From positions 13,356,850 through 13,420,849 of the forward strand of contig NC_134029.1 in NCBI RefSeq assembly GCF_964204645.1: a DNA stretch of 64,000 bases, written 5' to 3'. Of this stretch, positions 1 to 64,000 are shown one piece after another; the stretch's first letter is position 1; every line of letters starts with the position of its first letter. The translations under genes were made by a program, and so were the position numbers. The notes below the pieces were generated by a model. That model worked only from the letters and a program-made list of their open reading frames with translations, was not told the DNA's origin and made no database searches. Source of the stretch: Tubulanus polymorphus. Taxonomy: Eukaryota > Animalia > Nemertea.

Positions 1-601
1 TTGAAGATCTTAATTTACCAAATCGATCTCCATACTCTTCCATTTCTGGTTCTGAATATTTTGTGATTGTTTTAAATAATTTAACAACATTATGGTTAAA
101 TGTTAAAAGATTTTCATTTCTTTCTTCTTGTGTAACATTTTCTATTTCATTACTATTACTTATTCTTTCAATTCTAGGTGGTTCTACCCTAAACAAAGTT
201 GATTCTGCTAATATTCTACTTCTAAAAGTGATCTTAATATAATAATCCGAATAATCTTTCAAACGATAATAAAATTCAGCATCTAAATGTTTTAAATATA
301 GCGCTAAAAGGATGACACCTTCATTTGTTATATTGAATCCAGATTTTTCAAATACAGGTTGTAATTTTTCAATTAATTCATTATATTCTAATTCTTTTTT
401 TGTTATTTCTGTAACTTCATTTTTAGTATTTATCTTTGAACGTGTTTTATCAATATATTCAGGTGTAGGTAAATTAGAATTACGCGCTGATGAATTATCA
501 TTATCAATATTAGTTTCGGCATCATTATAATCATCATCAATATATCCTTCATTATTATTTCCCGTGCCTTCCATTTCGAAATCTCCTCCAACTTCTGCCA
601 T
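1..601 (-). CDS. N-terminal part of the long variable acidic/coiled-coil Polinton protein (runs off window)
   Basis: ATG at 601 in TAAATG; translates MAEVGGDFEMEG...YYRLKDYSDYYIKITF...ILAESTL, homologous to copy B 37656-38099 (YYRLKGDYYIDITY...ILSESTL); same position as 46279 in C. Confidence 0.75.
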   Translation of the reverse strand, partial: MAEVGGDFEMEGTGNNNEGYIDDDYNDAETNIDNDNSSARNSNLPTPEYIDKTRSKINTKNEVTEITKKELEYNELIEKLQPVFEKSGFNITNEGVILLALYLKHLDAEFYYRLKDYSDYYIKITFRSRILAESTLFRVEPPRIERISNSNEIENVTQEERNENLLTFNHNVVKLFKTITKYSEPEMEEYGDRFGKLRSS

Positions 602-617
602 TTACATAATAAAAAAA

Positions 618-1944
618 TTAAAATTTAAAATATAATATTCCTCCTATTACAATGCCTATACAAGTTAAAGCTAATTTAGCATTTTCATGGGATTTATTAT
701 CATCATTTAGTTTAATTATTTCATGTTGAATATTATCAGTTTTTATATCTTCTGATGTATTGTAATCTTTTATTTTAGAATCATTATTTGATTTAATATT
801 CTTAGTTTTAGTTTCTGTTGATTGAATATGTTTTTTATTTTTTTTCACCTTCCATTAGTTTTGGAGCAGTAATTATCTTTTTATTTATATCATTTAATCC
901 AAATGAATTATTTATTGTTGCAGTTTTAATTAGATTATTATAACCAATTATATTTCCCATCTTTAATACTAAATCACTAGAAATAATTAATAGATTAGGG
1001 CCTATACAAAAATTTAATCTAATATGTGATTTATCTAAATAATTTTGATATCTTACAATGTTTTCTGGAATAGATCTATTTTTATCATTATGAATGGAAT
1101 CTTCGAATAATACTTTGAATTGTTTCTGCGCATCGAATGAAGTGTTATCATTTCAAATTATTGGTGATCTTGTTTCAACTTGCGCACCTAAAATACATAT
1201 CAAATAAGTTCTAATAGATTGATTTATTCTTTGTATTCCAGCTTTAGTAAAACCTTCACTATTTTCTAAACTGAAATTAACCCAACCATTATTGTTTTGT
1301 TGTTGTATATTATTATATTATTTTGGTAATTCATTCCAATTTTGTGTTCTTATATCTGAATTTGTCATTATTTTTCCAAATTCTTTAGTATATAATATTC
1401 CTAATCCGCCCATTGTTCCAATTTTTGCTCTAAAATCTTTATTTGAATTAATATTAAATTCATTACATATTTTATAAAACTTAGAAAAATTAATATTATT
1501 ATTTAATTCTTTAAAATATTTTGAACCTGGTAAAGGACATTCTAATTCATCTAACATTAATTTTGTTTGAAAATATGTATGAAATCTAAAAAGTGATAAC
1601 ATCAATGGTAAACTTGGTTTGTTTAAATGATCATTCCAACTAATTCCGCATCCTGTTGTTGCGCAATAAACAGCAAAATTTAATTGGTTCTGCCAATACT
1701 TCATATTAGATTTTTAAAACCATTGTTTTGCCTCATTTAAATTTCTAAAATTAATTTCATAAACATTGAATATATTTTCCATCTTTACATGAAAATTATT
1801 ACTTTCAGGAACACAAATATATAAATCAATTAATGAATTTAAAACTTCATTTCTATATGTAATATCTTTATTAAAATCTATTGCTGGAATATTATATTTA
1901 ATTGATTTATTATATTGGAAAGCTTTTGGAAAAGTATCTACCAT
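618..1944 (-). pseudogene. Conserved Polinton protein of unknown function (462-aa family), disrupted
   Basis: Fragments 1714-1944, 1318-1704 and 618-848 align with intact 46296-47684 (MKYWQNQLNFAVYCATTGCGISW; C-terminal hydrophobic tail). Confidence 0.88.
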
Positions 1945-1960
1945 TTATATAATCAAAAAA

Positions 1961-2386
1961 TTAATAATTTATTAATTCTTTTAATAATTTATCTTGTTCT
2001 TCAACTGTTATATGACCATTTAAACTTATTATATAATCTAGTGTATTCTTTAATTTATTAATTTCTTTTATATTAGTTTTAATTTTTTCTTTATTACTTT
2101 TTATATTTAATTTTGAACTTATACCAGTTAAAACACTTGATGATAATCCTATCACACCAATTGATATAGCTAAAGGTGTTAATGGTGAAAATATTGCTAG
2201 AAATGTTATTACAGAACTAATTGTAACCGAACCACTTATAATCAAATAATATATAATTTTACTTTTTAAATATTTTTTCTTTTTAACTTTTAAATCACTT
2301 TCAAATTCTAATATTTGTTTTTCTAAATATATTATTAATTTAGTTTTATTTATATCATGAGGAATAATATCAATATTATCATCCAT
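1961..2386 (-). CDS. 141-aa predicted membrane protein (hydrophobic hairpin between basic helices)
   Basis: Near-identical to 35656-36078 and 47701-48135; hydrophobic IIYYLIISGSV...IGVIGLSSSVLTG. Confidence 0.85.
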   Translation of the reverse strand: MDDNIDIIPHDINKTKLIIYLEKQILEFESDLKVKKKKYLKSKIIYYLIISGSVTISSVITFLAIFSPLTPLAISIGVIGLSSSVLTGISSKLNIKSNKEKIKTNIKEINKLKNTLDYIISLNGHITVEEQDKLLKELINY

Positions 2387-2447
2387 TTATTTAACAAAAA
2401 AAATTACTAATTGGTAAATCTATACGCTACAAATATAACAATAACAG

Positions 2448-3729
2448 TGTAGCCGGTACGCGTCCGCGATTTAGTGTCATCCTCTGGTAGCGACCGATAG
2501 GTGTCGTGATCATCAGGTCTCCTCAATAAGCGTGGCTACAGGGTCCGCCTTGGTCCTGTAGTCCCGGGGAGTGGAACTACAAAGGGGAAATCCTCAGAAA
2601 GTTTCCGCCGAAGGGATGGACAGCTTCAGAGACAAAAAGTTTATAGTTCGTAAAAAAAAGGAATAGGAGAGAAGGAAGCGAGTGTCAGGGGTAAGTCTTA
2701 GCTATTGACCCAATTACACGGACCAGACAGGACAGGTGTCCGCCATGAGGTCTATCGAGTCAGGGCCCTTGACTCGATGTCGGAACCTCACAGTCACCCG
2801 AGCTCCGGCGCATCTTTTCCTCAGGTCCTCACGGTGTAACATCATATCGAGTGCCTCCATGCACGATCTCCTCGTCCTGGCGTAGTATCTTGCCCCCATC
2901 TATGTGTCTAAAGACACCCCGACACTCGCCACTTCATTAAGAATAAGGTTTATAGACCTGGCCTCAAGAAAGTGGATCCTACTTCGTCCAGACGCCACCC
3001 CCCACGACAGTGATAAGTCTTGTATTGAATAATATAGAAAATTATTATTTCAGAAACGAATAACTACTGTATAATTTATATACATTTTTACATATTGCAC
3101 GTGAAGTTTTTATCACAGTAATTGAATTTGTACACCTCATTCAAATAAAAAAAAAGGTTAAATAAATGGTTTCAAAAAAATCATAATCTATCTTAGTTAT
3201 AAATTATTTATAATCTATAAAAGGGCTAGTGCAAGGATCTCTCCTTCCTTGCAAAAATCCACGATTAATGACTCAATGGTCGCTAAATTTAGGCCCACGA
3301 AGACCCAAAATAATGCTCATGGCTTAAAAGTAAAAAGGTATAAGGAAAAAGCCGCCAGGTTGACTATTCCCGATGGATTAAAAATAGGTACATATCGTCG
3401 AGTTGAATAACGTCAGAGCCCGGCCTGACCTGGGTTGCCCCAGGCCAGGAGAGCGTGTGTTATTGTTTACCTCAAATCAATGTAGGTCGAGACGAGAGTG
3501 ACGTTTGCGCGCGCTGACCCATTTTTATAGATTCCGCGCAGTGTGACGTCACCGTGCATGGAGGATGACGTCACACAGCACAAAAAACATGGCCGCCGCG
3601 CAAAAGCTCCGAGTTTAAAAGTTTAGACGACTATACATTAAAAAAATGAGGAGGGCTCCGTAGCGGAAAAACAGAAACTATACATTAACGACAACATTTT
3701 TAAACTATTTAACAGGAATTTCCGCTACA
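2448..3729. mobile_element. Solo LTR, probably Gypsy-type
   Basis: Ends TGTAGC...GCTACA, 4-bp target duplication ACAG (2444-2447, 3730-3733); the empty site is visible in copy C near 48190; higher GC than flanks, no credible ORF. Confidence 0.8.
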
Positions 3730-4131
3730 ACAGTTCCACCTAAAATCCATATTATTTCATATTTCTGTTGTTCTTTACTGGGGGTATAATAATCTGATAA
3801 TTTAGGTTTGTAAATAAGGTGAGAGCGAAAAGTGATCAACCTAAAGTTTTGATTATTAAAAGCTGAAATTAATTATATTACTATATGCAGAGAAAATGAG
3901 GTGCGCAGAATGTGAAATGAAAGGGGCGAGCTAATTATCGCCCAAAAACATTACAATTAAAAAAATGAGGAGGGCTCCGTAGCGGAAAAACAGAAACTAT
4001 ACATTAACGACAACATTTTTAAACTATTTAACAGGAATTTCCGCTACAACAGTTCCACCTAAAATCCATATTATTTCATATTTCTGTTGTTCTTTACTGG
4101 GGGTATAATAATCTGATAATTTAGGTTTGTA
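3637..4131 (+). repeat. 176-bp direct duplication (3637-3812 / 3956-4131) spanning the LTR-Polinton junction, 143-bp spacer
   Basis: Both copies read attaaaaaaatgaggagggctcc...ccgctaca-acag-ttccacc...taggtttgta. Confidence 0.92.
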
Positions 4132-4458
4132 TAGATGTAATTTTTCTTTATTGGTTACCGCGTTATATAAACTCATTGCAGCATCAACTGATTGAAAATC
4201 TCTGTGTGAAATCTTCTGATCATATAATTCCTTGTTAATATAATCCATATAGTTTTGTCTCTTTTCTCTATATACTTCTGCAGCTTTATTATATTTCTCT
4301 AATGCTAAGTTATGTCTTTTTTGTTCTGTTAATGAACCATTTTTATCAATATGTTTAAATAAATATCCACCACCAGTAAATGCTAAAGCGTTAACAATTG
4401 CCGATCCTATAATAGTTATAACTGCAGAAGCCATTTATTTAGTAAAATAATTATGCAT

Positions 4459-4680
4459 TTATATAGGAGGAATATATTTTTGTTTTTCCAAATAATCAAT
4501 AGTTAAATTAGATAAAGTAACTGCTAATGTTAATTTTAAAATATCATTGATATCAAATCTATCAACATTAACACTTTCCATTTTAAAAACTTTTTTTAAT
4601 ACCATTGAATAACCAACAGTTCCAACTGATAGTAATGCTCCATTATATAATCCAGTTATTATCCACTTATTATCACTCAT
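4459..4680 (-). CDS. 73-aa small hydrophobic Polinton protein
   Basis: Near-identical to 34968-35189 and 48603-48824; TAAATG start. Confidence 0.85.
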   Translation of the reverse strand: MSDNKWIITGLYNGALLSVGTVGYSMVLKKVFKMESVNVDRFDINDILKLTLAVTLSNLTIDYLEKQKYIPPI

Positions 4681-5037
4681 TTATTTATCAAAAAAATTAC
4701 TATCTTCAAAATATTTAGTTAACTTAGTTATAATTATTTCAACATTTATTTCATTACTAGTTTCATTTGTGTATATTTCAATTATTATTTTTTTAATATC
4801 ATCGATGATAAAATCTTCATCCAATTCATAAAATCTTAAAGATTCTCTAATTAAATTAGTAATCTTTTCTACATTTAAAGTTGCTTTATCTATTGTTTTT
4901 TCATACTCAAATGTTGTTTCATTAGAAAATGCAATATTTTTGATATGTGTTATTACATCAGTAATGTTAAATTTAATTTCTTTCTCACGTTTAAAATCAA
5001 ACCCAAAACATATACTCGGTTCAACAGTTATATTCAT
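4681..5037 (-). CDS. 118-aa acidic Polinton protein, unknown function
   Basis: Intact here; homologues frameshifted at 34610-34967 and 48825-49166. Confidence 0.8.
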   Translation of the reverse strand: MNITVEPSICFGFDFKREKEIKFNITDVITHIKNIAFSNETTFEYEKTIDKATLNVEKITNLIRESLRFYELDEDFIIDDIKKIIIEIYTNETSNEINVEIIITKLTKYFEDSNFFDK

Positions 5038-5061
5038 TTATATAATGAAAAAATTACTCTC

Positions 5062-5795
5062 TTATCTTAAAACTAATTCATATATCACAGGAAAGTTATT
5101 CAAATCAATTAAATATCCATTATGATTTCTTATTTCTAATTTAAAATTATTAAATTTAGGAATGCAAGGTTTAAAATCACATTCTGTTACATTATAATTT
5201 ATTTGAGTTCCAAATTGTTCAACATTTTTTAGCGGTAAAATATTTAGTATACTAGAACTACAAATTGTTTCTTTAGTTGCTTCAAATGTTTTTGTAGGAT
5301 CGATTAAATTGCAATAAATATAAAACTGTGTAAAAGGTATTATATTTGAATTACCATCTACGTTTCCTGTAACAGTTTGTGGTTTAATTCCTAACAGTTT
5401 AGCTGATGGTTTTCTTACCATAAATGCATGTTTGCTTTCATCATCTAACTTTATTTTAATTTTATCAGAACTATCACTTTTTATAAATCTAATTGAAAAT
5501 TTACCTTCACTTCCAAGTTTTAATCGTGCTCTCCGATTAATTTCTTGGGCGTATGTTTCTAAATTATATAACCCCGGTTTTAAAAATGGATGAAACCATT
5601 TATTTATATTTCTAATATGAATTAAAAAGACTCTATGTTCAAGAGTTTTATCCGATATATTATAAAAAGTATTACATAAACTTATATTTACTAATTTTAA
5701 ATCTACACAATTCTTAAATTCTCTATGTAATTGAACTAATAAATTATGTGATTTATAATTTGTAAGTCTTCTATTAATTCTTTTAATTCTACCAT
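5062..5795 (-). pseudogene. Minor capsid (penton) protein, frameshifted near the 5' end
   Basis: Aligns with intact 49184-49945; short deletion near 5775; FYIYCNLID and GYLIDLNNFPVIYEL motifs. Confidence 0.82.
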
Positions 5796-5812
5796 TTATT
5801 TTACATATTTTC

Positions 5813-6166
5813 TTATTCGAAATCTATTTCATGGTGGCCTTTTACATTCTTACCTTTGTATATGAAATAGAAATCACCTGAACATAATTCTTCTAGATCT
5901 TCGCTTGATAATCTATGAAATCTATCCGGTAAATATGTTCTGAATTTATATGTATTTCCTTTTAATCCTTCATATTCTAAGTGTATAACTAATTTATCTC
6001 CAAATTGGTTAGTAACTGTATCAATATTTGTAATTAGATATTTCTTATGGATTATTAATTCTGTTAACTTCTTAAATTTATAATCTACTGATTTGACATT
6101 TGAAGTATCTTTTATTCTATCTAAAAATAATTTGTTGTTCTCACTGTTTGCTTGTTTACTCTCCAT
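5813..6166 (-). CDS. 117-aa protein, possible OB-fold/ssDNA-binding accessory protein
   Basis: Intact ORF after pPolB; homologue with a stop at 49963-50315; pattern F..L.EL....Y.I...T..FG..L...L...YLP.RF...YKG. Fold is inference only. Confidence 0.6.
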   Translation of the reverse strand: MESKQANSENNKLFLDRIKDTSNVKSVDYKFKKLTELIIHKKYLITNIDTVTNQFGDKLVIHLEYEGLKGNTYKFRTYLPDRFHRLSSEDLEELCSGDFYFIYKGKNVKGHHEIDFE

Positions 6167-6195
6167 TTATAATACATATTTTTATTAAAATTTGA

Positions 6196-8735
6196 TTAAC
6201 ACGTTAGAATCCTGTTCATAAACTCATTTTCTTTTGTTTCTTCTCTTTTAAATTTTAAGTATTCATCTAAATTGCAACCATAAGCAACTGTATGAATTCC
6301 ATCATCTAAAATATATCTTTTATCATCAAATGGGTTTAGACTTATGTTCTCTATCTCTTCAATAAACATTTCATGATCTTCTGATCTTAAACATCTCATT
6401 TTATGTTCTTCATTGAATATACAATTGATGTAATCTTTGAAATGAATATTCTTTTCTACTACACTTTTGGTTATTCCTTTTAACTTTTTAGCTACATGTT
6501 CTTTAGTTCTATATGAATACATTTTAGATCTAATTCCTATGAACTCTATCATTTCTTCACCACCTAATTCATCTTTGAATTTACCAGGAACTTTTTTATT
6601 ATCATTGCTAAACAATTCACGATTTTTAGGATAATTACTGAAATCAAAATGATGTTTTAATGTTTTTAAATCATCTGTTATGTTATTAGTTTTTATCTTT
6701 AATATGTAACTGTCAGTATCAAAATATAAGATTTCTATATGTTTTTCTCCAAAATGAGGTTGTAATACATTATAATAGAATTCATACATCAATAGCTTTG
6801 ATATTTCTAAAACTGAAGCACCAACATAAATTGGTTTATCAAATTTCATTGATGTTCTTCTCATTTTAACTGCAGCTCAATTTTCATCAAATATTCTGTT
6901 ACCTAAAAACTTAGGATATGTTTGTAAATGCCTAATTCTTTTACCATTACTGACTAACTCAATATCATTTCTATTTCTAAATTTTCACAAGTCTTACCAT
7001 AGAATGCATTATTCATTAGTTTGAAGAAATCTTTCTCGAAATCAGTTTTAGCTTCAGTTCTCTGTTTGGTGTTAAAATCTATATATTTTTCTAACCATTT
7101 AGATTGACTAAATGAAATATATCTATGTATTTTTTTAGGATCATTCCTTGTTTTAGATAAAACTTTAACATTCTATAATGTACTACATAATTATATTTAT
7201 CTTCTTGAGTTACCATTAACTTTTCTGTATGAATATGATTTTCGGGTTTAATTCTTTTTTGATAACTTGATAATTCTTCATGAGTTACAGTTTTATGTTC
7301 GGGACAGTATGCTAGATTTCTAGATTCAAATTTAATATGTTCAGGATATTCTAAATCTACAACAAAGAAGTAACCAGTATCTGAATCATCTGCAATATCT
7401 AGAATTCTTTTCTTCCAATCAAATTTATCATTATTTTCATGTTGTAAAACTTCACTTATTTCAAATACTCCATAAGGTTGTGGTTCCATCATTGCCCAAC
7501 CATACCAATTATTTGCATCTATATATAGTAACTTATATCCAGGATTATCATTTACATTGAAATATCTATCGCCTAATACACCTGAAACTCCTCCTCTTAT
7601 AGATTTTTCAAATAATAATAATTGATCTATATTTGTTAACAAATCCATTTTTATATCTGTAAATTTTAATCCACAATCCCATGTTAAATCTGGACTAGCA
7701 TAACAATGACAAGGATCAATGTTAAAATATTATAGGTTTACATCTCTAAACCTTTCGAATATATCAGTTAATAATAATACATCTGATTTTAAATATAAAT
7801 CTACTAATTGCCCATGATTTTTCATTCCAAAATTATTCCAAATATTCAATATTCTATTATATACTTCATCTTTAACATATTCATTTTTTAATTCATCATA
7901 GAATAGTTCTTTTAATAATTCAGTTATATTGAAATCATTATGTGATTTATAAAATGAATATTGAATTGCGCCTTTATCTCATTAATTGAAAATCATCATT
8001 ATTTTGGTAATGTTGCTTTAATATTTTTAATTCATCATCAACTAATGATTTGATAAATTATCTAATGAAGCGCTTAAAAATCTATATGAATCTATAAATC
8101 TTAAACAACCAAATTGGAAAGATAAATAATTCTCAGATGTTTTAGCTAACATTTTAGATTTATAAGTTGGCATTTTATCTTTTGGTCTCTTTGAATTTAA
8201 TCTTTCTATTTCATTATTGATTTCTTCTATTTCATGACATAGTTACTTGAAGAATAAATGAGCATCATACCCTGATAGATTATGAAATATTACAGAAACG
8301 AAATTGATTTTCTTAGCATGTAAGTTACAATTCTCATGCGCTGCCCCTCTAAACTTTCCATTCGAATGATCATGGTCTCTAACTTTTTTATCTCTAAAAT
8401 TAAATATCTGTTCTTTTAATAATTCAGTTATATTGAAATCATTATGTGATTTATAAAATGAATATGGAATTGCACCTTTATATCTCATTAATTGAAAATC
8501 ATCATTATTTGGATTATGTTGTTTTAATATTTTTTATTCATCATCAACTAATGATTTTGTTATCTAATGAACTGTTTAGAAATCTATATGAATCTATAAA
8601 TCTTAGGCACCCAAATTGGAATGATATATAATTCTCAGATGTTTTAGCTAACATTTTAAATTTATAAGTTGGTATTTTATCTTTTGATCTATTTGAATTT
8701 AATCTTTCTATTTCATTATTAATTTCTACTATTTT
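6196..8735 (-). pseudogene. Protein-primed family B DNA polymerase (pPolB), intein-free allele, 5'-truncated with internal duplication
   Basis: Motifs HNLSGYD, YIDANNxYG, KLMNNAFYGK, YFDTDS, RSKMY; several frameshifts and stops. Confidence 0.93.
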
Positions 8736-8737
8736 AT

Positions 8738-11300
8738 GGCGCTGAAATCGTGCTAGGAACCGACGATACACGTTTTGAAAATTTTCCTGGCCCGGTGTCT
8801 GCTGCCGGGTCCTAAACCGTGCTTTAGTCTTTACGGAATTTTTTCGGGTTACGCCTACAAGGTCGTTGTCTTCGGCTTCCTTCAACATTTCATTTTCAAC
8901 TGGCATCAGACCACAATTAATAGGTTAGTAGCTTGAAGATGCGTATGGCCGGACCATAGAAGCTAGAGTGAAGAAGAGGTCCCCCATAAATGTTGCTATA
9001 ATTTCGGCAAATGAGATAGAGGTCTGAGCTCAACTTTTGATCGATTGATGGAGGACCTCATTTCCTTGGTGACATGAGTCGGAATCTTCAGTTGAATCAG
9101 GAGGAACAATAATTGTTCAGGACACACTGTATAACATGATACTTACTAGCCAAAAATTAGTTCATCAAAACTGCATCAGTTGCAAAAACTACCATCATGC
9201 TTTCCCAAAATGGAATATAAATAAATAATATTTTATTTTCATTTGTCTGTGCATCATGATATAAATTGTTGTTATTGTTTTATGTACATGTATGTACCCG
9301 TATCAGCTAACAATGAAGTTTTCACTTCATTTGAATAAATTCTTAACTACAGTAATTCTAATTCTCAATTGTTTTTATTATTGTTTGGTTATTCCTTGCA
9401 ACTTCTCATTTCCACGTTTCATACAAGAAGTAGTTGAATGAAAGTACAGTTAGGCTGAACCTGACAACCCATAATAAGTGCTAGCATCGAGATTTGATTA
9501 TTTCGATTTTATTTTCGGTGTCATTGAAATTCGTAAATAAAGGTTCAATTGTCATTGTACTTAGCATAGCTTAGATTGGGTTTCATATTTCTACATTTTC
9601 TACAAGGAGGCCTTAAAGGGTCGTCCCCGGGTAGAGGTCAAAACTTGGTTTACATTCTCAAGTTGCTGGAGACTACCATCTGCATTCATACCTCGATTTG
9701 TCTGGCCTATTTGTTTGAGAGTCGAAGAACATTTTCCCATACACAGGCTTGGCTTTAGTGTAGATGAAGGCTAGGCACTGCACATTGTGGATTAACTGGA
9801 ACTCAAAACTCTCAAAATGAAACGAGTCAACAAGAAAGATCCAATAATTGAACGTTTATCTAACTATATTATTTAACAGCTTAATAGATATACATTATAC
9901 ATTATACACAACAGAAATCAGTTCTACATTTTATCCAAATCAAGCGTTAAAGCCACAGATTCGCTTAGCTTGGGCTTGAATTCTGGTTCCATTGCTTCGT
10001 ATTCTATTGAAATCCCCTTTGTTACCTCGGAATATCGCTTAGCTACAATTTTAGAAATTAGACTACAAATTTGGTCCCAGGAAAACCAAGTAAAGTGGGG
10101 TACTATTGTACATCAGCTGTTGACTTATTTTTCTCTGGTTGAATCAAGTTATTACTGAATGAAATATAATCACTGCTGCTACAAGAAGTCTTTTCTCGGT
10201 ATCTGTATGTCCATCTTAGCAAATCAACTTGGTCCATGATTCCTCCTTTTATAGAGATGAAGGCTAGGCACTGCACATTGTGGATTAACTAGAACTCAAA
10301 ACTCTCAAAATGAAACGAGTCAACAAGAAAGATCCAATAATTGAACGTTTATCTAACTATATTAATTAACAGCTTAAGAGATATACATTATACATTATAC
10401 ACAAAAGAAATCAGTTCTACATTTTATCCGGATCAAGCGTTAAAGCCACAGATTCGCTTAGCTTGGGCTTGAATTATGGTTCCATTGCTTCGTATTCTAT
10501 TGAAATCCCCTTTGTTACCTCGGAATATCGCTTAGCTACAATTTTAGAAATCAGACTACAAATTTGGTCCCAGGAAAACCAAGTAAAGTGGGGTACTATT
10601 GTACATCAGCTGTTGACTTATTTTTCACTGGTTGAATCAAGTTATTACTGAATGAAATATAATCACTGCTGCTACAAGAAGTCTTTTCTCGGTATCTGTA
10701 TGTCCATCTTAGCAAATCAACTTGGTCCATGATTCCTCCTTTTATAGATAGTCTAAAAATAAGAATTGTTACATTTTCCTAACAGATGCTATGTCATTTC
10801 TTTAAAAAACATGATGATTTTCTCACCACAGCAAATAAATTATTCGCAATTGTTAAATCCATTCCATGCGCACAATGAATTAAAAAAAAATTAAGTAAAA
10901 TCCCTTTTGTCCAAAAGCCGCATCATCATTATAACTAGCTATCAAATTTAACTTACCTCAAGTCTCCAACAGAGAATACCACAGTCGCCCATAGTCATGC
11001 GTGACGTGTTGACAAAAGAAAAGTGGTTCTCATAATCATATTTTATATACATAGAAATGTTCAAATAAGATTTTTTCGTCTTGTAGAAGTAAACCATATT
11101 CTTGGAATATTCAGCATAGTGTTTAAAGTTGGCTTGTGCGGTTGTGATAGGGTTTTGATACTCCATACATACTGTTTATGCATGTCTCTTTAACCAAAAA
11201 TTAGATAGAGACTAAAGCAAAGGTTCAGGACTCGGCAGCGGTCCCGGCCCGGAAAAAATTGAAAACGTGTATTGACGGTTCGTAGCACGATTTGAGCGTT
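8738..11300. repeat. Pair of ~93-bp diverged inverted repeats (8738-8830 and 11208-11300), likely DNA-transposon ends
   Basis: aaatcgtgctaggaaccgacgatacacgttt...gctttagtct is the reverse complement, with mismatches, of agactaaagc...aaacgtgtattgacggttcgtagcacgattt; TTTCAGCG subrepeats follow at 11320-11403. Confidence 0.7.
9762..10747 (+). repeat. 493-bp tandem duplication
   Basis: 9762-10254 repeats at 10255-10747 with few substitutions; ORFs at 9970 and 10463 are offset by 493. Confidence 0.93.
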
Positions 11301-11397
11301 TTTCGCGAATTCCCTGAAATTTCAGCGTTTTTCGGAAATTCCCTGAAATTTCAGCGTTTTCTTTTCGGCATTTCAGCGTTTCAGTGTTTCAGCTTTT

Positions 11398-11630
11398 TCA
11401 GCGAAGTTCAGGAACCGCTTTACTAGGCAATTTTCTGTAGAGCCGATCCCCAGTGTCAATCACTAAGTTTATATCATTGGTATCCCACAATGATGGCGGT
11501 TTGTGTATAGCATACATAATAGCAACTGCACAATTGGTAACGCACTGTTTCCCAACATCATCATGCCTGTATCTATTCACATCACTTTGACAAAATGAAC
11601 CCGGTACACATTTCAAAACAGGACCAGGAT
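11398..11630 (-). pseudogene. Fragment of a herpes-tegument-type (peptidase C76) deubiquitinase domain, probably from a decayed Helitron/Helentron
   Basis: GSFCQSD...GKQCVTN...W...DINLVIDTGDRLY fits the GSFHQGD...G.QC..N...W...DLD.IL..GD.LY pattern; truncated. Confidence 0.62.
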
Positions 11631-12652
11631 TTGTTTCTATATCACCTGAAAGGAGTTAACATATCATAAGATAATACGGTAAAACTGTATATCCACTGAA
11701 TCCTTGTTGTATGAGCAATATGAACAACATTTTAACGATATAAATGTGTGTGTATAGTTTATTCAAGGAATCTAATTCATAACTGTCATTATTCATCACA
11801 GTTAGCATTTCATTGAATTGTACATACTTCTTTAATTTACGAATACGTTTTCTTCTACGCATGTCAATCATTCCAGGGACAAACCAGTTATTGCCATTTA
11901 AATCATAATTCAAGATAAGTTTTCCTGAGGTTATCATGCAAGATATACAACTGAAAAATGAATCAGTGGCATCAGGACAAGACATTCTAGTATTGGAAAT
12001 ATTGTAGGCACCTATATCATCAAACTGGATACAGCTTTCACAAAATTTATTATGACAGATTTGTTGCAAAATATTTTCAAAATTGGAGAGATACAGCTGC
12101 AGGAGCCATAATGAGGCATAGTAATAGCAATCTGAGTTTATTCGACGTTGACTCTTGATAGGACAATCTTTCTTTATATAGGTTTCTCTGGAAGACTTCA
12201 TACTCTGATCACTGAGATGTTTGTGAATTATATCATCAGACAACAAATACTTACATCCACAACTATTAACATTTGGGCCAATTTTTTTTTTCAGATTCAG
12301 AATGATTAATAGTTGTACCAGAGAGGAGACATTGACTTTTAGTTGATGCTTTGCCATAGTATAGACCAATTAAACAACGATAATTTTCTAATGAATCCAT
12401 TATGGAAGTTTAAAAAGTATTTTCTGAAAAAAGTGTCGTGTTTCTATCAAATTGTTGTGATTGTAATCAATGGTACAGATTATTCTTAGATTGCTTATAG
12501 GCCTACTTAAATCTGTCTGGTATAAATTGTATGAATAGGTGGTGCGTTATAGGTTTTGTGAATCAATGTCCAATTAGAGGTTTTCTGAATCAGTGTCCTT
12601 TTAAAGAAGGTTGTCAAAATCTGCTTTATTTGTAGGTTACCAGAAATTGCAC

Positions 12653-12779
12653 CGTTTTATAGGTTGTCTATTTTCTGTCGTTTTATAGGTTGTCTATTTT
12701 CTGTCGTTTTATAGGTTGTCTATTTTCTGTCGTTTTATAGGTTGTCTATTTTCTGTCGTTTTATAGGTTGTCTATTTTT
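12653..12779 (+). repeat. 26-bp minisatellite, ~5 copies
   Basis: cgttttataggttgtctattttctgt at 12653, 12679, 12705, 12731, 12757 (last partial). Confidence 0.95.
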
Positions 12780-13371
12780 CTCTTTTACACTTTTCTTCTT
12801 TTAAATGTCTGGCTAATATCTTTTCTTTTGTCTGGCTTCTATCTTTTTTTCTCTGGATTATATCTTTTCTTGTCTGGCTTATATCTTTCTCGTTTTGTCT
12901 GGCTTAATCTTTCTTTACTTTCTCTCTACAAGTCTTACAGGACTAGTAAACAATAAGTATCATCAAATGAAATCACAAAATAGCAATTCAAATTAACACA
13001 ATACGTACATCAATTTTCAGATAGTTTCCACATCAACGTTATTTTTTTATCACCACTGGAAATCCAATCTGAAAAAGAAAGAAAAGAATGAAATCAATAG
13101 AGGAACACAAGCTAATGGAAACTGTAATATTTCTTTACACCCTAAAAATCATATAGCTTTAGACTCCTTGGAATCATTAACACTAAACATAATTGTCAGA
13201 AAAAAAGGCTTTTTGGCAATAATCTTAACTTAATTAGTATCGAAATAATGAAGCTATCAGCGCCGTTTATTGGCCACATATACAACTACGTTGTACTGTG
13301 GGCAATTGAAAAACATCACATCTAAAGAGTAAAATGGCAAAACTGTTATTTCATATGGAGTGCACTCCATT

Positions 13372-13431
13372 TGTGTGTGTGTGTGTGTGTGTGGTGTGCG
13401 TGTGCGTGCGCGTGCGCGTGCGTGTGTGTGT
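13372..13431 (+). repeat. (GT)n/(GC)n microsatellite
   Basis: Alternating purine-pyrimidine tract read directly. Confidence 0.95.
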
Positions 13432-14699
13432 TTCAAATCAATATCTAAAGATTATTATCAGAATGTGACTGCCTTGTCAGTAAATTTTGACAGCTAAGCT
13501 ACCACTAGCGCCATCTATCGAAAATAAATTGAAGCTTTGCCTTTTAGCCAGCTTATAGAGGCAATATCATGCATTTTGGCTTCGCTTATTTTGTGACTAA
13601 AAAAAACCCTCATCAACTTTTGATATTTGAGGTGACGGTAAACTGATACATAAATTCCATAGGCCTAATTTAGTCACACGGCTCAAAATCACCTGTGCCC
13701 GTGTGGCGGCCATGAATTGAAAATGATTGTTTGTTTGACGGGAATAACAAAATTTCTTATTGTTTCTTCTTTATATTTTCTGCATCCTTTATGTTCTAAA
13801 ATCCATACGAATCCTTTTTGGAAGTTCGAATCTCAAGTTTGATACTTTGTTCTCAAAAGAAATGTGAAATAAAATGCTTATAATAGGATAATTCACAGGG
13901 ATTTATTACAATTGATAGTGAATGAATAAAACCAATATCAATGCAGCGGCGTAGCTACCGGTGCAGTTGGTCCGACATATGACGCGTGACGGACCAATAA
14001 TTACCAAGGTTTGATTCGTTCAAATTTGCATTAAAACATTTGGAGGGGGGTTAGGTTGTTAGGATTTGATTTTTCTCGAAGTTATGGGAGAAATTATTTT
14101 CGCATTGCCTGATTGCGGCATTTCATCATTTATCGCAACTAACTGATCTCATTATATGTATCTATGATTTGGATATTGTCGGAGCCATCCTTTTCATTGA
14201 CACCAGACATAGATCGGACCGCGCGTGGCAGCAGTCTTGAGAGTCTTATTTTGTCATTAGTCAATCAGATGCCCCAAGAACCCCTTGAAATTTTCTTGGG
14301 GGAGGACCCCCAAACCGCCCCTAAGTCATTGATACTGGTTTTATTCAATAACTATCATAATTGTGACAAGTCCCTGTGGATAATTGTAGAGAAAAACAAA
14401 CATAACATGGACTCACCTGAGCAGATGATGGCTGTGGTTCATTCACTACTGTTTGGGTTTGAATTCAATTCAATCAAATTATTTTTATTGACAGCTTTAA
14501 GGTTACACAAAATAAATCAATCGCCGATCAAATTTGCATATACAATTTAAACATTGAATCATATTTAACGCAATTAAAATAGGACAATATAACCTCGTTC
14601 AGATAATAAACAAAATTTCAATTTTGGGAAAATATAGCAAATTCGAATTAAATCAAACTTTATTTCATTTTAAAATGGAATAAATATTTGATGTAAAAA

Positions 14700-16204
14700 T
14701 CTTATTGATTTCTATATACCTGATAAATGATACACAAACTTCCTGGATTTCTATATACCTGATAAATGATACACAAACTTCCTGGTTTGGGTATAATGTG
14801 AGATGGGGAAGATCGTGGGATAAATCGAAAATACCTGTCCCCATGTATTAAAGATCCCTCTTCATAATATAACCTCCACAAATTGCAATGAAAATGCCAA
14901 ACCATTAGGAAGCTACAGGACTCAGAATTTGGACCAAAATTGACATTTTTTGGCACAAAAAGGTCACAGGACAGCCATTTTGAGTCCGATCGACCCAATT
15001 TTCTTCACGCTGATGGGCCCTTGGGGGATACAAATGTATAAAAATGATAAAGGTAATTGATAAAAGCGATAATTGATAAAAGCTTTCCAATTGATTGTGG
15101 TAGCAAAATATGCATAGGTACGAATATAATATAGAATTACTAAGTTATTCTATTGTTCAACGCCCCCTGGTGGCCATATACAAAAACCAATGAGCTTGAA
15201 ACTCGCCTCAATCATAGAACATGTTATGAGCTACAACTTTCCAATTGATTGTGGTAGCAAAATATGCATAAGTACGAATATAGAAATACTAAGTTATTGT
15301 ATCATTCAACGCCTCCTGGTGGCCATATAGAAAAACCAATGAGCTTGAAACTCACCAAGATCATACACCATGTCATGAGCTACAACTTTCCAATTGATTG
15401 TGGTAGCAAAATATGCAAAGGTACCAATATAATATAGAAATACTAAGTTATTACATTGTTCAACGCACCCTGGTGGCCATATACAAAGACCAATGACCTT
15501 AAAACTCAACATGATCATAAACCATGTCATGAGCGTCAACTTCCCAATTAATTGTGGTAGCAAAATATGCTCTAGTATCAATATGATGGTGAAATACTTT
15601 TTACCACCTACGAATGAGTACTGATGACCCCAAGATGGCCGCCAATTGCGTCATAATTGCCTGATCAAAAATACCTTCTCCGGTATAAAAGATCCCTTTC
15701 CAAAGAATACCCATCACAAATTGCAATGAAAAATGGCAAACAATAAGGAAGCTACAGGACTCAGAATTCAGGCCAAAATTGACATTTTTGGGAACAAAAA
15801 AGGTCACAGGACGGCCATCTTGAGTCTGATCGACCCAATTTTTCTCATGCTGATGGGCCCTTGGGGGATACAAATATATACGAATGATCAAGGTTATTGA
15901 TAAAAGTATCTTCAAAATTTCCCTCGAAAACTTCAAAAATGTGTAAAAAGTGCTGATTTTGGCGAACAACAATGGCTGCCAGCCGGCCATCTTGAATCTG
16001 ACAGGGCCAGTTTTTGGGCTGAAGATGTGTCTAGGGTAGATACATGTAAAAACCAAATATCAAGGCATAACCTTGAAGCGTCTTCATAACTTCCCAAAAT
16101 AACTGGATTCCGTCTACGGACGGACGAACGGACGGACGGACGAACGACGGACGAAAAGTGAACGCAATAGCCCGCTGGGACTAAAGTCCCAAGTGGGCTA
16201 AAAA
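14700..16204 (-). mobile_element. Non-autonomous Helentron-type (HINE/DINE-1-like) element with internal tandem repeats
   Basis: End hairpin tagcccgctgggactaaagtcccaagtgggcta + A-run at 16168-16204, (GGAC)n-like microsatellite 16116-16152, ~150-bp repeats 15083-15570, duplicated block ~14825-15065/15665-15905; second copy at 56558-57040. Left boundary uncertain. Confidence 0.72.
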
Positions 16205-18320
16205 CGTTGTATTCATGTTGCCATTTTGCCATGTTAGGTTTCGGTGATGTTTATACAACGTTTAGTATACAATGTCAAATGTCACTAGAAAACGTTGCAA
16301 CAAAGTTGGAATAAGTTATTTTCACCACACTTAGGGGCTCCTTCACCTCGATGCATACCAAAACAATCACTCCAAAAATATAGGAAAAAATATTTTGATA
16401 GATTTTAATTATAGATTTTTATTATAATTCAAATTGAATCAAAATATTTTCTATTACAAAAAACCAACAAAACATAACTTGAGTAAATAAAATAGTTCAA
16501 GAATTATTTTAGGTAAGTACCTTGAAATATTCTACGCACATGGCAACTAGCCAGCCAACTATTCCATCCTCGCTTGCCAGGGTTTGATTGCCGCCTGCTG
16601 AAGCTCACTCCAACACAAACCCTGGCCGCAAACCCTTCATTGGCCTATTGCATTGCCCACAACTTCATAGGCGCACAGGTTCCCCCTCAGCACCCAGTGG
16701 ATTTAGATATGCGACCCACACAAAAATTTTGTTCAGAGTGAATTTGACTGAGTGAATTATCTATTCATCATGATACCTACCAACAGCTGTTGTTGCTTTG
16801 GAGTCTTGAGTGTCTGGTTAAACAATTGAAGTTCTTCTAATGTGTCCATTTGTTTAACATCCACCATGTCCTCCTCTTGTGCCAGTTCACTAAACATAGT
16901 TCTTGAAAGATTTATGCTTTCCTTAAGCAGTTCAATAATGATCTGCAGTGACCGGTAAATGCTCTGAACTACAAGAAAAAATTAAAACTTAAAAAAATTT
17001 AAAATTTATATTAAAAATAATCAGGGTGAAGCTACATATATATTTAGGGAAATCAAAGAAGCTTTGTTACATCACAAAATTGCAACAATTTACAATTCAA
17101 ATGTGCCTGTTTACAATACAGACAAATGCCATATCTCAGCGTCTATAGTAGCGCTAAATGCGGTATTAATAATACATTAGATAAACACCTCTTGTTTAGA
17201 TAAACTTCCAATAATGTTGTATTAGCGTAGTGTATAGATGATAATTTTCATTAGAAATCTTATAAATGAATATATATTTAACGCAATATCAGTAAATAGA
17301 AATGTTCAACTATGTGTAGCCGAAAAATAAAGCACAAAATAAAGCACCCGGTATTGATGTGTTCGTTTTAACAACAAGAATTGCATTCTCCAATAAAATT
17401 AGTGTAGATGCAATGTTAATGACGTACCTATCGTAAGGCAGTTTGTTTTAACGCATGATCTCACTCAACAAGGCTTGTATAACTGTGGTTGATTGACATA
17501 CTGTATGATTAATCAGTATTCACAAACATATTATAAAATGATGGTTTAGTACATACGTGTATCTGAAGATGTAGCAGGTGGAGCTGGAGCAGGTGGAGTT
17601 GACAGTATTGGATGAGGATTCATTAAACTACGACTAGTTGATGGTTTAGGTGACATCACATCTGGTTGGGAATGTCACCTACTAGTAATGTCTGGTCTTG
17701 TAAATCTTAGTAAACCAGGAGATGACATATCTTCATTTGGTAACAGAGTAGTCCTTGGTACAAGGGGCTGCCTAAGTGATGGTGATTCAGGGCTTGTTGT
17801 TCGTTTAGTTATCGCAAATGGTGATTTATTTCTACTTGTCATCGCATCCATTCGTTTAAGTGATGGTGGTTTTGGTAAGGGGTAGTAGCCGTGCTAAACA
17901 CCGGTGTGAAGGTGACCGAGGCCGCGAGCGAGGGCCGTTGCCGTGTCCGGGCCCGTTAGTGTCCGGGCCCGTTGCCGTGTCCGGGCCTTGCGCCGTTGCC
18001 ATAGCCGAAGCTGGCCGGTTCTCGCGCAGTTGTAGTAGCCGTGTTTTAGTCGATACCCTATTGAGGCGCGCAATTTTCCGTCTGTTGTCTTTTTGATGGT
18101 TTTTTTAGTTTAATATTCCTGATTTAGGTAAGTGGATTTAGTCAGCGTTTTAGTTTCAGTAACTTATAGAATAGTTGAAGTGCAGATCCGCACCTGGCTC
18201 TCGTGATTGACGCCTGCCCTATCGAATTACAAACCAACTCTGACCTCTGTCCTACAACGAGGCCTAGGCGAATTGCCAGCCCAGTGGATTCCTAGTACTA
18301 GTAGGCCTAGAATGTATCTA

Positions 18321-18599
18321 CAGAGTCGTCGGAAGGAATTTTTCAGTGGCGAGGCTTATTTCTGAAGGGTGGTCTGGGGGCCCTCCGCTAGAAAAATTTT
18401 GAAAATTCAATCGCCGGAGATGCGTTTCGGGGCCATTTCACGGTCTCATTCACAGAAGCAAGAGAAGTCGTGAGCCAACCACCTAGAACAGAGAACCACG
18501 AGCTACTACGCGGCACGGCGTGCTTTTGAAAAAATTTTTGTCAAGCAAAAAAGTGGGACGGCTTTGGCCGCTCCTGCCGCCCCTGTTCCGACGGCCCTG
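18321..18599. mobile_element. MITE with CAG-ended terminal inverted repeats (hAT-like)
   Basis: cagagtcgtcggaa ... ttccgacggccctg; no TSD recognised. Confidence 0.55.
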
Positions 18600-19742
18600 A
18601 ACATTAGTCTAGCTAGTAACCCAATGCAGTGATTTATTTTACGAACTGTCTATGTACGGAACTCTGTAAGTTCAATCGTTTCCGGGGGTCTGTGTTTACC
18701 CGATTTCAAGGTCAGCGATGACATCATTGCTGGGCACACGAATTAAATGAGAATAAATAGGCCTAGGGATTCAGACTAGGGTTAAGTGTTGCGTTAGGTT
18801 TTATGTTCCATTTTTTAAAGGTAGCAGTAGGGTTAGGCTTATGTTTGGGATTGTAAAGGTTTGTAGTTCCGTGCCTGGCTTTGCCACGGTGTTACAGTGC
18901 CATCAAATCGCATTCTGCGGGTGCCCTGTTCAGATGCCAGAATACGATTCCAGACTCCCGTACAACCGCAGACAGTTTGTTTAATCTATGATCGGCTAAT
19001 CTCCAATAGAAGGTAGATTTTTGGCCCTGTTTTTATCTCAAGAATGTCACGACCGAACACCGTATTGGTTTTGGTTATCTTAATACAGACTTTTGTCACA
19101 AATACTTAATTGTTAGGATAACAATTATTTATCCGCAAACTGACACGGTAACTAGCCAAATTGTCAGATATCATGGTTAGAATTGATGAGAACATTTTTA
19201 TTTTTCTTTCTCAAATTGAGTGGATGAGTGACGAAACATCATTTCAGCAAATATTTTTAACACATCTGCACATAAGATTTACCAATCCATATGGTGCCCA
19301 GTTTAGAAAAATTATGACAATCTCGAAAAAAACCAGTGCAGCCATGATTATGGCTGCTGTACCCTTATTCTGTGCATTTGAAAAAAAATTCCAAAAGAAC
19401 CATACTAACTTAAACCACAAATCATTTCAATCCATCATCTAAAAAATCAAAAATGTTATTCAGGATTTAGGCTATTGAATAAAAAACTGGCCAGTCCACC
19501 AACGTATATTAATATACGGACTTAAATATGAGCATTAGGGGACACAATGAGGCAATTGGCTCAAGGAAAGTCTACAGAATCTAGGTTTTCTAACTTGGCA
19601 TTTTTATTCAGTTTTTTAGGGTTATTAGATTAGTACTTCCCCAGTGTCATCGAACCGATTTTGAATGCAGAATGTATCCAATTAAAAGGAAACGCTTATC
19701 ATACCAACGTTCATAGGCCTATATGAGATCCATTCGTACGAG

Positions 19743-20637
19743 AAGGGTGGAATCTACACAAACCGTTGACGCACAGACTGATTCTACTTTATTGTTTTAT
19801 GATGAAGAGCGCGATATGTCTCCTGACGAATCTTTGATTTCTTGTCTATCTAGTCCTGATGAAATGGGCCATGATGATGATATAGCACCTCCATTTGTGG
19901 ATTTAACGGAGCCTTGTAGTAATGATTCTGATTCCACTCAGCATGACGATGATAGTGATATTCATTTAGATGGTGAATTTGTTGGTGTTTGGGATTGTAT
20001 TGACCAGTTTAATGATGGTGATCCATCTACATTGAATGAAATAATTATAGCATCCAAAGTAATTTGAATATTCTCAGGTAATCTTTCAACAGTTTTCAAA
20101 ATCTGTGACCCAAGACCCAGATAGACATACTGCATGCCAGATCGCTCAAGCAATGCAACATTAGAAATAGTTTTTAATTATGTTCTGGCTGTTTTTGGCA
20201 GATTTTCATGATATCTCTGCAGCACATTCAGAAGACCATCGACTGCATTATGTTTAACATTGAAAGTATTAACCCATTGCCTTAATTCTTCTGCCAAGCC
20301 ATTCTTTCCTCCATCTCCCTCGTGTTCGTTCTCACTTTCACTCGATGAAGGATTCGGATCACCATCATTAAACTGGTCAATACAATCCCAAACACCAACA
20401 AATTCACCATCTAAATGAATATCACTATCATCGTCATGCTGAGTGGAATCAGAATCATTACTACAAGGCTCCGTTAAATCCACAAATGGAGGTGCAATAT
20501 CATCATCATGGCCCATTTCATCAGGACTAGATTTACAAGAAATCAAAGATTCGTCAGGAGACATATCGCGCTCTTCATCATAAAACAATAAAGTAGAATC
20601 AGTCTGTGCGTCAACGGTTTGTGTAGATTCCACCCTT
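19743..20637. repeat. 282-bp inverted duplication (19743-20024 / 20356-20637)
   Basis: ORFs 19723+ and 20178- share the same acidic peptide; about three mismatches. Confidence 0.93.
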
Positions 20638-20946
20638 AACACATTATTATTCTAAAATGGAATTATTAAATTCATGGAATCAATTGTAAAGCTGAAAAAA
20701 GAAAACGGTTATGCATCGGTCAAAGGAATGATAGATAATTTGTTACTTAGCAGTGCGGGTTTGCATAGAACGTGTGATTCAGCTGTTAGCACTGACCGAG
20801 GCTACAATATTGTAACCTAGGTCGGTTCACTGCACAACTTTTTTTGTAAACACTAACCGAGGCTACAATATTGTAGCCTAGGTCGGTTCACTGCATGACC
20901 TTTGCTTGCGATTACTGGCCTGACCCCAGTCGGTTGTTTTTACAGT
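20025..20946 (-). mobile_element. CACTA/EnSpm-like transposon fragment (terminus and transposase N-terminus)
   Basis: LRQW...LLNVL...LPKTART followed by QYVYLG...FNVDG; minus-strand end reads tACTGTAAAAA at 20946; two ~45-bp subterminal repeats at 20790 and 20851. Confidence 0.6.
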
Positions 20947-23900
20947 ATTTGAAGTACTGGTCAATTGGATGTTACCATAAATAAACAGTATTTTGAAGAT
21001 GTGGTGACAGAGAGAATCTGTTTTTATTTCGTCTTGAGAAGGTCCCACTGTTCGCTATTCTGTGTCAAAATATGAATTGAAATATAAAGGATGGAGTTAG
21101 TTTCCTTTCCCGATACTGTATTTATGCTTTTAATCATGAAGGATAATTATGTTAAAGCAATTATAATGATAACCTACGACAGTTTCAAATTCACGTATTA
21201 GAAAACGACAATTATCCTTAGATTCCAAATTTCATTTGGAAAGCGGCGTTTATGCGCACAATTCCTAAAATGTCAGAATTCCGAAAACTAGGGATTCACA
21301 CGGTTAGAATGTTAACTAAATAAGTTTCGTCCGAGCAAATGATTACTATAAGAAACTAACGGCGAAACTTCACGGGTTGGTGCGGTCTGTGCGCTGCATG
21401 AACGGGTTTTTGGTATCAAATGTAAAATACCGGCCGTGTACATGTTCGGATTTGTACCGATACATTGAGTTTAGTTCAATTTTTTGATCATTATAGTTTA
21501 GGAGTTCTGTGTGACCTCACTGAGCGCGCTGATCAAAAATAGTCTGCACAATGTAAGCATCACATGTTGCTTGGTTTTAAAGGACAGTGTGCTAATTGAC
21601 TATACATGAAAATGGGCTTGACCAAAATTCTCTTCCTGACAGAGGAATGTATAATCGCACTGATATAGCTGTCTTGCTAGGTTGAAAGGTGTTTGAACTT
21701 CGCCGAATTCAGTTAAAATTCAATGAAATACCATAATTAATAAAATCTTATTGACGGAAATTTACCGCTATATTTAAGTTATTTTTCAGTGCGTTTTAAA
21801 ATTACATTGAATTCATCGTTTGAGGTCAATGATGGCGCAAAACAATTTAAATTGAGTCCAGTTGGGAGAATATTCCCTTACTTTAGGGTGATTTAGTATT
21901 TTATGAATCAAGAAATTATTTACAATGGACTTATTTTCCGCTAGCAGCAAAACAACACACTGTTATCTGAACTGTCAATCATTACGTCGTGTCTAGTTTA
22001 ACAAGTAGATATAGACTAAAAAGGATGCGTGGTCCCCACGCGAGAACCAAACAAGACGGTTGTTAGTGGACGTACTCAAGTTGGATGGTCAGGAGTCAAC
22101 AACGGTGTAAATAATTCATAAAAACAGATGTAAGCAGTTGTAAACTTGTGAACAGAGGAAATATCAACATATATACACAATTGTGTCTAACTTTCTCCTG
22201 TCTGGTTTTATGTTAAATACATATTTTGTTTGAATAAATATTCAAATATCGATCCGGAAGAGCAATGCGGCCAACAACATTTTATTTTGAGTTTGAAAAA
22301 ATGACCTGTTGACTCGGTAAGACGGCTGTTCGATTTACCGGGTGCGCACTACTATGTTTTAAATGGCTATGAAAACGGAGTCGAACCAAGAACAGCAATT
22401 AAGCTTGATATCTCGTTTCCCTCACAGATGACATATATCAGAATCAGTTTTCTCAAAATCTGTTTCTTATCGAAGTCCTTGATTCGTGCTTGAATATGTA
22501 CATAAGATTTTACAAATGAACACGAAGATATAACAAGAATTGAGGTCTTGGTTATTCGGTGACAAGTCGAATCGTTTGGAACTAAGAAAAATCCTCAGAC
22601 TTAGAAAAGTCTGACTTAAGTTGAATTTCCGAAAAGTACGACTACTAATTGTTTCTGTTATCGGAAATTAAATCAACATCTACATCTAATGTATCTATTG
22701 ATACGAAACGGTTTTAGGACCGTAGATTGATTGAAAGTTACGGAGAGGGAGGGGTAGCTCTATCGCATTAAAACATTATTGCTCAGTTATACATATGGCA
22801 TTCATCCATTTAGCTCAAACAACAAACACACTTCTGCGCAGAAAAATACCAAGGCTATATATGCTTAATCGTATTTTATTGATACAGACAATAAAATCGC
22901 TGTCCGCGTTTTGTCCCCTTGCTTAAGTCACGTTTGTTATCTAATACAAATTAATAAAGGTCAGCAGAATTTAAGGGCTTTCACCGTTGAGTAGTAGCCT
23001 ATCTGTCATGAGGCCTGATCATGCACATGTGTTATATTAGAAATACAATATAGCTTTTCAATTTTTTAGGCGAAACGTTGCTTTAAATATATTCGCCGCG
23101 TCTTGATTTTCTTGAGGGATTTCTCTTGATTGTTAAAACAATATCAAATCAAAAATATCTCAAAAAGCATGAAACCTAGAAATATGTAGCCAATTTGGAA
23201 TTGGATGAAATGTTCCAATTCAAAATAAGCCATTCGACCCTGTTATCAAACATATCAGTGTTCTTTAAAACACTTGTTAAATATCGGAGGATTTTTAAGC
23301 CGAGCTTCAAACATTTCGATTCCTGAACTAAAATGATTATGTGGCATGTAATTATCCAAGACTATGAATATGTTTTAGGTGACCGTTTAAGGTGTTCCTT
23401 TTATGCGGGAAGGATTTGTTTCAATCGCACTTTTAAGATATCAACAGCTCACTATGAAAAGTAACGGTATCGATTGATCGCTGACAGATTTAGCAGTTAA
23501 AATCGCCACACGTGTTAAATGTTTGCATTGATACAGGCGATTAGAGGGACACATGGCATCCACTGCATATAAAACAGTAGATAGATTTCTGGAGATTTAA
23601 AGTTTGGATGCTCTGATGAACTCTATCAGCTGTTGGTTGGTTAAAGCATAGCAGTGCTAAATTTCTATGGTTAAAGTACATTGCAGGTGACCCAAATGAT
23701 TCGCCTGCTGCCTGGATACTATAAACCTGGTACCTACGAGCATGGACTCTTTTAGATGGATGTCTGGACGTTATAGTACAGTGTTCATGACAATAGAACC
23801 GGGTGACCCGAATTCCCCACCTGCCTGAAAATCTCATAGGGGAGGTAACGCGTATATCTTTGCTGCACACCGATCTCCTTGAAAGGTCAAAATGCTATTT

Positions 23901-23949
23901 TTGTGAAGAACTACACGGGCCTCTCCATCTGATTTAACACAGGGTACAT

Positions 23950-25345
23950 AAATATTTAACTAATACTTTTAAACAAGATTTCTTCAGAATAAAAACTACG
24001 TCCAAATATCTGGCTAAAGTACTCCCCGGCTCTGGGTACTTATTCTGATTCTGATTCTCACATTCGGCACAATATGGATCTTTTAGACTAACTCAAAAAT
24101 CTCAAACCTAATGGCCAAAAATTTATATGTTTCGACGCTATATCCTTGTTCACAAATATACCATTGGAATCAACTCTCAATTTATTAAGAAGAAAACTCC
24201 CGGACTCCAATCTTGATCTCCCGGTTCCTGTAGATTGCTTACTTGAACTTTTGGAGCTCTGTACAACCAATCTATACTTCCAATTCCAAGACAAAATCTA
24301 TGAACAAATTTTCGGTTTCGCTATGGGCAACCCATTATCCCCCATTTAGGCTAATATTTTCCTTGAACATTTTGAATGCGAAATTCTTCCGAAATTACGC
24401 TGGCTCTAAACCTAACTTTTGGATTGGATGTGTTGATGACATTCTGTGCTTTAGTTTCTGATGATTTTGATCTTAACTCTTTTATTGACTTCATCAACTC
24501 TCAATATCCATCTTTGAAATTCACATTTGAATGGGAACAAAATGACCAAATCCCGTTTTTAGATGTTCTAATTCACAATAAATACTCTCATTTGTTTTTT
24601 CAAGGCTTCTTTCTCCGTGCACTGCAGATTTGCGATGAAACCTTCCTTTCGGCTGAATTTGACCACATATCCAACTCGCTTAAAAAATTGGCTTACCCTC
24701 ATTTTGAAAATCGCTATTTCTAAGGCTAAACGTACTTTCTTTTATTCTAAACCTCCAGAAAATAAAAAAACACATTTCAGAATTCATTGTAGTTCCGTAT
24801 GTACCTGTTTTGCAAAAGTTTCGTCACTCTCTCCCTTTATTGGATAGACAAATCATTTAGCAAGACTTTCAATCTAAACCTTTGGACTGCGGAGTTTACA
24901 AAATTCCTCGTTTTGGCTGTGATAAAATGTACTCTGGAGAAACTGGTCGAAATTTAAAAACTCGAATTTCGGAACACAAAAAGGATATAATAAATAAAAA
25001 ACCGGCTAGTGGTGTAGTCAATCATGTTTGGAACACTGGTCATCGTTTTAATTTTGATAAAGCCAAAATAATTTATACTTCCAGCAAATACACTAAACGC
25101 CACACAGTTGAGTCTTCCCTAATTACTCGTCACTCAGATATTAGTACCAATTTAAATAATGGCTTTTCTCCTCACAATTCCCTTCTTTCTAAGTATATTA
25201 CTTCATGCCTTGCCAAACACTAATTAGTTACTCACTCACCAATTTACTCAATTAACCTGTTCTCCTCTTTATATATACCCTTGTTTTAGTCAATATCTCA
25301 CACCTGACGATGATCTCTAGTGTGAGATCGAAACGCCATGTTCTT
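23950..25345 (+). mobile_element. Penelope-like retroelement, 5'-truncated and degraded (RT + GIY-YIG)
   Basis: FDAISLFTNIP, GFAMGNPLSP, VDDI, IPFLDV RT motifs; GVYKIP...YSGETGRNLKTRISEH GIY-YIG motifs; hammerhead motif downstream. Confidence 0.9.
25300..25341 (+). ncRNA. Minimal type I hammerhead ribozyme motif of the Penelope pseudo-LTR (probably inactivated)
   Basis: acac CTGACGA t gatctc tagtgt gagatc GAAA c gcc atgt; cleavage triplet reads GCC whereas the relative near 61524-61560 has GTC followed by gtgt pairing with acac. Confidence 0.75.
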
Positions 25346-25358
25346 ACATTTTAGATTA

Positions 25359-27690
25359 CAGTCAAATCTCGTTATACCGCCTTCCGTAATACCGCCAGCC
25401 CTGGCTCTCGCCGTATTTTCGCCAATGCACAGATCAGATGTATTTAATCTAATGTATTTTTGTCCCGTCATACCGCCCTCCGCTAACCGCCAACCGCTAA
25501 CACTAATCTGCGTACAAATATATTGTTAAGCATTACTTTTTGTCGCGTTATACCGCCAGCGAAAAAATTTAGCGATCAATTCTATATGTAGGCTTATAAT
25601 ACACTGCAGATATAGCGCAACGATCTATTGTCTCCATAACGACCAATACTGCGCGGTAACTTTAGATTGTGTATCTAATTGCTTGTCTCAGCATGGCTGA
25701 AAAACGACCCCGGCTGTCTTTATCTGTGAAAGAAAAGCGTGAAATCTGTGAATTTTCAAAGAAATGGCCGACAAAATCGCAGCAAGCTGTTGCAGATCAC
25801 TTTGCTACATTATGGAAAAAGCCGATCAAACGACGAACTATTGGCGATATTCTAGCACAGGCTGAAAATGGTTAAATTCTGAATTAAACACTGAGGCAGC
25901 ACTGTCTTCTAAGAGATTACGGTCAGCTAAACATGAAAATATGGAGAAAGCCCTTTATTTGTGGTTTAGCTCTACAAGAGCCAAGAACATTCCTGTCACC
26001 CAAGACATTATCAGAGCACAGGCGATTTATTTTGGTGGGGGGTTAGAAATTGGCGAGTTTAGTTACTCCAGTGGATGGCTGAACAGATTTCAGCATCGTT
26101 ACGGAATATCCAGTCACAAAATCAATGGAGAAAGTGCTGGAGTTGATCAGGAAGTTGTGAAATCCGGAATAGAAAAGGCCGAAGAGGTTATCAAGAACTT
26201 TACTCCGAGGGACGTGTTCAATATGGACGAGACTGGTTTATATTATGCCCTCTTGCCTGATCGATCCTTAACTACCTCAGAATTTGTAAAGGGCACAAAA
26301 AAAGTTAAAAACAGAATCTCACTTGCTGTTTGTGCTAATTCAGACGGCACTGAGAAATGCCGCCTCCTTGTGATTGGTAAAAGTAAACGTCCACGCTGTT
26401 TCAAGGGTTTCAACTCCCAGCTATATTGTGATTATGAAGCGAACAAGAAGGCTTGGATGACGAGCATAATTTTCTTCGAGTGGTTGGAAAATTTCAACCA
26501 GAAAATGCATTCTCAAAATCGCCCCGTGCTACTAATCTTAGATAACGCACCGTCACATATTGTACCGGAGAACGAGAACGGCGAGTTGTCACTTGGAAAT
26601 GTAACAGTGCACTTTCTCCCGGCAAACACAACTAGCCACATTCAACCTATGGATGCGGGTGTCATTCAGAACATGAAGACGCACTACCGGAGGCTGCAAA
26701 TACAACCTCTTGTTGATGCCATTGACAATAATCGACCTCCAAAACTTGAGCTCAGTGACGCAATTAGATATGCTAAGTCGGCATGGGATAGAGTTTCAAG
26801 AGAAACGATTGCTAACTGTTTCAAGCATAGCCAAATTCTTCCAGAAATCTGGCCATCTGTCGCGAGGCCACAGACGAGCGCTCCTCGGAGAAATTTGTTT
26901 GAAAGTTTAATGACAGAAGCCGCTGAAACATCGGAAGAATCTTCGTCAACCAATACAACTTCTACGCGACCTAGAATTGGTGACAATCTGTTTGAACGTT
27001 TAGCGGCTGCACTCAGCATTGCTCCCGAAATGCTTATGACGGAGGAAGAATACGTCAACGTCGATAAAGAACTACCGTCTACCGCGATATTAGAGGATGA
27101 TGAGATTTTAGATTTAGTGAGAAGTGACATGAATGATGACAATGGCGATGAAGAAGAAGAGGATATCCCTGAACCGGAGAAACCACCGACATCGTCAGAA
27201 GCTCGTTATGCAATCCGTTCGTTACTTCGTTACGTGGAATCGAACAAGTACGCAACCGAAGAAGACATCCGTGCTATCAATCAAATTGGATCTCGTCTGG
27301 ACACTCTGACAGGCTTATCTATGAAGCAGTCGCAGATAACTGACTTTTTCACAGCGAGTAAATAAACAATACAAGGACCTTACGCAAACATTGCACTCGG
27401 TAATTAAAAATCGGTGATGGATTTTAATAAACAAACACGTGCACGCTGCATTCTTTCAGTGCCGTTTGCCTCCAGCGGATTAATTAGTAATATTGCCTAC
27501 TGTTCGTAATATTTTGTGATTGAAGAGTCAATAAAAACAAGTCATTTGTTGGTCTTTATTGTTATTCTTTATTTATTTTGACATATTGCTCAAAATTTGA
27601 TGGAAAAATGGGAAGTTTTAGTGAACTCTCGCTATACCACCTAACCCGTCATAACGCCAAAATTTCCGTGAGTAATTGGAAGATGTGGGT
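25359..27690 (+). mobile_element. pogo/Tigger DNA transposon, right TIR missing
   Basis: TA then CAGTCAAATCTCGTTATACCGCC; repeated TACCGCC subterminal motifs at both ends; the complementary TIR is not seen before Polinton B starts. Confidence 0.88.
25693..27365 (+). pseudogene. pogo/Tigger (CENP-B-like) DDD transposase with one frameshift near 25870
   Basis: N-terminal HTH (LSVKEKREIC), second HTH (EKALYLWF...GWLNRF), FNMDETG, LILDNAPSH, QPMD (36 residues between the last two Asp). Confidence 0.92.
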
Positions 27691-27752
27691 TTCAGATCAG
27701 AGTACTAGAGTACTAGACACCACTCATCACCACAAGTTTTTTTTCCTTATAA

Positions 27753-30700
27753 ATGGGAGAGAGTGAGTACCAGACAGAAAACAATAATGTTAATAAAAAT
27801 CAATATTATTGCCCATATTGTAAAAAATACATCGATAAATCTAATAAATCTAAACATGAAAAATCTTCAAATCATATAAAAAATGTAATAGATTTTGAAA
27901 CTCCAGAAAATTCCAATGAAAGAAAAGAAAGATTAGAAAATATGAATGTGGATGAAATGAAATGTGAAGTTTGTAATGAATTTATAGTAAAAAGGAATTA
28001 TAATAGACATCTCGAATCACAAAAACACCACCAAAATTTGAGTAATAATGTTTTAGGAAAAAATTATTTTGACGATAAACCTCAAAAAGTAAAAAAACCA
28101 ACTTCAAAAACTAAATCCATTTCAAATAAACCTTACATGGAAAATGTTAGAAATTATATTGATTCACTAGAAATAAAAGATACAATTGAAATTTTAGAAA
28201 CATTACATAGTAAAATTGGTCCTGCAGCTATTATATTTAGATTTTTTAAAGGTACAACAATAGAAGATTATAGTACATTTAATGAAATAATAGAAAAAAT
28301 ACTAGATTTGATAACAGATGTTGAATATCCAACAATTAGTATCTCTGGGATAGTAAGTTTTATTAAGTCAGAAGAAAAAATGAATTATAATATTCAAACA
28401 CACTCTGAAGAAATAATTTCAAAAACACAAATAAAAGAGAAGTTAGAAAAAATATTTAATGAATTTAAACGTCATATTGAAGAAAGATATTTTGAGGGTT
28501 CTGGCTTAACATTGAACGAAATTATATATTTAGATTTAAATGTTTATAATACAAAAAAGAATAAAACATCAAAAAGTAATAAAATGTTTAAAAATGATTC
28601 AAACTTTACAACAGAAAAGGATATTAAAGCATCATCTTATATTAAATTACCATTTACAACAAAAGCAGTAATAAATGTTCAAAATGAAGATAATAAATGT
28701 TTTCTATGGTCAATTATTAGTTGCTTACATCCAACACAGGAAAATGTTTGTAGAATAACAGATTATCGGAAATATGAAACATTATATAAAATTGATCAAT
28801 ATCCAGTAACTATAAAAATGATACCCAAAATAGAAAAAATTAATAATTTAAAAATAAATGTATTCGAATTAATGCAATAACCAAAGACAAAAGGTGAAAA
28901 TATTAAAGATTATACATTGGAAGCTTTATATTTAACAGAATATTATGATGATGAAAATGCTATAGATTTGTTATATTATAAAAAAGATGAAAATGAACAT
29001 TATATGTGGTTAAAACAAATTGATTTATTCTTTAGAACAGAAAGTGATCATCATCGTAAAATTTATCTATGTAGAAAATGTTTATCTAAATTTATGACTG
29101 AGAATACATTATTAAAACATAAAGAATTATGTGATAATAAAGATTTTTGTGAATTAATAATGCCAACAGAAAAAGATTATAAATTGAAATTTACTAATCA
29201 TAATTTTAAGAATATTGTTCCATTTGTAATTTATGGGGATTTTGAATCGTTGAATAAAGAATTAACTGATCAAGATAGAAAAGAAATATATAACAAAAAG
29301 CAATTATTAAAATCGATGGATAAAGGAAATGAATTAAATGAAGACGCAACACAAGACCCACCAATTATAAATACAATTAAAAAAGTTCATCAAAGAGCTG
29401 CTGCTTATGGAATTTACATCAAATCAAATTATCCCGAATTATATGAAAGTCAATATATTTCTTTTAGAGGTGAAAATGTAGTTAATGATTTTTGTGACAA
29501 AATGATTGAATTAGAAAGTGATTTTGCAAAATTATTAAACAAAAATAAAAGAATAGTTATGACAAAAGAAGATGAAATTGATTTTAATTATGCAACTCAT
29601 TGTTGTTATTGTGAAAAACGTTTTTATTCATTTGATAAAAAAGTTAGAGATCATGATCATTTAAATTCAAAATATCGTGGAGCTGCTCATGAAGATTGCA
29701 ATTTACAAGCTAAGAAAGTTAATTTCGTACCAATATTATTTCGTAATTTATCAGGCTATGATACCCATCTATTTATAAAACAATTATCGGGAAAATTGGG
29801 CGCAATTAATCAAGAAATAGAAGAATATAATGCTATGAATGGTGTAAATGTAAGAAAATATGATTTTAAACTATTAGCTAAAACATCTGAAAATTATATT
29901 TCATTTCAATTTGGTTGCATTAGATTTTTAGATTCTTATAGATTTCTAGCAAGTTCATTAGATAATTTATCAAAAAGTTTAGTTGATAATGATTTTGTTA
30001 TAACTCGATATTATTTTCCAAATGAACAAGATTTTAAATTATTGAGATATAAAGGCGCAATTCCTTATTCATTTTATAAAACACACAATGATTTTAATGT
30101 AACAGAATTATTAAAAGATCAATTTTATGATCAATTAAAAGAGGAGAATGTGTAAGACGAAGTGTTTAATAGAACATTAAATATTTGGAACCATTTTAAG
30201 ATGAAAAATCATGGCGAATTAGTTGATTTATATTTAAAATCAGATGTTATGATATTGGCTGACATATTTGAAAAATTTAGAGAAGTTAATTTGAATCATT
30301 TTAATGTTGATCCTTGTTATTGCTACTCTAGTCCTGGTTTAACCTGGCAATGTGGTTTAAAATATACAAATGTAGAATTAGATTTATTAAAAGAACCAGA
30401 CATGGTTTTATTATTTGAAAAATCAATTAGAGGTGGAATTAGTGGTGTTATGGGAGATAGATATTTTAAAGCAAATGATGAATATAAATTATTATATATT
30501 GACGCCAATAATTTATATGGTTGGGCAATGATGCAACCTCAACCATATAAAAATTTTATATTAACAGAATTTGAAAGTGATGATAAAACTAATTGGGAAA
30601 GCGCAATTTTGAGTTTAGAAGATGAAGCACCAATTGGTTATTTCTTTGTAGTTGATTTAGAATATCCTGAAAATATAAAGTTTAAAACAAGAAACTTACC

Positions 30701-32812
30701 TTATTGCCCAGAACATTTAACTGGAGATGATAGTTATTTAAGTGAATACCAGAAGAAAATAAAACCGAAAGATCATGTTTTTACAGAAAAATTACTTACT
30801 CAAAATAATAAATACAATATATTGTCCATTATAGAATGTTAGAATTTTATCTAAAACAAGGAATGAAATTAAAGAAAGTACATAGATATATTGAATTTAA
30901 TCAATCGAAGTGGTTAGAAAAATATATAGATTTCAATACTCAACAGAGAACAATATCAAAAACAGATTTTGAAAAAGATTTCTTCAAATTAATGAATAAT
31001 AGTTTTTATGGTAAAACATGTGAAAATATTAGAAATAGAAATGATATTGAATTAGTAAATAATTCTGAAAGATTAAGACAGTTACAATCAAGTCCTAGAC
31101 ATTAAGGAAATTAAAGATTTGAAGATTATTTAACAGCAGTTAAATTAAAAAGAACATCAATGAAATTTAATAAACCTATATTTATTGGTTCGACTGTTTT
31201 AGAAGTATCAAAATTATTAATGTATGATTTTTATTATAATGTTTTACAACCACTTTTTGGGGAAAAGCATATTGAAATATTATATTTTGATTCTGTAACA
31301 GCTGACACCCCAATATTATTAAAATGTAATGATAAAATATTGATAAGAAGAATTTCAGAAATAATTCCAAAACAAAATGAATGTTATATTTCATATCGAG
31401 AAAAAGAATTAATACAAATAAATGGTTTAATGGATGTTTGGACAAGAAATGGATGGAAAAAATTAAAGAATATTATTAGGCATAAAACAAATAAGAAAAT
31501 CTATAGAGTTAGAACTAAATTAGGATTTGTAGATGTTACAGAAGATCATAGTTTAATTAAACGAAATGGTGATGAAATAAAACCAACTGATATAAAAATT
31601 GGAGATGAATTATTACATAAAAGATTTTTCCAAAGAATGAATCATATGTCATTTGATGAAATAATTGATAATATTTATAATATAGAACCCGAAACATTAG
31701 AAGAAAAAGAATATTTTATCAAAGGATTTTTCATGGGTGATGGTTCAGCAGGTGTGTATAATTATGTAAATCGCACTCAATATTGCTGGTATTTATGCAA
31801 TCAAGACTTAAAATTATTAGAAAGAATAAAGAAATTTCTGTGAAGAAGTTTATCCAAATAAAACATTTAAAATCATGGATGTTATGAAATCAACAGCAGT
31901 TTATAGAATACTTGTAAATAATCCTAAAGATTTTGCTATAAAATATAATGATGAATTCTATATTCATGCAATAGTTAAAAGTAATACTTCAACAAAAGAA
32001 AAGATAGTTCCAGATTATGTATTAAATGCAAAAAATAATTTAAGAAAATGGTTCTTCATTGGATTCTATGCTGCAGATGGTTCAAAAAGTTTCAAAAACC
32101 GCAAAACAATATCTTTAGCTCAAAAAGGAAAAGTTGCTATATCAGGATTGAATATATTATGCAGTTCATTAGGATTTAATATGAATATTGGATTGATTAA
32201 ATCTAAACCAAATTGCTTTAATTTAAGCCATGTAGAAAATGAGTTAACAGAAGAAGTTAAGGATTTATTTGAAATATATAACCCAACTGACTATGTTTAT
32301 GATTTATCAACAGATAATGGAACATTCAATTCTGGGTTCCCATTAATCCAAAAAAATACCGACGCCTACATACTAAAAATCAAGACAAATGACATAACAA
32401 AAGACTAAAAACATTAAAACATCATTTTGATTTTAGCAATTATCCCAAAGATCATGAACTATTTAGCAATGGTAATAAAAAGATTCCTGGTAAATTTAAA
32501 GATGAATTAGGGGGTGATGAAATGATTGAATTTGTTGGGATAAGAAGTAAAATGTATAGTTACAGAACAAAAGATCATGAAGCTAAAAAGTTAAAAGGAA
32601 TAACAAAACATGTGGTTGATAAACATATAGAATTTCAAGATTATATAAAGTGTTTATATAAATCAATTGTAATGAAACACAAAATGAATTGTTTAAGATC
32701 AGAAGATCATGAGAGGTACATTAATGAAGTTGAAAAAACTAGTTTAAATCCATTTGATGATAAAAGGCATATTTTAGATGATGGTATAAAAACATTACCT
32801 TATGGTCATTAA
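27753..32812 (+). pseudogene. pPolB polyprotein (Zn fingers, OTU-like protease, exonuclease with EndoVII-like insert, polymerase) containing an intein
   Basis: DNKCFLWS...HY, YGDFES, RDHDH...RGAAH..CN, NLSGYD, YLKSDV, YIDANNLYG, KLMNNSFYGK, YFD/TD, RSKMY; stops at 28878, 30153, 31103 and frameshifts near 30817, 31838, 32405. Confidence 0.95.
31292..32357 (+). mobile_element. Intein with LAGLIDADG homing endonuclease (~355 aa after correcting a +1 frameshift)
   Basis: Inserted between YFD and TD; block A SVTADTPILL, block B VDVTEDHSL, KGFFMGDGS and IGFYAADGS, block F YVYDLSTDNGTF, end LIQKN/T; absent from copies A and C. Confidence 0.95.
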
Positions 32813-34139
32813 AAAAAAAAAAAAAAATCATAAAATCAATATCATCATACTCGAAATCACTATTGGCTTCTTCATTTTCATTTAATTGTTTAGGTTCTTC
32901 TTCCATTTCATTTTTCTCATTTAAATAAAGTTCTATCTTGTTCCACATTTCATCTCGCTCTCTTTGTTTCTTTTTGTTTGTTAATTCATCAAATGGAATT
33001 ATAATATCTATGTTTAAATAATTTACAATCTTATTTAAAAAGAATTCATAATTTATTGAATCTGTTATTCTATTTTCCAAATAATACATTAATATTTGTT
33101 TGAATATTTTTTTTATATTTTTCATATCTTCTTCTGTTAATTTAGGTTTTTCATAATAATCGTTAAATAATAAATATAAATACATTTTCTTTTGTTTTGT
33201 GTTAAATGTTGACGGAATAATTGTTTTTATAATATCTTTTTTAGTTATTTCACCATTTTTATTTTCTATTATTTTCATTTTTTCAAGCCATTGCATATAT
33301 TCTGGTGTATGATCTTCTATAGAAAATATTTTAAAAATTTCATCTAGATAATTTAATTTTGGATCTATGAGAACATTTCTAGTTTTTTCTTCACCCAATA
33401 AATTCTTTTGCCATCCACATTCATTACAAAATAACACAGTACCTTCTTGTCTTAAGGTCGCATAACTACATTGTGGACATTTTCGTTTATAATTTATTGG
33501 TAATAGATCTTCATTAAGCTCCTGGTATTTTCTTACGTTTTCTTTATGTTTTATTGTTCTATTATGTAGATTTGAATTACTTGTTGTAATAATCAATTTA
33601 CAATATTTACAATAATATGTTTTTCTTGTTAATTCATTATATTGTTTTTCTAACATTTCATCTGTTTCATTATTATCTGGTAACGTTTTCTCATATTTTA
33701 TTTTTTCTAATAATTTTTTTTTTCTTTCATTGAATTCAGTTTCAAATTTATTAGAAATTTTATCTATATGTGCTTTACGAAATTGATGATTCTCCCAATC
33801 TTCTGTATTTTCAGGGCTATATTTCATTCGACAAGGCTCACAGAAATGATCTTTTATATTATCCATATCATAGAATAAGAAAGGTCTTTTCCAAATAACT
33901 TCAGGTTCAACTTCGGCAGAATTACTATTACTTTTATTACTATCAACATTAGCCGTTGCGCCATTAATTCTACACTTCTCTGAATGTTTTTTAACATATT
34001 TTCTTGAGAATGATTTATTACATTTTGGGCAGTTTAGTTTAGGGGGTTTATAATTTTCATCATGTTTTTTCATATGTCGAGCCATATTACTTTTTCTTAG
34101 AAGTTCGCCACAAATTTCACATGCTATCTTCTCATCCAT
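32739..34139 (-). CDS. Multi-zinc-finger protein with C-terminal VLTF3-like (poxvirus A2-like late transcription factor) domain
   Basis: Four C2H2/C2HC fingers, CPQC...CNECG ribbon, then SINYEFFLNKIVNYL and KKQRERDEMWNKI; open frame; the last ~30 codons probably result from a poly-T length change at 32811-32827. Confidence 0.72.
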   Translation of the reverse strand: MDEKIACEICGELLRKSNMARHMKKHDENYKPPKLNCPKCNKSFSRKYVKKHSEKCRINGATANVDSNKSNSNSAEVEPEVIWKRPFLFYDMDNIKDHFCEPCRMKYSPENTEDWENHQFRKAHIDKISNKFETEFNERKKKLLEKIKYEKTLPDNNETDEMLEKQYNELTRKTYYCKYCKLIITTSNSNLHNRTIKHKENVRKYQELNEDLLPINYKRKCPQCSYATLRQEGTVLFCNECGWQKNLLGEEKTRNVLIDPKLNYLDEIFKIFSIEDHTPEYMQWLEKMKIIENKNGEITKKDIIKTIIPSTFNTKQKKMYLYLLFNDYYEKPKLTEEDMKNIKKIFKQILMYYLENRITDSINYEFFLNKIVNYLNIDIIIPFDELTNKKKQRERDEMWNKIELYLNEKNEMEEEPKQLNENEEANSDFEYDDIDFMIFFFFFNDHKVMFLYHHLKYAFYHQMDLN

Positions 34140-34207
34140 TTATTTAGGAAAGATTTTATTAAAATTAATTTTTAGTGATATGCGGTAATTTTTTTATGTT
34201 ATAAATA

Positions 34208-34593
34208 ATGGTAGAATAAAAAGAATACAGAATATTTGTTGATTCTAGAAAACTTACAAATTATAAATCACATAATTTACTAGTTCAATTAGATAGAGAA
34301 TTTAAGAATTGTGTAGATTTAAAATTAGTTAATATAAGTTTATTGACCCAACAAAAACATTTGAAGCAACTAAAGATACAATTTGTAATTCTGGTTTATT
34401 AAATATTTTACCATTAAAAAATGTCAAACAATTTGGAACGCAAATAAGTTATAATTTAGCTGAATGTGATTTCAAACCTTGTATTCCACATTTCAATAAT
34501 TTTAAATTAGAAATAAGAAATCATAATGGTTATTTAATTGATTTGAATAACTTTCCTGTAATTCATGAATTAGTTATAAGATGTAAAGAGTAA
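34208..34593 (+). pseudogene. Penton with early stop and ~376-bp internal deletion
   Basis: 5' and 3' ends match 49184-49945, joined near 34342. Confidence 0.85.
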
Positions 34594-34609
34594 TTTTTTC
34601 ACTATATAA

Positions 34610-34967
34610 ATGAATATAACTGTTGGACCGAGTATATGTTTTGGGTTTGATTTTAAACGTGAGAAAGAAATGAAATTTAACGTTAATGATGTAATTACAC
34701 GTATTAAAAATATTGCATTTTCTAATGAAACAACATTTGAGTATAAAACAACAATAGATAAAGAAACTTTAAATGTAGAAAAGATTACTAATTTAATTAG
34801 AGAATCTTTAAGATTTTATGAATTAGATGAAGATTTTATCATCGATGATATTGAAAAAAATAATAATTGAAATATATACAAATGAAACTAGTAATGAAAT
34901 AAATGTTGAATTAATCATAAATAAGTTAACTAAATATTTTGATGATAGTAATTTTTTTGATAAATAA
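34610..34967 (+). pseudogene. 118-aa family protein, frameshifted in an A-run
   Basis: Matches 4681-5037. Confidence 0.82.
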
Positions 34968-35189
34968 ATGAGTGATAATAAGTGGATAATAACTGGATTA
35001 TATAATGGCGCATTACTATCAGTTGGAACTGTTGGTTATTCAATGGTATTAAAAAAAGTATTCAAAATGGGAAGTGTTAATGTTGATAGATTTGATATAA
35101 ATGATATTTTAAAATTAACATTAGCAGTTACTTTATCTAATTTAACAATTGATTATTTAGAAAAACAAAAATATATTCCTTCCATATAA
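34968..35189 (+). CDS. 73-aa small hydrophobic Polinton protein
   Basis: Three near-identical copies in the window. Confidence 0.85.
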   Translation: MSDNKWIITGLYNGALLSVGTVGYSMVLKKVFKMGSVNVDRFDINDILKLTLAVTLSNLTIDYLEKQKYIPSI

Positions 35190-35213
35190 ATGCGTAATTT
35201 TTTTGCTAAATAA

Positions 35214-35636
35214 ATGGCTTCTGCATTTATAACTATTATAGGATCGGCAATTGTTAACGCTTTAGCATTTACTGGTGGTGGATATTTATTTAAACATATT
35301 GATAAAAATAGTTCATTAGGAGAACAAAGAAGACATAACTTAGCGTTAGAGAAATACAATAAAGCTGCAGAAGAATATAGAGAAAAGAGACAAAACTATA
35401 TGGATTACGTCAATAAAGAATTATATGATCGGAAGATTTCACACAGAGATTTTCAATCAGTTGATGATGCAATGAGTTTATATAACGCGGTAACCAATAA
35501 AGAAAAATTACATCTATACAAACCTAAATTATCAGATTATTATACCCCAAGTAAAGAACAACAGAAATATGAAATAATATGGATTTTAGGGGGAACTGTT
35601 ATTGTTATATTTGTTGCTTATAAGTTTACTAATTAG
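35214..35636 (+). CDS. 140-aa protein with hydrophobic N- and C-termini and central charged helix
   Basis: Intact; matches 48154-48576. Confidence 0.85.
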   Translation: MASAFITIIGSAIVNALAFTGGGYLFKHIDKNSSLGEQRRHNLALEKYNKAAEEYREKRQNYMDYVNKELYDRKISHRDFQSVDDAMSLYNAVTNKEKLHLYKPKLSDYYTPSKEQQKYEIIWILGGTVIVIFVAYKFTN

Positions 35637-35655
35637 TAATTTTTTTGCTAAATAA

Positions 35656-36078
35656 ATGGAAGATAAAGTTGATAATATTGATATTATTCCTCATGATATA
35701 AATAAAACTAAATTAAAAATATATTTAGAAAAACAAATATTAGAATTTGAAAGTGACTTAAAAGTTAAAAAGAAAAAATATCTAAAAAGTAAAATTATAT
35801 ATTATTTGATTATAAGTGGTTCGGTTACAATTAGTTCTGTAATAACATTTCTAGCAATATTCTCACCATTAACACCTTTAGCTATATCAATTGGCGTGTT
35901 AGGATTAAGTTCAAGTGTTTTAACCGGTATAAGTTCAAAATTAAATATAAAAAGTAATAAAGAAAAAATTAAAACTAATATAAAAGAAATTAATAAATTG
36001 AAGAATACACTAGATTATATAATAAGTTTAAATGGTCATATAACAGTTGAAGAACAAGATAAATTATTAAAAGAATAA
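35656..36078 (+). CDS. Predicted membrane protein (144-aa family, last 4 codons lost to a stop)
   Basis: Matches 47701-48135 and 1961-2386. Confidence 0.83.
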   Translation: MEDKVDNIDIIPHDINKTKLKIYLEKQILEFESDLKVKKKKYLKSKIIYYLIISGSVTISSVITFLAIFSPLTPLAISIGVLGLSSSVLTGISSKLNIKSNKEKIKTNIKEINKLKNTLDYIISLNGHITVEEQDKLLKE

Positions 36079-36106
36079 ATAAATTATTAATTTTTTAATT
36101 ATATAA

Positions 36107-37508
36107 ATGGTAGATAGTTTTCCAAAAGCATTCCAATATAATAAATCAATTAAATATAATATTCCAGCAATAGATTTTAATAAAGATATTACATATAGAA
36201 ATGAAGTTTTAGATTCATTAACTAATTTAGAAATTTATGTTACTGAAACTAATAATTTTAATGCAAAGATGGAAAATATATTTCATGTATATTTAATTAA
36301 TTTTAAAATTGAATTAAAATTTAATTGAAAGATGAAAAACAATGGTTATTAAAATCTAATATGAAGTATTGGCAGAACCAATTAAATTTTGCTGTTTATT
36401 GTGCAACAACAGGTTGTGGAATTAGTTGGAATGATCATTTGAATAATTCTAAATATAAATTAATTCAAAGTTTATTTAGATTTCATACATACTTTCAAAT
36501 AAGAATAATATTAAATGAATTAGAGTGCGCTTTACCAGGATCTAGGTATTTCAAAGAATTAGATAATAATATTAATTTATCAAAGTTTTATAAAATTTGT
36601 AATGAATTTAATATAGATATAAATAATTCTGATTTTAGAACAAAAATTGGAACAATAAGATCACTTCCTTGCCCTAAAAAGATTGCAGAATATTGTGCAC
36701 TTCCCATACCATCTAATAGTTTGTATAATATCTATAGTAATAAATTAGGTTATGGTAAAATAGAAACTTAGGATTTAGAAACATTAAATTTCAATAAATT
36801 ACCGACATTTCATGATAATTTAAAACAAGAAAACAATAATGGTTGGGTTTATTTCATTTTAGAAAATAATGAAGGTTTTACAAAATCAGGTATACAAAGA
36901 ATAAATCAATCTATTAGAACTTATTTGATGTGTATTCTAGGTGCACAAGTTGAAACAAGATCACCGATAATTGGAAATTTGAATACATCATTCGATACAC
37001 AAAAACCATTTAAAGTTTTATTTGAAGATTCCATACATAATGATAAAAATAGATCGATTCCAGAAAACATTGTAAGATATCAAAATTATTTAGATAAATC
37101 ACATATTAGATTAAATTATTGTATAGGCCCTAATCTATTAATTATTTCTAATGATTTAGTATTAAAGATGGGAAACATAATTGGTTATAATAATCTAATT
37201 AAAACTGCAACAATAAATAATTCATTTGGATTGAATGATATAAATAAAAAGATAATTACTGCTCCAAAATTAATGGAAGGTGAAAAAAATAAAAAACATA
37301 TTCAATCAACAGAAACTAAAACTAAAAATATTAAATTAAATTATGACTCCAAAATAAAAGATTACAATACATCAGAAGATATAAAACTGGTAAGATTCAA
37401 CATGAAATAATTAAACTAAATGATGATAATAAATCCCATGAAAATACTAAATTAGCTTTAACTTGTATAGGAATTGTAATCGGAGGAATATTATATTTTA
37501 AATTTTAA
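36107..37508 (+). pseudogene. 462-aa family protein, disrupted
   Basis: Fragments 36107, 36325, 36925 are near-identical to 46296-47684. Confidence 0.88.
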
Positions 37509-37524
37509 TTTTTTTATTATATAA

Positions 37525-38956
37525 ATGGATGTAGAAGGTGGAGAAGATATTGGAATGGATCCTTTTGATGAACCTGGTATAAGTGATGAACAACCACCTT
37601 TGATGAATCAAGTTTTAATGACGGTAATGAGCCAGGATATAATAATAATTTAAATATGCCTGATTATATTAAAAATGCAGAATCACAATTAAATCCTGAA
37701 AATTTAGACCCAGATTTAGTAAAACAAGATTTAGATAATTTAAACAAAATACCTAAATTAGAACGTATAATTGAAAAATCTAAACTTAACATAAATGATG
37801 AAGACGTTGGACTTTTAGCAGATCAATTAAAATTTTTAGATAATGGTAAATGTTATTATCGTTTGAAAGGTGATTATTATATTGATATCACTTATAAAAA
37901 TAATAAAAATAAAATATTATCAGAATCAACTTTAGAAAAATTAAAACTAGATAGAATTAAAAGAATAAGTAATAGTAATGAAATAACTGATATTACACAA
38001 AAAGAAATAGATGATAATATAGACGTATTTAAACAAAGAATTAATGAATTATTTGAAATAATCAAAAAGAAATCAGAAACAGAAACAACTTCTGAATAGA
38101 ATATAACTTCCAAAAATAGTAAACTTAAATCAAATAAAGTTCCAATTGAAAAACTTTTACCGAATGGATTACTTGATGCAACAGATCTAGAATTAGAAGA
38201 TTTAGATATATTTTCTGATAAAGCAATTAGAGAAATTATTAGTATAAGACTTGCATCTGATAAAATTGCGCATAATAAAAGTATAAGGGATCAAAAAATT
38301 ATGTATTTGGAAAAGGAATTAACTTATAAAAATAAAGAAATAGAACAATTAAAATTAGATAGAGATAATAAAGTTATTGAAGAAATCGAATTTAAAAAAA
38401 GAAATGCATATTTAGAAAAAGAAATTAATAATTCAAAGGATAATTTAGAAGTACAAAAAGAAGAAATTAAATTATTATAAAAATCATATGATTATAATAT
38501 AAATAGATTAAAAGTTATTTTTAAAGATTTATTGATAAAACCAAATTCTGAAATATCACTGAAAGATAGAATAAAGTTATTATTTAAATTAGAAGGAATA
38601 ACAATTCTTTCAATTCTAACAGCTGTAACTATGTTATTTACAACAATTGGTTTAGCAATATCAAATGCTTTGAAATCTACTCCTACTCCCAATAAACCGG
38701 ATAAACCCCAGATAATAATTCTATACAAGATAAAGTTAAAGATGGTTTAAAGAAATTAGCAAAATATTTATGGGAACTATCTAAAAAATCTGCTGCAGCT
38801 TTACCAGGAATTATTGCATCAATTGTTGGTTTTATATTGAAATCTGCAGGAAACATTATTAACTTTGCTGCTGAACATATTATTTTATTTTTAATTACAG
38901 TTGTAAGTGCTATTATTTTTGGGTTAGTAAATATGATATCAAAAAATATCAAGTAA
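37525..38956 (+). pseudogene. Long variable protein with conserved hydrophobic C-terminus, disrupted
   Basis: Starts MDVEGGEDI in TAAATG; C-terminus (LKDRIKLLFKLEGITILS...ALPGIIASIVG) shared with 44559-44987. Confidence 0.8.
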
Positions 38957-38996
38957 CCATGATAAAAAATAAATAATTAATTTTTTTGTTAAATAA

Positions 38997-40245
38997 ATGA
39001 GTGGGAGTTATATAAGTCCTTCTAAGATTTCTAGAATATCTAATGCTATTAAAGCAGAAAGATCACATCATATAATTACTCATAACCCTTCAAATATTAA
39101 TCCCGATGAAACTTTATATGTTAGAATTCCTAGATTAACACAAAATACTTTTTATGTTCCAAATAGTATTTATTTATCAGCCGATATAAAAGTAACTGGC
39201 CATGATGACAATTATGTTGTTGATAATGTTGGAAGATATTTGATTAAAAAATTAACTATAAAGATTGGTCCGGAAACATTTTTCTCATTAGATGATCATA
39301 ATTTATTTATGCATTATAAAGATTTATGGTTAACTAAAGAAAATAGAAATAATATGATATTTCAGGGTATTCAATCGGAAAACCATAATAAATAAAGATC
39401 AGGAGCTAATGACGCAATAGTAACTCGTGCCACAGATAATTTGATTAAAAAGATTTATGGAAGCAAATATAAAATTCCATTAGACTTTGAATTGATAAGT
39501 AATAATGCACCTTTATATAAATACGCAATTCAAGAAGATATTATATTTGAGATAACATTTGCTCCTGTAAATGAAATTGTATTATCTAGCGTTGTTAAAG
39601 ATATGGGTTATAAATTATCGAATATATGTTTAGAATATAACACAGTAACTAATGAAAATATTGCTAGCACAATTCAAACTCAATACAATCAAGGATTTTC
39701 ATTATTATATGATTATATTGATAAATTTAAAACTGTAACTATTAATGCAAATGATGAAATAATTAATGAGAATATTAACTTCCCAAGAAGATCTATTAAA
39801 GGTATATTAATATTTTTTACAATTGCAACATATTCTAATGGCGCAATAAAGGTAGATAATTATTATAATCCAGAAATAACAAAAGTAGAAATAACTATTG
39901 AAGGAATAGCAAATAAAATATTTTGTCAAGGAATGAGAATGATTGATCAATGGCCAGAAATTAGAAAACATTTTATGAATGAAAAAGTAAAATCATTTGA
40001 AAATTGTAATATTAATCAAATTTATAATTATGCCGGCAATAAATATGCATTATGGTTAGATTTTAGAACAACAGAGGATAATTCATTACATGGTTCTGGG
40101 AAAAAAACTACAGAACACTAAAGATGGAATACAATTATTCATGAAAAAGAAAAGAGGAGACAAAAATTTTAAAATGCACATTTATATTATATCTGACGCG
40201 CAATTAAAGATTGTAAATTCACAATTAGATAGTATTCAATATTAG
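38997..40245 (+). pseudogene. Major capsid protein (probable double jelly-roll), one stop and one frameshift
   Basis: ~415 codons, beta-strand-type composition, duplicated at 43275-44516, adjacent to integrase/ATPase; fold inferred from size and context. Confidence 0.72.
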
Positions 40246-40275
40246 AAATATAAAGTTAAAATTAAGGATATATAA

Positions 40276-41402
40276 ATGGGTGGTAAAAAAACTCCTAATA
40301 CTAAAGAACAATATTTAAGAAATTTATATTACAACACTGAGAGTTCGGTTGCTTATTCTTCTACCGAAAATATATGGCGTCAAGTAAAACAAGATAAATT
40401 AGATAAGATAATCCCACAAAATTTAGTTAAATATAAAGATATAAATGAATTTATGTTAGAACAACCAACATATACAACACATAAAAAAATTGTTAGAAAA
40501 TATAAAACTCGTAAAACTATGGTAAGTTATCTAGATCAACAGTGGCAAGGAGATTTAATTGATATGAAAAATGTTAAGAAAGATAATGATGATTATTGGT
40601 GGATATTGAATATAATTGATATTTTAGTCGTTATGTATGGAGTTTCCCACTTTATAGAAAAGATGCTGTACAAACATCAAATGTTTTAAGAAAATTTCTT
40701 TCGGATGATAAACTAAAACCAGAAAAAATACAATTTGATGATGGAAAAGAGTTTGATAATTCACTTGTTCATGAACTCTTAGACAATCATAATATTAAAT
40801 ATTTTTCAACAAAATCGGATAAAAAAGCGGCAGTTGTTGAACGATTTAATAGAACATTAAGAACAAGAATGTGGAAATATTTTACAGCAAATGATACTTT
40901 TAAATGGATTGATGTTTTACCAAAATTGGTAGAAGGATATAATAATTCTTATCATTCTTCTATTGGAATGAAACCTATTGATGCTAGAAAACCTGAAAAT
41001 GCTGAAATTGTTTGGAATAATTTATATGGAGCATTTCTTGTAGATGATTTTGGTGAACCTAAATTTAAAGTTGGTCAAAATGTTAGAATTTCTAAGTATA
41101 AAAAGATATTTGACAAAGGATACGATCGAAATTTTACTAGGGAAATATATAAAATAAAAAAGGTAATAACAACAAACCCATATGTCTATAAATTAGAAGA
41201 TTTAGATGGTGAAGAAGTTGATGGCTAATTTTACGAAGAAGAATTAAGTTTAACTACTGAAAATCTAGAACAAGAATGTAAAATTGAAAAAGTATTAAAA
41301 ACAAAAACTATTAAAAGAAAAAAATATTCTTTAGTAAAATGGGTTGGATGGCCAGATAAATTCAATGAATGGATATTATCAAGTAAAATTAAAAATATAT
41401 AA
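40276..41402 (+). pseudogene. Retroviral-like (rve) integrase with C-terminal chromodomain
   Basis: WQGDLIDM, IDIFSRY (frameshifted), QFDDGKEF, VERFNRT, YNNSYHSSIGMKP, FKVGQNVRI, tail IEKVLK...LVKWVGWPDKFNEWI. Confidence 0.93.
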
Positions 41403-42014
41403 ATGAATAAAGAATTATTTATATTTGAGTCTCATAATATGTTAATATCTGGTGTAACAAATTGTGGAAAAACTTATTTTATATTAAATTTATTAGAAAC
41501 TGTTTATGAAAACTATTTTGATAATATAGTATTATTTTGCCCAACATATGAATTTAATCAAACTTATGATAGAAATATTACTAGAAATAATAAATTTATT
41601 ATATTAGATCCTAAAACAGTAAAGGAAAATTTAGATAATTGTATTAAAATAGCAATTGATATTTATAAAGGATCAAATAAATTATTCATTATAGATGATT
41701 GTGCTAATCTACATGATTCAAAAGTTAGAGAAAGTGAGTTATGTTATTTAGCTTTCTCTGGGAGACATTTCGGGATAACAACATGGGTTTTAAATCAAAA
41801 ATATAATTCAATTGTTAAAGACTTTAGGGAGAATATAAGATTTCTAGTTTTATTCTACAATAAAGATAGAAAATCCATGCAACAATCATTGGAAGAAAAT
41901 CAAATTATACCTACTGAATTATATGATGAATATATGAATAAATTAAAGAATAATAAAGGTTCAAAATTATTACTGAGACTACAATTTCCATATGAATATA
42001 AATTTATAAAATAA
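41403..42014 (+). CDS. A32/FtsK-like genome packaging ATPase
   Basis: Walker A GVTNCGKT, Walker B LFIIDD, GRH motif, LNQ motif; intact 203 aa. Confidence 0.92.
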   Translation: MNKELFIFESHNMLISGVTNCGKTYFILNLLETVYENYFDNIVLFCPTYEFNQTYDRNITRNNKFIILDPKTVKENLDNCIKIAIDIYKGSNKLFIIDDCANLHDSKVRESELCYLAFSGRHFGITTWVLNQKYNSIVKDFRENIRFLVLFYNKDRKSMQQSLEENQIIPTELYDEYMNKLKNNKGSKLLLRLQFPYEYKFIK

Positions 42015-42029
42015 CTATTTATATACCTA

Positions 42030-42410
42030 TGTATTAGATACCCTATTAGATACCCCAATACCTGATACCCTAATACCTGATACCCTAATACCTGATACCC
42101 TATTAGATACCTTAAATACTTGAAACCCCCTTTTTTAAAATAAATATTATTTATACAATTTTCAACCAATTTATTTTTATTATTTCAACTAATATATGAA
42201 TAAGTTTGAAAATAATAAAGGTTATTTATTATTACTAAGGTTTCAACATAAATTTAAAAAAGAAATATAATTTAAGGTATTTTCAAATAATATGTATTAG
42301 ATATGTATTAGATATGTATTAGATATGTATTAGATACCTTAAATACCTTAAATACTTAAAACCCCCTTTTTATTTTCTATTATTTTATACAATTTTCAAC
42401 TAATATTATT
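42030..42410 (+). repeat. Repeat-rich non-coding junction between copies B and C
   Basis: 15-bp ccctaatacctgata x3, 11-bp atatgtattag x4, and two diverged direct copies of tattagataccttaaatac...aaaccccct...ttatacaattttcaac (~42101 and ~42328). Confidence 0.85.
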
Positions 42411-42435
42411 ATTTGAATTAAATATAATTAATATC

Positions 42436-43242
42436 TTAATCACTTTCACTATCAGACCCTAACAATTTATTCAAACTCACTACCGTATCATCATCAATAG
42501 TTGTTTTATTGTTATACTTATTCATCCTTTCTACCGCATCATCAAAGGTTTCTTCTTTATCTTTCACCAAAAGTGTGCCCACATAATCTTTAATATCAAT
42601 ATCTGTAACTATATCACCATGTGGGTGCCATACGGCACCATTTTCATTATCATCTTTATTAGTGTTTGCTCCTAATATTTCATTTATTGTGTTTGATCCT
42701 AATATTTCATTAGCATCAGTTAAATCTAATTCATCTTTATTAGGTGTTGCTAATAAAAAATCTTCATATAATTCTTTACCATTTACTTTTTTATTTGAAA
42801 CAAATTTTGTAACATATCTAAATGGGTGTTCTATAAATTCTGTTAAACCAACACGTTCTATTACATTGGTAATATGTACCCTTGTATTCATATGTTTATT
42901 CCAATTTGATGGAGCGTTTGAAAATTCACCTTTACAATAATCACAATAATTTCTATTTTCACTAACATTTAATATTATTGCATTATTATATGTAGAAGGT
43001 ATTACATTATTAGATGTAGTAGGTATTACTGTAGTAGGTATTACATTATTATCAATTACATTACTTAAATTATCAACAACTTCACTTTTATTATTATCGA
43101 TTTCTATTAGTTTAGTTTTATAAATTTTGAAAATAGGATCAAATATCAAAGCTATATTACAAGGTATTACATAATATAAACCATCATTATTTTCATGTGT
43201 ATCGATGTATGGAATATGTTTATATACTTTACCACCTTCCAT
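42436..43242 (-). CDS. 268-aa orphan protein with one U1/matrin-type zinc finger and acidic tail
   Basis: TAAATG start, open frame, CDYC...HMNTRVH, short NNVIPT repeats. Confidence 0.75.
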   Translation of the reverse strand: MEGGKVYKHIPYIDTHENNDGLYYVIPCNIALIFDPIFKIYKTKLIEIDNNKSEVVDNLSNVIDNNVIPTTVIPTTSNNVIPSTYNNAIILNVSENRNYCDYCKGEFSNAPSNWNKHMNTRVHITNVIERVGLTEFIEHPFRYVTKFVSNKKVNGKELYEDFLLATPNKDELDLTDANEILGSNTINEILGANTNKDDNENGAVWHPHGDIVTDIDIKDYVGTLLVKDKEETFDDAVERMNKYNNKTTIDDDTVVSLNKLLGSDSESD

Positions 43243-43274
43243 TTATTATATAAATATCTATTAAAGTTAAAATT

Positions 43275-44516
43275 TTAATACATAACACTATGAAATTGTG
43301 AATTCACAATATTTAATTGCGCGTCAGATATAATATAAATATGCATTTTGAAATTTAGGCTTCCCTTTTTCTTTGTCATGAATAATTGTATTCCATCTTT
43401 TGTATTTTGTAATTTTTTTCCAGAACCATGTAATGAATTATCCTCTGTTGTTCTAAAATCTAACCATAATGCATATTTATTACCGGTATAATAATCAATT
43501 TGATTAATATTACAATTTTCAGATGATTTTACTTTTTCATTCATAAAATGTTTTCTAATTTCTGGCCACTGATCAATCATTCTCATTCCTTGACAAAATA
43601 TTTTATTTGCTATTCCTTCGATAGTTATTTCTACTTTTGTTATTTCAGGATTATAATAATTATCAACATTTATTGCGCCATTAGTATATGTTGCAATTGT
43701 AAAAAAATATTAATATACCTTTAATAGATCTTCTTGGGAAGTTAATATTCTCATTAATTATTTCATCATTTGCATTAATAGTTACAGTTTTAAATTTATC
43801 AATATAATCATATAATAATGAAAATCCTTGATTGTATTTAGTTTGAATTATACTTGAAATATTTTCATCAGTTACTGTATCATATTCTAAACATATATTC
43901 GATAATTTATAACCCATATCTTTAACAACGCTACAATTTCATTTACAGGAGCAAATGTTATTTCGAATATAACATCTTCTTGAATTGCATATTTATATAA
44001 AGGTGCATTGTTATTTATCAATTCAAAGTCTAATGGAATTTTAAATTTGCTTCCATAAATCTTTTTTATCAAATTATCTATAGCATTAGTTAATATTGCA
44101 TTATGCGCTTCTGATCTTAATTTATTTTGGTTTTCTGATTGGATTCCTTGAAATATCATATTATTTCTATTTTCTTTAGTTAACCATAAATCTTTATAAT
44201 GCATAAATAAATTATAATCATCTAATGAGAAAACTGTTTCTGGTCCAATCTTTATTGTTAATTTTTTAATCAAATATCTCCCAACATTATCAACAACATA
44301 ATTATTATTATAACCGATTACTTTTATATCGGCCGATAAATAAATACTATTTGGAACATAAAAAGTATTTTGTGTTAATCGAGGAATTCTAACATATAAA
44401 GTTTCATCGGGATTAATATTTGAAGGATTATGAGTAATTATATGATGTGATCTTTCTGCTTTAATAGCATTAGATATTCTAGAAATCTTAGAAGGACTTA
44501 TATAACTCCCACCCAT
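43275..44516 (-). pseudogene. Major capsid protein, two frameshifts
   Basis: Fragments 43887, 43681, 43275 match 38997-40245. Confidence 0.72.
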
Positions 44517-44558
44517 TTATTTAACAAAAAAAAATTAATTATTTATTTTCTATCATGG

Positions 44559-46279
44559 TTACTTGATATTTTTTGATATCATATTTACTAATCCAAAAAT
44601 AATAGCACTTACAACTGTAATTAAAAATAAAATAATATGTTCAGCAGCAAAGTTAAGAATATTCCCAGCAGATTTCAATATAAAACCAACAATTGATGCA
44701 ATAATTCCTGGTAAAGCTGCAGCAGATTTTTTAGATAGTTCCCATAAATATTTTGCTAATTTCTTTAAACCATCTTTAACTTTATCTTGTATAGAACTAT
44801 TATCTGGGGGTTTATCCGGTTTATTGGGAGTAGGAGTAGATTTTAAAGCATTTGATATAGCTAAACCATTTGTTGTAAATAACATAGTTACAGCTGTTAG
44901 AATTGAAAGAATTGTTATTCCTTCTAATTTAAATAATAATTTTATTCTATCTTTCAATGATATTTCAGAATTTGGTTTTATCAACAAATCTTTAAAAATA
45001 ACTTTTAATTTTTTAATATGATTAAGATCATATGATTTTAATAATGTATCTCTTTCTTTTTCCTGTAATTCTTTGTTATATTTTAAATCATCTATTTCTT
45101 TTTCTAAAGCTAACTATCTGCTTTCATAATCAGCTTCCTCGATTAATTGAAGATCTCTATTTAATTCTAATTGTTTTAATTCTTCATTTGCATTAGTTAA
45201 TTCTTTTTCTAACATGGTTATTTTAGAAAATCTCATCTTAATATTAGCAATTTCACCAGCTGATTCTTGCCTACCTTTAATTTCTCTACGTGCTTGTTCA
45301 GGAAATGCTTCTAATTCATCATCAGTTAAATCAAGTAATCCTTTTTCTAGTAAAGATTGTATTCGATTTATTCCAGTTTCAGAACCAGATGTATCTGTTA
45401 TACTATTCATAAGTTCTTCTGAATCTCTTAATCTATCAATTTGTTTTTCAAATGTCAATTGTAATTGACTTGAATCATTATCAATTTGTTGAGTGTCTCT
45501 TCTCGATGTTTCGGGCGTTGAAGATCTTAATTTATCTAATCGATTTGCAAAATCTTCATCAGTTTCTGGATCAACATCAGTAGGATTTGGATTTGGATTT
45601 TTAAATGGTGAATATTTGTTTATATCAATATTAGGAATTGGTTCCTCTTCATTTATTCTATCGATTGCATTCCATATAATTCTGAGAAATTCTCTACCAC
45701 CTTTTGAACCTTCAATTGTAGATAATGCTCGCATTCCAGGTTCAAAAATATTTTCTTGACCCATTCTAGATAATTGAATTGATACAGTATTCCTATTTAA
45801 TTCAAGATTATAATACCATGAATCATTTTTAAATTCTAAATTATTCGTGAAATATGGGTCATCTTTAAAAATTTGTTCTACAACATCTTCAGTATCAATT
45901 TCATCTATTACAACTTTTGGTAATAATTCGTTAACAAGTGTATCTGTTACTCTAGATTTCATTCTATATAATTCCATAGGTTTATCAGGATATTTTTCTT
46001 GTTGTTTTTCTAATAGTTCCATAAATTCTTTTCTTTCTCTTCTAGTTGAAATTCTACCACTTTCAGGAGCTTTTAAATATTTATTTAATTTTTCACGTAA
46101 TTCGGAATTAATTCCATCATAATCATCATCATAATCATCATCTTCACCTTAATTAGTATTATATTCTGGCTCATTACCGTCATTAAAACTTGTTTCACTA
46201 AAATCAGGTTGTTGTTCATCACTTATACCAGGTTCATCTAAAGGATCCAATGGATATCTTCTCCACCTTCTACATCCAT
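44559..46279 (-). pseudogene. Long variable protein with conserved hydrophobic C-terminus, disrupted
   Basis: Start MDVEGGEDI at 46279; ORF pieces 45114-46022 and 44559-44987. Confidence 0.8.
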
Positions 46280-46295
46280 TTATATAATAAAAAAA

Positions 46296-47684
46296 TTAAG
46301 ATTTAAAATATAATATTCCTCCGATTACAATTCCTATACAAGTTATAGCTAATTTAGCATTTTCATGGGATTTATTATCATCATTAGTTTTAATTATATC
46401 ATGTTGAATAATATCAGTTTTTATATTTTCTGATGTATTGTAATCTTTTATTTTAGAATCATTATTTAATGTAATATTCTTAGTTTTAGTTTCAGTTGAT
46501 TGAATGTGTTTTTTATTTTTTTCACCTTCCATTAATTTTGGAGCAGTAATTATCTTTTTATTTATATCATTCAATCCAAATGAATTATTTATTGTTGCAG
46601 TTTTAATTAGATTATTATAACCAATTATATTTCCCATCTTTAATACTAAATCATTAGAAATAATTAATAGATTAGGGCCTATACAATAATTTAATCTAAT
46701 ATGTGATTTATCTAAATAATTTTGATATCTTATAATGTTTTCTGGAATCGATCTATTTTTATCATTATGTATAGAATCTTCAAATAATACTTTAAATTGT
46801 TTTTGTGTATCAAATGATGTATTTAAATTTCCAATTATTGGGGATCTTGTTTCAACTTGCGCACCTAAAATACATATCAAATAAGTTCTAATTGATTGAT
46901 TTATTCTTTGTATACCGGCTTTAGTAAAACCTTCATTATTTTCTAAAATGAAATAAACCCAACCATTATTGTTTTCTTGTTTTAAATTATCATAAAATGT
47001 CGGTAATTTATTGAAATTTAATGTTTCTAAATCCTTAGTTTCTATTTTACCATAACCTAATTTATTACTATAGATATTATACAAACTATTAGATGGTATG
47101 GGAAGTGCACAATATGCTGCAATCTTTTTAGGGCAAGGAAGTGATCTTATTGTTCCAATTTTTGTTCTAAAATCAGAATTATTTATATCTATATTAAATT
47201 CATTACAAATTTTATAAAACTTTGATAAATTAATATTATTATCTAATTCTTTAAAATATCTAGATCCTGGTAAAGCGCACTCTAATTCATTTAATATTAT
47301 TCTGATTTGAAAGTATGTATGAAATCTAAATAAACTTTGAATTAATTTATATTTAGAATTATTCAAATGATCATTCCAACTAATTCCACATCCTGTTGTT
47401 GCACAATAAACAGCAAAATTGATTTGGTTCTGCCAATACTTCATATTAGATTTTAATAACCATTGTTTTTCATCTTTCAATTTTTTTAAATTAATTAAAT
47501 ATACATGAAATATATTTTCCATCTTTGCATTAAAATTATTAGTTTCAGTAACATAAATTTCTAAATTAGTTAATGAATCTAAAACTTCATTTCTATATGT
47601 AATATCTTTATTAAAATCTATTGCTGGAATATTATATTTAATTGATTTATTATATTGGAAAGCTTTTGGAAAACTATCTGCCAT
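46296..47684 (-). CDS. 462-aa conserved Polinton protein with C-terminal membrane anchor, function unknown
   Basis: Intact ORF; homologues in A and B. Confidence 0.88.
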   Translation of the reverse strand: MADSFPKAFQYNKSIKYNIPAIDFNKDITYRNEVLDSLTNLEIYVTETNNFNAKMENIFHVYLINLKKLKDEKQWLLKSNMKYWQNQINFAVYCATTGCGISWNDHLNNSKYKLIQSLFRFHTYFQIRIILNELECALPGSRYFKELDNNINLSKFYKICNEFNIDINNSDFRTKIGTIRSLPCPKKIAAYCALPIPSNSLYNIYSNKLGYGKIETKDLETLNFNKLPTFYDNLKQENNNGWVYFILENNEGFTKAGIQRINQSIRTYLICILGAQVETRSPIIGNLNTSFDTQKQFKVLFEDSIHNDKNRSIPENIIRYQNYLDKSHIRLNYCIGPNLLIISNDLVLKMGNIIGYNNLIKTATINNSFGLNDINKKIITAPKLMEGEKNKKHIQSTETKTKNITLNNDSKIKDYNTSENIKTDIIQHDIIKTNDDNKSHENAKLAITCIGIVIGGILYFKS

Positions 47685-47700
47685 TTATATAACTAAAAAA

Positions 47701-48135
47701 TTAATAATTAACTAATTGTTTTAATAATTTATCTTGTTCTTCAACTGTTATATGACCATTTAAACTTATGATATAATCTAGTGTATTCTTTAATTTATTA
47801 ATTTCTTTTATATTAGTTTTAATTTTTTCTTTATTACTTTTTATATTTAATTTTGAACTTATACCAGTTAAAACACTTGAACTTAATCCTAACACACCAA
47901 TTGATTTAGCTAAAGGTGTTAATGGACTGAATATTGCTAGAAATGTTATTACAGAACTAATTGTAACCGAACCACTAATAATCAAATAATATATAATTTT
48001 ACTTTTTAAATATTTTTTCTTTTTAACTTTTAAATCATTTTCAAATTCTAATATTTGTTTTTCTAAATATATTTTTAATTTAGTTTTATTTATATCATGA
48101 GGAATAATATCATTATTATCAACTTTATCTTCCAT
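47701..48135 (-). CDS. 144-aa predicted membrane protein
   Basis: Intact; three copies. Confidence 0.85.
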   Translation of the reverse strand: MEDKVDNNDIIPHDINKTKLKIYLEKQILEFENDLKVKKKKYLKSKIIYYLIISGSVTISSVITFLAIFSPLTPLAKSIGVLGLSSSVLTGISSKLNIKSNKEKIKTNIKEINKLKNTLDYIISLNGHITVEEQDKLLKQLVNY

Positions 48136-48153
48136 TTATTTAGAAAAAAATTA

Positions 48154-48576
48154 CTAATTAGTAAACTTATAAGCAACAAATATAACAATAACAGTTCCGC
48201 CTAAAATCCAAATTATTTCATATTTCTGTTGTTCTTTACTTGGGGTATAATAATCTGATAATTTAGGTTTGTATAGATGTAATTTTTCTTTATTTGTTAC
48301 TACGTTATATAAACTCATTGCATCATCAACTGATTGAAAATCTCTATGTGAAATCTTCTGATCATATAATTCTTTATTGATGTAATCCATATCGTTTTGT
48401 CTTTTTTCTCTATATTCTTCTGCAGCTTTATTGTATTTCTCTAACGCTAAGTTATGTCTTCTTTGTTCTCCTAATGAACTATTTTTATCAATATGTTTAA
48501 ATAAATAACCACCACCAGTAAATGCTAAAGCGTTAACAATTGCCGATCCTATAATAGTTATAATTGCAGAAGCCAT
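48154..48576 (-). CDS. 140-aa protein with hydrophobic termini
   Basis: Intact; three copies. Confidence 0.85.
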   Translation of the reverse strand: MASAIITIIGSAIVNALAFTGGGYLFKHIDKNSSLGEQRRHNLALEKYNKAAEEYREKRQNDMDYINKELYDQKISHRDFQSVDDAMSLYNVVTNKEKLHLYKPKLSDYYTPSKEQQKYEIIWILGGTVIVIFVAYKFTN

Positions 48577-48602
48577 TTATTTAGCAAAAAAAAATTATGC
48601 AT

Positions 48603-48824
48603 TTATATGGGAGGAATATATTTTTGCTTTTCTAAATAATCAATAGTTAAATTAGATAAAGTAACTGCTAATGTTAATTTTAAAATAACATTTATATCAA
48701 ATCTATCAACATTAACACTTCCCATTTTAAATACTTTTTTTAATACCATTGAATAACCAACAGTTCCAACTGATAGTAATGCTCCATTATATAATCCAGT
48801 TATTATCCACTTATTATCACTCAT
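48603..48824 (-). CDS. 73-aa small hydrophobic protein
   Basis: Intact; three copies. Confidence 0.85.
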   Translation of the reverse strand: MSDNKWIITGLYNGALLSVGTVGYSMVLKKVFKMGSVNVDRFDINVILKLTLAVTLSNLTIDYLEKQKYIPPI

Positions 48825-49166
48825 TTATTTATCAAAAAAATTACTATCATCAGTATATATAGTTATCTTAGTGATGATTAATTCGACTTTTATTTCATTA
48901 CTACTTTTATGATTATCATATATTTTGGTTAATATATTTTTAATATCATCAATAATTCAATCTTCATTTAATTCATAATATTCTAAAGGTGATTTAATTA
49001 AATCAATTACTTTTTCTATATTACAATTTTCTTTATTAATCATTGATGCATTGTTAAATGATTTACTTTTTATATCAGTAATTACATCATTTAGTTTAAT
49101 TCTCATTTCTTTACCATGTTTAAAATCAAACCCAAAACATATACTCGGTCCAACAGTTATATTCAT
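48825..49166 (-). pseudogene. 118-aa family protein, divergent allele, frameshifted
   Basis: MNITVGPSICFGFDFK start and FFDK end shared with A/B; middle diverged. Confidence 0.78.
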
Positions 49167-49183
49167 TTATATAGTGAAAAAAA

Positions 49184-49945
49184 TTACTCTCTACATCTTA
49201 TAACTAATTCATAAATTACAGGGAAATTATTTAAATCAATTAAGTATCCATTATGATTTCTAATTTCTAATCTAAAATTATTGAAACGAGGAATGCATGG
49301 TTTGAAATCACATTCTGTTAAATTATAATTTATTTGCGTTCCAAATTCTTTAACATTCTTCAATGGTAAAATGTTTAGTAAACCAGAATTACAAGTTATA
49401 TCTTTAGTTGCTTCGAATGTTTTTGTAGGATCGATTAAATTGCAATAAATATAAAAATGTTTGTAAGGTATTAAGTTTGGTGTTGTAGCGTCAATATTTG
49501 TAAAAGATCTATCTGGAAGAATTCCTAACAGTTTAGCTAAAGGTTTTTTTACCATAAATTTATGTTTTTCACTATTAGACAACCTTATCTTTATTCTATC
49601 AGAACTCTCACTTTTTAAAAATCTAATACTAAACCCAGAACTACTACCTAATTTGTGCCAGGCTTTTCTATTAATTTCTTGTGCTAATGTATCTAAATTA
49701 TATAACCCCGGTTTTAAATATATATAGACCCATTCATTTTTACCTTTATCAAAAATCAAAAAGGCTCTATGTTCAATAGTTTTATTCGTTATATTATAAA
49801 AAGAATTACATAAACTTATATTAACTAATTTTAAATCTACACAATTCTTGAATTCTCTATCTAATTGTACTAGTAAATTATGTGATTTATAATCTGTAAG
49901 TCTTCTAGAATCAACAAATATTCTGTATTCTTTTAATTCTACCAT
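49184..49945 (-). CDS. Minor capsid (penton) protein
   Basis: IFVDSR start, NSFYNI, PGLYN, FYIYCNLID, FRLEIRNHNGYLIDLNNFPVIYEL, the pattern of Polinton/virophage pentons; intact 253 aa. Confidence 0.85.
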   Translation of the reverse strand: MVELKEYRIFVDSRRLTDYKSHNLLVQLDREFKNCVDLKLVNISLCNSFYNITNKTIEHRAFLIFDKGKNEWVYIYLKPGLYNLDTLAQEINRKAWHKLGSSSGFSIRFLKSESSDRIKIRLSNSEKHKFMVKKPLAKLLGILPDRSFTNIDATTPNLIPYKHFYIYCNLIDPTKTFEATKDITCNSGLLNILPLKNVKEFGTQINYNLTECDFKPCIPRFNNFRLEIRNHNGYLIDLNNFPVIYELVIRCRE

Positions 49946-49962
49946 TTATTTTACATATTTTC

Positions 49963-50315
49963 TTATTCGAGTCTATTTCATGGTGCCCTTTTTCATTCTT
50001 ACCTTTGAATACGAAATAGAAATCACCAGAACATAATTCTTCTAGATCTTCACTTGATAATCTATGAAATCTATCTGGTAAATATGTTCTGAATTTATAT
50101 GTATTTCCTTTTAATCCTTCATATTCTAAGTGTATAACTAATTTATCTCCATAGTTATTAGTAACTGTAACAATATCTGTAATTAGATATTTCTTATGGA
50201 TTGTTAATTCTGTTAACTTTTTGAATTTTTAATCTACAGATTTTACATTTGTTATATCTTTAATTCTATCTAGAAATAATTTGTTTTTCCCACTGTGCGT
50301 TTGTTTACTCTCCAT
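49963..50315 (-). pseudogene. 117-aa family protein with premature stop
   Basis: Matches 5813-6166; in-frame TAA near 50230. Confidence 0.8.
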
Positions 50316-53300
50316 TTTAATAACATATTTTTATTAAAATTTGATTAACACGTTAGAATTCTTTTCATTATCTCGTTCTCTTTTGTTTCTTCTCTTTTAA
50401 ATTTTAAGTATTCATCTAAATTGCAACCATAAGCAACTGTATGAATTCCATCATGCAGAATATATCTTTTATCATCAAATGGGTTTAGACTAACCTTTTC
50501 CATTTCTTCAATAAACATTTCATGATCTTCAGATCTTAAACATCTCATCTTATGTTTTCTAACTTCTTCATTGAATATACAATTGATGTAATCTTTGAAA
50601 TGAATATTCTTTTCTACTACACTTTTGGTTATTCCTTTTAACTTTTTAGCTTCATGTTCTTTAGTTTTATATGAATACATTTTAGATCTAATACCAATGA
50701 ATTCAATCATTTCTTCACCGCCTAATTCATCTTTGAATTTACCGGGAACTTTTTTATTATCATTGCTAAACAATTCATGATCTTTGGGATAATTACTAAA
50801 ATCAAAATGATGTTTTAATGTTTTTAAATCATCAGTTATGTTATTAGTTTTTATCTTTAATATGTAAGAATCTGTATCAAAATATAATATTTCTATATGT
50901 TTTTCTCCAAAAAGTGGTTGTAATATATTATAATAGAATTCATACATTAGTAATTTTGATAATTCTAAAACTGAAGCTCCAACATAGATTGGTTTATTGA
51001 ATTTCATTGATGTTCTTCTCATTTTAACTGCAGCTAAATTTTCATCAAATATTCTGTTACCAATGAACTTAGGATATGATTGTAAATGTCTAATTCTTTT
51101 ACCATTACTAACTAACTCAATATCATTTCTATTTCTAATATTTTCACAAGTCTTACCATAGAATGCATTATTCATTAACTTGAAGAAATCTTTTTCGAAA
51201 TCAGTTTTAGCTTCAGTTCTCTGTTTGGTGTTAAAATCTATATATTTTTCTAACCATTTAGATTGACTAAATGAAATATATCTATGTACTTTTTTTAGAA
51301 CCATTCCTTGATTCAAATAAAACTTCAACATTCTATAATGTACTACATAATTATATTTATCTTCTTGAGTTACCATTAACTTTTCTGTATGAATATGATT
51401 TTCGGGTTTAATTCTTTTTTGATAATTTGATAATTCTTCATGAGTTACAGTTTTATGTTCGGGGCAGTAATCTAGATTTCTAGATTTAAATTTAATATGT
51501 TCAGGATATTCTAAATCTACAACAAAGAAGTAACCAGTCTCTGAATCATCTGCAATATCTAGGATTCTTTTCTTCCAATCAAATTTATCATTATTTTAAT
51601 TCTGTAAAACTTCAGTTAATTCAAATACTCCATAAGGTTGTGGTTCCATCATTGCCCAACCATACAAATTATTTGCATCTATATATAATAACTTTTATCC
51701 AGGGTTATCATTTACATTGAAATATCTACCCGCTAATACACCTGAAACTCCTCCTCTTATAGATTTTTCAAATAATAATAATTGATCTATATTTGTTAAC
51801 AAATCCATTTTTATATTTGTAAATTTTAATCCACAATCCCATGTTAAACCTGGTGATGAATAACAATGACAAGGATCAATATTAAAATATTTTAGGTTTA
51901 CATCTCTAAACCTTTCGAATATATCGGTTAATAATAATACATCTGATTTTAAATATAAATCTACTAATTGCCCATGATTTTCTATTTTGAAATGATTCCA
52001 AATATTCAATGTTCTATTATAGACTTCATCTTTAACATATTCATTTTTTAATTCATCATAGAATTGTTCTTTTAATCAGTTATGTTAAAATCATTATGAT
52101 TTTTATAGAAAGAATATGGAATTGCTCCTTTATATCTCATTAATTGGAAATCATCATTATTTGGGTAGTGTTGTTTTAATATCTTTAATTCATCATCAAC
52201 TAATGATTTTGATAAGTTATCTAATGAAGTATTTAAAAATCTATATGAATCTATAAATCTTAGGCAACCAAATTGGAATGATATATAATTCTCAGATGTT
52301 TTAGCTAACATTCTAAATTTATAAGTTGGTATTTTATCTTTTGATCTATTTGAATTTAATCTTTCTATTTCATTATTGATTTCTTCTATTTTATGACATA
52401 ACTGTTTGATGAATAAATGTGCATCATATCCTGATAGATTGTGAAATATAACTGGTACAAAGTTAATTTTCTTAGCTTGTAAGTTACAATTCTCATGTGC
52501 AGCGCCTCTAAACTTTCCATTCAAATGATCATCGTCTCTTACTTTTTTATCTTTATAATTAAATATCTTTTCACAATAATAACATTTATCTGCAAACGCA
52601 AATTCTTCTTTATCTTCTTCTGTCATTATAATTTCTATATTTGTATTCAATAATTTACTTAATCTTATTTCATATTCAATTAATAAGTCACAAAAATGAT
52701 TGATAACATTTTCATTTCTATAATCATAATATTCACTTTCAATTAGTTCTGGATAATCAGATTTTATATATAACCCGAAAGCAGCAGCTGATTGATGAAT
52801 CTTTTTAATAGTATTTGTTTTTGGTGGTTCTTCAGAATAATCATTTTCATTAGAATTTAATTTCTTTCTCATATAATATATTTCTTTTCTATCTTGATCA
52901 GTTAATTCTTTATTTAATGATTCAAAATCTCCATATATTACAAATGGTACTTTATTTTTGTAATCATATTTTTTTAATTCTAATATTTTATCTTTTTCAT
53001 TTGGTAAAACTAATTTACAATAATCATGATTTTCACATAATTGTTTATGATTTAGTAATGTAATTTCATTACTGAATCTATGTAAACATTTTCTAAATAG
53101 ATATATTTTATTATGGTGATCACTTTCTGTTCTAAAGAATAAATCTATTTGTTTAATCCACATATAATGATTCTCATAATATAATATATCTATAACATCA
53201 TTTGAATCATAATCTTTTGATAGGTATAAAGGTTCTAATGTATAATGTTTTATATTGTTACCTTTTGTATTTGGTAATTTGATTAAATCAAATACATTTA

Positions 53301-54785
53301 TTCTGTAATTATTATCTCTTTCTATTTTTGGGATGTTTTTAATTCTCACAGGATACTTATCTATCTTATAATTATTTTCAAATGGTTTATAATGAGTTAA
53401 TCTAAAACTATGTGTAATATCTTCTGTTGGATGTAAACAACTTATTATAGCACATAGAAAACATTTATCATCTTCATTTTGTACATTTATTACAGCATTA
53501 GTTGTAAATGGTAGTTTTATATAACTCGATGCTTCAATATCTAGTTCTTTATAATATGATACATTATTTTCATCTATTGGTTTTGATTTAGTTAACTTAT
53601 TATATGTTGTGTTATAAACATGTAAAGTCATAAATATTATTTCATCAAATATTAAACCAGATCCTTCAAAATATTTTTCTTCTATTTTAGTTTTTACTTC
53701 ATTATAACATTTATCTAATTTATCATCTATATGTTGTTTAGATATAATATGTTGTGAATGAGAATTTATATTATATATTGGTTTATCTTCAGATTTTATA
53801 AACTTAACTTTTGATGAAATACTAATTTTAGGGTATTCAACATCAGTTATTAGGGTTTTCTGTTGCTTCACAGAAAACCCTATTGAAATTCGCGTGATTA
53901 TTATTATTTTTTTTTCCCTTTTCCACATAGTTTTTGTGAAAAGTGTAAAGGCTTCCTTACCTTACCGCTGTCGCCGATACAATCCGTATGATATCCTTCA
54001 GCTAACTTCAATCTCCAGATACTGCATGGGAATTTTGATAAATCCACGTTATAAAGGCACTGTCGAGCCGTAAACATCGGAAATTTGGCCCCGTTCAATT
54101 AGTAGCCATGTTGTGTTTTCTTTCCGAAATTTCTCTCTTCTTTATGAGGAAGAGCTATCGAATTATTCCCTCTCTTCTCCACAATCAATTTCAAAGTCAA
54201 TTTTATGAATTTATTGCTCAGCGGGTCCGAGTCCAAGAGTTTACGAGTCCGGCGTTCGCGTGTCTGACAGGTTTACGGGCATTTGTTTGTTACCACTTTA
54301 ATATTTTTGATTTCTTGTTATTCCGGTTATTTCATTTAAGTATATTGCTGATCAGTTCATGTAACCAAAAGCGTCAATAAACAGATTTTGAATTGATCAA
54401 GTTTAAATCAAGGTCGTTGAGTCGCGGAGGGCTGCTAGAATTACGTTCGTCTCAGAGAGAGAGAAAACAAACGACAGAAAAGTATCAGGTGATTATCGAT
54501 AGCCTACTACGGTACACACAGTTGACAAACAGTTAGGCCTGTGCCAGTTGGTGCGTACTGGGAATAAATATACTGGTTGGTCAGTTGGTTCGGTTGTGAA
54601 GTGTGGAAGCTAAGAGAAAGCCTACCGCAGTACGGGTATTTATTTGTCTATAGGCCTATTATATAGAAGCCAATACCAGTTAGTACGTAGTTGTTACTCG
54701 TACGTGACTGTATGGTGATCTCCACAGGTTAACCGTACGTGAGTTCCCTACTAACGCCGTACGTGAGTTCCTCTAGTAGCCAATA

Positions 54786-55003
54786 CGGTAAAAGTGCAGC
54801 TCCGCACCTCTCCGCGTAAACGGTTCAATCAATTACGTTAAATATCATTGTTTCAGATTCAGAATGTCATCAGCAATTCAGTACGTTGCCATTGGTTAAT
54901 TTTAAGATATCTTCACTAGAGAGAGTAGAAAGATTTTAGCCACGATTCTGTCATTCAGCAGATTGCGTCAATCACGAGAGGTGCGGATCTGCACTTTTAC
55001 CGT
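54786..55003. mobile_element. MITE with ~28-bp TIRs
   Basis: acggtaaaagtgcagctccgcacctctc ... gagaggtgcggatctgcacttttaccgt; related end near 18178. Confidence 0.75.
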
Positions 55004-55027
55004 CAATTACCATTTTTTAAGTACGAA

Positions 55028-55354
55028 GTTGTTACCCGTACGTGCCAGTGACTGTACGGTGATATCCACAGGTTAACCGTACGTGAGTTCCCTAAAAAGG
55101 CTGTGAGTTCCTATAATCTGCAAACGTGCATGCGTGAAAGAATAGAGTTTGGGTTAGGTGAGGCTAGGCTATTTGTAAATCAAATTTCATCCACCCTGCA
55201 GTTACGTTCTGTGGCACAGTGGGTAAATCACTGGACTGCAACTGGATTTTTTTTTCGTTTGGTTTCGAATCCCAATATTGCAAGTCTGAGCGTCAACATA
55301 CTCACATACGGCTAACCTGTAGAAATCACCGTACAGTCACGTACAGGTAACAAC
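55028..55354. mobile_element. MITE with ~55-bp TIRs and an internal tRNA-like segment
   Basis: gttgttacccgtacgtg...ggttaaccgtacgtgag vs ctcacatacggctaacc...cacgtacaggtaacaac; another left arm at 54690. Confidence 0.7.
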
Positions 55355-56557
55355 AGCGTTTTAAGTACCGGGTATTAAGTGAGTACGACAAGCCTACCAT
55401 GCCTATGTACTACAAACACAACTTTTTCCCTCTCGTCGGCGGTCATCCTCCTACAATGATGTTACTATAACTGGTGCAATTATAACATGGATAGGATTTG
55501 GCCAGGACTAATCTAAAGTTTAATTCAGTCTATGTACTAATTCACTCGATAGGCCTATTTTTAAAACAGGAATATTTATTTATTACGTACGCATAAAATT
55601 TGATTATTTCAACCCCCCTCTCCCTCTGTACGCAGAATCTGCCATTTTTTCATGTACATTAAGCATTACAGTACGTAATTGCCCTGACCCCTCCCCCTCC
55701 CCTAATGCGTACGTAATAAATGAATGATCCCACAATACAGTGAAGTATTCACACGCAGAAAGGCTAATTGATTTGAGCCATGTGATTAAATTTGGCCGGG
55801 CCTTCTCTGACCTGCTGACATTAATAGTCAATGTGGTCACGGCTTGTATACCAGAAATCATTGTAGGCCTGTACATTTTGCTGTTCGTAGGTTTGGTATA
55901 CCGATTTCTCCATTCTTGACTGATAAGTGTACGGTACAGCTGTACGCATTATACAATTGTTCCAATGGGAATAGGGCCTATTGATTGGGCTTATTATTTC
56001 CTGCTATAGAATACTGAAATAAACCTAATGTTCATTCAAATATCCAACATCGGTGAAAGTTTGATTACTGTATACATGTACTGTAGGTTTTCATGTTGTA
56101 TGAATATTTTGCAGTTCAAATGGGTATGATGCTGATTTTAATGTCAAACGCATGAGGTTAGATGGTCAAGGACCGTCAACGCCGAGATATCTTTCTTCGA
56201 CCGATGTTGTACCATAGAAGATCTGATTCTTTTAACTCAAGGAAAGTGATTCAACACGATCGACATAACACTGGAATAGGTTTGCAGTAACTAACGGTTC
56301 ATTTCATTTAGTCCTATGTACTTTTTAGCCAATTTGGATTTGATTGTAATTGAAAGTCTGGAACTGTTAACAAAAGACAAGTTGAAAAAACACAAGTTAT
56401 GCTTGATTCTCATGTTCAAATTTAATTCAAATTTATTTTATTACATCATATTTACAAGGCATATCATTGGTTCATACAGTAATAAAAATTAGGGCAGAAC
56501 AAATATTATTACAGAAACTCCAAAAAGGCAATGAATTTCTATAACTATATGAACATT

Positions 56558-57040
56558 ATTTTTAGCCCACTTGGGACTTTAGTCCCAGCGGGCTATTGCG
56601 TTCACTTTTCGTCCGTCGTCCATCCGTCATCAGAAATCAGTTATTTTAGGAAGTTTCGAAGACGCTTCAATGTAATGTCTTGATATTTGGGTTACACATG
56701 TATCTACCCTAGACACATCTTCAGCCCAAAAACTGGCTGTCAGAATCGAGATGGCCGACTGGCAGCCATTGTTATTCGCCAAAATCAACACTTTTTACAC
56801 ATTTTTGAACTTTTTGAGGGAAATTTTGAAGATGCTTTGATCAATTACCTTGATCTTTCGGATATATGTGAATGCCCCCCGGGCCCATCAGCATAACAAA
56901 AATTGGGATACGAACTCAAGATGGCTGTCCTATGACCTTTTTTAGTGTCCAAAAATGTCAATTTTGGCCCGAATTCTGAGTTTGCTATTTCTCATTGCAG
57001 TTTGTGATGGGTATTCTTTGAAAAGGGATGTTTTATACCT
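56558..57040 (+). mobile_element. Truncated copy of the 14700-16204 Helentron-type family
   Basis: tttttagcccacttgggactttagtcccagcgggctattgcg... is the reverse complement of the 16204 end and continues in homology. Confidence 0.85.
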
Positions 57041-58510
57041 TTGATACCTGAATTGTTAGATTGTTGAGCATTTGGAACCACTTCCCAAGTGGGCATGGTG
57101 TCCCTGGACCCCTAGTTCTAATAACTCAGATCAAGAGTGACTCTCCCGTTTATTAGGAAACACACGCAACTTGTGGAATAGGTTTGATTTACACACATGT
57201 TGCAGGTATCAATTGTTTATCACTATAGAATTTGTAATCCATAAAAGCCAAAATCAACATCAGCCGGAAACCCAGACCAAATCAATTCATAATTTATTGA
57301 TTGAATCTACACTACAATATATGTATTTATTCAAATATTTCAATAAAAACATTAACTTCTTAAATCTATTCTAAATCATAATACGTTCTTATCGGTGCAT
57401 TAACTCAATCTATCGGCTCAGCAGGTGCTTAAGATGAGTTCTTAATAGGACAGATTCATTTTTAAGGATGGTGATAATACAGTATCATGATGTTTGAATG
57501 CCAAAATAAATGCCTGGTCAAATATATTAATATTTGTGATTGTACGTCCGCGTATGTTCAGTTTCAAAGCTGAATCATATTTGACGTTTACACAGTGGTA
57601 GCATATTAGGTTCGAATCTGTCAATGCATTTTATTCTATGTATCGATATTTCAATTTACTACAATTCCCATCATTCTGAATGGCTTTACAGAAAACCCGT
57701 CATCGCTGCTTTGCAGCTATATTTATTTTTATTATTTCTTTCATATTTTCTAAATGTTTTTTATTTTCTTCTAATGTTTTTCCTTTATGAAATTTAAACT
57801 CGATAGCTGCTGGGCCAATATCACTCTTAAATGCTTCGGTTATCTCTATATCTTTTTTATTATCTAATGAATTAATATAATTTCTTACATCTTCCATGTA
57901 TGGTCTTTTATTGTTTAATTTATTTTTTATGCTTTTAATTGTCTTCTGTTTCTTATCATTATCTTTATCAAAATAATCTTCACCTAAAATATCATTATTC
58001 TTATTTCTAGACTTTTAGATTTTAAATGTTCATTATAATATCTTTTATCACTGAATGATTGATTATATGTATCACATTTGTATGTTTCTTTTTCATTCTT
58101 TAATTCATCTAATTTAGTTTCTAATATATCATCTTTATATTCTAGTTTCAATATATTCTCTAAATGTGTTTTAGTTTTTTTGTGTCTTGCTTTTTGGGAT
58201 TTATCTATATTGATATTACATGTTGGACAGTAGTACTTATTTGCTTCCATTTTAATACTAAATTTTTTATTAAAATTGATTTTAGAAGTTCAATGATTTA
58301 TATCATGTATTATTTCAATCACACTTTACTAACACTTTAATGTTTAAACATCTAACTCACACAAATATGAATATTGAAATAATGTTGTAAATATATACTT
58401 TTATATCTATTCTATAAGAGCTCACACTTTACTCACACTTTTATATTGAATAATCTATCAATTTATATGTTATTCATTTATATTTTATTCATATATATGA
58501 ATATTTTAAG

Positions 58511-58699
58511 AGTAATAGGGATAATAGGCTTTCATATCAAAGGTCGAGAGGTCGAGAAAGTAAAAAAATGAAAATAATAATAATTTACAGTTGAATTAGG
58601 AGTGTGCGCGACTAATTCAACTGTAAATTATGTTATTTTCATTTTTTTACGAGCTCGACCTTTCGACCTTTGGTATGAAAGCCTATTATCCCTATTACT
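58511..58699. repeat. 189-bp imperfect palindrome (fold-back MITE or terminal structure)
   Basis: Arms 58511-58599 and 58612-58699, 12-nt loop. Confidence 0.9.
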
Positions 58700-59762
58700 A
58701 TTGTCTCAAATCATGCAGACTTACTGAGCTGACACTTTATAACAATGCCTATTTTGCTTTGTTATCGTTGCTGTGACTTACAGTGACTATAATATTGTAT
58801 ATAATATTTTGGAATCTTTGATGGCGGGAGATTGATTTGAGATCTAGCCTTGGAACCTCCGTGACAGGGATAAACCCGCTAGCCGAAAATTATATTTGTT
58901 TGCTGAACGAAATAAAGCTATATTCGTAACGGAAGAAGAGTATGTGTGTTACTGACAGATCTTGAAGTGTTGATCATCTACGTCATATGGAGATATAAAG
59001 TAACAGTAATAGTTATAGGAATACTGTTGCCAAACTTTCTATGAGAGCGTTGGTGTATGTTTGTATATTTTTGGCCATGTTCGAACCCTCAGGCGAGTCC
59101 CCAACCTTTCACCCTCGTTGTTTCCAGCCGGCATAATCGTTTCGTGTATATGCAGAAAATATATTATTTCTTTTTTATAGTATTACTCCAGGTGCGTAGC
59201 GAGTGTGGCTAAGTCTTATCTTAGGTAGTGCTGTCTGATTTTGATTTTATTTGTGGCTTTCATCTTGCGATGTATTATTCTAAGAGATCATTATTGTAAC
59301 GGTTTATTTCATTGAGTTCAGAACCACCGTCGTGAAAACAAGAGTTTTAGGATAGCCAGTCAAGTAATTAAAGAGACGTCGAACAGTTTGTTCATTGTGT
59401 TACAGAATTTTAAGGTAGATGGGAAAGGTGATTGGATGAAATGATTTCTTTTGCGTCCCGTCTTGTAATGCAACCAATTATGTAGTTTGATACATTAAGT
59501 GTTTGGGGTTCCTGTCAGCTCTCTAGTCGCGAGTCTCTTAGCTGCCGGTCTCTTAGCTGCCCGTTTACATGGCTTTTGTCATGTTGGCTAGGGGTTGGCC
59601 GGGCGGTCCTTTTTTCTCTATGCATTTCGTTTATGAAGATTTGGCCCCGCTTGTACGATGCATTGTCAGTTAATCTATAGCCTATTATATTCGCATATGA
59701 TAGTCTAGAGGGATCGCCTGGTCAATCCCTAGTGATTCTGTCACTTAGCGAGGGAGAACAAC

Positions 59763-62700
59763 GTGGACAGTAGAATTAGAGTTAGCAGAGACATTCCACG
59801 AGAAATCCGCTATCAGCGCAAAATGCTTTTCGAGAAGCTTAACGAAATTAAGCGCAGTTATCCGCAGTCAAAGTGCTATGTCACATATGTTAAGTTAATC
59901 CACGAGGGCACTGTGTTCAAATCGGTCGGAGGGAAAATAGTTTCTATATCTAGAGAAACCGTAAATCGCCAACCGTTCAACCGAAAACAACCACCGCGCC
60001 GGCCAGATGCAACACAGCAGAATACAGATACGTATGGTCCGATACTACTTGCGTTGACTGCAGCCGGAAAATAAGAATTGCATTCGAGAAATCTAACCCC
60101 AGATATTCAAAACCGGGCCACAAACCGACGACATTAAGACAAATGTGAGCGTTTCGATTTGATTAGCAAACGCTGTTCTTAACGAAAGCCTGATGGAACA
60201 AGATGAACACGCAGAGCTAGATAGAAATCCAAACGGCTAGAAATATTGTGTTTAAATGTATGGTGGTCTCTAATCTAAAATTAACTGTAAAGAATTTATC
60301 TCTGAGTATAAATATGCTGATAAACTAATATTTACGGAAACTAAATTGACTGCTCTAGATGAAATATGGGTTTCCAAATATTTTGAATCACTTGATTTTC
60401 AAGTTGTTTAATTATTCAAATATGGGTACCAGAAAATCTGGTGGAATACTCATAGCATTTAAAACTGGAAGTCACATATACATCCTGTTAAGAAAACTAG
60501 TGATATAACACAGTGGATCAAGATATCAAAACGTTTAAGTGGTTCTAACTAAGAGTTTTTACCTGAGCGGTACCTTATCCCGCCCGGGTCTAGTAAATTC
60601 AGTGGCCCTCATTTTTTCTTTATTTTGATGAATTAAGTACCGATACAACCCAATTGTTTCCAGAAAACGAGTGTCATATTTGTATCTGTGGAGATCTAAA
60701 AACGCACACCAAAGAAATGCAAGACTTCGCTTTCTACGTTGAAAGGTTTGAAGCTGAGGACTTCTTTAACGAATCCAATGTAGATATTTCTTATTTGAAA
60801 GCAGATATTCTGCTTGAGCGTCTCAACAAAGATAACACGTTCATTATTGGGGTTACCGCCTGTCTGATTTCTGCAAAACTCACGGGTTACTTGTTGCAAA
60901 TGGCAGAATTGATAAGGATAGAGGTGTCGGTACTTATACATGTCTTAAGGGGAATAGCCAGCGCGTCATAGATTACTTCATTGTCTCGCCCCACATCCTA
61001 AAGTGTGCCGGGTTCTAAGTCAAAGAGTTAAACCACATGTTTTCGGATGTGCACTGCCCAGTTAAGTGTATTCTAAATACATTGGACCGTATCGAGTGTA
61101 ATGTTTCCCCTCGTTTCAACAACAAAAGGAATAAAGAGAAGTTAAAGTGGAATCCCGTGAACCAGGCAATTTGAGAATCTTTTCCTCAGAAATCTTAGAT
61201 GATATGATATCAGATATATATCACTGAATAAAATTGACTGTAACGTTGCAAATGAGCGGTTATGTGAACACTTGGTCGAAGCAACTGAAGCGTCAATGGG
61301 TAGGTTTAAAATCAACAACAAGGGTCAAGAAGTACACAAAGCAAGGACTCGGTATTCTATAATGCAAATGTAAAACTGAATCAGAGAAACTTTAGAAGAG
61401 CGAAACGACGCTATCGATTTAGCAAAACTAATACTAATCGTTATAAGATAAAAACCCACTATCTACAGATTAAAAGAATTTAAAAACAAGAATTTATTTA
61501 TTCAATCTAAAATATATATAAATGACACGACGTTTCGATCTCACCCTAGAGATCATCGTCACACCTGACGATGATCTCTAGGGTGATATCTGCGGCTCTT
61601 TAATCTGTAGATAGTGGGTTTTTATCTTATTATCCGTTTACCACGTTTGATTGTGGTTATCGTTCTAATACTAATCGTATTCACGTTAATGATGCCTCTA
61701 AAGAGTATAAATAATCACTGAAACGGAGGAAGCTAGAACTGGCAAAATTACATAACCAGACACCGAGATCAATGGAAAATAAGAACCTAAAATATTATTT
61801 CTAAATATTTCAATATACCGAGTAGTTCTGACTGTAAAGCTTCTCAGGAAGATCTCTTCCACCATTTTAGTCACCTAAATGACAATATAGATGAGAATAT
61901 GTCTAATGTAGAAAACTCCGTTGATAAACTATTTGTCGATGACTTGAATAAGGATATAGACCGAAGCAAAAACCCCCTGAACCAGAACCAAGCGGGCTTC
62001 CGGAAGAAGCATAGTATCAGAACTAATAAAAGTATAGTATCAACGACCATATTTCTTTAAAACAATTGCGGAGCTTTTCTTGAAAGACAATATAAACTTT
62101 TACTCTGAAATTATTGACTATATTAAGGCATTAGACACTCTATGGAGGAAGACAATGTATAGCCACATAAAATCTGTAGTTAAAATTTAGGAGGTAAGTT
62201 CAGAATCTTTCCTAAATAATCTCATATGTGTCAATGACCTCGAAGAATACATGTATCAAAATAGTTGCTCATCTATTAATTTCCCTGTAAATGATATGTG
62301 ACTCCGGCTCTTAGCATTATTGTATGCAGACGATACTATTTTGATAGCTGAAAGTGCAGCTAATCTGCAGCAGATGCTTGATGTAACGGCTAGTTGTTGT
62401 AAATTGTGGAAACTAATTATCATTACCAATAGAACGAAAGTGATGATATTCGGAAAGAAGCTCAAAGCGTTACCCAGCTTTTTACATAGACGGAAATGAA
62501 ATAGAAACTGTTGAGATTTTCGATACCTAGGGATAATATTTAACTACAATTGGGTCGTTTAGTAAGTGTAAGGAAAGTATTTGTGAAAATGCCAAGGAAA
62601 GTCTATTTTTGTACTTAAAAAGGTGAAAGAACCGTTACTTGATCGGGATGTAGCTGCTAAGTTATTTGACTCTATGTTTGCACCAATTCTAACTATTATA

Positions 62701-63860
62701 TTATTATTATATGCAGACGACACAATTTTATTTGCAGAATCAGAATCTGAATTACAAAACAATTTAAATATACTATATGATTATTGCCAAGTAAACAAGT
62801 TATTTGTTAACATTGATAAAACGAAAATAATGATTTTTGCAAGATCGAAGCAAAGATTAAAAAACCTTCCCGATTTTCTATTCGGTGATGAGACATTGGA
62901 AAGAGTAGATAAGTACAATTATCTTGGAATTTTGTTTAATTGGGATGGAAAATTTACAAAAGCGAAAAAAGCAATTCACGACAAAGCTGTTCGAGCAATG
63001 TTTGCTATTATTCAAAAAGGCAGAAGATGTAATCTTCCTCCAGACTTACTTTTTAAATTATTTGATTGTTGTGTTGCACCAATTCTATTGTACGGGTGTG
63101 AAATATGGGGCCATGAAAATATCGATATACTAGAAAAAGTCCACACAAGGTTTTGTAAATTAGTTCTAAAAGTACCAAAATTCTGCCATAATACTATGAT
63201 ATATGGCGAGACTGGCAGATTACCTTTATCGACTACTATTAAACTTAGAATGATTAAATATTGGAACAAAACTTTGAATGCTAACAAGTCAAAGCTGAAT
63301 CTAGTAATGTATAATATTTTGTACGACTTATACAGAAAAGATTTATATGTATCTGATTGGATTTGCCAAATTAAGGAAATTATCAAGACCAGGTAATCGA
63401 TCTACGGTCGATAAATATCATAAAACAATCTCTAAAAGATAGATACATTCAGACATGGAGGGAAAAATTGCAAAATAGTGACATATGCGTAAATTATAGA
63501 ATCTTCAAACTTAAATATGATTATGAAAACTATTTATCCGTTGTACCGAACCACCTCATGTATAGTCTCGCTGAATTTCGGATCGGTAGCCGTAAATTAG
63601 ATGCAAACAAACTTAGCAATGTAAAAACATTGATAGAAACGAACGTATTTGTACATATTGTAGTCTTAACAAAATCGGTGATGAATTCCATTTTCTTTTG
63701 AGTGTTCCAAACTATACAATATACGAAGAGTTTTCTTAACACCTTTTTATGTAAATAGACCAAACACTTTTAAAATGTCACAATTACTTAATGCTGTAAA
63801 TAACAATATATTAATTAAACTCGCTGGATTGTAAATGCTGGTCTCAAGCTACTTAAGTAA
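59763..63860 (+). mobile_element. Decayed non-LTR retrotransposon(s), RTE-X/CR1-like; two RT remnants joined
   Basis: ORF1-like tail at 59763, AP-endonuclease remnants (FTETK, ICGDL), YADD at ~62325 and ~62710, YLGI, PILLYGCEIWG, YGETGR, terminal DEFHF motif. Confidence 0.82.
61442..61664. mobile_element. Short fold-back Penelope-derived insertion with 14-bp TSD and split hammerhead motif
   Basis: ctaatactaatcgt at 61428-61441 and 61665-61678; inner hairpin 61537-61590 and outer arms 61443-61477/61597-61630; shares sequence with 25300-25341. Confidence 0.8.
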
Positions 63861-64000
63861 AATTCATGTATACATTTCTGTTATCTCTATTATTATTCTA
63901 TTCTCTGTGTATCTCTGTTTTCTTGTTTTTAAGTTTTGTAAATTATAAATTTTATCGTACAAATTCTTGTAACCTCTATGTACCAATGTTTGGTTAGAGC

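Follow-up and report, generated by a model that had tools for sequence, protein, structure and literature searches.

TAAATG gene starts resembling poxvirus late promoters in a lineage of animal Polintons

Polinton copies and their genes

The window, a stretch of 64,000 nucleotides from the nemertean Tubulanus polymorphus, holds three copies of a Polinton. Copy A (1..8740, minus strand) is partial: it ends at the window edge, is interrupted at about 2450-4047, has a GC content of 22-29% and is 81-94% identical to copies B and C. Copy B (27630..42400, plus strand; its left edge was set by the rise in matching contigs near 27631) carries a polymerase, a set of small genes, a capsid protein, an integrase and an ATPase, with one zinc-finger gene on the minus strand, and stops or frameshifts break most of its genes. 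Copy C (42400..58500, minus strand) is interrupted at about 53930-57500 by other DNA.

In copy B, a DNA polymerase B of the protein-primed type (pPolB) lies in pieces at 27753..32812 on the plus strand (Pfam DNA_pol_B_2, 7.8e-9), with a zinc-finger N-terminus and an endonuclease-VII-like insert. The zinc-finger gene ZF466 (32739-34139, minus strand) is divergent from the gene that starts at 34208. The major capsid protein (38997..40242, plus strand) was assigned through a structural model of its homologue P0001 (77% identical, pTM 0.78), which matches the capsids of PBCV-1, an iridovirus, Sputnik and mavirus with E values of 4e-13 to 4e-9. It is followed on the same strand by a broken rve integrase with a chromodomain (40276..41402), whose stretch 40306-41399 shows 57-66% identity to the intact integrase of the related locus L002 (Pfam rve, 1.7e-9, plus a Chromo match), and by an open A32-like packaging ATPase (41403..42014; Pfam Pox_A32, 3.5e-12). 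The 253-aa gene, presumably a candidate single jelly-roll penton by its general pattern, has only a weak Pfam match (DUF5901, E 0.02). Structure comparison of a model of the 462-aa protein (pTM 0.75) returned no matches, and a look-up of a homologue of the 118-aa gene in the Atlas gave no usable match.

The elements are integrated, decayed copies of a capsid-encoding Polinton, with pPolB, rve integrase, capsid and A32 ATPase all present. No terminal inverted repeats or 6-bp target duplication were found between the candidate ends of these truncated and interrupted copies. The same pPolB, rve integrase with chromodomain, A32 ATPase and double jelly-roll capsid are shared by animal Polintons/Mavericks, adintoviruses and coral polintoviruses (PMC8502044, PMC11131425, as far as the portions available go); unlike these, the present elements gave no Pfam match to an adenain-type protease among 43 window ORFs and 53 proteins of relatives, the elements being partial. 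Neither was an RNA polymerase gene matched by Pfam in the window ORFs or in the scanned proteins of relatives, whose contigs are mostly partial, and no poxvirus-derived transcription gene turned up among the proteins scanned in both sets. The family is highly repetitive in the host species, 19,203 contigs of one run matching 19.9 kb (which is not a copy number), and such repetitiveness is easier explained by autonomous nuclear transposition. Two relatives of the element carry a deoxynucleoside kinase.

TAAATG at the gene starts

A preliminary description of this DNA had placed an exact TAAATG at 28 gene starts, all of which we recovered, ATG position and strand included. The putative promoters fall into two classes, class I having a T-run, a spacer and TAAATG, and class II an A-rich upstream element. 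On the minus strand of copy A, class I precedes the coiled-coil/TM gene (start 601, promoter 599..620), the 462-aa gene (1944, 1942..1963), the 144-aa TM gene (2386, 2384..2405), the 140-aa TM gene (4434, 4432..4453), the 73-aa gene (4680, 4678..4699, where TAA doubles as the upstream stop) and the 118-aa gene (5037, 5035..5056), while class II precedes the 253-aa gene (5795, 5793..5817) and the 117-aa gene (6166, 6164..6188).

Copy B begins with a T-run and TAAATG at the polymerase start (27753, 27734..27755). Its other plus-strand starts have class I promoters at the 118-aa (34610, 34591..34612), 73-aa (34968, 34949..34970), 140-aa TM (35214, 35195..35216), 144-aa TM (35656, 35637..35658), 462-aa (36107, 36088..36109), coiled-coil/TM (37525, 37506..37527) and major capsid protein (38997, 38978..38999) genes, followed by an A-rich promoter with T at -10/-11 at the integrase (40276, 40257..40278) and an A-rich one at the ATPase (41403, 41384..41405), where TAA doubles as the integrase stop. 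ZF466 on the minus strand has a class II promoter (34139, 34137..34161).

On the minus strand of copy C, class II is seen at a 268-aa zinc-finger gene (43242, 43240..43264) and the 253-aa gene (49945, 49943..49967), and class I at the major capsid protein (44516, 44514..44535), coiled-coil/TM (46279, 46277..46298), 462-aa (47684, 47682..47703), 144-aa TM (48135, 48133..48154), 140-aa TM (48576, 48574..48595), 73-aa (48824, 48822..48843) and 118-aa (49166, 49164..49185) genes. The three variants reported earlier are likewise present: TAAATA-ATG behind a T-run at the copy B 253-aa gene (34208, 34186..34210, plus strand), and TAAAATG in a class II setting at the copy C 117-aa gene (50315, 50313..50337) and polymerase (58250, 58248..58272).

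Since identity among the three copies is 81-97% through most of the structural block, these 31 sites (28 exact and three variant) represent 14 independent genes rather than 28, in agreement with the earlier estimate of about 14 non-homologous genes. Exact TAAATG occurs in at least one copy for 14/14 genes, or for 11/14 if the variant copy is used for the three genes that have one. By comparison, element DNA has TAAATG at 83 of its 1408 other ATGs (5.9%), and the flanking host DNA has it at 27 of 983. When the 40-base upstream windows were each shuffled (20,000 rounds), 1.1 genes on average and never more than 6 of 14 carried the motif, so that the enrichment asked for in the preliminary description is borne out. 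For 11 of the 14 genes, alignments with homologues in diverged loci begin at these ATGs, within residues 1-10; that of the 253-aa gene begins at residue 7 or 17, and the polymerase and coiled-coil starts lie outside the coverage of this alignment.

The T-run said to lie usually upstream is there for most genes, and four genes have an A-rich element in its place. It spans -13 to -7 and ends about 6 bases ahead of TAAAT; T stands at -9 in 55 of 60 starts and at -10 in 47 of 60, compared with 34% and 36% of internal TAAATG (n=74). Class I promoters of adjacent genes are almost identical in places, and class II tracks orthology, being found in three loci at the 268-aa gene and in two loci apiece at ZF466 and at the 253-aa gene.

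Several other readings of the motif were tried and rejected. Read as a stop-start overlap, TAA is the upstream stop at only two junction types in the window (the 73-aa gene and the ATPase, as the preliminary description had it) and at 1/30 tandem TAAATG junctions in relatives. TAAATG is no splice acceptor, because only 7/60 starts have an AG in the 12 bases nearest the ATG. A TATA box fits badly, for reasons given in the next paragraph, and so does a Kozak context, with T at -3, a weak Kozak base.

A fuller version of the host reading is that RNA polymerase II uses an initiator fused to the ATG, giving leaderless transcripts or very short 5' UTRs, perhaps with the aid of zinc-finger proteins, and that the likeness to poxviruses is convergence on AT-rich initiators. 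The elements do sit in nuclear DNA, are very repetitive and encode zinc-finger proteins; TATAAA is found at 24/60 starts, and G at +4 in 44/60 starts versus 16/74 internal TAAATG fits ordinary scanning. Yet 28/60 starts read AATAAATG rather than TATAAA, a TATA box touching the ATG would place the RNA start about 25-30 bases downstream, past the ATG, and the coding strands tolerate about five AATAAA per kb, a figure that comes without a Pol II control. We regard a host promoter of this kind as distinctly improbable.

Conservation within the clade

In 12 related loci, forming a clade in a quick tree (support 97), TAAATG stands at 46 of 57 starts versus 74 of 1823 other ATGs, and clade members of 36-44% GC keep it at 9 of 12 starts (8 of 371 other ATGs). 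At the same time, it is seen at 0 of 8 starts in the sister group, a pair of 29-30% GC, and at 3 of 123 in distant Polintons. The same holds for orthologous core genes: TAAATG is present at 29 of 34 in clade members, at 0 of 5 in the sister pair and at 2 of 41 in distant Polintons. TAAATG starts are therefore a lineage trait, kept whatever the GC content. One distant subclade of Polintons has TATATG as its start motif instead.

These comparisons already refute the idea that the motif is an artefact of AT-richness, of TAA-ATG packing or of one junction copied around the element. The element DNA is indeed 22-27% GC and some neighbouring class I promoters are nearly the same, but the GC-rich relatives have the motif in diverged sequence, the AT-rich outgroups lack it, and neither the shuffling nor the single stop-start junction among the relatives favours it; we give such an artefact almost no chance.

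Other transcription-related signals were counted in the coding strands. AATAAA was seen 113 times versus 116 expected (20.9 kb), hence there is no avoidance of it. TTTTTNT, counted as a possible terminator, is scarce in the relatives (8 versus 18.9 expected, and 2 versus 9.2; 12 versus 31.3 in a looser set), where long A-runs are depleted as strongly, and occurs in the window 23 times versus 22.6 expected.

Likeness to poxvirus promoters and candidate polymerases

In vaccinia late promoters, TAAAT(G) runs into the start codon, with a core of T lying 5-7 bases upstream and a dominant T about 10 up (PMC11980589, PMC5294985, both seen in part). Poxvirus late and intermediate promoters, so far as these sources and the portion of PMC4542343 available describe them, thus share with the Polinton genes the TAAAT(G) over the start codon, the T core at the same distance with one dominant T, and an A-rich second class without that T, which class II resembles in fitting the published description of intermediate promoters. 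The match was made against published text descriptions rather than poxvirus DNA, and the clade's T peaks at -9, counted from the first T, one position away from the '10th nucleotide' of the vaccinia review. No early-type class was seen among the Polinton starts. Unlike poxviruses, the element is an integrating Polinton on the 15-kb scale with no RNA polymerase gene found and with predicted promoter function, and its motif stands at all genes, polymerase and integrase included. Of the late-promoter signature claimed in the preliminary description, then, the initiator and the T spacing agree with what is published, while TAAATG starts turned out to be shared with some non-pox giant viruses.

Because nearly every gene starts with a poxvirus late signal, the genes are likely transcribed by a helper's RNA polymerase and not by the animal's. 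We infer, with good support, a viral polymerase of some kind, which upholds that half of the original proposal; a poxvirus type of helper is the best fit to the motif, although motif scans of IMG/VR brought up none. The reading we prefer, to which we give about an even chance, is that TAAATG with its positioned T- or A-rich element would serve as a promoter for the RNA polymerase that a poxvirus-type cytoplasmic virus brings along in a co-infection, the window's elements being integrated, decayed copies of its Polinton user. A capsid-encoding Polinton, with no RNA polymerase gene in the proteins scanned, would integrate into the animal genome, and a large cytoplasmic virus would supply the polymerase. 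Relying on that polymerase, the Polinton would thus be virophage-like, living as mavirus does, but in an animal.

A first alternative keeps the virophage-like life and replaces the helper with a non-pox giant virus, iridovirus-related or another of the Megaviricetes, whose late promoters also end in TAAATG. In a panel of 80 non-pox giant-virus loci, TAAATG stands at 115 of 964 starts, and at about one third in some loci; contigs L068, L089, L116 and L143, picked after they had been seen, start 17 of 45 genes with it, some behind T-runs. At the same time T at -9 is loose there (65% of the 17 in the picked loci and 50% of the 115 in the panel, versus 93% of 46 here), the initiator is mixed (ATA, AAT, AAA or TAT before ATG), and irido- and ascovirus promoters, in the descriptions available in part, are not fused to the ATG.

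An intein in the copy B polymerase bears on the same question. Broken and with a LAGLIDADG endonuclease, it lies at 31292..32360 (plus strand) at the YFD|S site of the catalytic motif, and is missing from copies A and C. Of its 150 nearest relatives, 113 sit in RNA-primed polymerases at the YGD|S site, and such inteins occur in 60 of the 80 giant-virus loci, which were fetched with an intein-biased pattern; P0164, the sole intein host checked, is a Pol-delta-like polymerase and not pox-like. A word-based search with the second half of the intein gave no match. Judged by its sequence, the intein shows past DNA contact with polymerases of giant-virus type and points to a non-pox type among them. 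Since it stands on a branch by itself, at only 33-50% identity to its giant-virus kin, it may be an old acquisition, and this counts against a non-pox helper. All in all we think a non-pox helper unlikely.

The polymerase might instead be supplied by a pGKL2-like cytoplasmic element residing alongside, or by a larger sister element with RNA polymerase and capping genes. According to the parts available of the sources cited, yeast linear elements derive from polintons (PMC11161782), and pGKL1/2 share pPolB and TAAAN initiators with the elements described here (PMC6211774, PMC6831550). Their transcripts have slippage leaders and their polymerase is grouped close to poxviruses (PMC6211774), whereas PMC10328495 disputes the common origin. 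They differ in having no capsid, no integration, an early-type upstream element without a T core (PMC6211774) and their own polymerase on pGKL2. Scans of the window and of the relatives, most of which are partial contigs, brought up neither an RNA polymerase nor a capping gene, and we rate this source as highly improbable. The pGKL1 type relies on the polymerase of another element.

For the preferred poxvirus-type helper there are precedents in kind. Sputnik, mavirus and PgVV/Gezel-14T use helper-type promoters (bioRxiv 10.1101/2022.07.28.501842, PMC10328495, PMC6401483); in the portions of these sources available, they too are small capsid-encoding elements whose genes are each preceded by a single conserved motif of viral type, and mavirus also shares pPolB, rve integrase and integration. 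Their hosts are protists, their helpers Imitervirales and their motifs different ones, whereas here the gene set is that of a Polinton, the host an animal and the motif pox-type. Polinton-like elements (PLVs) occur in entomopoxvirus occlusion bodies (Barth et al. 2024, PMC11296320) and, as described in the available part of that paper, are likewise proposed hyperparasites of poxviruses in animals. They are linked to them by co-isolation and shared genes and not by promoters (0 occurrences of TAAAT, promoter or motif in the main text), and have tyrosine recombinases or no integrase, versus rve here. The available text of PMC8502044 and PMC11131425 does not mention promoters (0 occurrences), and we found no paper on pox-type promoters in Polintons.

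A clade-wide pox-type promoter addresses the question of whether animal Polintons are transcribed as autonomous nuclear viruses or as parasites of larger viruses, and its precise spacing makes helper dependence directly testable. A helper's polymerase as reader would point to an unseen pox-like virus; if true, this predicts that marine invertebrates harbour pox-like viruses, of which the literature examined has no record, extends from protists to animals the mavirus model of an integrated virophage woken by a giant virus and possibly protective, and provides a present-day counterpart to the step in which the linear elements of yeast adopted pox-like transcription. More tentatively, and with somewhat less than an even chance, this Polinton lineage may consist of endogenous virophages of undescribed poxvirus relatives that infect marine invertebrates, having taken over from the helper a programme of two steps, intermediate and late, so that promoters could record helper switches across sister lineages and predict unseen large viruses.

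In IMG/VR, protein scans found no relatives of the element. Motif scans there returned 87 stretches for TAAATG (at best 5/12 starts, no clear helper), 74 for the class II motif (at best 4/12) and 4 for the two-way promoter, all due to chance; the want of a helper with matching promoters in these scans, like the high repetitiveness, counts against a helper. So does host RNA-seq in which coral polintoviruses belonging to other clades are reportedly expressed (PMC11131425, in the part available), and so does the failure to find poxvirus-derived transcription genes in the proteins scanned. A run presumed to be of RNA matched two stretches with 5 short partial pieces and with 0 pieces, too little to bear on expression. 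Divergent gene pairs with TAAATG on both sides are spaced by 19, 28, 28, 30 and 72 bases, and these distances, the unavoided AATAAA and the deoxynucleoside kinase count for a helper; very short spacers and unavoided AATAAA are not specific to the clade, since distant Polintons show both.

Three Polinton copies and their gene content

The window contains three AT-rich stretches (GC 22-29% against 30-47% in the surroundings) that, compared with one another, are copies of a single element: copy A (1-8740, minus strand), copy B (about 27630-42400, plus strand) and copy C (42400-58500, minus strand). Their predicted gene content, with a protein-primed polymerase, an A32 ATPase, an rve integrase with a chromodomain and a double jelly-roll capsid, identifies the elements as Polintons. 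Most of their genes are broken, no terminal repeats were found for the copies, and sequencing runs from the same species contain very many variants of the element. The structural block is 81-97% identical among the copies over most of its length. In the comparison of 27753-32812 with 50345-58250, the polymerase of copy B shows 72-80% identity to its counterparts in A and C where the structural block reaches 89-97%, a gap that suggests module swapping within the element family.

At the B/C junction (42015-42430) lie two tandem copies of the ATPase end, 69% alike, with short repeats and a C5-T5/6 stretch, possibly an element end. An intact-looking pogo/Tc5-type DDE transposase (25693-27365) adjoins copy B on the left. 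The 462-aa protein (46296-47684) has a confident predicted fold (pTM 0.75) with no match among BFVD and PDB representatives, and the 144-aa gene with two transmembrane segments (35656-36078, 47701-48135) gives a weak SLATT-domain match (E 0.006-0.001).

TAAATG at gene starts in the window and its relatives

The preliminary description had placed an exact TAAATG at 28 gene starts, with three variants, in about 14 genes. All of these sites were borne out, and the 31 sites belong to 14 genes; for each gene, one or more of the copies carry TAAATG. By comparison, TAAATG is found at 83 of 1408 other ATGs of element DNA and at 27 of 983 ATGs of the host DNA around the copies, and in 20,000 rounds of local shuffling at most 6 of 14 genes had the motif, as opposed to the 14 of 14 observed. 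A stricter pattern, picked post hoc with the data already seen, matched 16/28 starts and 0/111 other TAAATG of the window. Stop-start overlap had been said to explain only two gene junctions, and two junction types of that kind were indeed found. A second TAAATG, formed at the 73-aa gene's stop codon (35187, 4456 and 48600), begins a seven-codon frame that crosses the next promoter; both features are present in all three copies.

Using an alignment of 33 capsid homologues, we fetched 39 metagenome loci. A quick tree built from 35 capsid segments, with five loci and three short window pieces excluded, places the window with L001-L012 and L020 (support 97; hereafter the clade). Starts were called blind to the motif, as the first ATG of non-overlapping frames of at least 70 codons; near-duplicates (L003, L021, L034) were removed, and L035 and L037-L039 lie outside the counts. 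Across 12 clade loci TAAATG occurs at 46/57 starts against 74/1823 other ATGs, while the sister pair L013/L014 has it at 0/8 starts and 18 distant loci at 3/123. As the distant loci are more decayed, six orthologous core genes were compared as well, limited to homology-supported starts: 29/34 carry TAAATG in the clade (including copy B), 0/5 in the sister pair and 2/41 in the distant loci. The signal is real and strong and extends across the clade. Deoxynucleoside kinase genes are present in two clade members (L004, 10340-10981; L007, 2898-3377).

AT content and gene packing were considered as causes of the motif and ruled out, since clade members of 36-44% GC have it at 9/12 starts and the sister loci, at 29-30% GC, lack it, since TAA doubles as the upstream stop in only 1 of 30 motif-bearing tandem junctions of the relatives, and since five divergent gene pairs have TAAATG on either side, with 19-72 bases between.

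Shape of the signal and the polymerase that would read it

We profiled 60 starts (14 window genes and 46 from relatives). The T-run described upstream of the starts stood, at -13 to -7 with peaks at -9 (55/60) and -10 (47/60), but 9/60 starts, mostly of the same genes across loci, have an A-rich element instead (class II, as opposed to the T-run of class I). A spacer of six bases, the last of them A in 88%, separates T-run and TAAATG, and A is at -15 in 80% of starts. The split between genes and classes is imperfect, the probable penton gene (253 aa) being class I in L009; the polymerase starts of copies B and C belong to different classes.

A host RNA polymerase II promoter would be an alternative. 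TATAAA does adjoin the ATG in 24/60 starts, but a TATA box touching the ATG would put the RNA start downstream of it; moreover, AG acceptors are scarce (7/60), and coding strands show no avoidance of AATAAA, although this is also true of distant Polintons and a positive control is absent. T at -3 is a weak base for scanning ribosomes, and G directly follows TAAATG at 44/60 starts against 16/74 internal TAAATG. This weak T alongside a favoured G at +4 would be explained by polymerase slippage on AAA, which would give a 5' poly(A) leader like those attributed to such slippage in vaccinia and yeast linear elements in the available text of PMC6211774, PMC6831550 and PMC7163114.

As far as the available text describes them, vaccinia late promoters have TAAAT(G) at the start codon, a conserved T at the tenth base upstream with weaker Ts around it (PMC11980589) and, at a distance of 5-7 bases, a T core (PMC5294985), while intermediate promoters lack the conserved late-type T and are A-rich farther upstream (PMC11980589). 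The clade signal is alike in architecture to the late promoters, and the A-rich element of the nine class II starts is of the kind described for intermediate ones, a likeness set by published descriptions rather than poxvirus DNA. Of the earlier proposal of a pox-like viral rather than host polymerase, the viral part, with the polymerase supplied by some helper, is probable when three variants are taken jointly; the pox-like part is only the single best reading, and an evenly poised one.

Possible helper viruses and giant-virus contact

TAAATG is not fully specific to poxviruses. In a panel of 80 giant-virus loci, fetched by polymerase, it is at 115/964 starts, a share that rises to about one in three starts in a few loci; T at -9 precedes it at half of these starts, against 93% in the clade. 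Four uncultured giant-virus contigs (L143, L068, L089, L116), chosen post hoc, have it at 17/45 starts. Three motif scans of IMG/VR returned no helper virus, and neither the 43 frames scanned in the window nor 53 proteins from its relatives yielded a captured pox transcription gene.

In a distant Polinton subclade (L022-L025, L033, L036) core genes begin TATATG or TATAATG, and 19/51 starts end in TAT or ATA. These TATATG and TATAATG starts resemble either the late starts of mimivirid- and prasinovirus-like contigs, which are less strict, or the ASFV TATA initiator; this subclade perhaps has a different helper.

Sharing of helper promoters is established for protist virophages (available text of bioRxiv 10.1101/2022.07.28.501842, PMC10328495 and PMC6401483), and the clade would represent such promoter mimicry carried by an animal Polinton. 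We found no report of pox-type promoters in Polintons in a literature search that covered subscription journals thinly. Barth et al. 2024 (PMC11296320) propose polinton-like viruses as hyperparasites of poxviruses, with no promoter analysis in the main text, and the word 'promoter' does not occur in the available text of Starrett et al. 2021, Stephens et al. 2024, Krupovic et al. 2024 or bioRxiv 10.64898/2026.10.13.758929.

The copy B polymerase carries an intein with a LAGLIDADG domain (31292-32360) within its catalytic motif. Of its top 150 relatives, 113 occupy the equivalent YGD site in RNA-primed polymerases, the host polymerase of one checked relative is Pol-delta-like, and related inteins are present in 60/80 giant-virus loci, in a fetch pattern biased toward inteins; we read these relationships as showing old contact of the element with giant viruses of non-pox type. 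Inteins are uncommon in animal genomes. The copy B intein is allelic to giant-virus PolB inteins, and three fetched proteins (P0203, P0146, P0162) contain apparent further Polinton-borne copies.

What the first reader, a model, noticed from the sequence alone, without database searches (positions are those of the whole stretch)
27740..42420. Candidate system: an endogenous virophage-like Polinton of a pox-like giant virus in an animal
Three independent signals in one element point to NCLDV contact: pox-type late promoters, a VLTF3-like gene and a giant-virus-type PolB intein, alongside integrase, capsids and packaging ATPase. Established: integrated mavirus virophages share promoters with their giant virus and reactivate on infection. 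Inference: this family may lie latent in the genome and be switched on by helper infection, possibly protecting the host. These particular copies are decayed, so any function would reside in intact relatives.
Basis: inference. Interest (0 to 1): 0.85.

Follow-up and report, generated by a model that had tools for sequence, protein, structure and literature searches.

The report
Animal Polinton with poxvirus-style promoters
A virus-like element present in many copies in an animal genome starts almost every gene at a poxvirus-style signal, and some copies carry a poxvirus-type late transcription factor, so it likely multiplies as a parasite of a pox-like virus that has not yet been seen in this host.

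Summary
Window 27.74-42.0 kb is a decayed copy (A) of an AT-rich Polinton: protein-primed polymerase, integrase, double-jelly-roll capsid, A32 ATPase, no protease found. Two further copies (B, C) lie in the window, and read depth implies tens of copies per genome. 13 of 14 unrelated gene families start at TAAATG, against about 5% of other ATGs and 22 of 188 starts in AT-matched giant-virus loci. The starts fall into a T-tract class and an A-rich class, as described for poxvirus late and intermediate promoters. The VLTF3 gene is real and pox-type (47.8 against 10.4 bits). The intein is real and of giant-virus type, but it belongs to one Polinton clade and shows no pox link. B and C lack both intein and VLTF3 yet keep the promoters, so the three signals are not equal or independent. 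Best reading (0.55): a satellite of a pox-like virus. No helper, silence, reactivation or host protection was shown. VLTF3 in Polintons and entomopoxvirus-associated PLVs are published; I found no paper on the promoter match. This scan noted the same idea earlier in another animal genome (e1-8580207, unchecked).

The parts
27753..32812 (+). Copy A protein-primed DNA polymerase B gene (N-terminal zinc fingers, endonuclease VII-like insert), broken into seven ORF pieces
   Evidence: DNA_pol_B_2 35.4 bits; Endonuclease_7 weak
31292..32357 (+). Intein in polymerase motif C with LAGLIDADG homing endonuclease, frameshifted; absent from copies B and C
32739..34139 (-). VLTF3/A2-like late transcription factor: four C2H2-type fingers, a zinc ribbon, then the VLTF3 core (about 33143-32943); A-rich promoter class
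34208..34593 (+). Putative minor capsid gene, shorter than its counterparts in B and C
   Evidence: identity unproven
34610..36090 (+). Four small conserved genes (86, 71, 140 and about 140 aa), each behind a T-tract + TAAATG start
   Evidence: the first 140-aa gene has relatives in 12 of 80 metagenome loci
36107..37510 (+). Conserved gene of unknown function (462 aa in copy B), broken in A; T-tract + TAAATG
37525..38956 (+). Long coiled-coil gene with hydrophobic C-terminus, broken; T-tract + TAAATG
38997..40245 (+). Double-jelly-roll major capsid gene, broken; T-tract + TAAATG
40276..41400 (+). Retroviral-type integrase gene, broken; A-rich + TAAATG
41403..42014 (+). A32-like packaging ATPase, open; A-rich + TAAATG
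   Evidence: Pox_A32 46.8 bits
42020..42430 (.). Duplicated non-coding block with short tandem repeats at the tail-to-tail junction of copies A and B; possibly terminal sequence
42436..58500 (-). Copy B: same structural module (89-93% identical); intein-free polymerase interrupted by a 3.8-kb insert; a 117-aa-type gene where A has VLTF3 and a 268-aa gene where A has the integrase; same promoter classes
1..8740 (-). Copy C: partial, B-like, intein-free, same promoter classes

Best explanation
This is one decayed copy of a multi-copy Polinton family whose genes start at poxvirus-style TAAATG signals and one subfamily of which carries a pox-type late transcription factor; the family likely multiplies as a satellite that borrows the post-replicative transcription machinery of a pox-like cytoplasmic virus. 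Shown: gene set, promoter motif and its two classes, pox affinity of VLTF3, purifying selection, many copies. Inferred: once element DNA meets the helper's polymerase, the A-rich (intermediate-like) promoters would fire first for VLTF3, integrase, ATPase, cargo genes and (in copy B and L083) the polymerase. The T-tract (late-like) promoters would then fire for the capsid module, with the element's own VLTF3 as an optional booster or competitor. New copies would be inserted into the germ line by the integrase. How an integrated nuclear copy first reaches a cytoplasmic polymerase is unexplained. Protection of the host is not part of this claim.
For: Motif at 13 of 14 unrelated gene starts against 5.5% background. 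Controls: 128 of 243 starts in 38 pox-like loci, 22 of 188 in 46 AT-matched giant-virus loci, 3 of 335 in 66 GC-richer loci with related polymerases. T-tract (at least 5 of 6 T at -13..-8) at 21 of 31 starts against 1 of 75 non-start TAAATG sites. The T-run ends 6-7 nt before TAAAT in 7 of 7 structural-module genes, the spacing given for vaccinia late promoters (PMC5294985). The A-rich class fits the intermediate description (PMC11980589), and A2L is itself an intermediate gene. T at -3 and the absence of room for a leader do not fit a normal host TATA promoter (own knowledge). Three unrelated cargo genes in relative L082 also start at TAAATG, and the A-rich polymerase promoter is kept in L083 at dS about 1.4. 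VLTF3 domain: 47.8 bits against a pox A2 profile, 10.4 against a mimivirus/phycodnavirus-type profile, shuffles at most 7.5. Of 5 hits among 1.84 billion proteins, three were zinc-finger-bearing or longer proteins that I read as Polinton-like, one was a zinc-ribbon look-alike and one a compact A2-type protein. dN/dS 0.08-0.42 in 13 of 13 pairs. Precedents: PLVs in entomopoxvirus occlusion bodies (PMC11296320) and promoter sharing in mavirus.
Against: No helper virus was seen, and no whole genome was available to look in. In my pox sample only 2 of 128 TAAATG starts had a T-tract as strong as the element's and 61 of 128 had T at -10, so the late-class match is qualitative; those loci repeat the same few genes. 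The element uses TAAATG more often than the pox loci do. The VLTF3 trees leave the Polinton proteins in an unresolved split with two pox groups on long branches: no recent capture from a known poxvirus, and no asfarvirus or egovirus sequence was in the panel. One of 77 non-pox panel proteins scored 35.5 bits, near the pox minimum of 39.1. VLTF3 is also kept by mriyaviruses, which lack RNA polymerase and are thought to be nuclear (PMC11253617). Coral polintovirus core genes are expressed in ordinary samples (PMC11131425). GC-rich members of the same Polinton family have no TAAATG (0 of 33 matched starts). Copy A's polymerase start is of the T-tract class, unlike B's, and lies at the edge of the AT-rich element sequence.
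Confidence: 0.55

Rival explanations
1. Autonomous nuclear Polinton with a pox-derived past: promoter dialect and VLTF3 were gained long ago, and the genes are now read by host RNA polymerase II, perhaps guided by the element's zinc-finger VLTF3.
For: VLTF3 persists in RNA-polymerase-less mriyaviruses. Coral polintoviruses are expressed without a known helper. A cited title reports that vaccinia intermediate and late elements are targeted by host TBP (reference list only). The VLTF3 here is deeply diverged and fused to extra fingers. Tens of germ-line copies need nuclear access.
Against: B and C lack VLTF3 yet keep both promoter classes. Unrelated cargo genes carry the same start. An initiator overlapping the ATG needs a slippage-made leader, known from pox and yeast linear-plasmid polymerases (PMC6211774) and not, to my knowledge, from Pol II.
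Confidence: 0.2
2. Satellite of a different cytoplasmic large DNA virus (asfarvirus-, egovirus-like or unknown), with TAAATG as a local dialect of a family-wide T-tract + TATA initiator.
For: GC-rich relatives have TATA within 14 nt of the ATG at 15 of 33 matched starts against 346 of 9789 other ATGs (L320 similar). This resembles the ASFV late initiator TATA with short leaders (PMC7163114). Several window starts read TATATAAATG. The intein's outside relatives include topoisomerase II and PolB of giant-virus MAGs.
Against: ASFV late genes prefer TATA; TAAAT is the vaccinia form. In the fold search pox A2 proteins took ranks 1, 2 and 4 (rank 3 unnamed) and ASFV B385R rank 17, though a pox-type sequence was in the alignment used for the model.
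Confidence: 0.17
3. No regulatory meaning: TAAATG arises from extreme AT drift and tight gene packing.
For: The element is 22-25% GC. Only AT-rich relatives show the motif (11 of 38 starts in 14 loci under 30% GC).
Against: AT-matched giant-virus loci give 22 of 188 (Fisher p 2e-10 against 13 of 14). The AT-rich locus L101 has it at 2 of 13 ORFs. The TAA of the motif is not the upstream gene's stop. The T-tract keeps a fixed distance and is at 1 of 75 non-start sites.
Confidence: 0.05

Closest known systems
Maverick/Polinton elements of animals (Polintoviricetes; adintoviruses, PMC8502044; coral polintoviruses, PMC11131425)
   Same: pPolB, rve integrase, double-jelly-roll capsid, A32 ATPase, multi-copy integration; VLTF3 already reported in a coral subgroup; capsid 37-40% identical to proteins named from bivalves.
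   Different: No protease found; pox-type initiator at nearly all genes, in two classes; motif-C intein. The word 'promoter' does not occur in PMC11131425; PMC8502044 was not searched for it.
Entomopoxvirus-associated PLVs (Barth et al. 2024, PMC11296320)
   Same: Polinton-like elements proposed to parasitize a poxvirus; mosaic gene modules.
   Different: Those were found in occlusion bodies, encode an adenovirus-type protease and have no promoter, VLTF or intein mention (0 occurrences). This one is an endogenous multi-copy family with no physical link to a helper. Sequence relationship not tested.
Mavirus provirophage of Cafeteria (10.1101/068312)
   Same: Integrated pPolB + rve element whose promoters resemble a large virus's late promoter.
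   Different: There the helper is known, and silence, reactivation and population-level protection are shown; none is shown here. The host here is inferred to be an animal.
Poxvirus intermediate/late promoters and VLTF-3 (A2)
   Same: TAAAT overlapping the ATG; T-rich core 6-7 nt upstream or A-rich block further up; A2-type domain with zinc ribbon.
   Different: The T-tract is stronger and more uniform than in my pox sample. The factor is fused to extra zinc fingers. No RNA polymerase or capping genes were detected in the element.

Membership tests
Maverick/Polinton | protein-primed DNA polymerase B | tested here: met
   DNA_pol_B_2 above cut-off
Maverick/Polinton | rve integrase | tested here: met
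   rve E 2e-4, below cut-off, in a broken piece; 71% identical DNA in L082 passes the cut-off
Maverick/Polinton | double-jelly-roll major capsid protein | tested here: met
   model pLDDT 81.6; Z 19.0, rmsd 4.1, 314 aligned to a PBCV-1 capsid chain
Maverick/Polinton | A32-like packaging ATPase | tested here: met
   Pox_A32 46.8 bits
Maverick/Polinton | minor capsid (penton) protein | tested here: inconclusive
   253-aa candidate, DUF5901 E 0.02, no PDB sequence hit, not folded
Maverick/Polinton | terminal inverted repeats and target-site duplication | tested here: inconclusive
Group 1 Maverick-Polinton / adintovirus | adenain-like cysteine protease (most members) | tested here: not met
   no protease family among 35 ORFs; a recalled motif scan of window peptides and 80 related loci found none
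Group 1/2 Maverick-Polinton versus Aquintovirus-related animal elements | placement in capsid or ATPase phylogeny with reference groups | not tested
   no labelled reference set was at hand
Provirophage (mavirus-type lifestyle) | promoter shared with an identified helper virus | tested here: inconclusive
   matches the poxvirus class of promoter, but no helper is identified
Provirophage (mavirus-type lifestyle) | silent until helper infection, then reactivated | not testable with these tools
   needs infected and uninfected host RNA
Provirophage (mavirus-type lifestyle) | inhibits the helper and protects the host population | not testable with these tools
   no data
Poxvirus post-replicative promoters | TAAAT overlapping the start codon | tested here: met
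   13 of 14 gene families
Poxvirus post-replicative promoters | late T-rich core 5-7 nt upstream, or intermediate A-rich block at about -15 to -19 | tested here: met
   against the descriptions; 4 A-rich starts (VLTF3, orf117, B polymerase, B minor capsid) fit well, integrase and ATPase keep a T at -10
Poxvirus post-replicative promoters | [quoted passage not shown] | not testable with these tools
   needs 5'-end mapping
VLTF3 / A2 | Pox_VLTF3 domain preceded by a zinc ribbon | tested here: met
VLTF3 / A2 | origin within Poxviridae | tested here: inconclusive
   profile scores favour pox; trees unresolved, 16 and 13 rows
Giant-virus PolB motif-C inteins | same insertion site and homologous splicing domain | tested here: met
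   215 hits at E 0.001 or better; YGD|S...N|TD junctions; 29 of 80 kept viral loci are named GVMAG
Giant-virus PolB motif-C inteins | nearest relative in a pox-like virus | tested here: inconclusive
   nearest rows are other Polinton inteins; the pox-like records could not be searched whole

The most novel reading that the evidence does not exclude
An animal germ line carries a large, still-spreading family of provirophages of an undiscovered invertebrate poxvirus, wired with a copy of the poxvirus intermediate-to-late cascade. Its GC-rich relatives use an asfarvirus-like initiator, so the start signals of animal Polintons would read out which hidden large DNA virus each lineage parasitizes, and the elements might act as inherited antiviral defence.
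Probability: 0.3. Interest if true: 0.9.

Novelty: new variant of a known kind. Interest (0 to 1): 0.72.

Why it matters
How animal Polintons are transcribed, and whether they are autonomous viruses or satellites, is open: no virions have been observed (10.64898/2026.06.19.733378). A promoter signature gives a cheap test, by 5'-end mapping or reporter assay. It predicts a pox-like virus in a host where I know of none. It also offers a way to sort Polinton families by likely helper from sequence alone.

Tried and rejected
No whole genome was held, so intact TIR/TSD-bounded copies and helper traces could not be sought. The word-indexed protein search with the VLTF3 region found nothing; the full HMMER scan did. 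The protein atlas gave no result. Four scans of viral contigs with capsid, polymerase, capsid alignment and ATPase found no relative. No RNA holder was listed. Amplification as free virus: run X1 showed the element enriched roughly threefold over host repeats compared with X2, but summed contig depths are no copy number, and X7 showed no pile-up of read ends; not used. T-tract as terminator of the upstream gene: rejected, because it is missing after the capsid and integrase genes, present before the divergently read minor-capsid gene of A, and fixed in distance to TAAAT. Pox A2 genes' own promoters were no help: 1 of 38 starts has TAAATG. An early-promoter core (recalled consensus) was never matched exactly, with one mismatch at best in 2 of 18 starts. 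No second pox-like cargo gene appeared in tblastn of element peptides against my viral loci, which cover only about 8 kb of each pox-like genome. PDB sequence searches with the capsid profile and the minor-capsid candidate were empty, and Foldseek against PDB gave no VLTF3 match. PHROGs named none of the window ORFs. Both VLTF3 trees were thinned by dereplication to 3-4 pox and 4-5 other panel rows. PMC3196450 was not held. No complex prediction was run.
Full report
Anatomy. The window holds three AT-rich (22-25% GC) blocks in a background of about 36% GC. Self-comparison shows them to be copies of one element: A at 27.74-42.0 kb (+), B at 42.4-58.5 kb (-), tail to tail with A, and a partial C at 1-8.7 kb (-). 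Copy A encodes, in order: polymerase, VLTF3 on the opposite strand, a putative minor capsid, four small genes, a 462-aa-type gene, a coiled-coil gene, major capsid, integrase and ATPase. The capsid model is a double jelly roll. No protease was found, and no terminal repeats or target-site duplication. That the host is an animal is an inference from the flanking pogo-type transposase, the LINE-like remains (my reading) and capsid relatives named from bivalves. In raw reads of run X7 the lowest bins of flanking DNA have 3-7x depth, while the intein has 159-211x, VLTF3 224-250x and the structural module up to about 980x. That gives roughly tens of copies with intein and VLTF3, and more of the capsid module. 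Many differences are carried by over 90% of reads, so copy A holds private decay. dN/dS is 0.08-0.42 in 13 of 13 pairwise comparisons.

Promoters. Eleven of 12 genes in A start at TAAATG. One start per unrelated family gives 13 of 14 in the window and 16 of 18 with four genes of relative L082, against 5.5% of other ATGs. B's polymerase and 117-aa-type gene start at TAAAATG. There are two upstream classes. Structural-module genes have a run of 6-7 T ending 6-7 nt before TAAAT (7 of 7; 21 of 31 starts against 1 of 75 non-start sites). VLTF3, the 117-aa-type gene, B's polymerase and minor capsid, the 268-aa gene, integrase and ATPase have an A-rich block instead. This follows the published late and intermediate descriptions (PMC5294985 and PMC11980589, passages). 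Against it: only 2 of 128 pox TAAATG starts in my sample have so strong a T-tract, and A's polymerase start is of the T class. In GC-rich relatives of the same family, 0 of 33 matched starts are TAAATG, 27 have a purine at -3 and 15 have TATA within 14 nt (background 346 of 9789). Those groups were picked by N-terminal patterns, and one or two rows may be false or double. The motif is thus a trait of an AT-rich subclade, not of all these Polintons.

VLTF3. The C-terminal domain passes the Pfam cut-off. A scan of 1.84 billion proteins gave 5 hits. One, P0005, is a compact A2-type protein, 63% identical to a gene in the 232-kb record L001, which I call entomopox-like from its gene content. A profile of Polinton-type domains alone scored 39 pox-type rows at a median of 44.9 bits and 77 other rows at 11.5 (maximum 35.5). 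The reverse test gave 47.8 against 10.4 bits, with shuffles at most 7.5. Both panels were gathered with recalled motifs and hold no asfarvirus, egovirus or mriyavirus. The fold search ranked cowpox and entomopoxvirus A2 first, with small gaps to other families and with P0005 in the model's alignment. Trees are unresolved among the Polinton and two pox groups, so the gain is old or from an unsampled lineage. Equal contig lengths suggest that two other VLTF3 proteins sit beside related capsids (16,883 and 12,994 bp); this is inference.

Intein. It spans 31292-32357 in motif C. Its best hits are mostly other protein-primed polymerases (up to 66% identity), followed by RNA-primed PolB and topoisomerase II; 29 of the 80 viral loci kept are named giant-virus MAGs (479 matched). 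In a 108-row, 119-column quick tree all 12 Polinton rows form one clade (SH-aLRT 99) with no supported outside sister. Hits without a clear N-terminal motif and 11 of the 29 MAG loci were left out. The intein marks one older transfer from a giant virus, later spread among Polintons, and says nothing about pox. Intein-like endonuclease insertions in Polinton polymerases have been suggested in print (PMC11071308, passages).

Mechanism. See Best explanation. The strongest point is that unrelated genes, including swapped cargo, share a start signal known from cytoplasmic viral polymerases that slip on it to make a poly(A) leader (PMC6211774 and PMC7163114, passages), while no RNA polymerase gene was detected in the element. 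The weakest point is access: mavirus faces the same problem, and its authors propose a helper factor entering the nucleus (10.1101/068312, passages).

Literature. VLTF3 in coral polintoviruses and their expression: PMC11131425 (passages). PLVs in entomopoxvirus occlusion bodies: PMC11296320 (parts 1-3 of 8 and a term search). Classification: 10.64898/2026.06.19.733378 (passages and section 7), PMC8502044 (passages), 10.64898/2026.10.13.758929 (passages). Egoviruses: 10.1101/2024.03.23.586382 (passages). Mriyaviruses: PMC11253617 (passages). Searches (listings only for unread papers; open-access library) showed no paper on pox-type promoters in animal Polintons. No supplements were read, and those of the Barth and coral papers may bear on gene content. 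This scan's notes hold the same idea for another animal genome (e1-8580207) and a Polinton with its own TBP and TFIIB (e1-7583116). Both are unchecked and are not counted as support; my reading was set before I saw them.

Verdict. Observation confirmed, interpretation partly supported. New variant of a known kind; interest 0.72.

Noticed in passing
L088, L090, L100, L107, L128, L150, L161, L320: GC-rich relatives of this Polinton family often have TATA(TA) a few bases before the ATG, in L320 with a T-tract; this resembles the ASFV late initiator and may point to a different helper class.
   Followed up: partly
window 34203 and 40287 / 43228: Homology between copies A and B starts or stops at TAAAT promoters, where unrelated genes replace each other (VLTF3 against the 117-aa-type gene; integrase against the 268-aa gene), suggesting cassette exchange at promoters.
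   Followed up: partly
P0012 against P0006-P0017: The same intein clade sits in two unlike protein-primed polymerase types, suggesting homing between Polinton groups.
   Followed up: partly
window 53850-57720: A 3.8-kb insert of host-like composition splits copy B's polymerase gene.
   Followed up: no
window 58508-58702: A 195-bp palindromic, MITE-like element at the left edge of copy B.
   Followed up: no
window 25866-27365: An open 499-aa pogo/Tigger-type transposase frame just upstream of copy A.
   Followed up: no
window 35656-36078 and 47701-48135: A 140-144-aa two-helix membrane gene with a weak SLATT hit (E 0.006 and 0.026, below cut-off); SLATT genes are noted in other Polinton-like viruses.
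   Followed up: no
L082 4079-6163; L083 338-721 and 4842-5609: Close relatives (82-83% polymerase identity) carry other cargo, including an endonuclease VII/HNH gene, in another order, all behind TAAATG starts.
   Followed up: partly
L320: A nearly whole Polinton lies in a bacterial MAG, probably host DNA binned by mistake.
   Followed up: no
window 11398-11655: A frame beginning with a 2A-like 'GDIETNPGP' motif (label recalled) in a multi-copy repeat.
   Followed up: no

Follow-up and report, generated by a model that had tools for sequence, protein, structure and literature searches.

An intein with a LAGLIDADG endonuclease in motif C of a decayed Polinton polymerase, and a clade of related inteins likely derived from giant viruses

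The window (the whole stretch of 64,000 nucleotides that was analysed) contains a Polinton whose protein-primed DNA polymerase (pPolB) is interrupted by a true intein, of the Ser/Asn/Thr type and bearing a homing endonuclease, at the pol-c site. Probably this is the decayed copy of an element predicted to splice itself out and to home, one of a single clade of inteins in pPolBs for which giant-virus PolB is the likely source. The original prediction had pictured a single event, in which an intein crossed from a giant-virus PolB into a pPolB and was carried into an animal chromosome; this picture missed a widespread and probably still mobile clade of pPolB inteins. The intein and its parts are located as follows:

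31292..32357, forward strand: intein, class-1-type with LAGLIDADG homing endonuclease, 355 residues (motifs, profiles and PDB match)
31292..31294, forward strand: block A nucleophile Ser1, immediately 3' of YFD in polymerase motif C
31538..31549, forward strand: block B TxxH (TEDH)
31724..31744, forward strand: LAGLIDADG motif 1 (GFFMGDG), acidic residue retained
32061..32081, forward strand: LAGLIDADG motif 2 (GFYAADG), acidic residue retained
32292..32309, forward strand: block F (YVYDLS), Asp present
32352..32360, forward strand: block G Lys-Asn and the C-extein +1 Thr, with the terminal Asn at 32355-32357 and GFPLI preceding

The insert measures 1066 bp, equivalent to 355 codons plus one base, with a single frame break near 31835-31843, and it splits YFD|TD at exactly the coordinates first proposed. 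On the left the polymerase frame reads KHIEILYFD and is followed by SVTADTP from 31292; on the right GFPLIQKN runs up to 32357 and is followed by TDAY. When the insert is taken out exactly the empty motif remains, and the other two Polinton copies of the window (A and C) present YFDTDS without break, as had been read before. The splicing blocks of the original prediction (Ser1, TEDH, YVYDLS, terminal Asn and +1 Thr) are all present, together with its two LAGLIDADG motifs.

The intein protein (P0001) was read through the frame break with an X at that place, and this corrected translation, whose comparison with Hint and LAGLIDADG profiles had been proposed, matched TIGR01445 (intein N-terminal, 32.7 bits, cutoff 24.5) and PF14528 (LAGLIDADG_3, 31.2 bits, cutoff 22.5); PF14890 (Intein_splicing) stayed under its cutoff, with 29.0 against 35.8 and an E value of 1.1e-6. 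The PDB match was PI-PkoII (E 1.2e-6), and identity to the unbroken intein of another pPolB, P0248, is 62% in 356 columns. Motif, profile and identity evidence for the window intein is beyond chance by far. A structural model was obtained with AlphaFold for P0002, a natural relative that is 47% identical to the window intein and stands in for it, folded with an alignment of 35 rows (pLDDT 90). The best structural matches of this model were the endonuclease-bearing inteins TliVMA, PI-PkoII, PI-PfuI and PI-SceI (best E 2.7e-18), and the I-DmoI fold was matched as well. In its present decayed state the window copy cannot work.

The penultimate residue is Lys and the usual His, which is not obligatory for class 1, is absent. 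This had been pointed out as an oddity, and it turned out to be ordinary: among 166 distinct non-pPolB inteins related to this one (near-copies included) Lys was identified in 85 and His in 62, and among the unbroken pPolB inteins His, Lys and Ser all occur.

The site itself is the pol-c site (site III) of giant-virus and archaeal PolB inteins defined in PMC549080. In the available text of that source the Mimivirus PolB intein and the pol-c family share with the window intein the location in motif C (YFD|TDA in the window intein, YGD|TDS in theirs), Ser as first and Asn as last residue, the +1 Thr, TxxH, LAGLIDADG and a length of about 350 residues, the likeness to Mimivirus being one by description. 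The differences are in the host: a Polinton protein-primed pPolB (PF03175) instead of an RNA-primed delta-like PolB (PF00136), in an element that, unlike the viruses of the pol-c family, integrates into host chromosomes. The pPolB inteins also form a clade of their own.

The window contains three Polinton copies, of which only copy B carries the intein. The genes identified in them are the following:

27753..32812, forward strand: pPolB of Polinton copy B, host gene of the intein (PF03175, E 7.5e-9, above cutoff; decayed)
38997..40121, forward strand: probable double-jelly-roll major capsid gene, broken (feature look-alikes, a lead only)
40276..41228, forward strand: retrovirus-type (RVE) integrase, broken (PF00665, E 1.9e-4, under the curated cutoff)
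41403..42014, forward strand: A32-type packaging ATPase (PF04665, E 3.5e-12)
50345..53961, reverse strand: copy C pPolB, of the other type (YFDTDS, uninterrupted; junction 50877/50876)
6196..8738, reverse strand: copy A pPolB, of the type seen in C (YFDTDS, uninterrupted; junction 6719/6718)

The pPolB of copy B is 33-69% identical to P0248 and is disrupted at seven places in total, these being stops near 28878, 30153, 31103 and 31112, frame breaks near 30820 and 32400, and the frame break of the intein. The capsid candidate found Atlas look-alikes at 0.95-0.98, with Capsid_NCLDV, Capsid_N or DJR-like labels on 10-18% of their members and a recognition value of 1802, below 2300; it had no sequence match in Pfam, PHROG or PDB. 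PHROGs gave no match for 9 proteins, a cysteine protease and a minor capsid protein had no Pfam match among the 40 window pieces scanned, and in IMG/VR none of the 10 stretches that came up for the capsid piece, and none of the 57 for P0248, was a relative. Copies B and C are arranged tail to tail. Of 73 inverted pairs the 25 longest included no terminal inverted repeats with a 6-bp target duplication, and the copies look truncated.

The polymerase DNA of copy B is only 74-79% identical to that of A and C, whereas the genes of the capsid side are mostly 89-94% identical among the copies (89-93% between B and C, 81% for one A/B stretch), and the polymerases of A and C are 88-99% identical to each other in steps of 100 bases. 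Copies A and C are therefore a different polymerase type and not empty alleles of B; judged from these sequences, the genome holds two polymerase types on one capsid module, with the intein in type B only. At the intein site B and C are identical over the 15 bases on the left, while the 9 bases on the right contain 4 differences. Co-conversion between B and A/C was considered for this region and set aside: identity is 88-93% near the site and 90% at another conserved motif too, which makes it indistinguishable from conservation.

The divergent pPolB with a weak PF03175 match, the RVE integrase, the A32 ATPase and the capsid-like gene resemble those of Beta adintoviruses or group 1 Polintons (available text of PMC8502044; pPolB1 of PMC10748475), and a further likeness is the exchange of polymerase modules over a common capsid module. 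Copy B would presumably belong with the Beta group.

Nuclease domains within pPolB are already known from the HNH and VSR inserts of Polintons (PMC10748475 and PMC11071308, available text), and an endonuclease-VII/HNH-like insert is weakly seen in the window polymerase (PF02945, E 0.009, in copy B) and in its relatives too. For the HNH/VSR inserts no splicing domain is shown in the text available of those sources, whereas the window intein has a full Hint domain with its splice residues, a LAGLIDADG endonuclease and a location between the catalytic aspartates. One sentence of PMC11071308, in the text available, suggested in 2024 that nuclease inserts in pPolB stem from intein invasions, and the present inteins are the first concrete support found for it. 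The words 'intein' and 'LAGLIDADG' do not occur in the main text of PMC10748475, nor does 'intein' in the main texts of PMC8502044 and PMC11131425, the latter on coral polintoviruses; the available text of PMC12220804, PMC13768754 and PMC3671162 mentions inteins in general terms only.

The window intein is one of a family. A first protein search gave 43 matches, the best 21 being of the pPolB-intein type, 15 of these with Polinton polymerase flanks when inspected by eye. A search for longer proteins identified five unbroken proteins containing pPolB and intein, of 1504-1693 residues, among the 120 listed of 301 matches, and a sixth (P0211) came from a cluster list. P0269, labelled PF03175 and yet with giant-virus flanks, was dropped from the pPolB set. 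In a pattern scan of metagenomes a pPolB locus was present in 1 of 56 stretches, where a 1203-residue pPolB runs into an intein of the same clade followed by in-frame stops; the remainder were mostly giant-virus PolB, with 6 matching other genes by chance. The core residues Ser1, TEDH, the block F Asp (YVYD) and the last Asn are kept in all 8 full pPolB inteins compared, and so are both acidic residues of the endonuclease, at identities of 41-78%.

A tree with the motif-C inteins of PolB, as earlier proposed, was built from 52 rows chosen among 121, and nine pPolB inteins form one clade in it (support 100/100, starred). One member, P0266, matches PF03175 strongly as a pPolB, and its polymerase gave a best BLAST E of 0.7 against that of copy C, i.e. 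no significant match; a VSR-like motif presumably marks it as one of the second deep group of pPolBs. The P0266 intein shares 47% identity with that of the window and is placed inside the pPolB clade (100, starred; subclade 95, starred; tree of 32 rows). With the intein in the clade and the polymerase unalignable by BLAST, vertical descent alone is insufficient.

Outside Polintons, the closest inteins belong to large PolBs on giant-virus contigs from IMG/VR, at YGD|TDS, with 32-41% identity over the full length. One viral group has the unusual end GxPLI-x-K-N, as the pPolB inteins do (GFPLI before block G in the window intein); this end was identified in 48 of the 166 non-pPolB inteins, which form one viral clade, and all 48 have the penultimate Lys, although His was also permitted in the search pattern. 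The careful 52-row tree makes the GxPLI inteins sister to the pPolB clade (87/92) and nests both among other viral inteins (86/87), the nesting branches being unstarred. The tree of 32 rows agrees with the sister placement, at 91, and FastTree (121 rows) and a quick tree of 52 rows did not recover it. Related inteins are also present in topoisomerase II at D|TD sites, so the intein family jumped between unrelated genes before.

From these sequence comparisons a giant-virus donor is the most likely reading, and a probable one. The part of the original prediction that named giant-virus PolB inteins as the closest relatives outside Polintons stood; the direction of transfer that it proposed is not established, since a viral clade without the pPolB inteins is not rejected by the AU test (p=0.425). 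It is this result, along with the long stem of the pPolB clade (0.66) and a distant outgroup, that speaks for another origin, in which the inteins are real and mobile and either are an old sister lineage to every pol-c intein of the Nucleocytoviricota, with a common source in phages or archaea, or moved out of Polintons into the viruses. Such an origin is unlikely in view of the nesting of the pPolB clade among viral inteins in the best tree, the GxPLI end common to it and one viral clade, and the much larger number and diversity of the viral pol-c inteins.

With a giant-virus donor, the simplest course would be one ancestral jump from the pol-c site of a Nucleocytoviricota PolB to the equivalent D|TD of a pPolB, most easily in a cell holding both, a step for which support is moderate. 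The clade would then mark encounters of Polintons with giant viruses, a side of the Polinton lifestyle that is still an open question.

Inteins in viral polymerases within nuclear DNA have been described in the available text of PMC10710043, which reports inteins in endogenised giant-virus polymerases on nuclear scaffolds of algae and protists, virus-derived inteins in Anaeramoeba and non-allelic jumps attributed to viral endonucleases. The window case is alike in being an intein in a viral DNA polymerase, within DNA that is likely nuclear; the cases in that text are Nucleocytoviricota-type polymerases or host genes of non-animal eukaryotes, whereas here the host is a Polinton pPolB. The words 'polinton', 'animal' and 'metazoa' do not occur in its main text. 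According to the available text of the reviews PMC5784728 and PMC8529194, inteins are absent from metazoan genomes, and the viral inteins that they list belong to large DNA viruses. A true intein in a Polinton polymerase was not found described in the full-text literature searched. The pol-c intein lineage in Polinton polymerases is likely new, and a clade of full inteins there would be a new class of host protein and a route into animal chromosomes. The gene concerned is a viral one and not a host gene, and inteins of endogenised viral polymerases are already known in algae.

The chromosomal setting of copy B was examined in its flanks, which are rich in transposable elements on both sides. 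The element next to it is:

25866..27365, forward strand: Tigger/pogo transposase, flanking host DNA beside copy B

Among the 120 relatives listed for this transposase 17 are named by organism, and 16 of these 17 are animals, with at most 45% identity; the three closest matches (52-54%) are outside the named set. As the organism-named relatives are mostly animals, an animal host is likely, on indirect evidence. A 2A-like GDIETNPGP motif at 11398-11655 is presumably typical of animal LINEs and points the same way. The contrary account, that the host is not an animal or that the contig joins a free virus or contaminant to host DNA, leaving no intein in an animal chromosome, draws on flanks where only transposon remains and no host genes were found and on the lack, among those listed, of any read or contig spanning the junction of element and host. 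It is quite unlikely: copy B is decayed like an integrated fossil between flanks of transposable elements, the named Tigger relatives and the 2A-like motif indicate an animal, and the intein and its flanks are both covered in runs of organism A from different samples and studies.

The window stretch was contained in 5 of the 11 read runs listed, 4 of them with the label organism A. The marine metagenome X5 contained a small share of it, 0.08, and was unused. In run X3 the depth on Polintons was very high; a reading of this as amplification of virus was weighed and discarded as uninterpretable, runs X1 and X4 of one sample differing about 100-fold on the same bins. Raw reads of run X6, from a different sample and study and from another individual, had depths of 209 and 187 on two intein bins and 214-225 on the downstream gene specific to B. 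Depth reached 256-400 over the polymerase upstream of the intein and 433-599 over the catalytic half of polymerase C, and the three host bins of lowest depth gave 20-26. The intein copies are about 8-10 if those lowest bins are single copy, and more if they are repeats. A search of reads for intact copies had been proposed; in X6, 95 of 135 reads at the frame break lack it, so the majority of copies have decayed less than the one in the window.

An intact copy is predicted to splice by class-1 chemistry, where Ser1 would undergo an N-O shift aided by the block B His, with transfer to the +1 Thr, Asn cyclisation and ligation. In the Polinton polymerase precursor this would rejoin the aspartates of motif C and restore the active-site motif. 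Splicing would have to work, since the insert parts the two catalytic aspartates; for the same reason the existence of intact copies speaks for continued production of active polymerase by these Polintons. The LAGLIDADG endonuclease is predicted to cut empty polymerase genes, whose repair would copy the intein in with co-conversion of the flanks, either between Polinton copies co-resident in one nucleus or between co-infecting Polintons. The intein may have entered the chromosome as Polinton cargo and come near fixation in the B type, leaving the A/C type, in whose DNA those 4 of 9 bases right of the site differ from B, untaken.

Traces of homing are present in the family of P0249, a cluster of 136 members on contigs of up to 1.0 Mb. 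Members examined were 14 of 15 listed (40 read), a piece of 129 residues being left out, and comprise 7 full, 6 empty across the site and 1 ending before it. The full proteins have 1537-1539 residues and the empty ones 1186-1193, the intein having 346, and the exteins are 94-99.7% identical. All 10 fixed differences between full and empty copies fall in residues 1035-1085, a stretch enclosing the site at 1041, and the other columns of the 1191 have none; the tract boundaries were set after inspection of the data and the copies are non-independent. In this tract the full copies resemble other families with the intein more closely than the empty copies do (22 against 18 and 24 against 20 of 30). 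Such a tract looks like the expected mark of homing with co-conversion from a more distant donor. The full copies are 98.6-99.7% alike, and a single event followed by copy expansion could give a similar tract; polymorphisms at residues 863 and 1174, common to full and empty copies, hint at more than one event. On this sequence pattern the pPolB intein clade is probably still mobile.

That the intein splices and no longer homes, after one old entry into pPolB with vertical descent and with full and empty copies due to one old recombination and loss, is very unlikely given the P0266 intein in a polymerase unaligned by BLAST to that of the window, the endonuclease motifs intact in 8 of 8, the sharp P0249 tract and the two shared polymorphisms, even though intein and extein identities track each other in group 1 (63% and 58-71% for the window against P0248; 74-78% and 73-85% among P0236, P0237 and P0211), GC is equal in intein (25%) and extein (24-26%), and no joint skipping the intein, as an empty B allele would give, was present among 15 listed of 224 in X6. 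Empty alleles of the B type are probably rare.

A wider version of the homing reading is tentative and falls somewhat short of even confidence: Polintons may be a live reservoir of working inteins in animal chromosomes, derived from giant viruses, splicing and homing between integrated germ-line copies, jumping between two deep pPolB groups and driving escape variants of the active site. If true, they would also preserve, as fossils, evidence that Polintons and giant viruses have occupied the same cells. The empty P0249 alleles differ at the site itself, with YFDTDA, YTDCDS and YGDTDA, as escape variants would look.

The capsid-side module is common to Polinton copies B and C at 89-93% identity, whereas their polymerases share 74-79% and the genes beyond the polymerase are not the same. 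This points to a polymerase-module swap inside one genome. Read depth over the shared module reaches about 950, close to the depths of the B and C polymerases added together. The two copies, arranged tail to tail, and the associated Polinton features are:

27753-42200 (+), Polinton copy B
42400-53961 (-), Polinton copy C
32739-34139 (-), unbroken ORF of 466 residues with several zinc-finger matches
42020-42380, short tandem arrays at the B/C junction, with units of 15, 8 and 11 bases
57700-58300 (-), remnant that matches copy B 27990-28301 at 69% and represents the start of a fourth Polinton polymerase
58508-58702, 195-bp palindrome adjoining the fourth polymerase remnant

The zinc-finger ORF is found only in the B type and is convergent with the B polymerase. 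The tandem arrays, which repeat on both sides at about 69%, may be remains of element ends. Position 53849 is joined to 57723 in 407 reads of X6 (raw reads of another individual), so other copies are uninterrupted there. Contig depth in sequencing run X3 places Polinton genes hundreds of times above low-copy host bins, an excess far higher than in runs X1 and X6.

Empty alleles of a single Polinton family (P0344, P0346-P0348, P0350 and P0351) are 94-99% identical outside the catalytic motif, which itself reads YFDTDA, YTDCDS or YGDTDA. Escape from the endonuclease is a possible origin of this variation.

Inteins of the same family as the copy B intein are carried by the type II topoisomerases P0069, P0160, P0175, P0176, P0242, P0320 and P0331, probably giant-virus genes, at a DxD|TD motif and an EGD| site. 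Eight giant-virus PolBs of 1700-2400 residues (P0049-P0051, P0054, P0061, P0077, P0087 and P0238) were also identified, and in most of them the intein profile matched 2-4 times, which suggests several related inteins within one polymerase. The giant-virus group with the C-terminal signature GxPLI comprises short forms of 228-277 residues (metagenome loci L039, L049, L051, L058 and L082) alongside full inteins of 360 residues, and these lengths indicate endonuclease decay within the group.

Host-side and repeat features are:

25866-27365 (+), unbroken Tigger/pogo transposase of 499 residues
11398-11655 (-), piece containing LLSGDIETNPGP
19743-20637, 97-99% identical inverted repeat, about 300 bp long, with a 331-nt spacer

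The transposase, which is low copy (depth 31-34), immediately adjoins the left end of copy B. LLSGDIETNPGP is presumably a 2A-like peptide motif, and the piece containing it gave no Pfam match. The inverted repeat lies inside an acidic ORF fragment.
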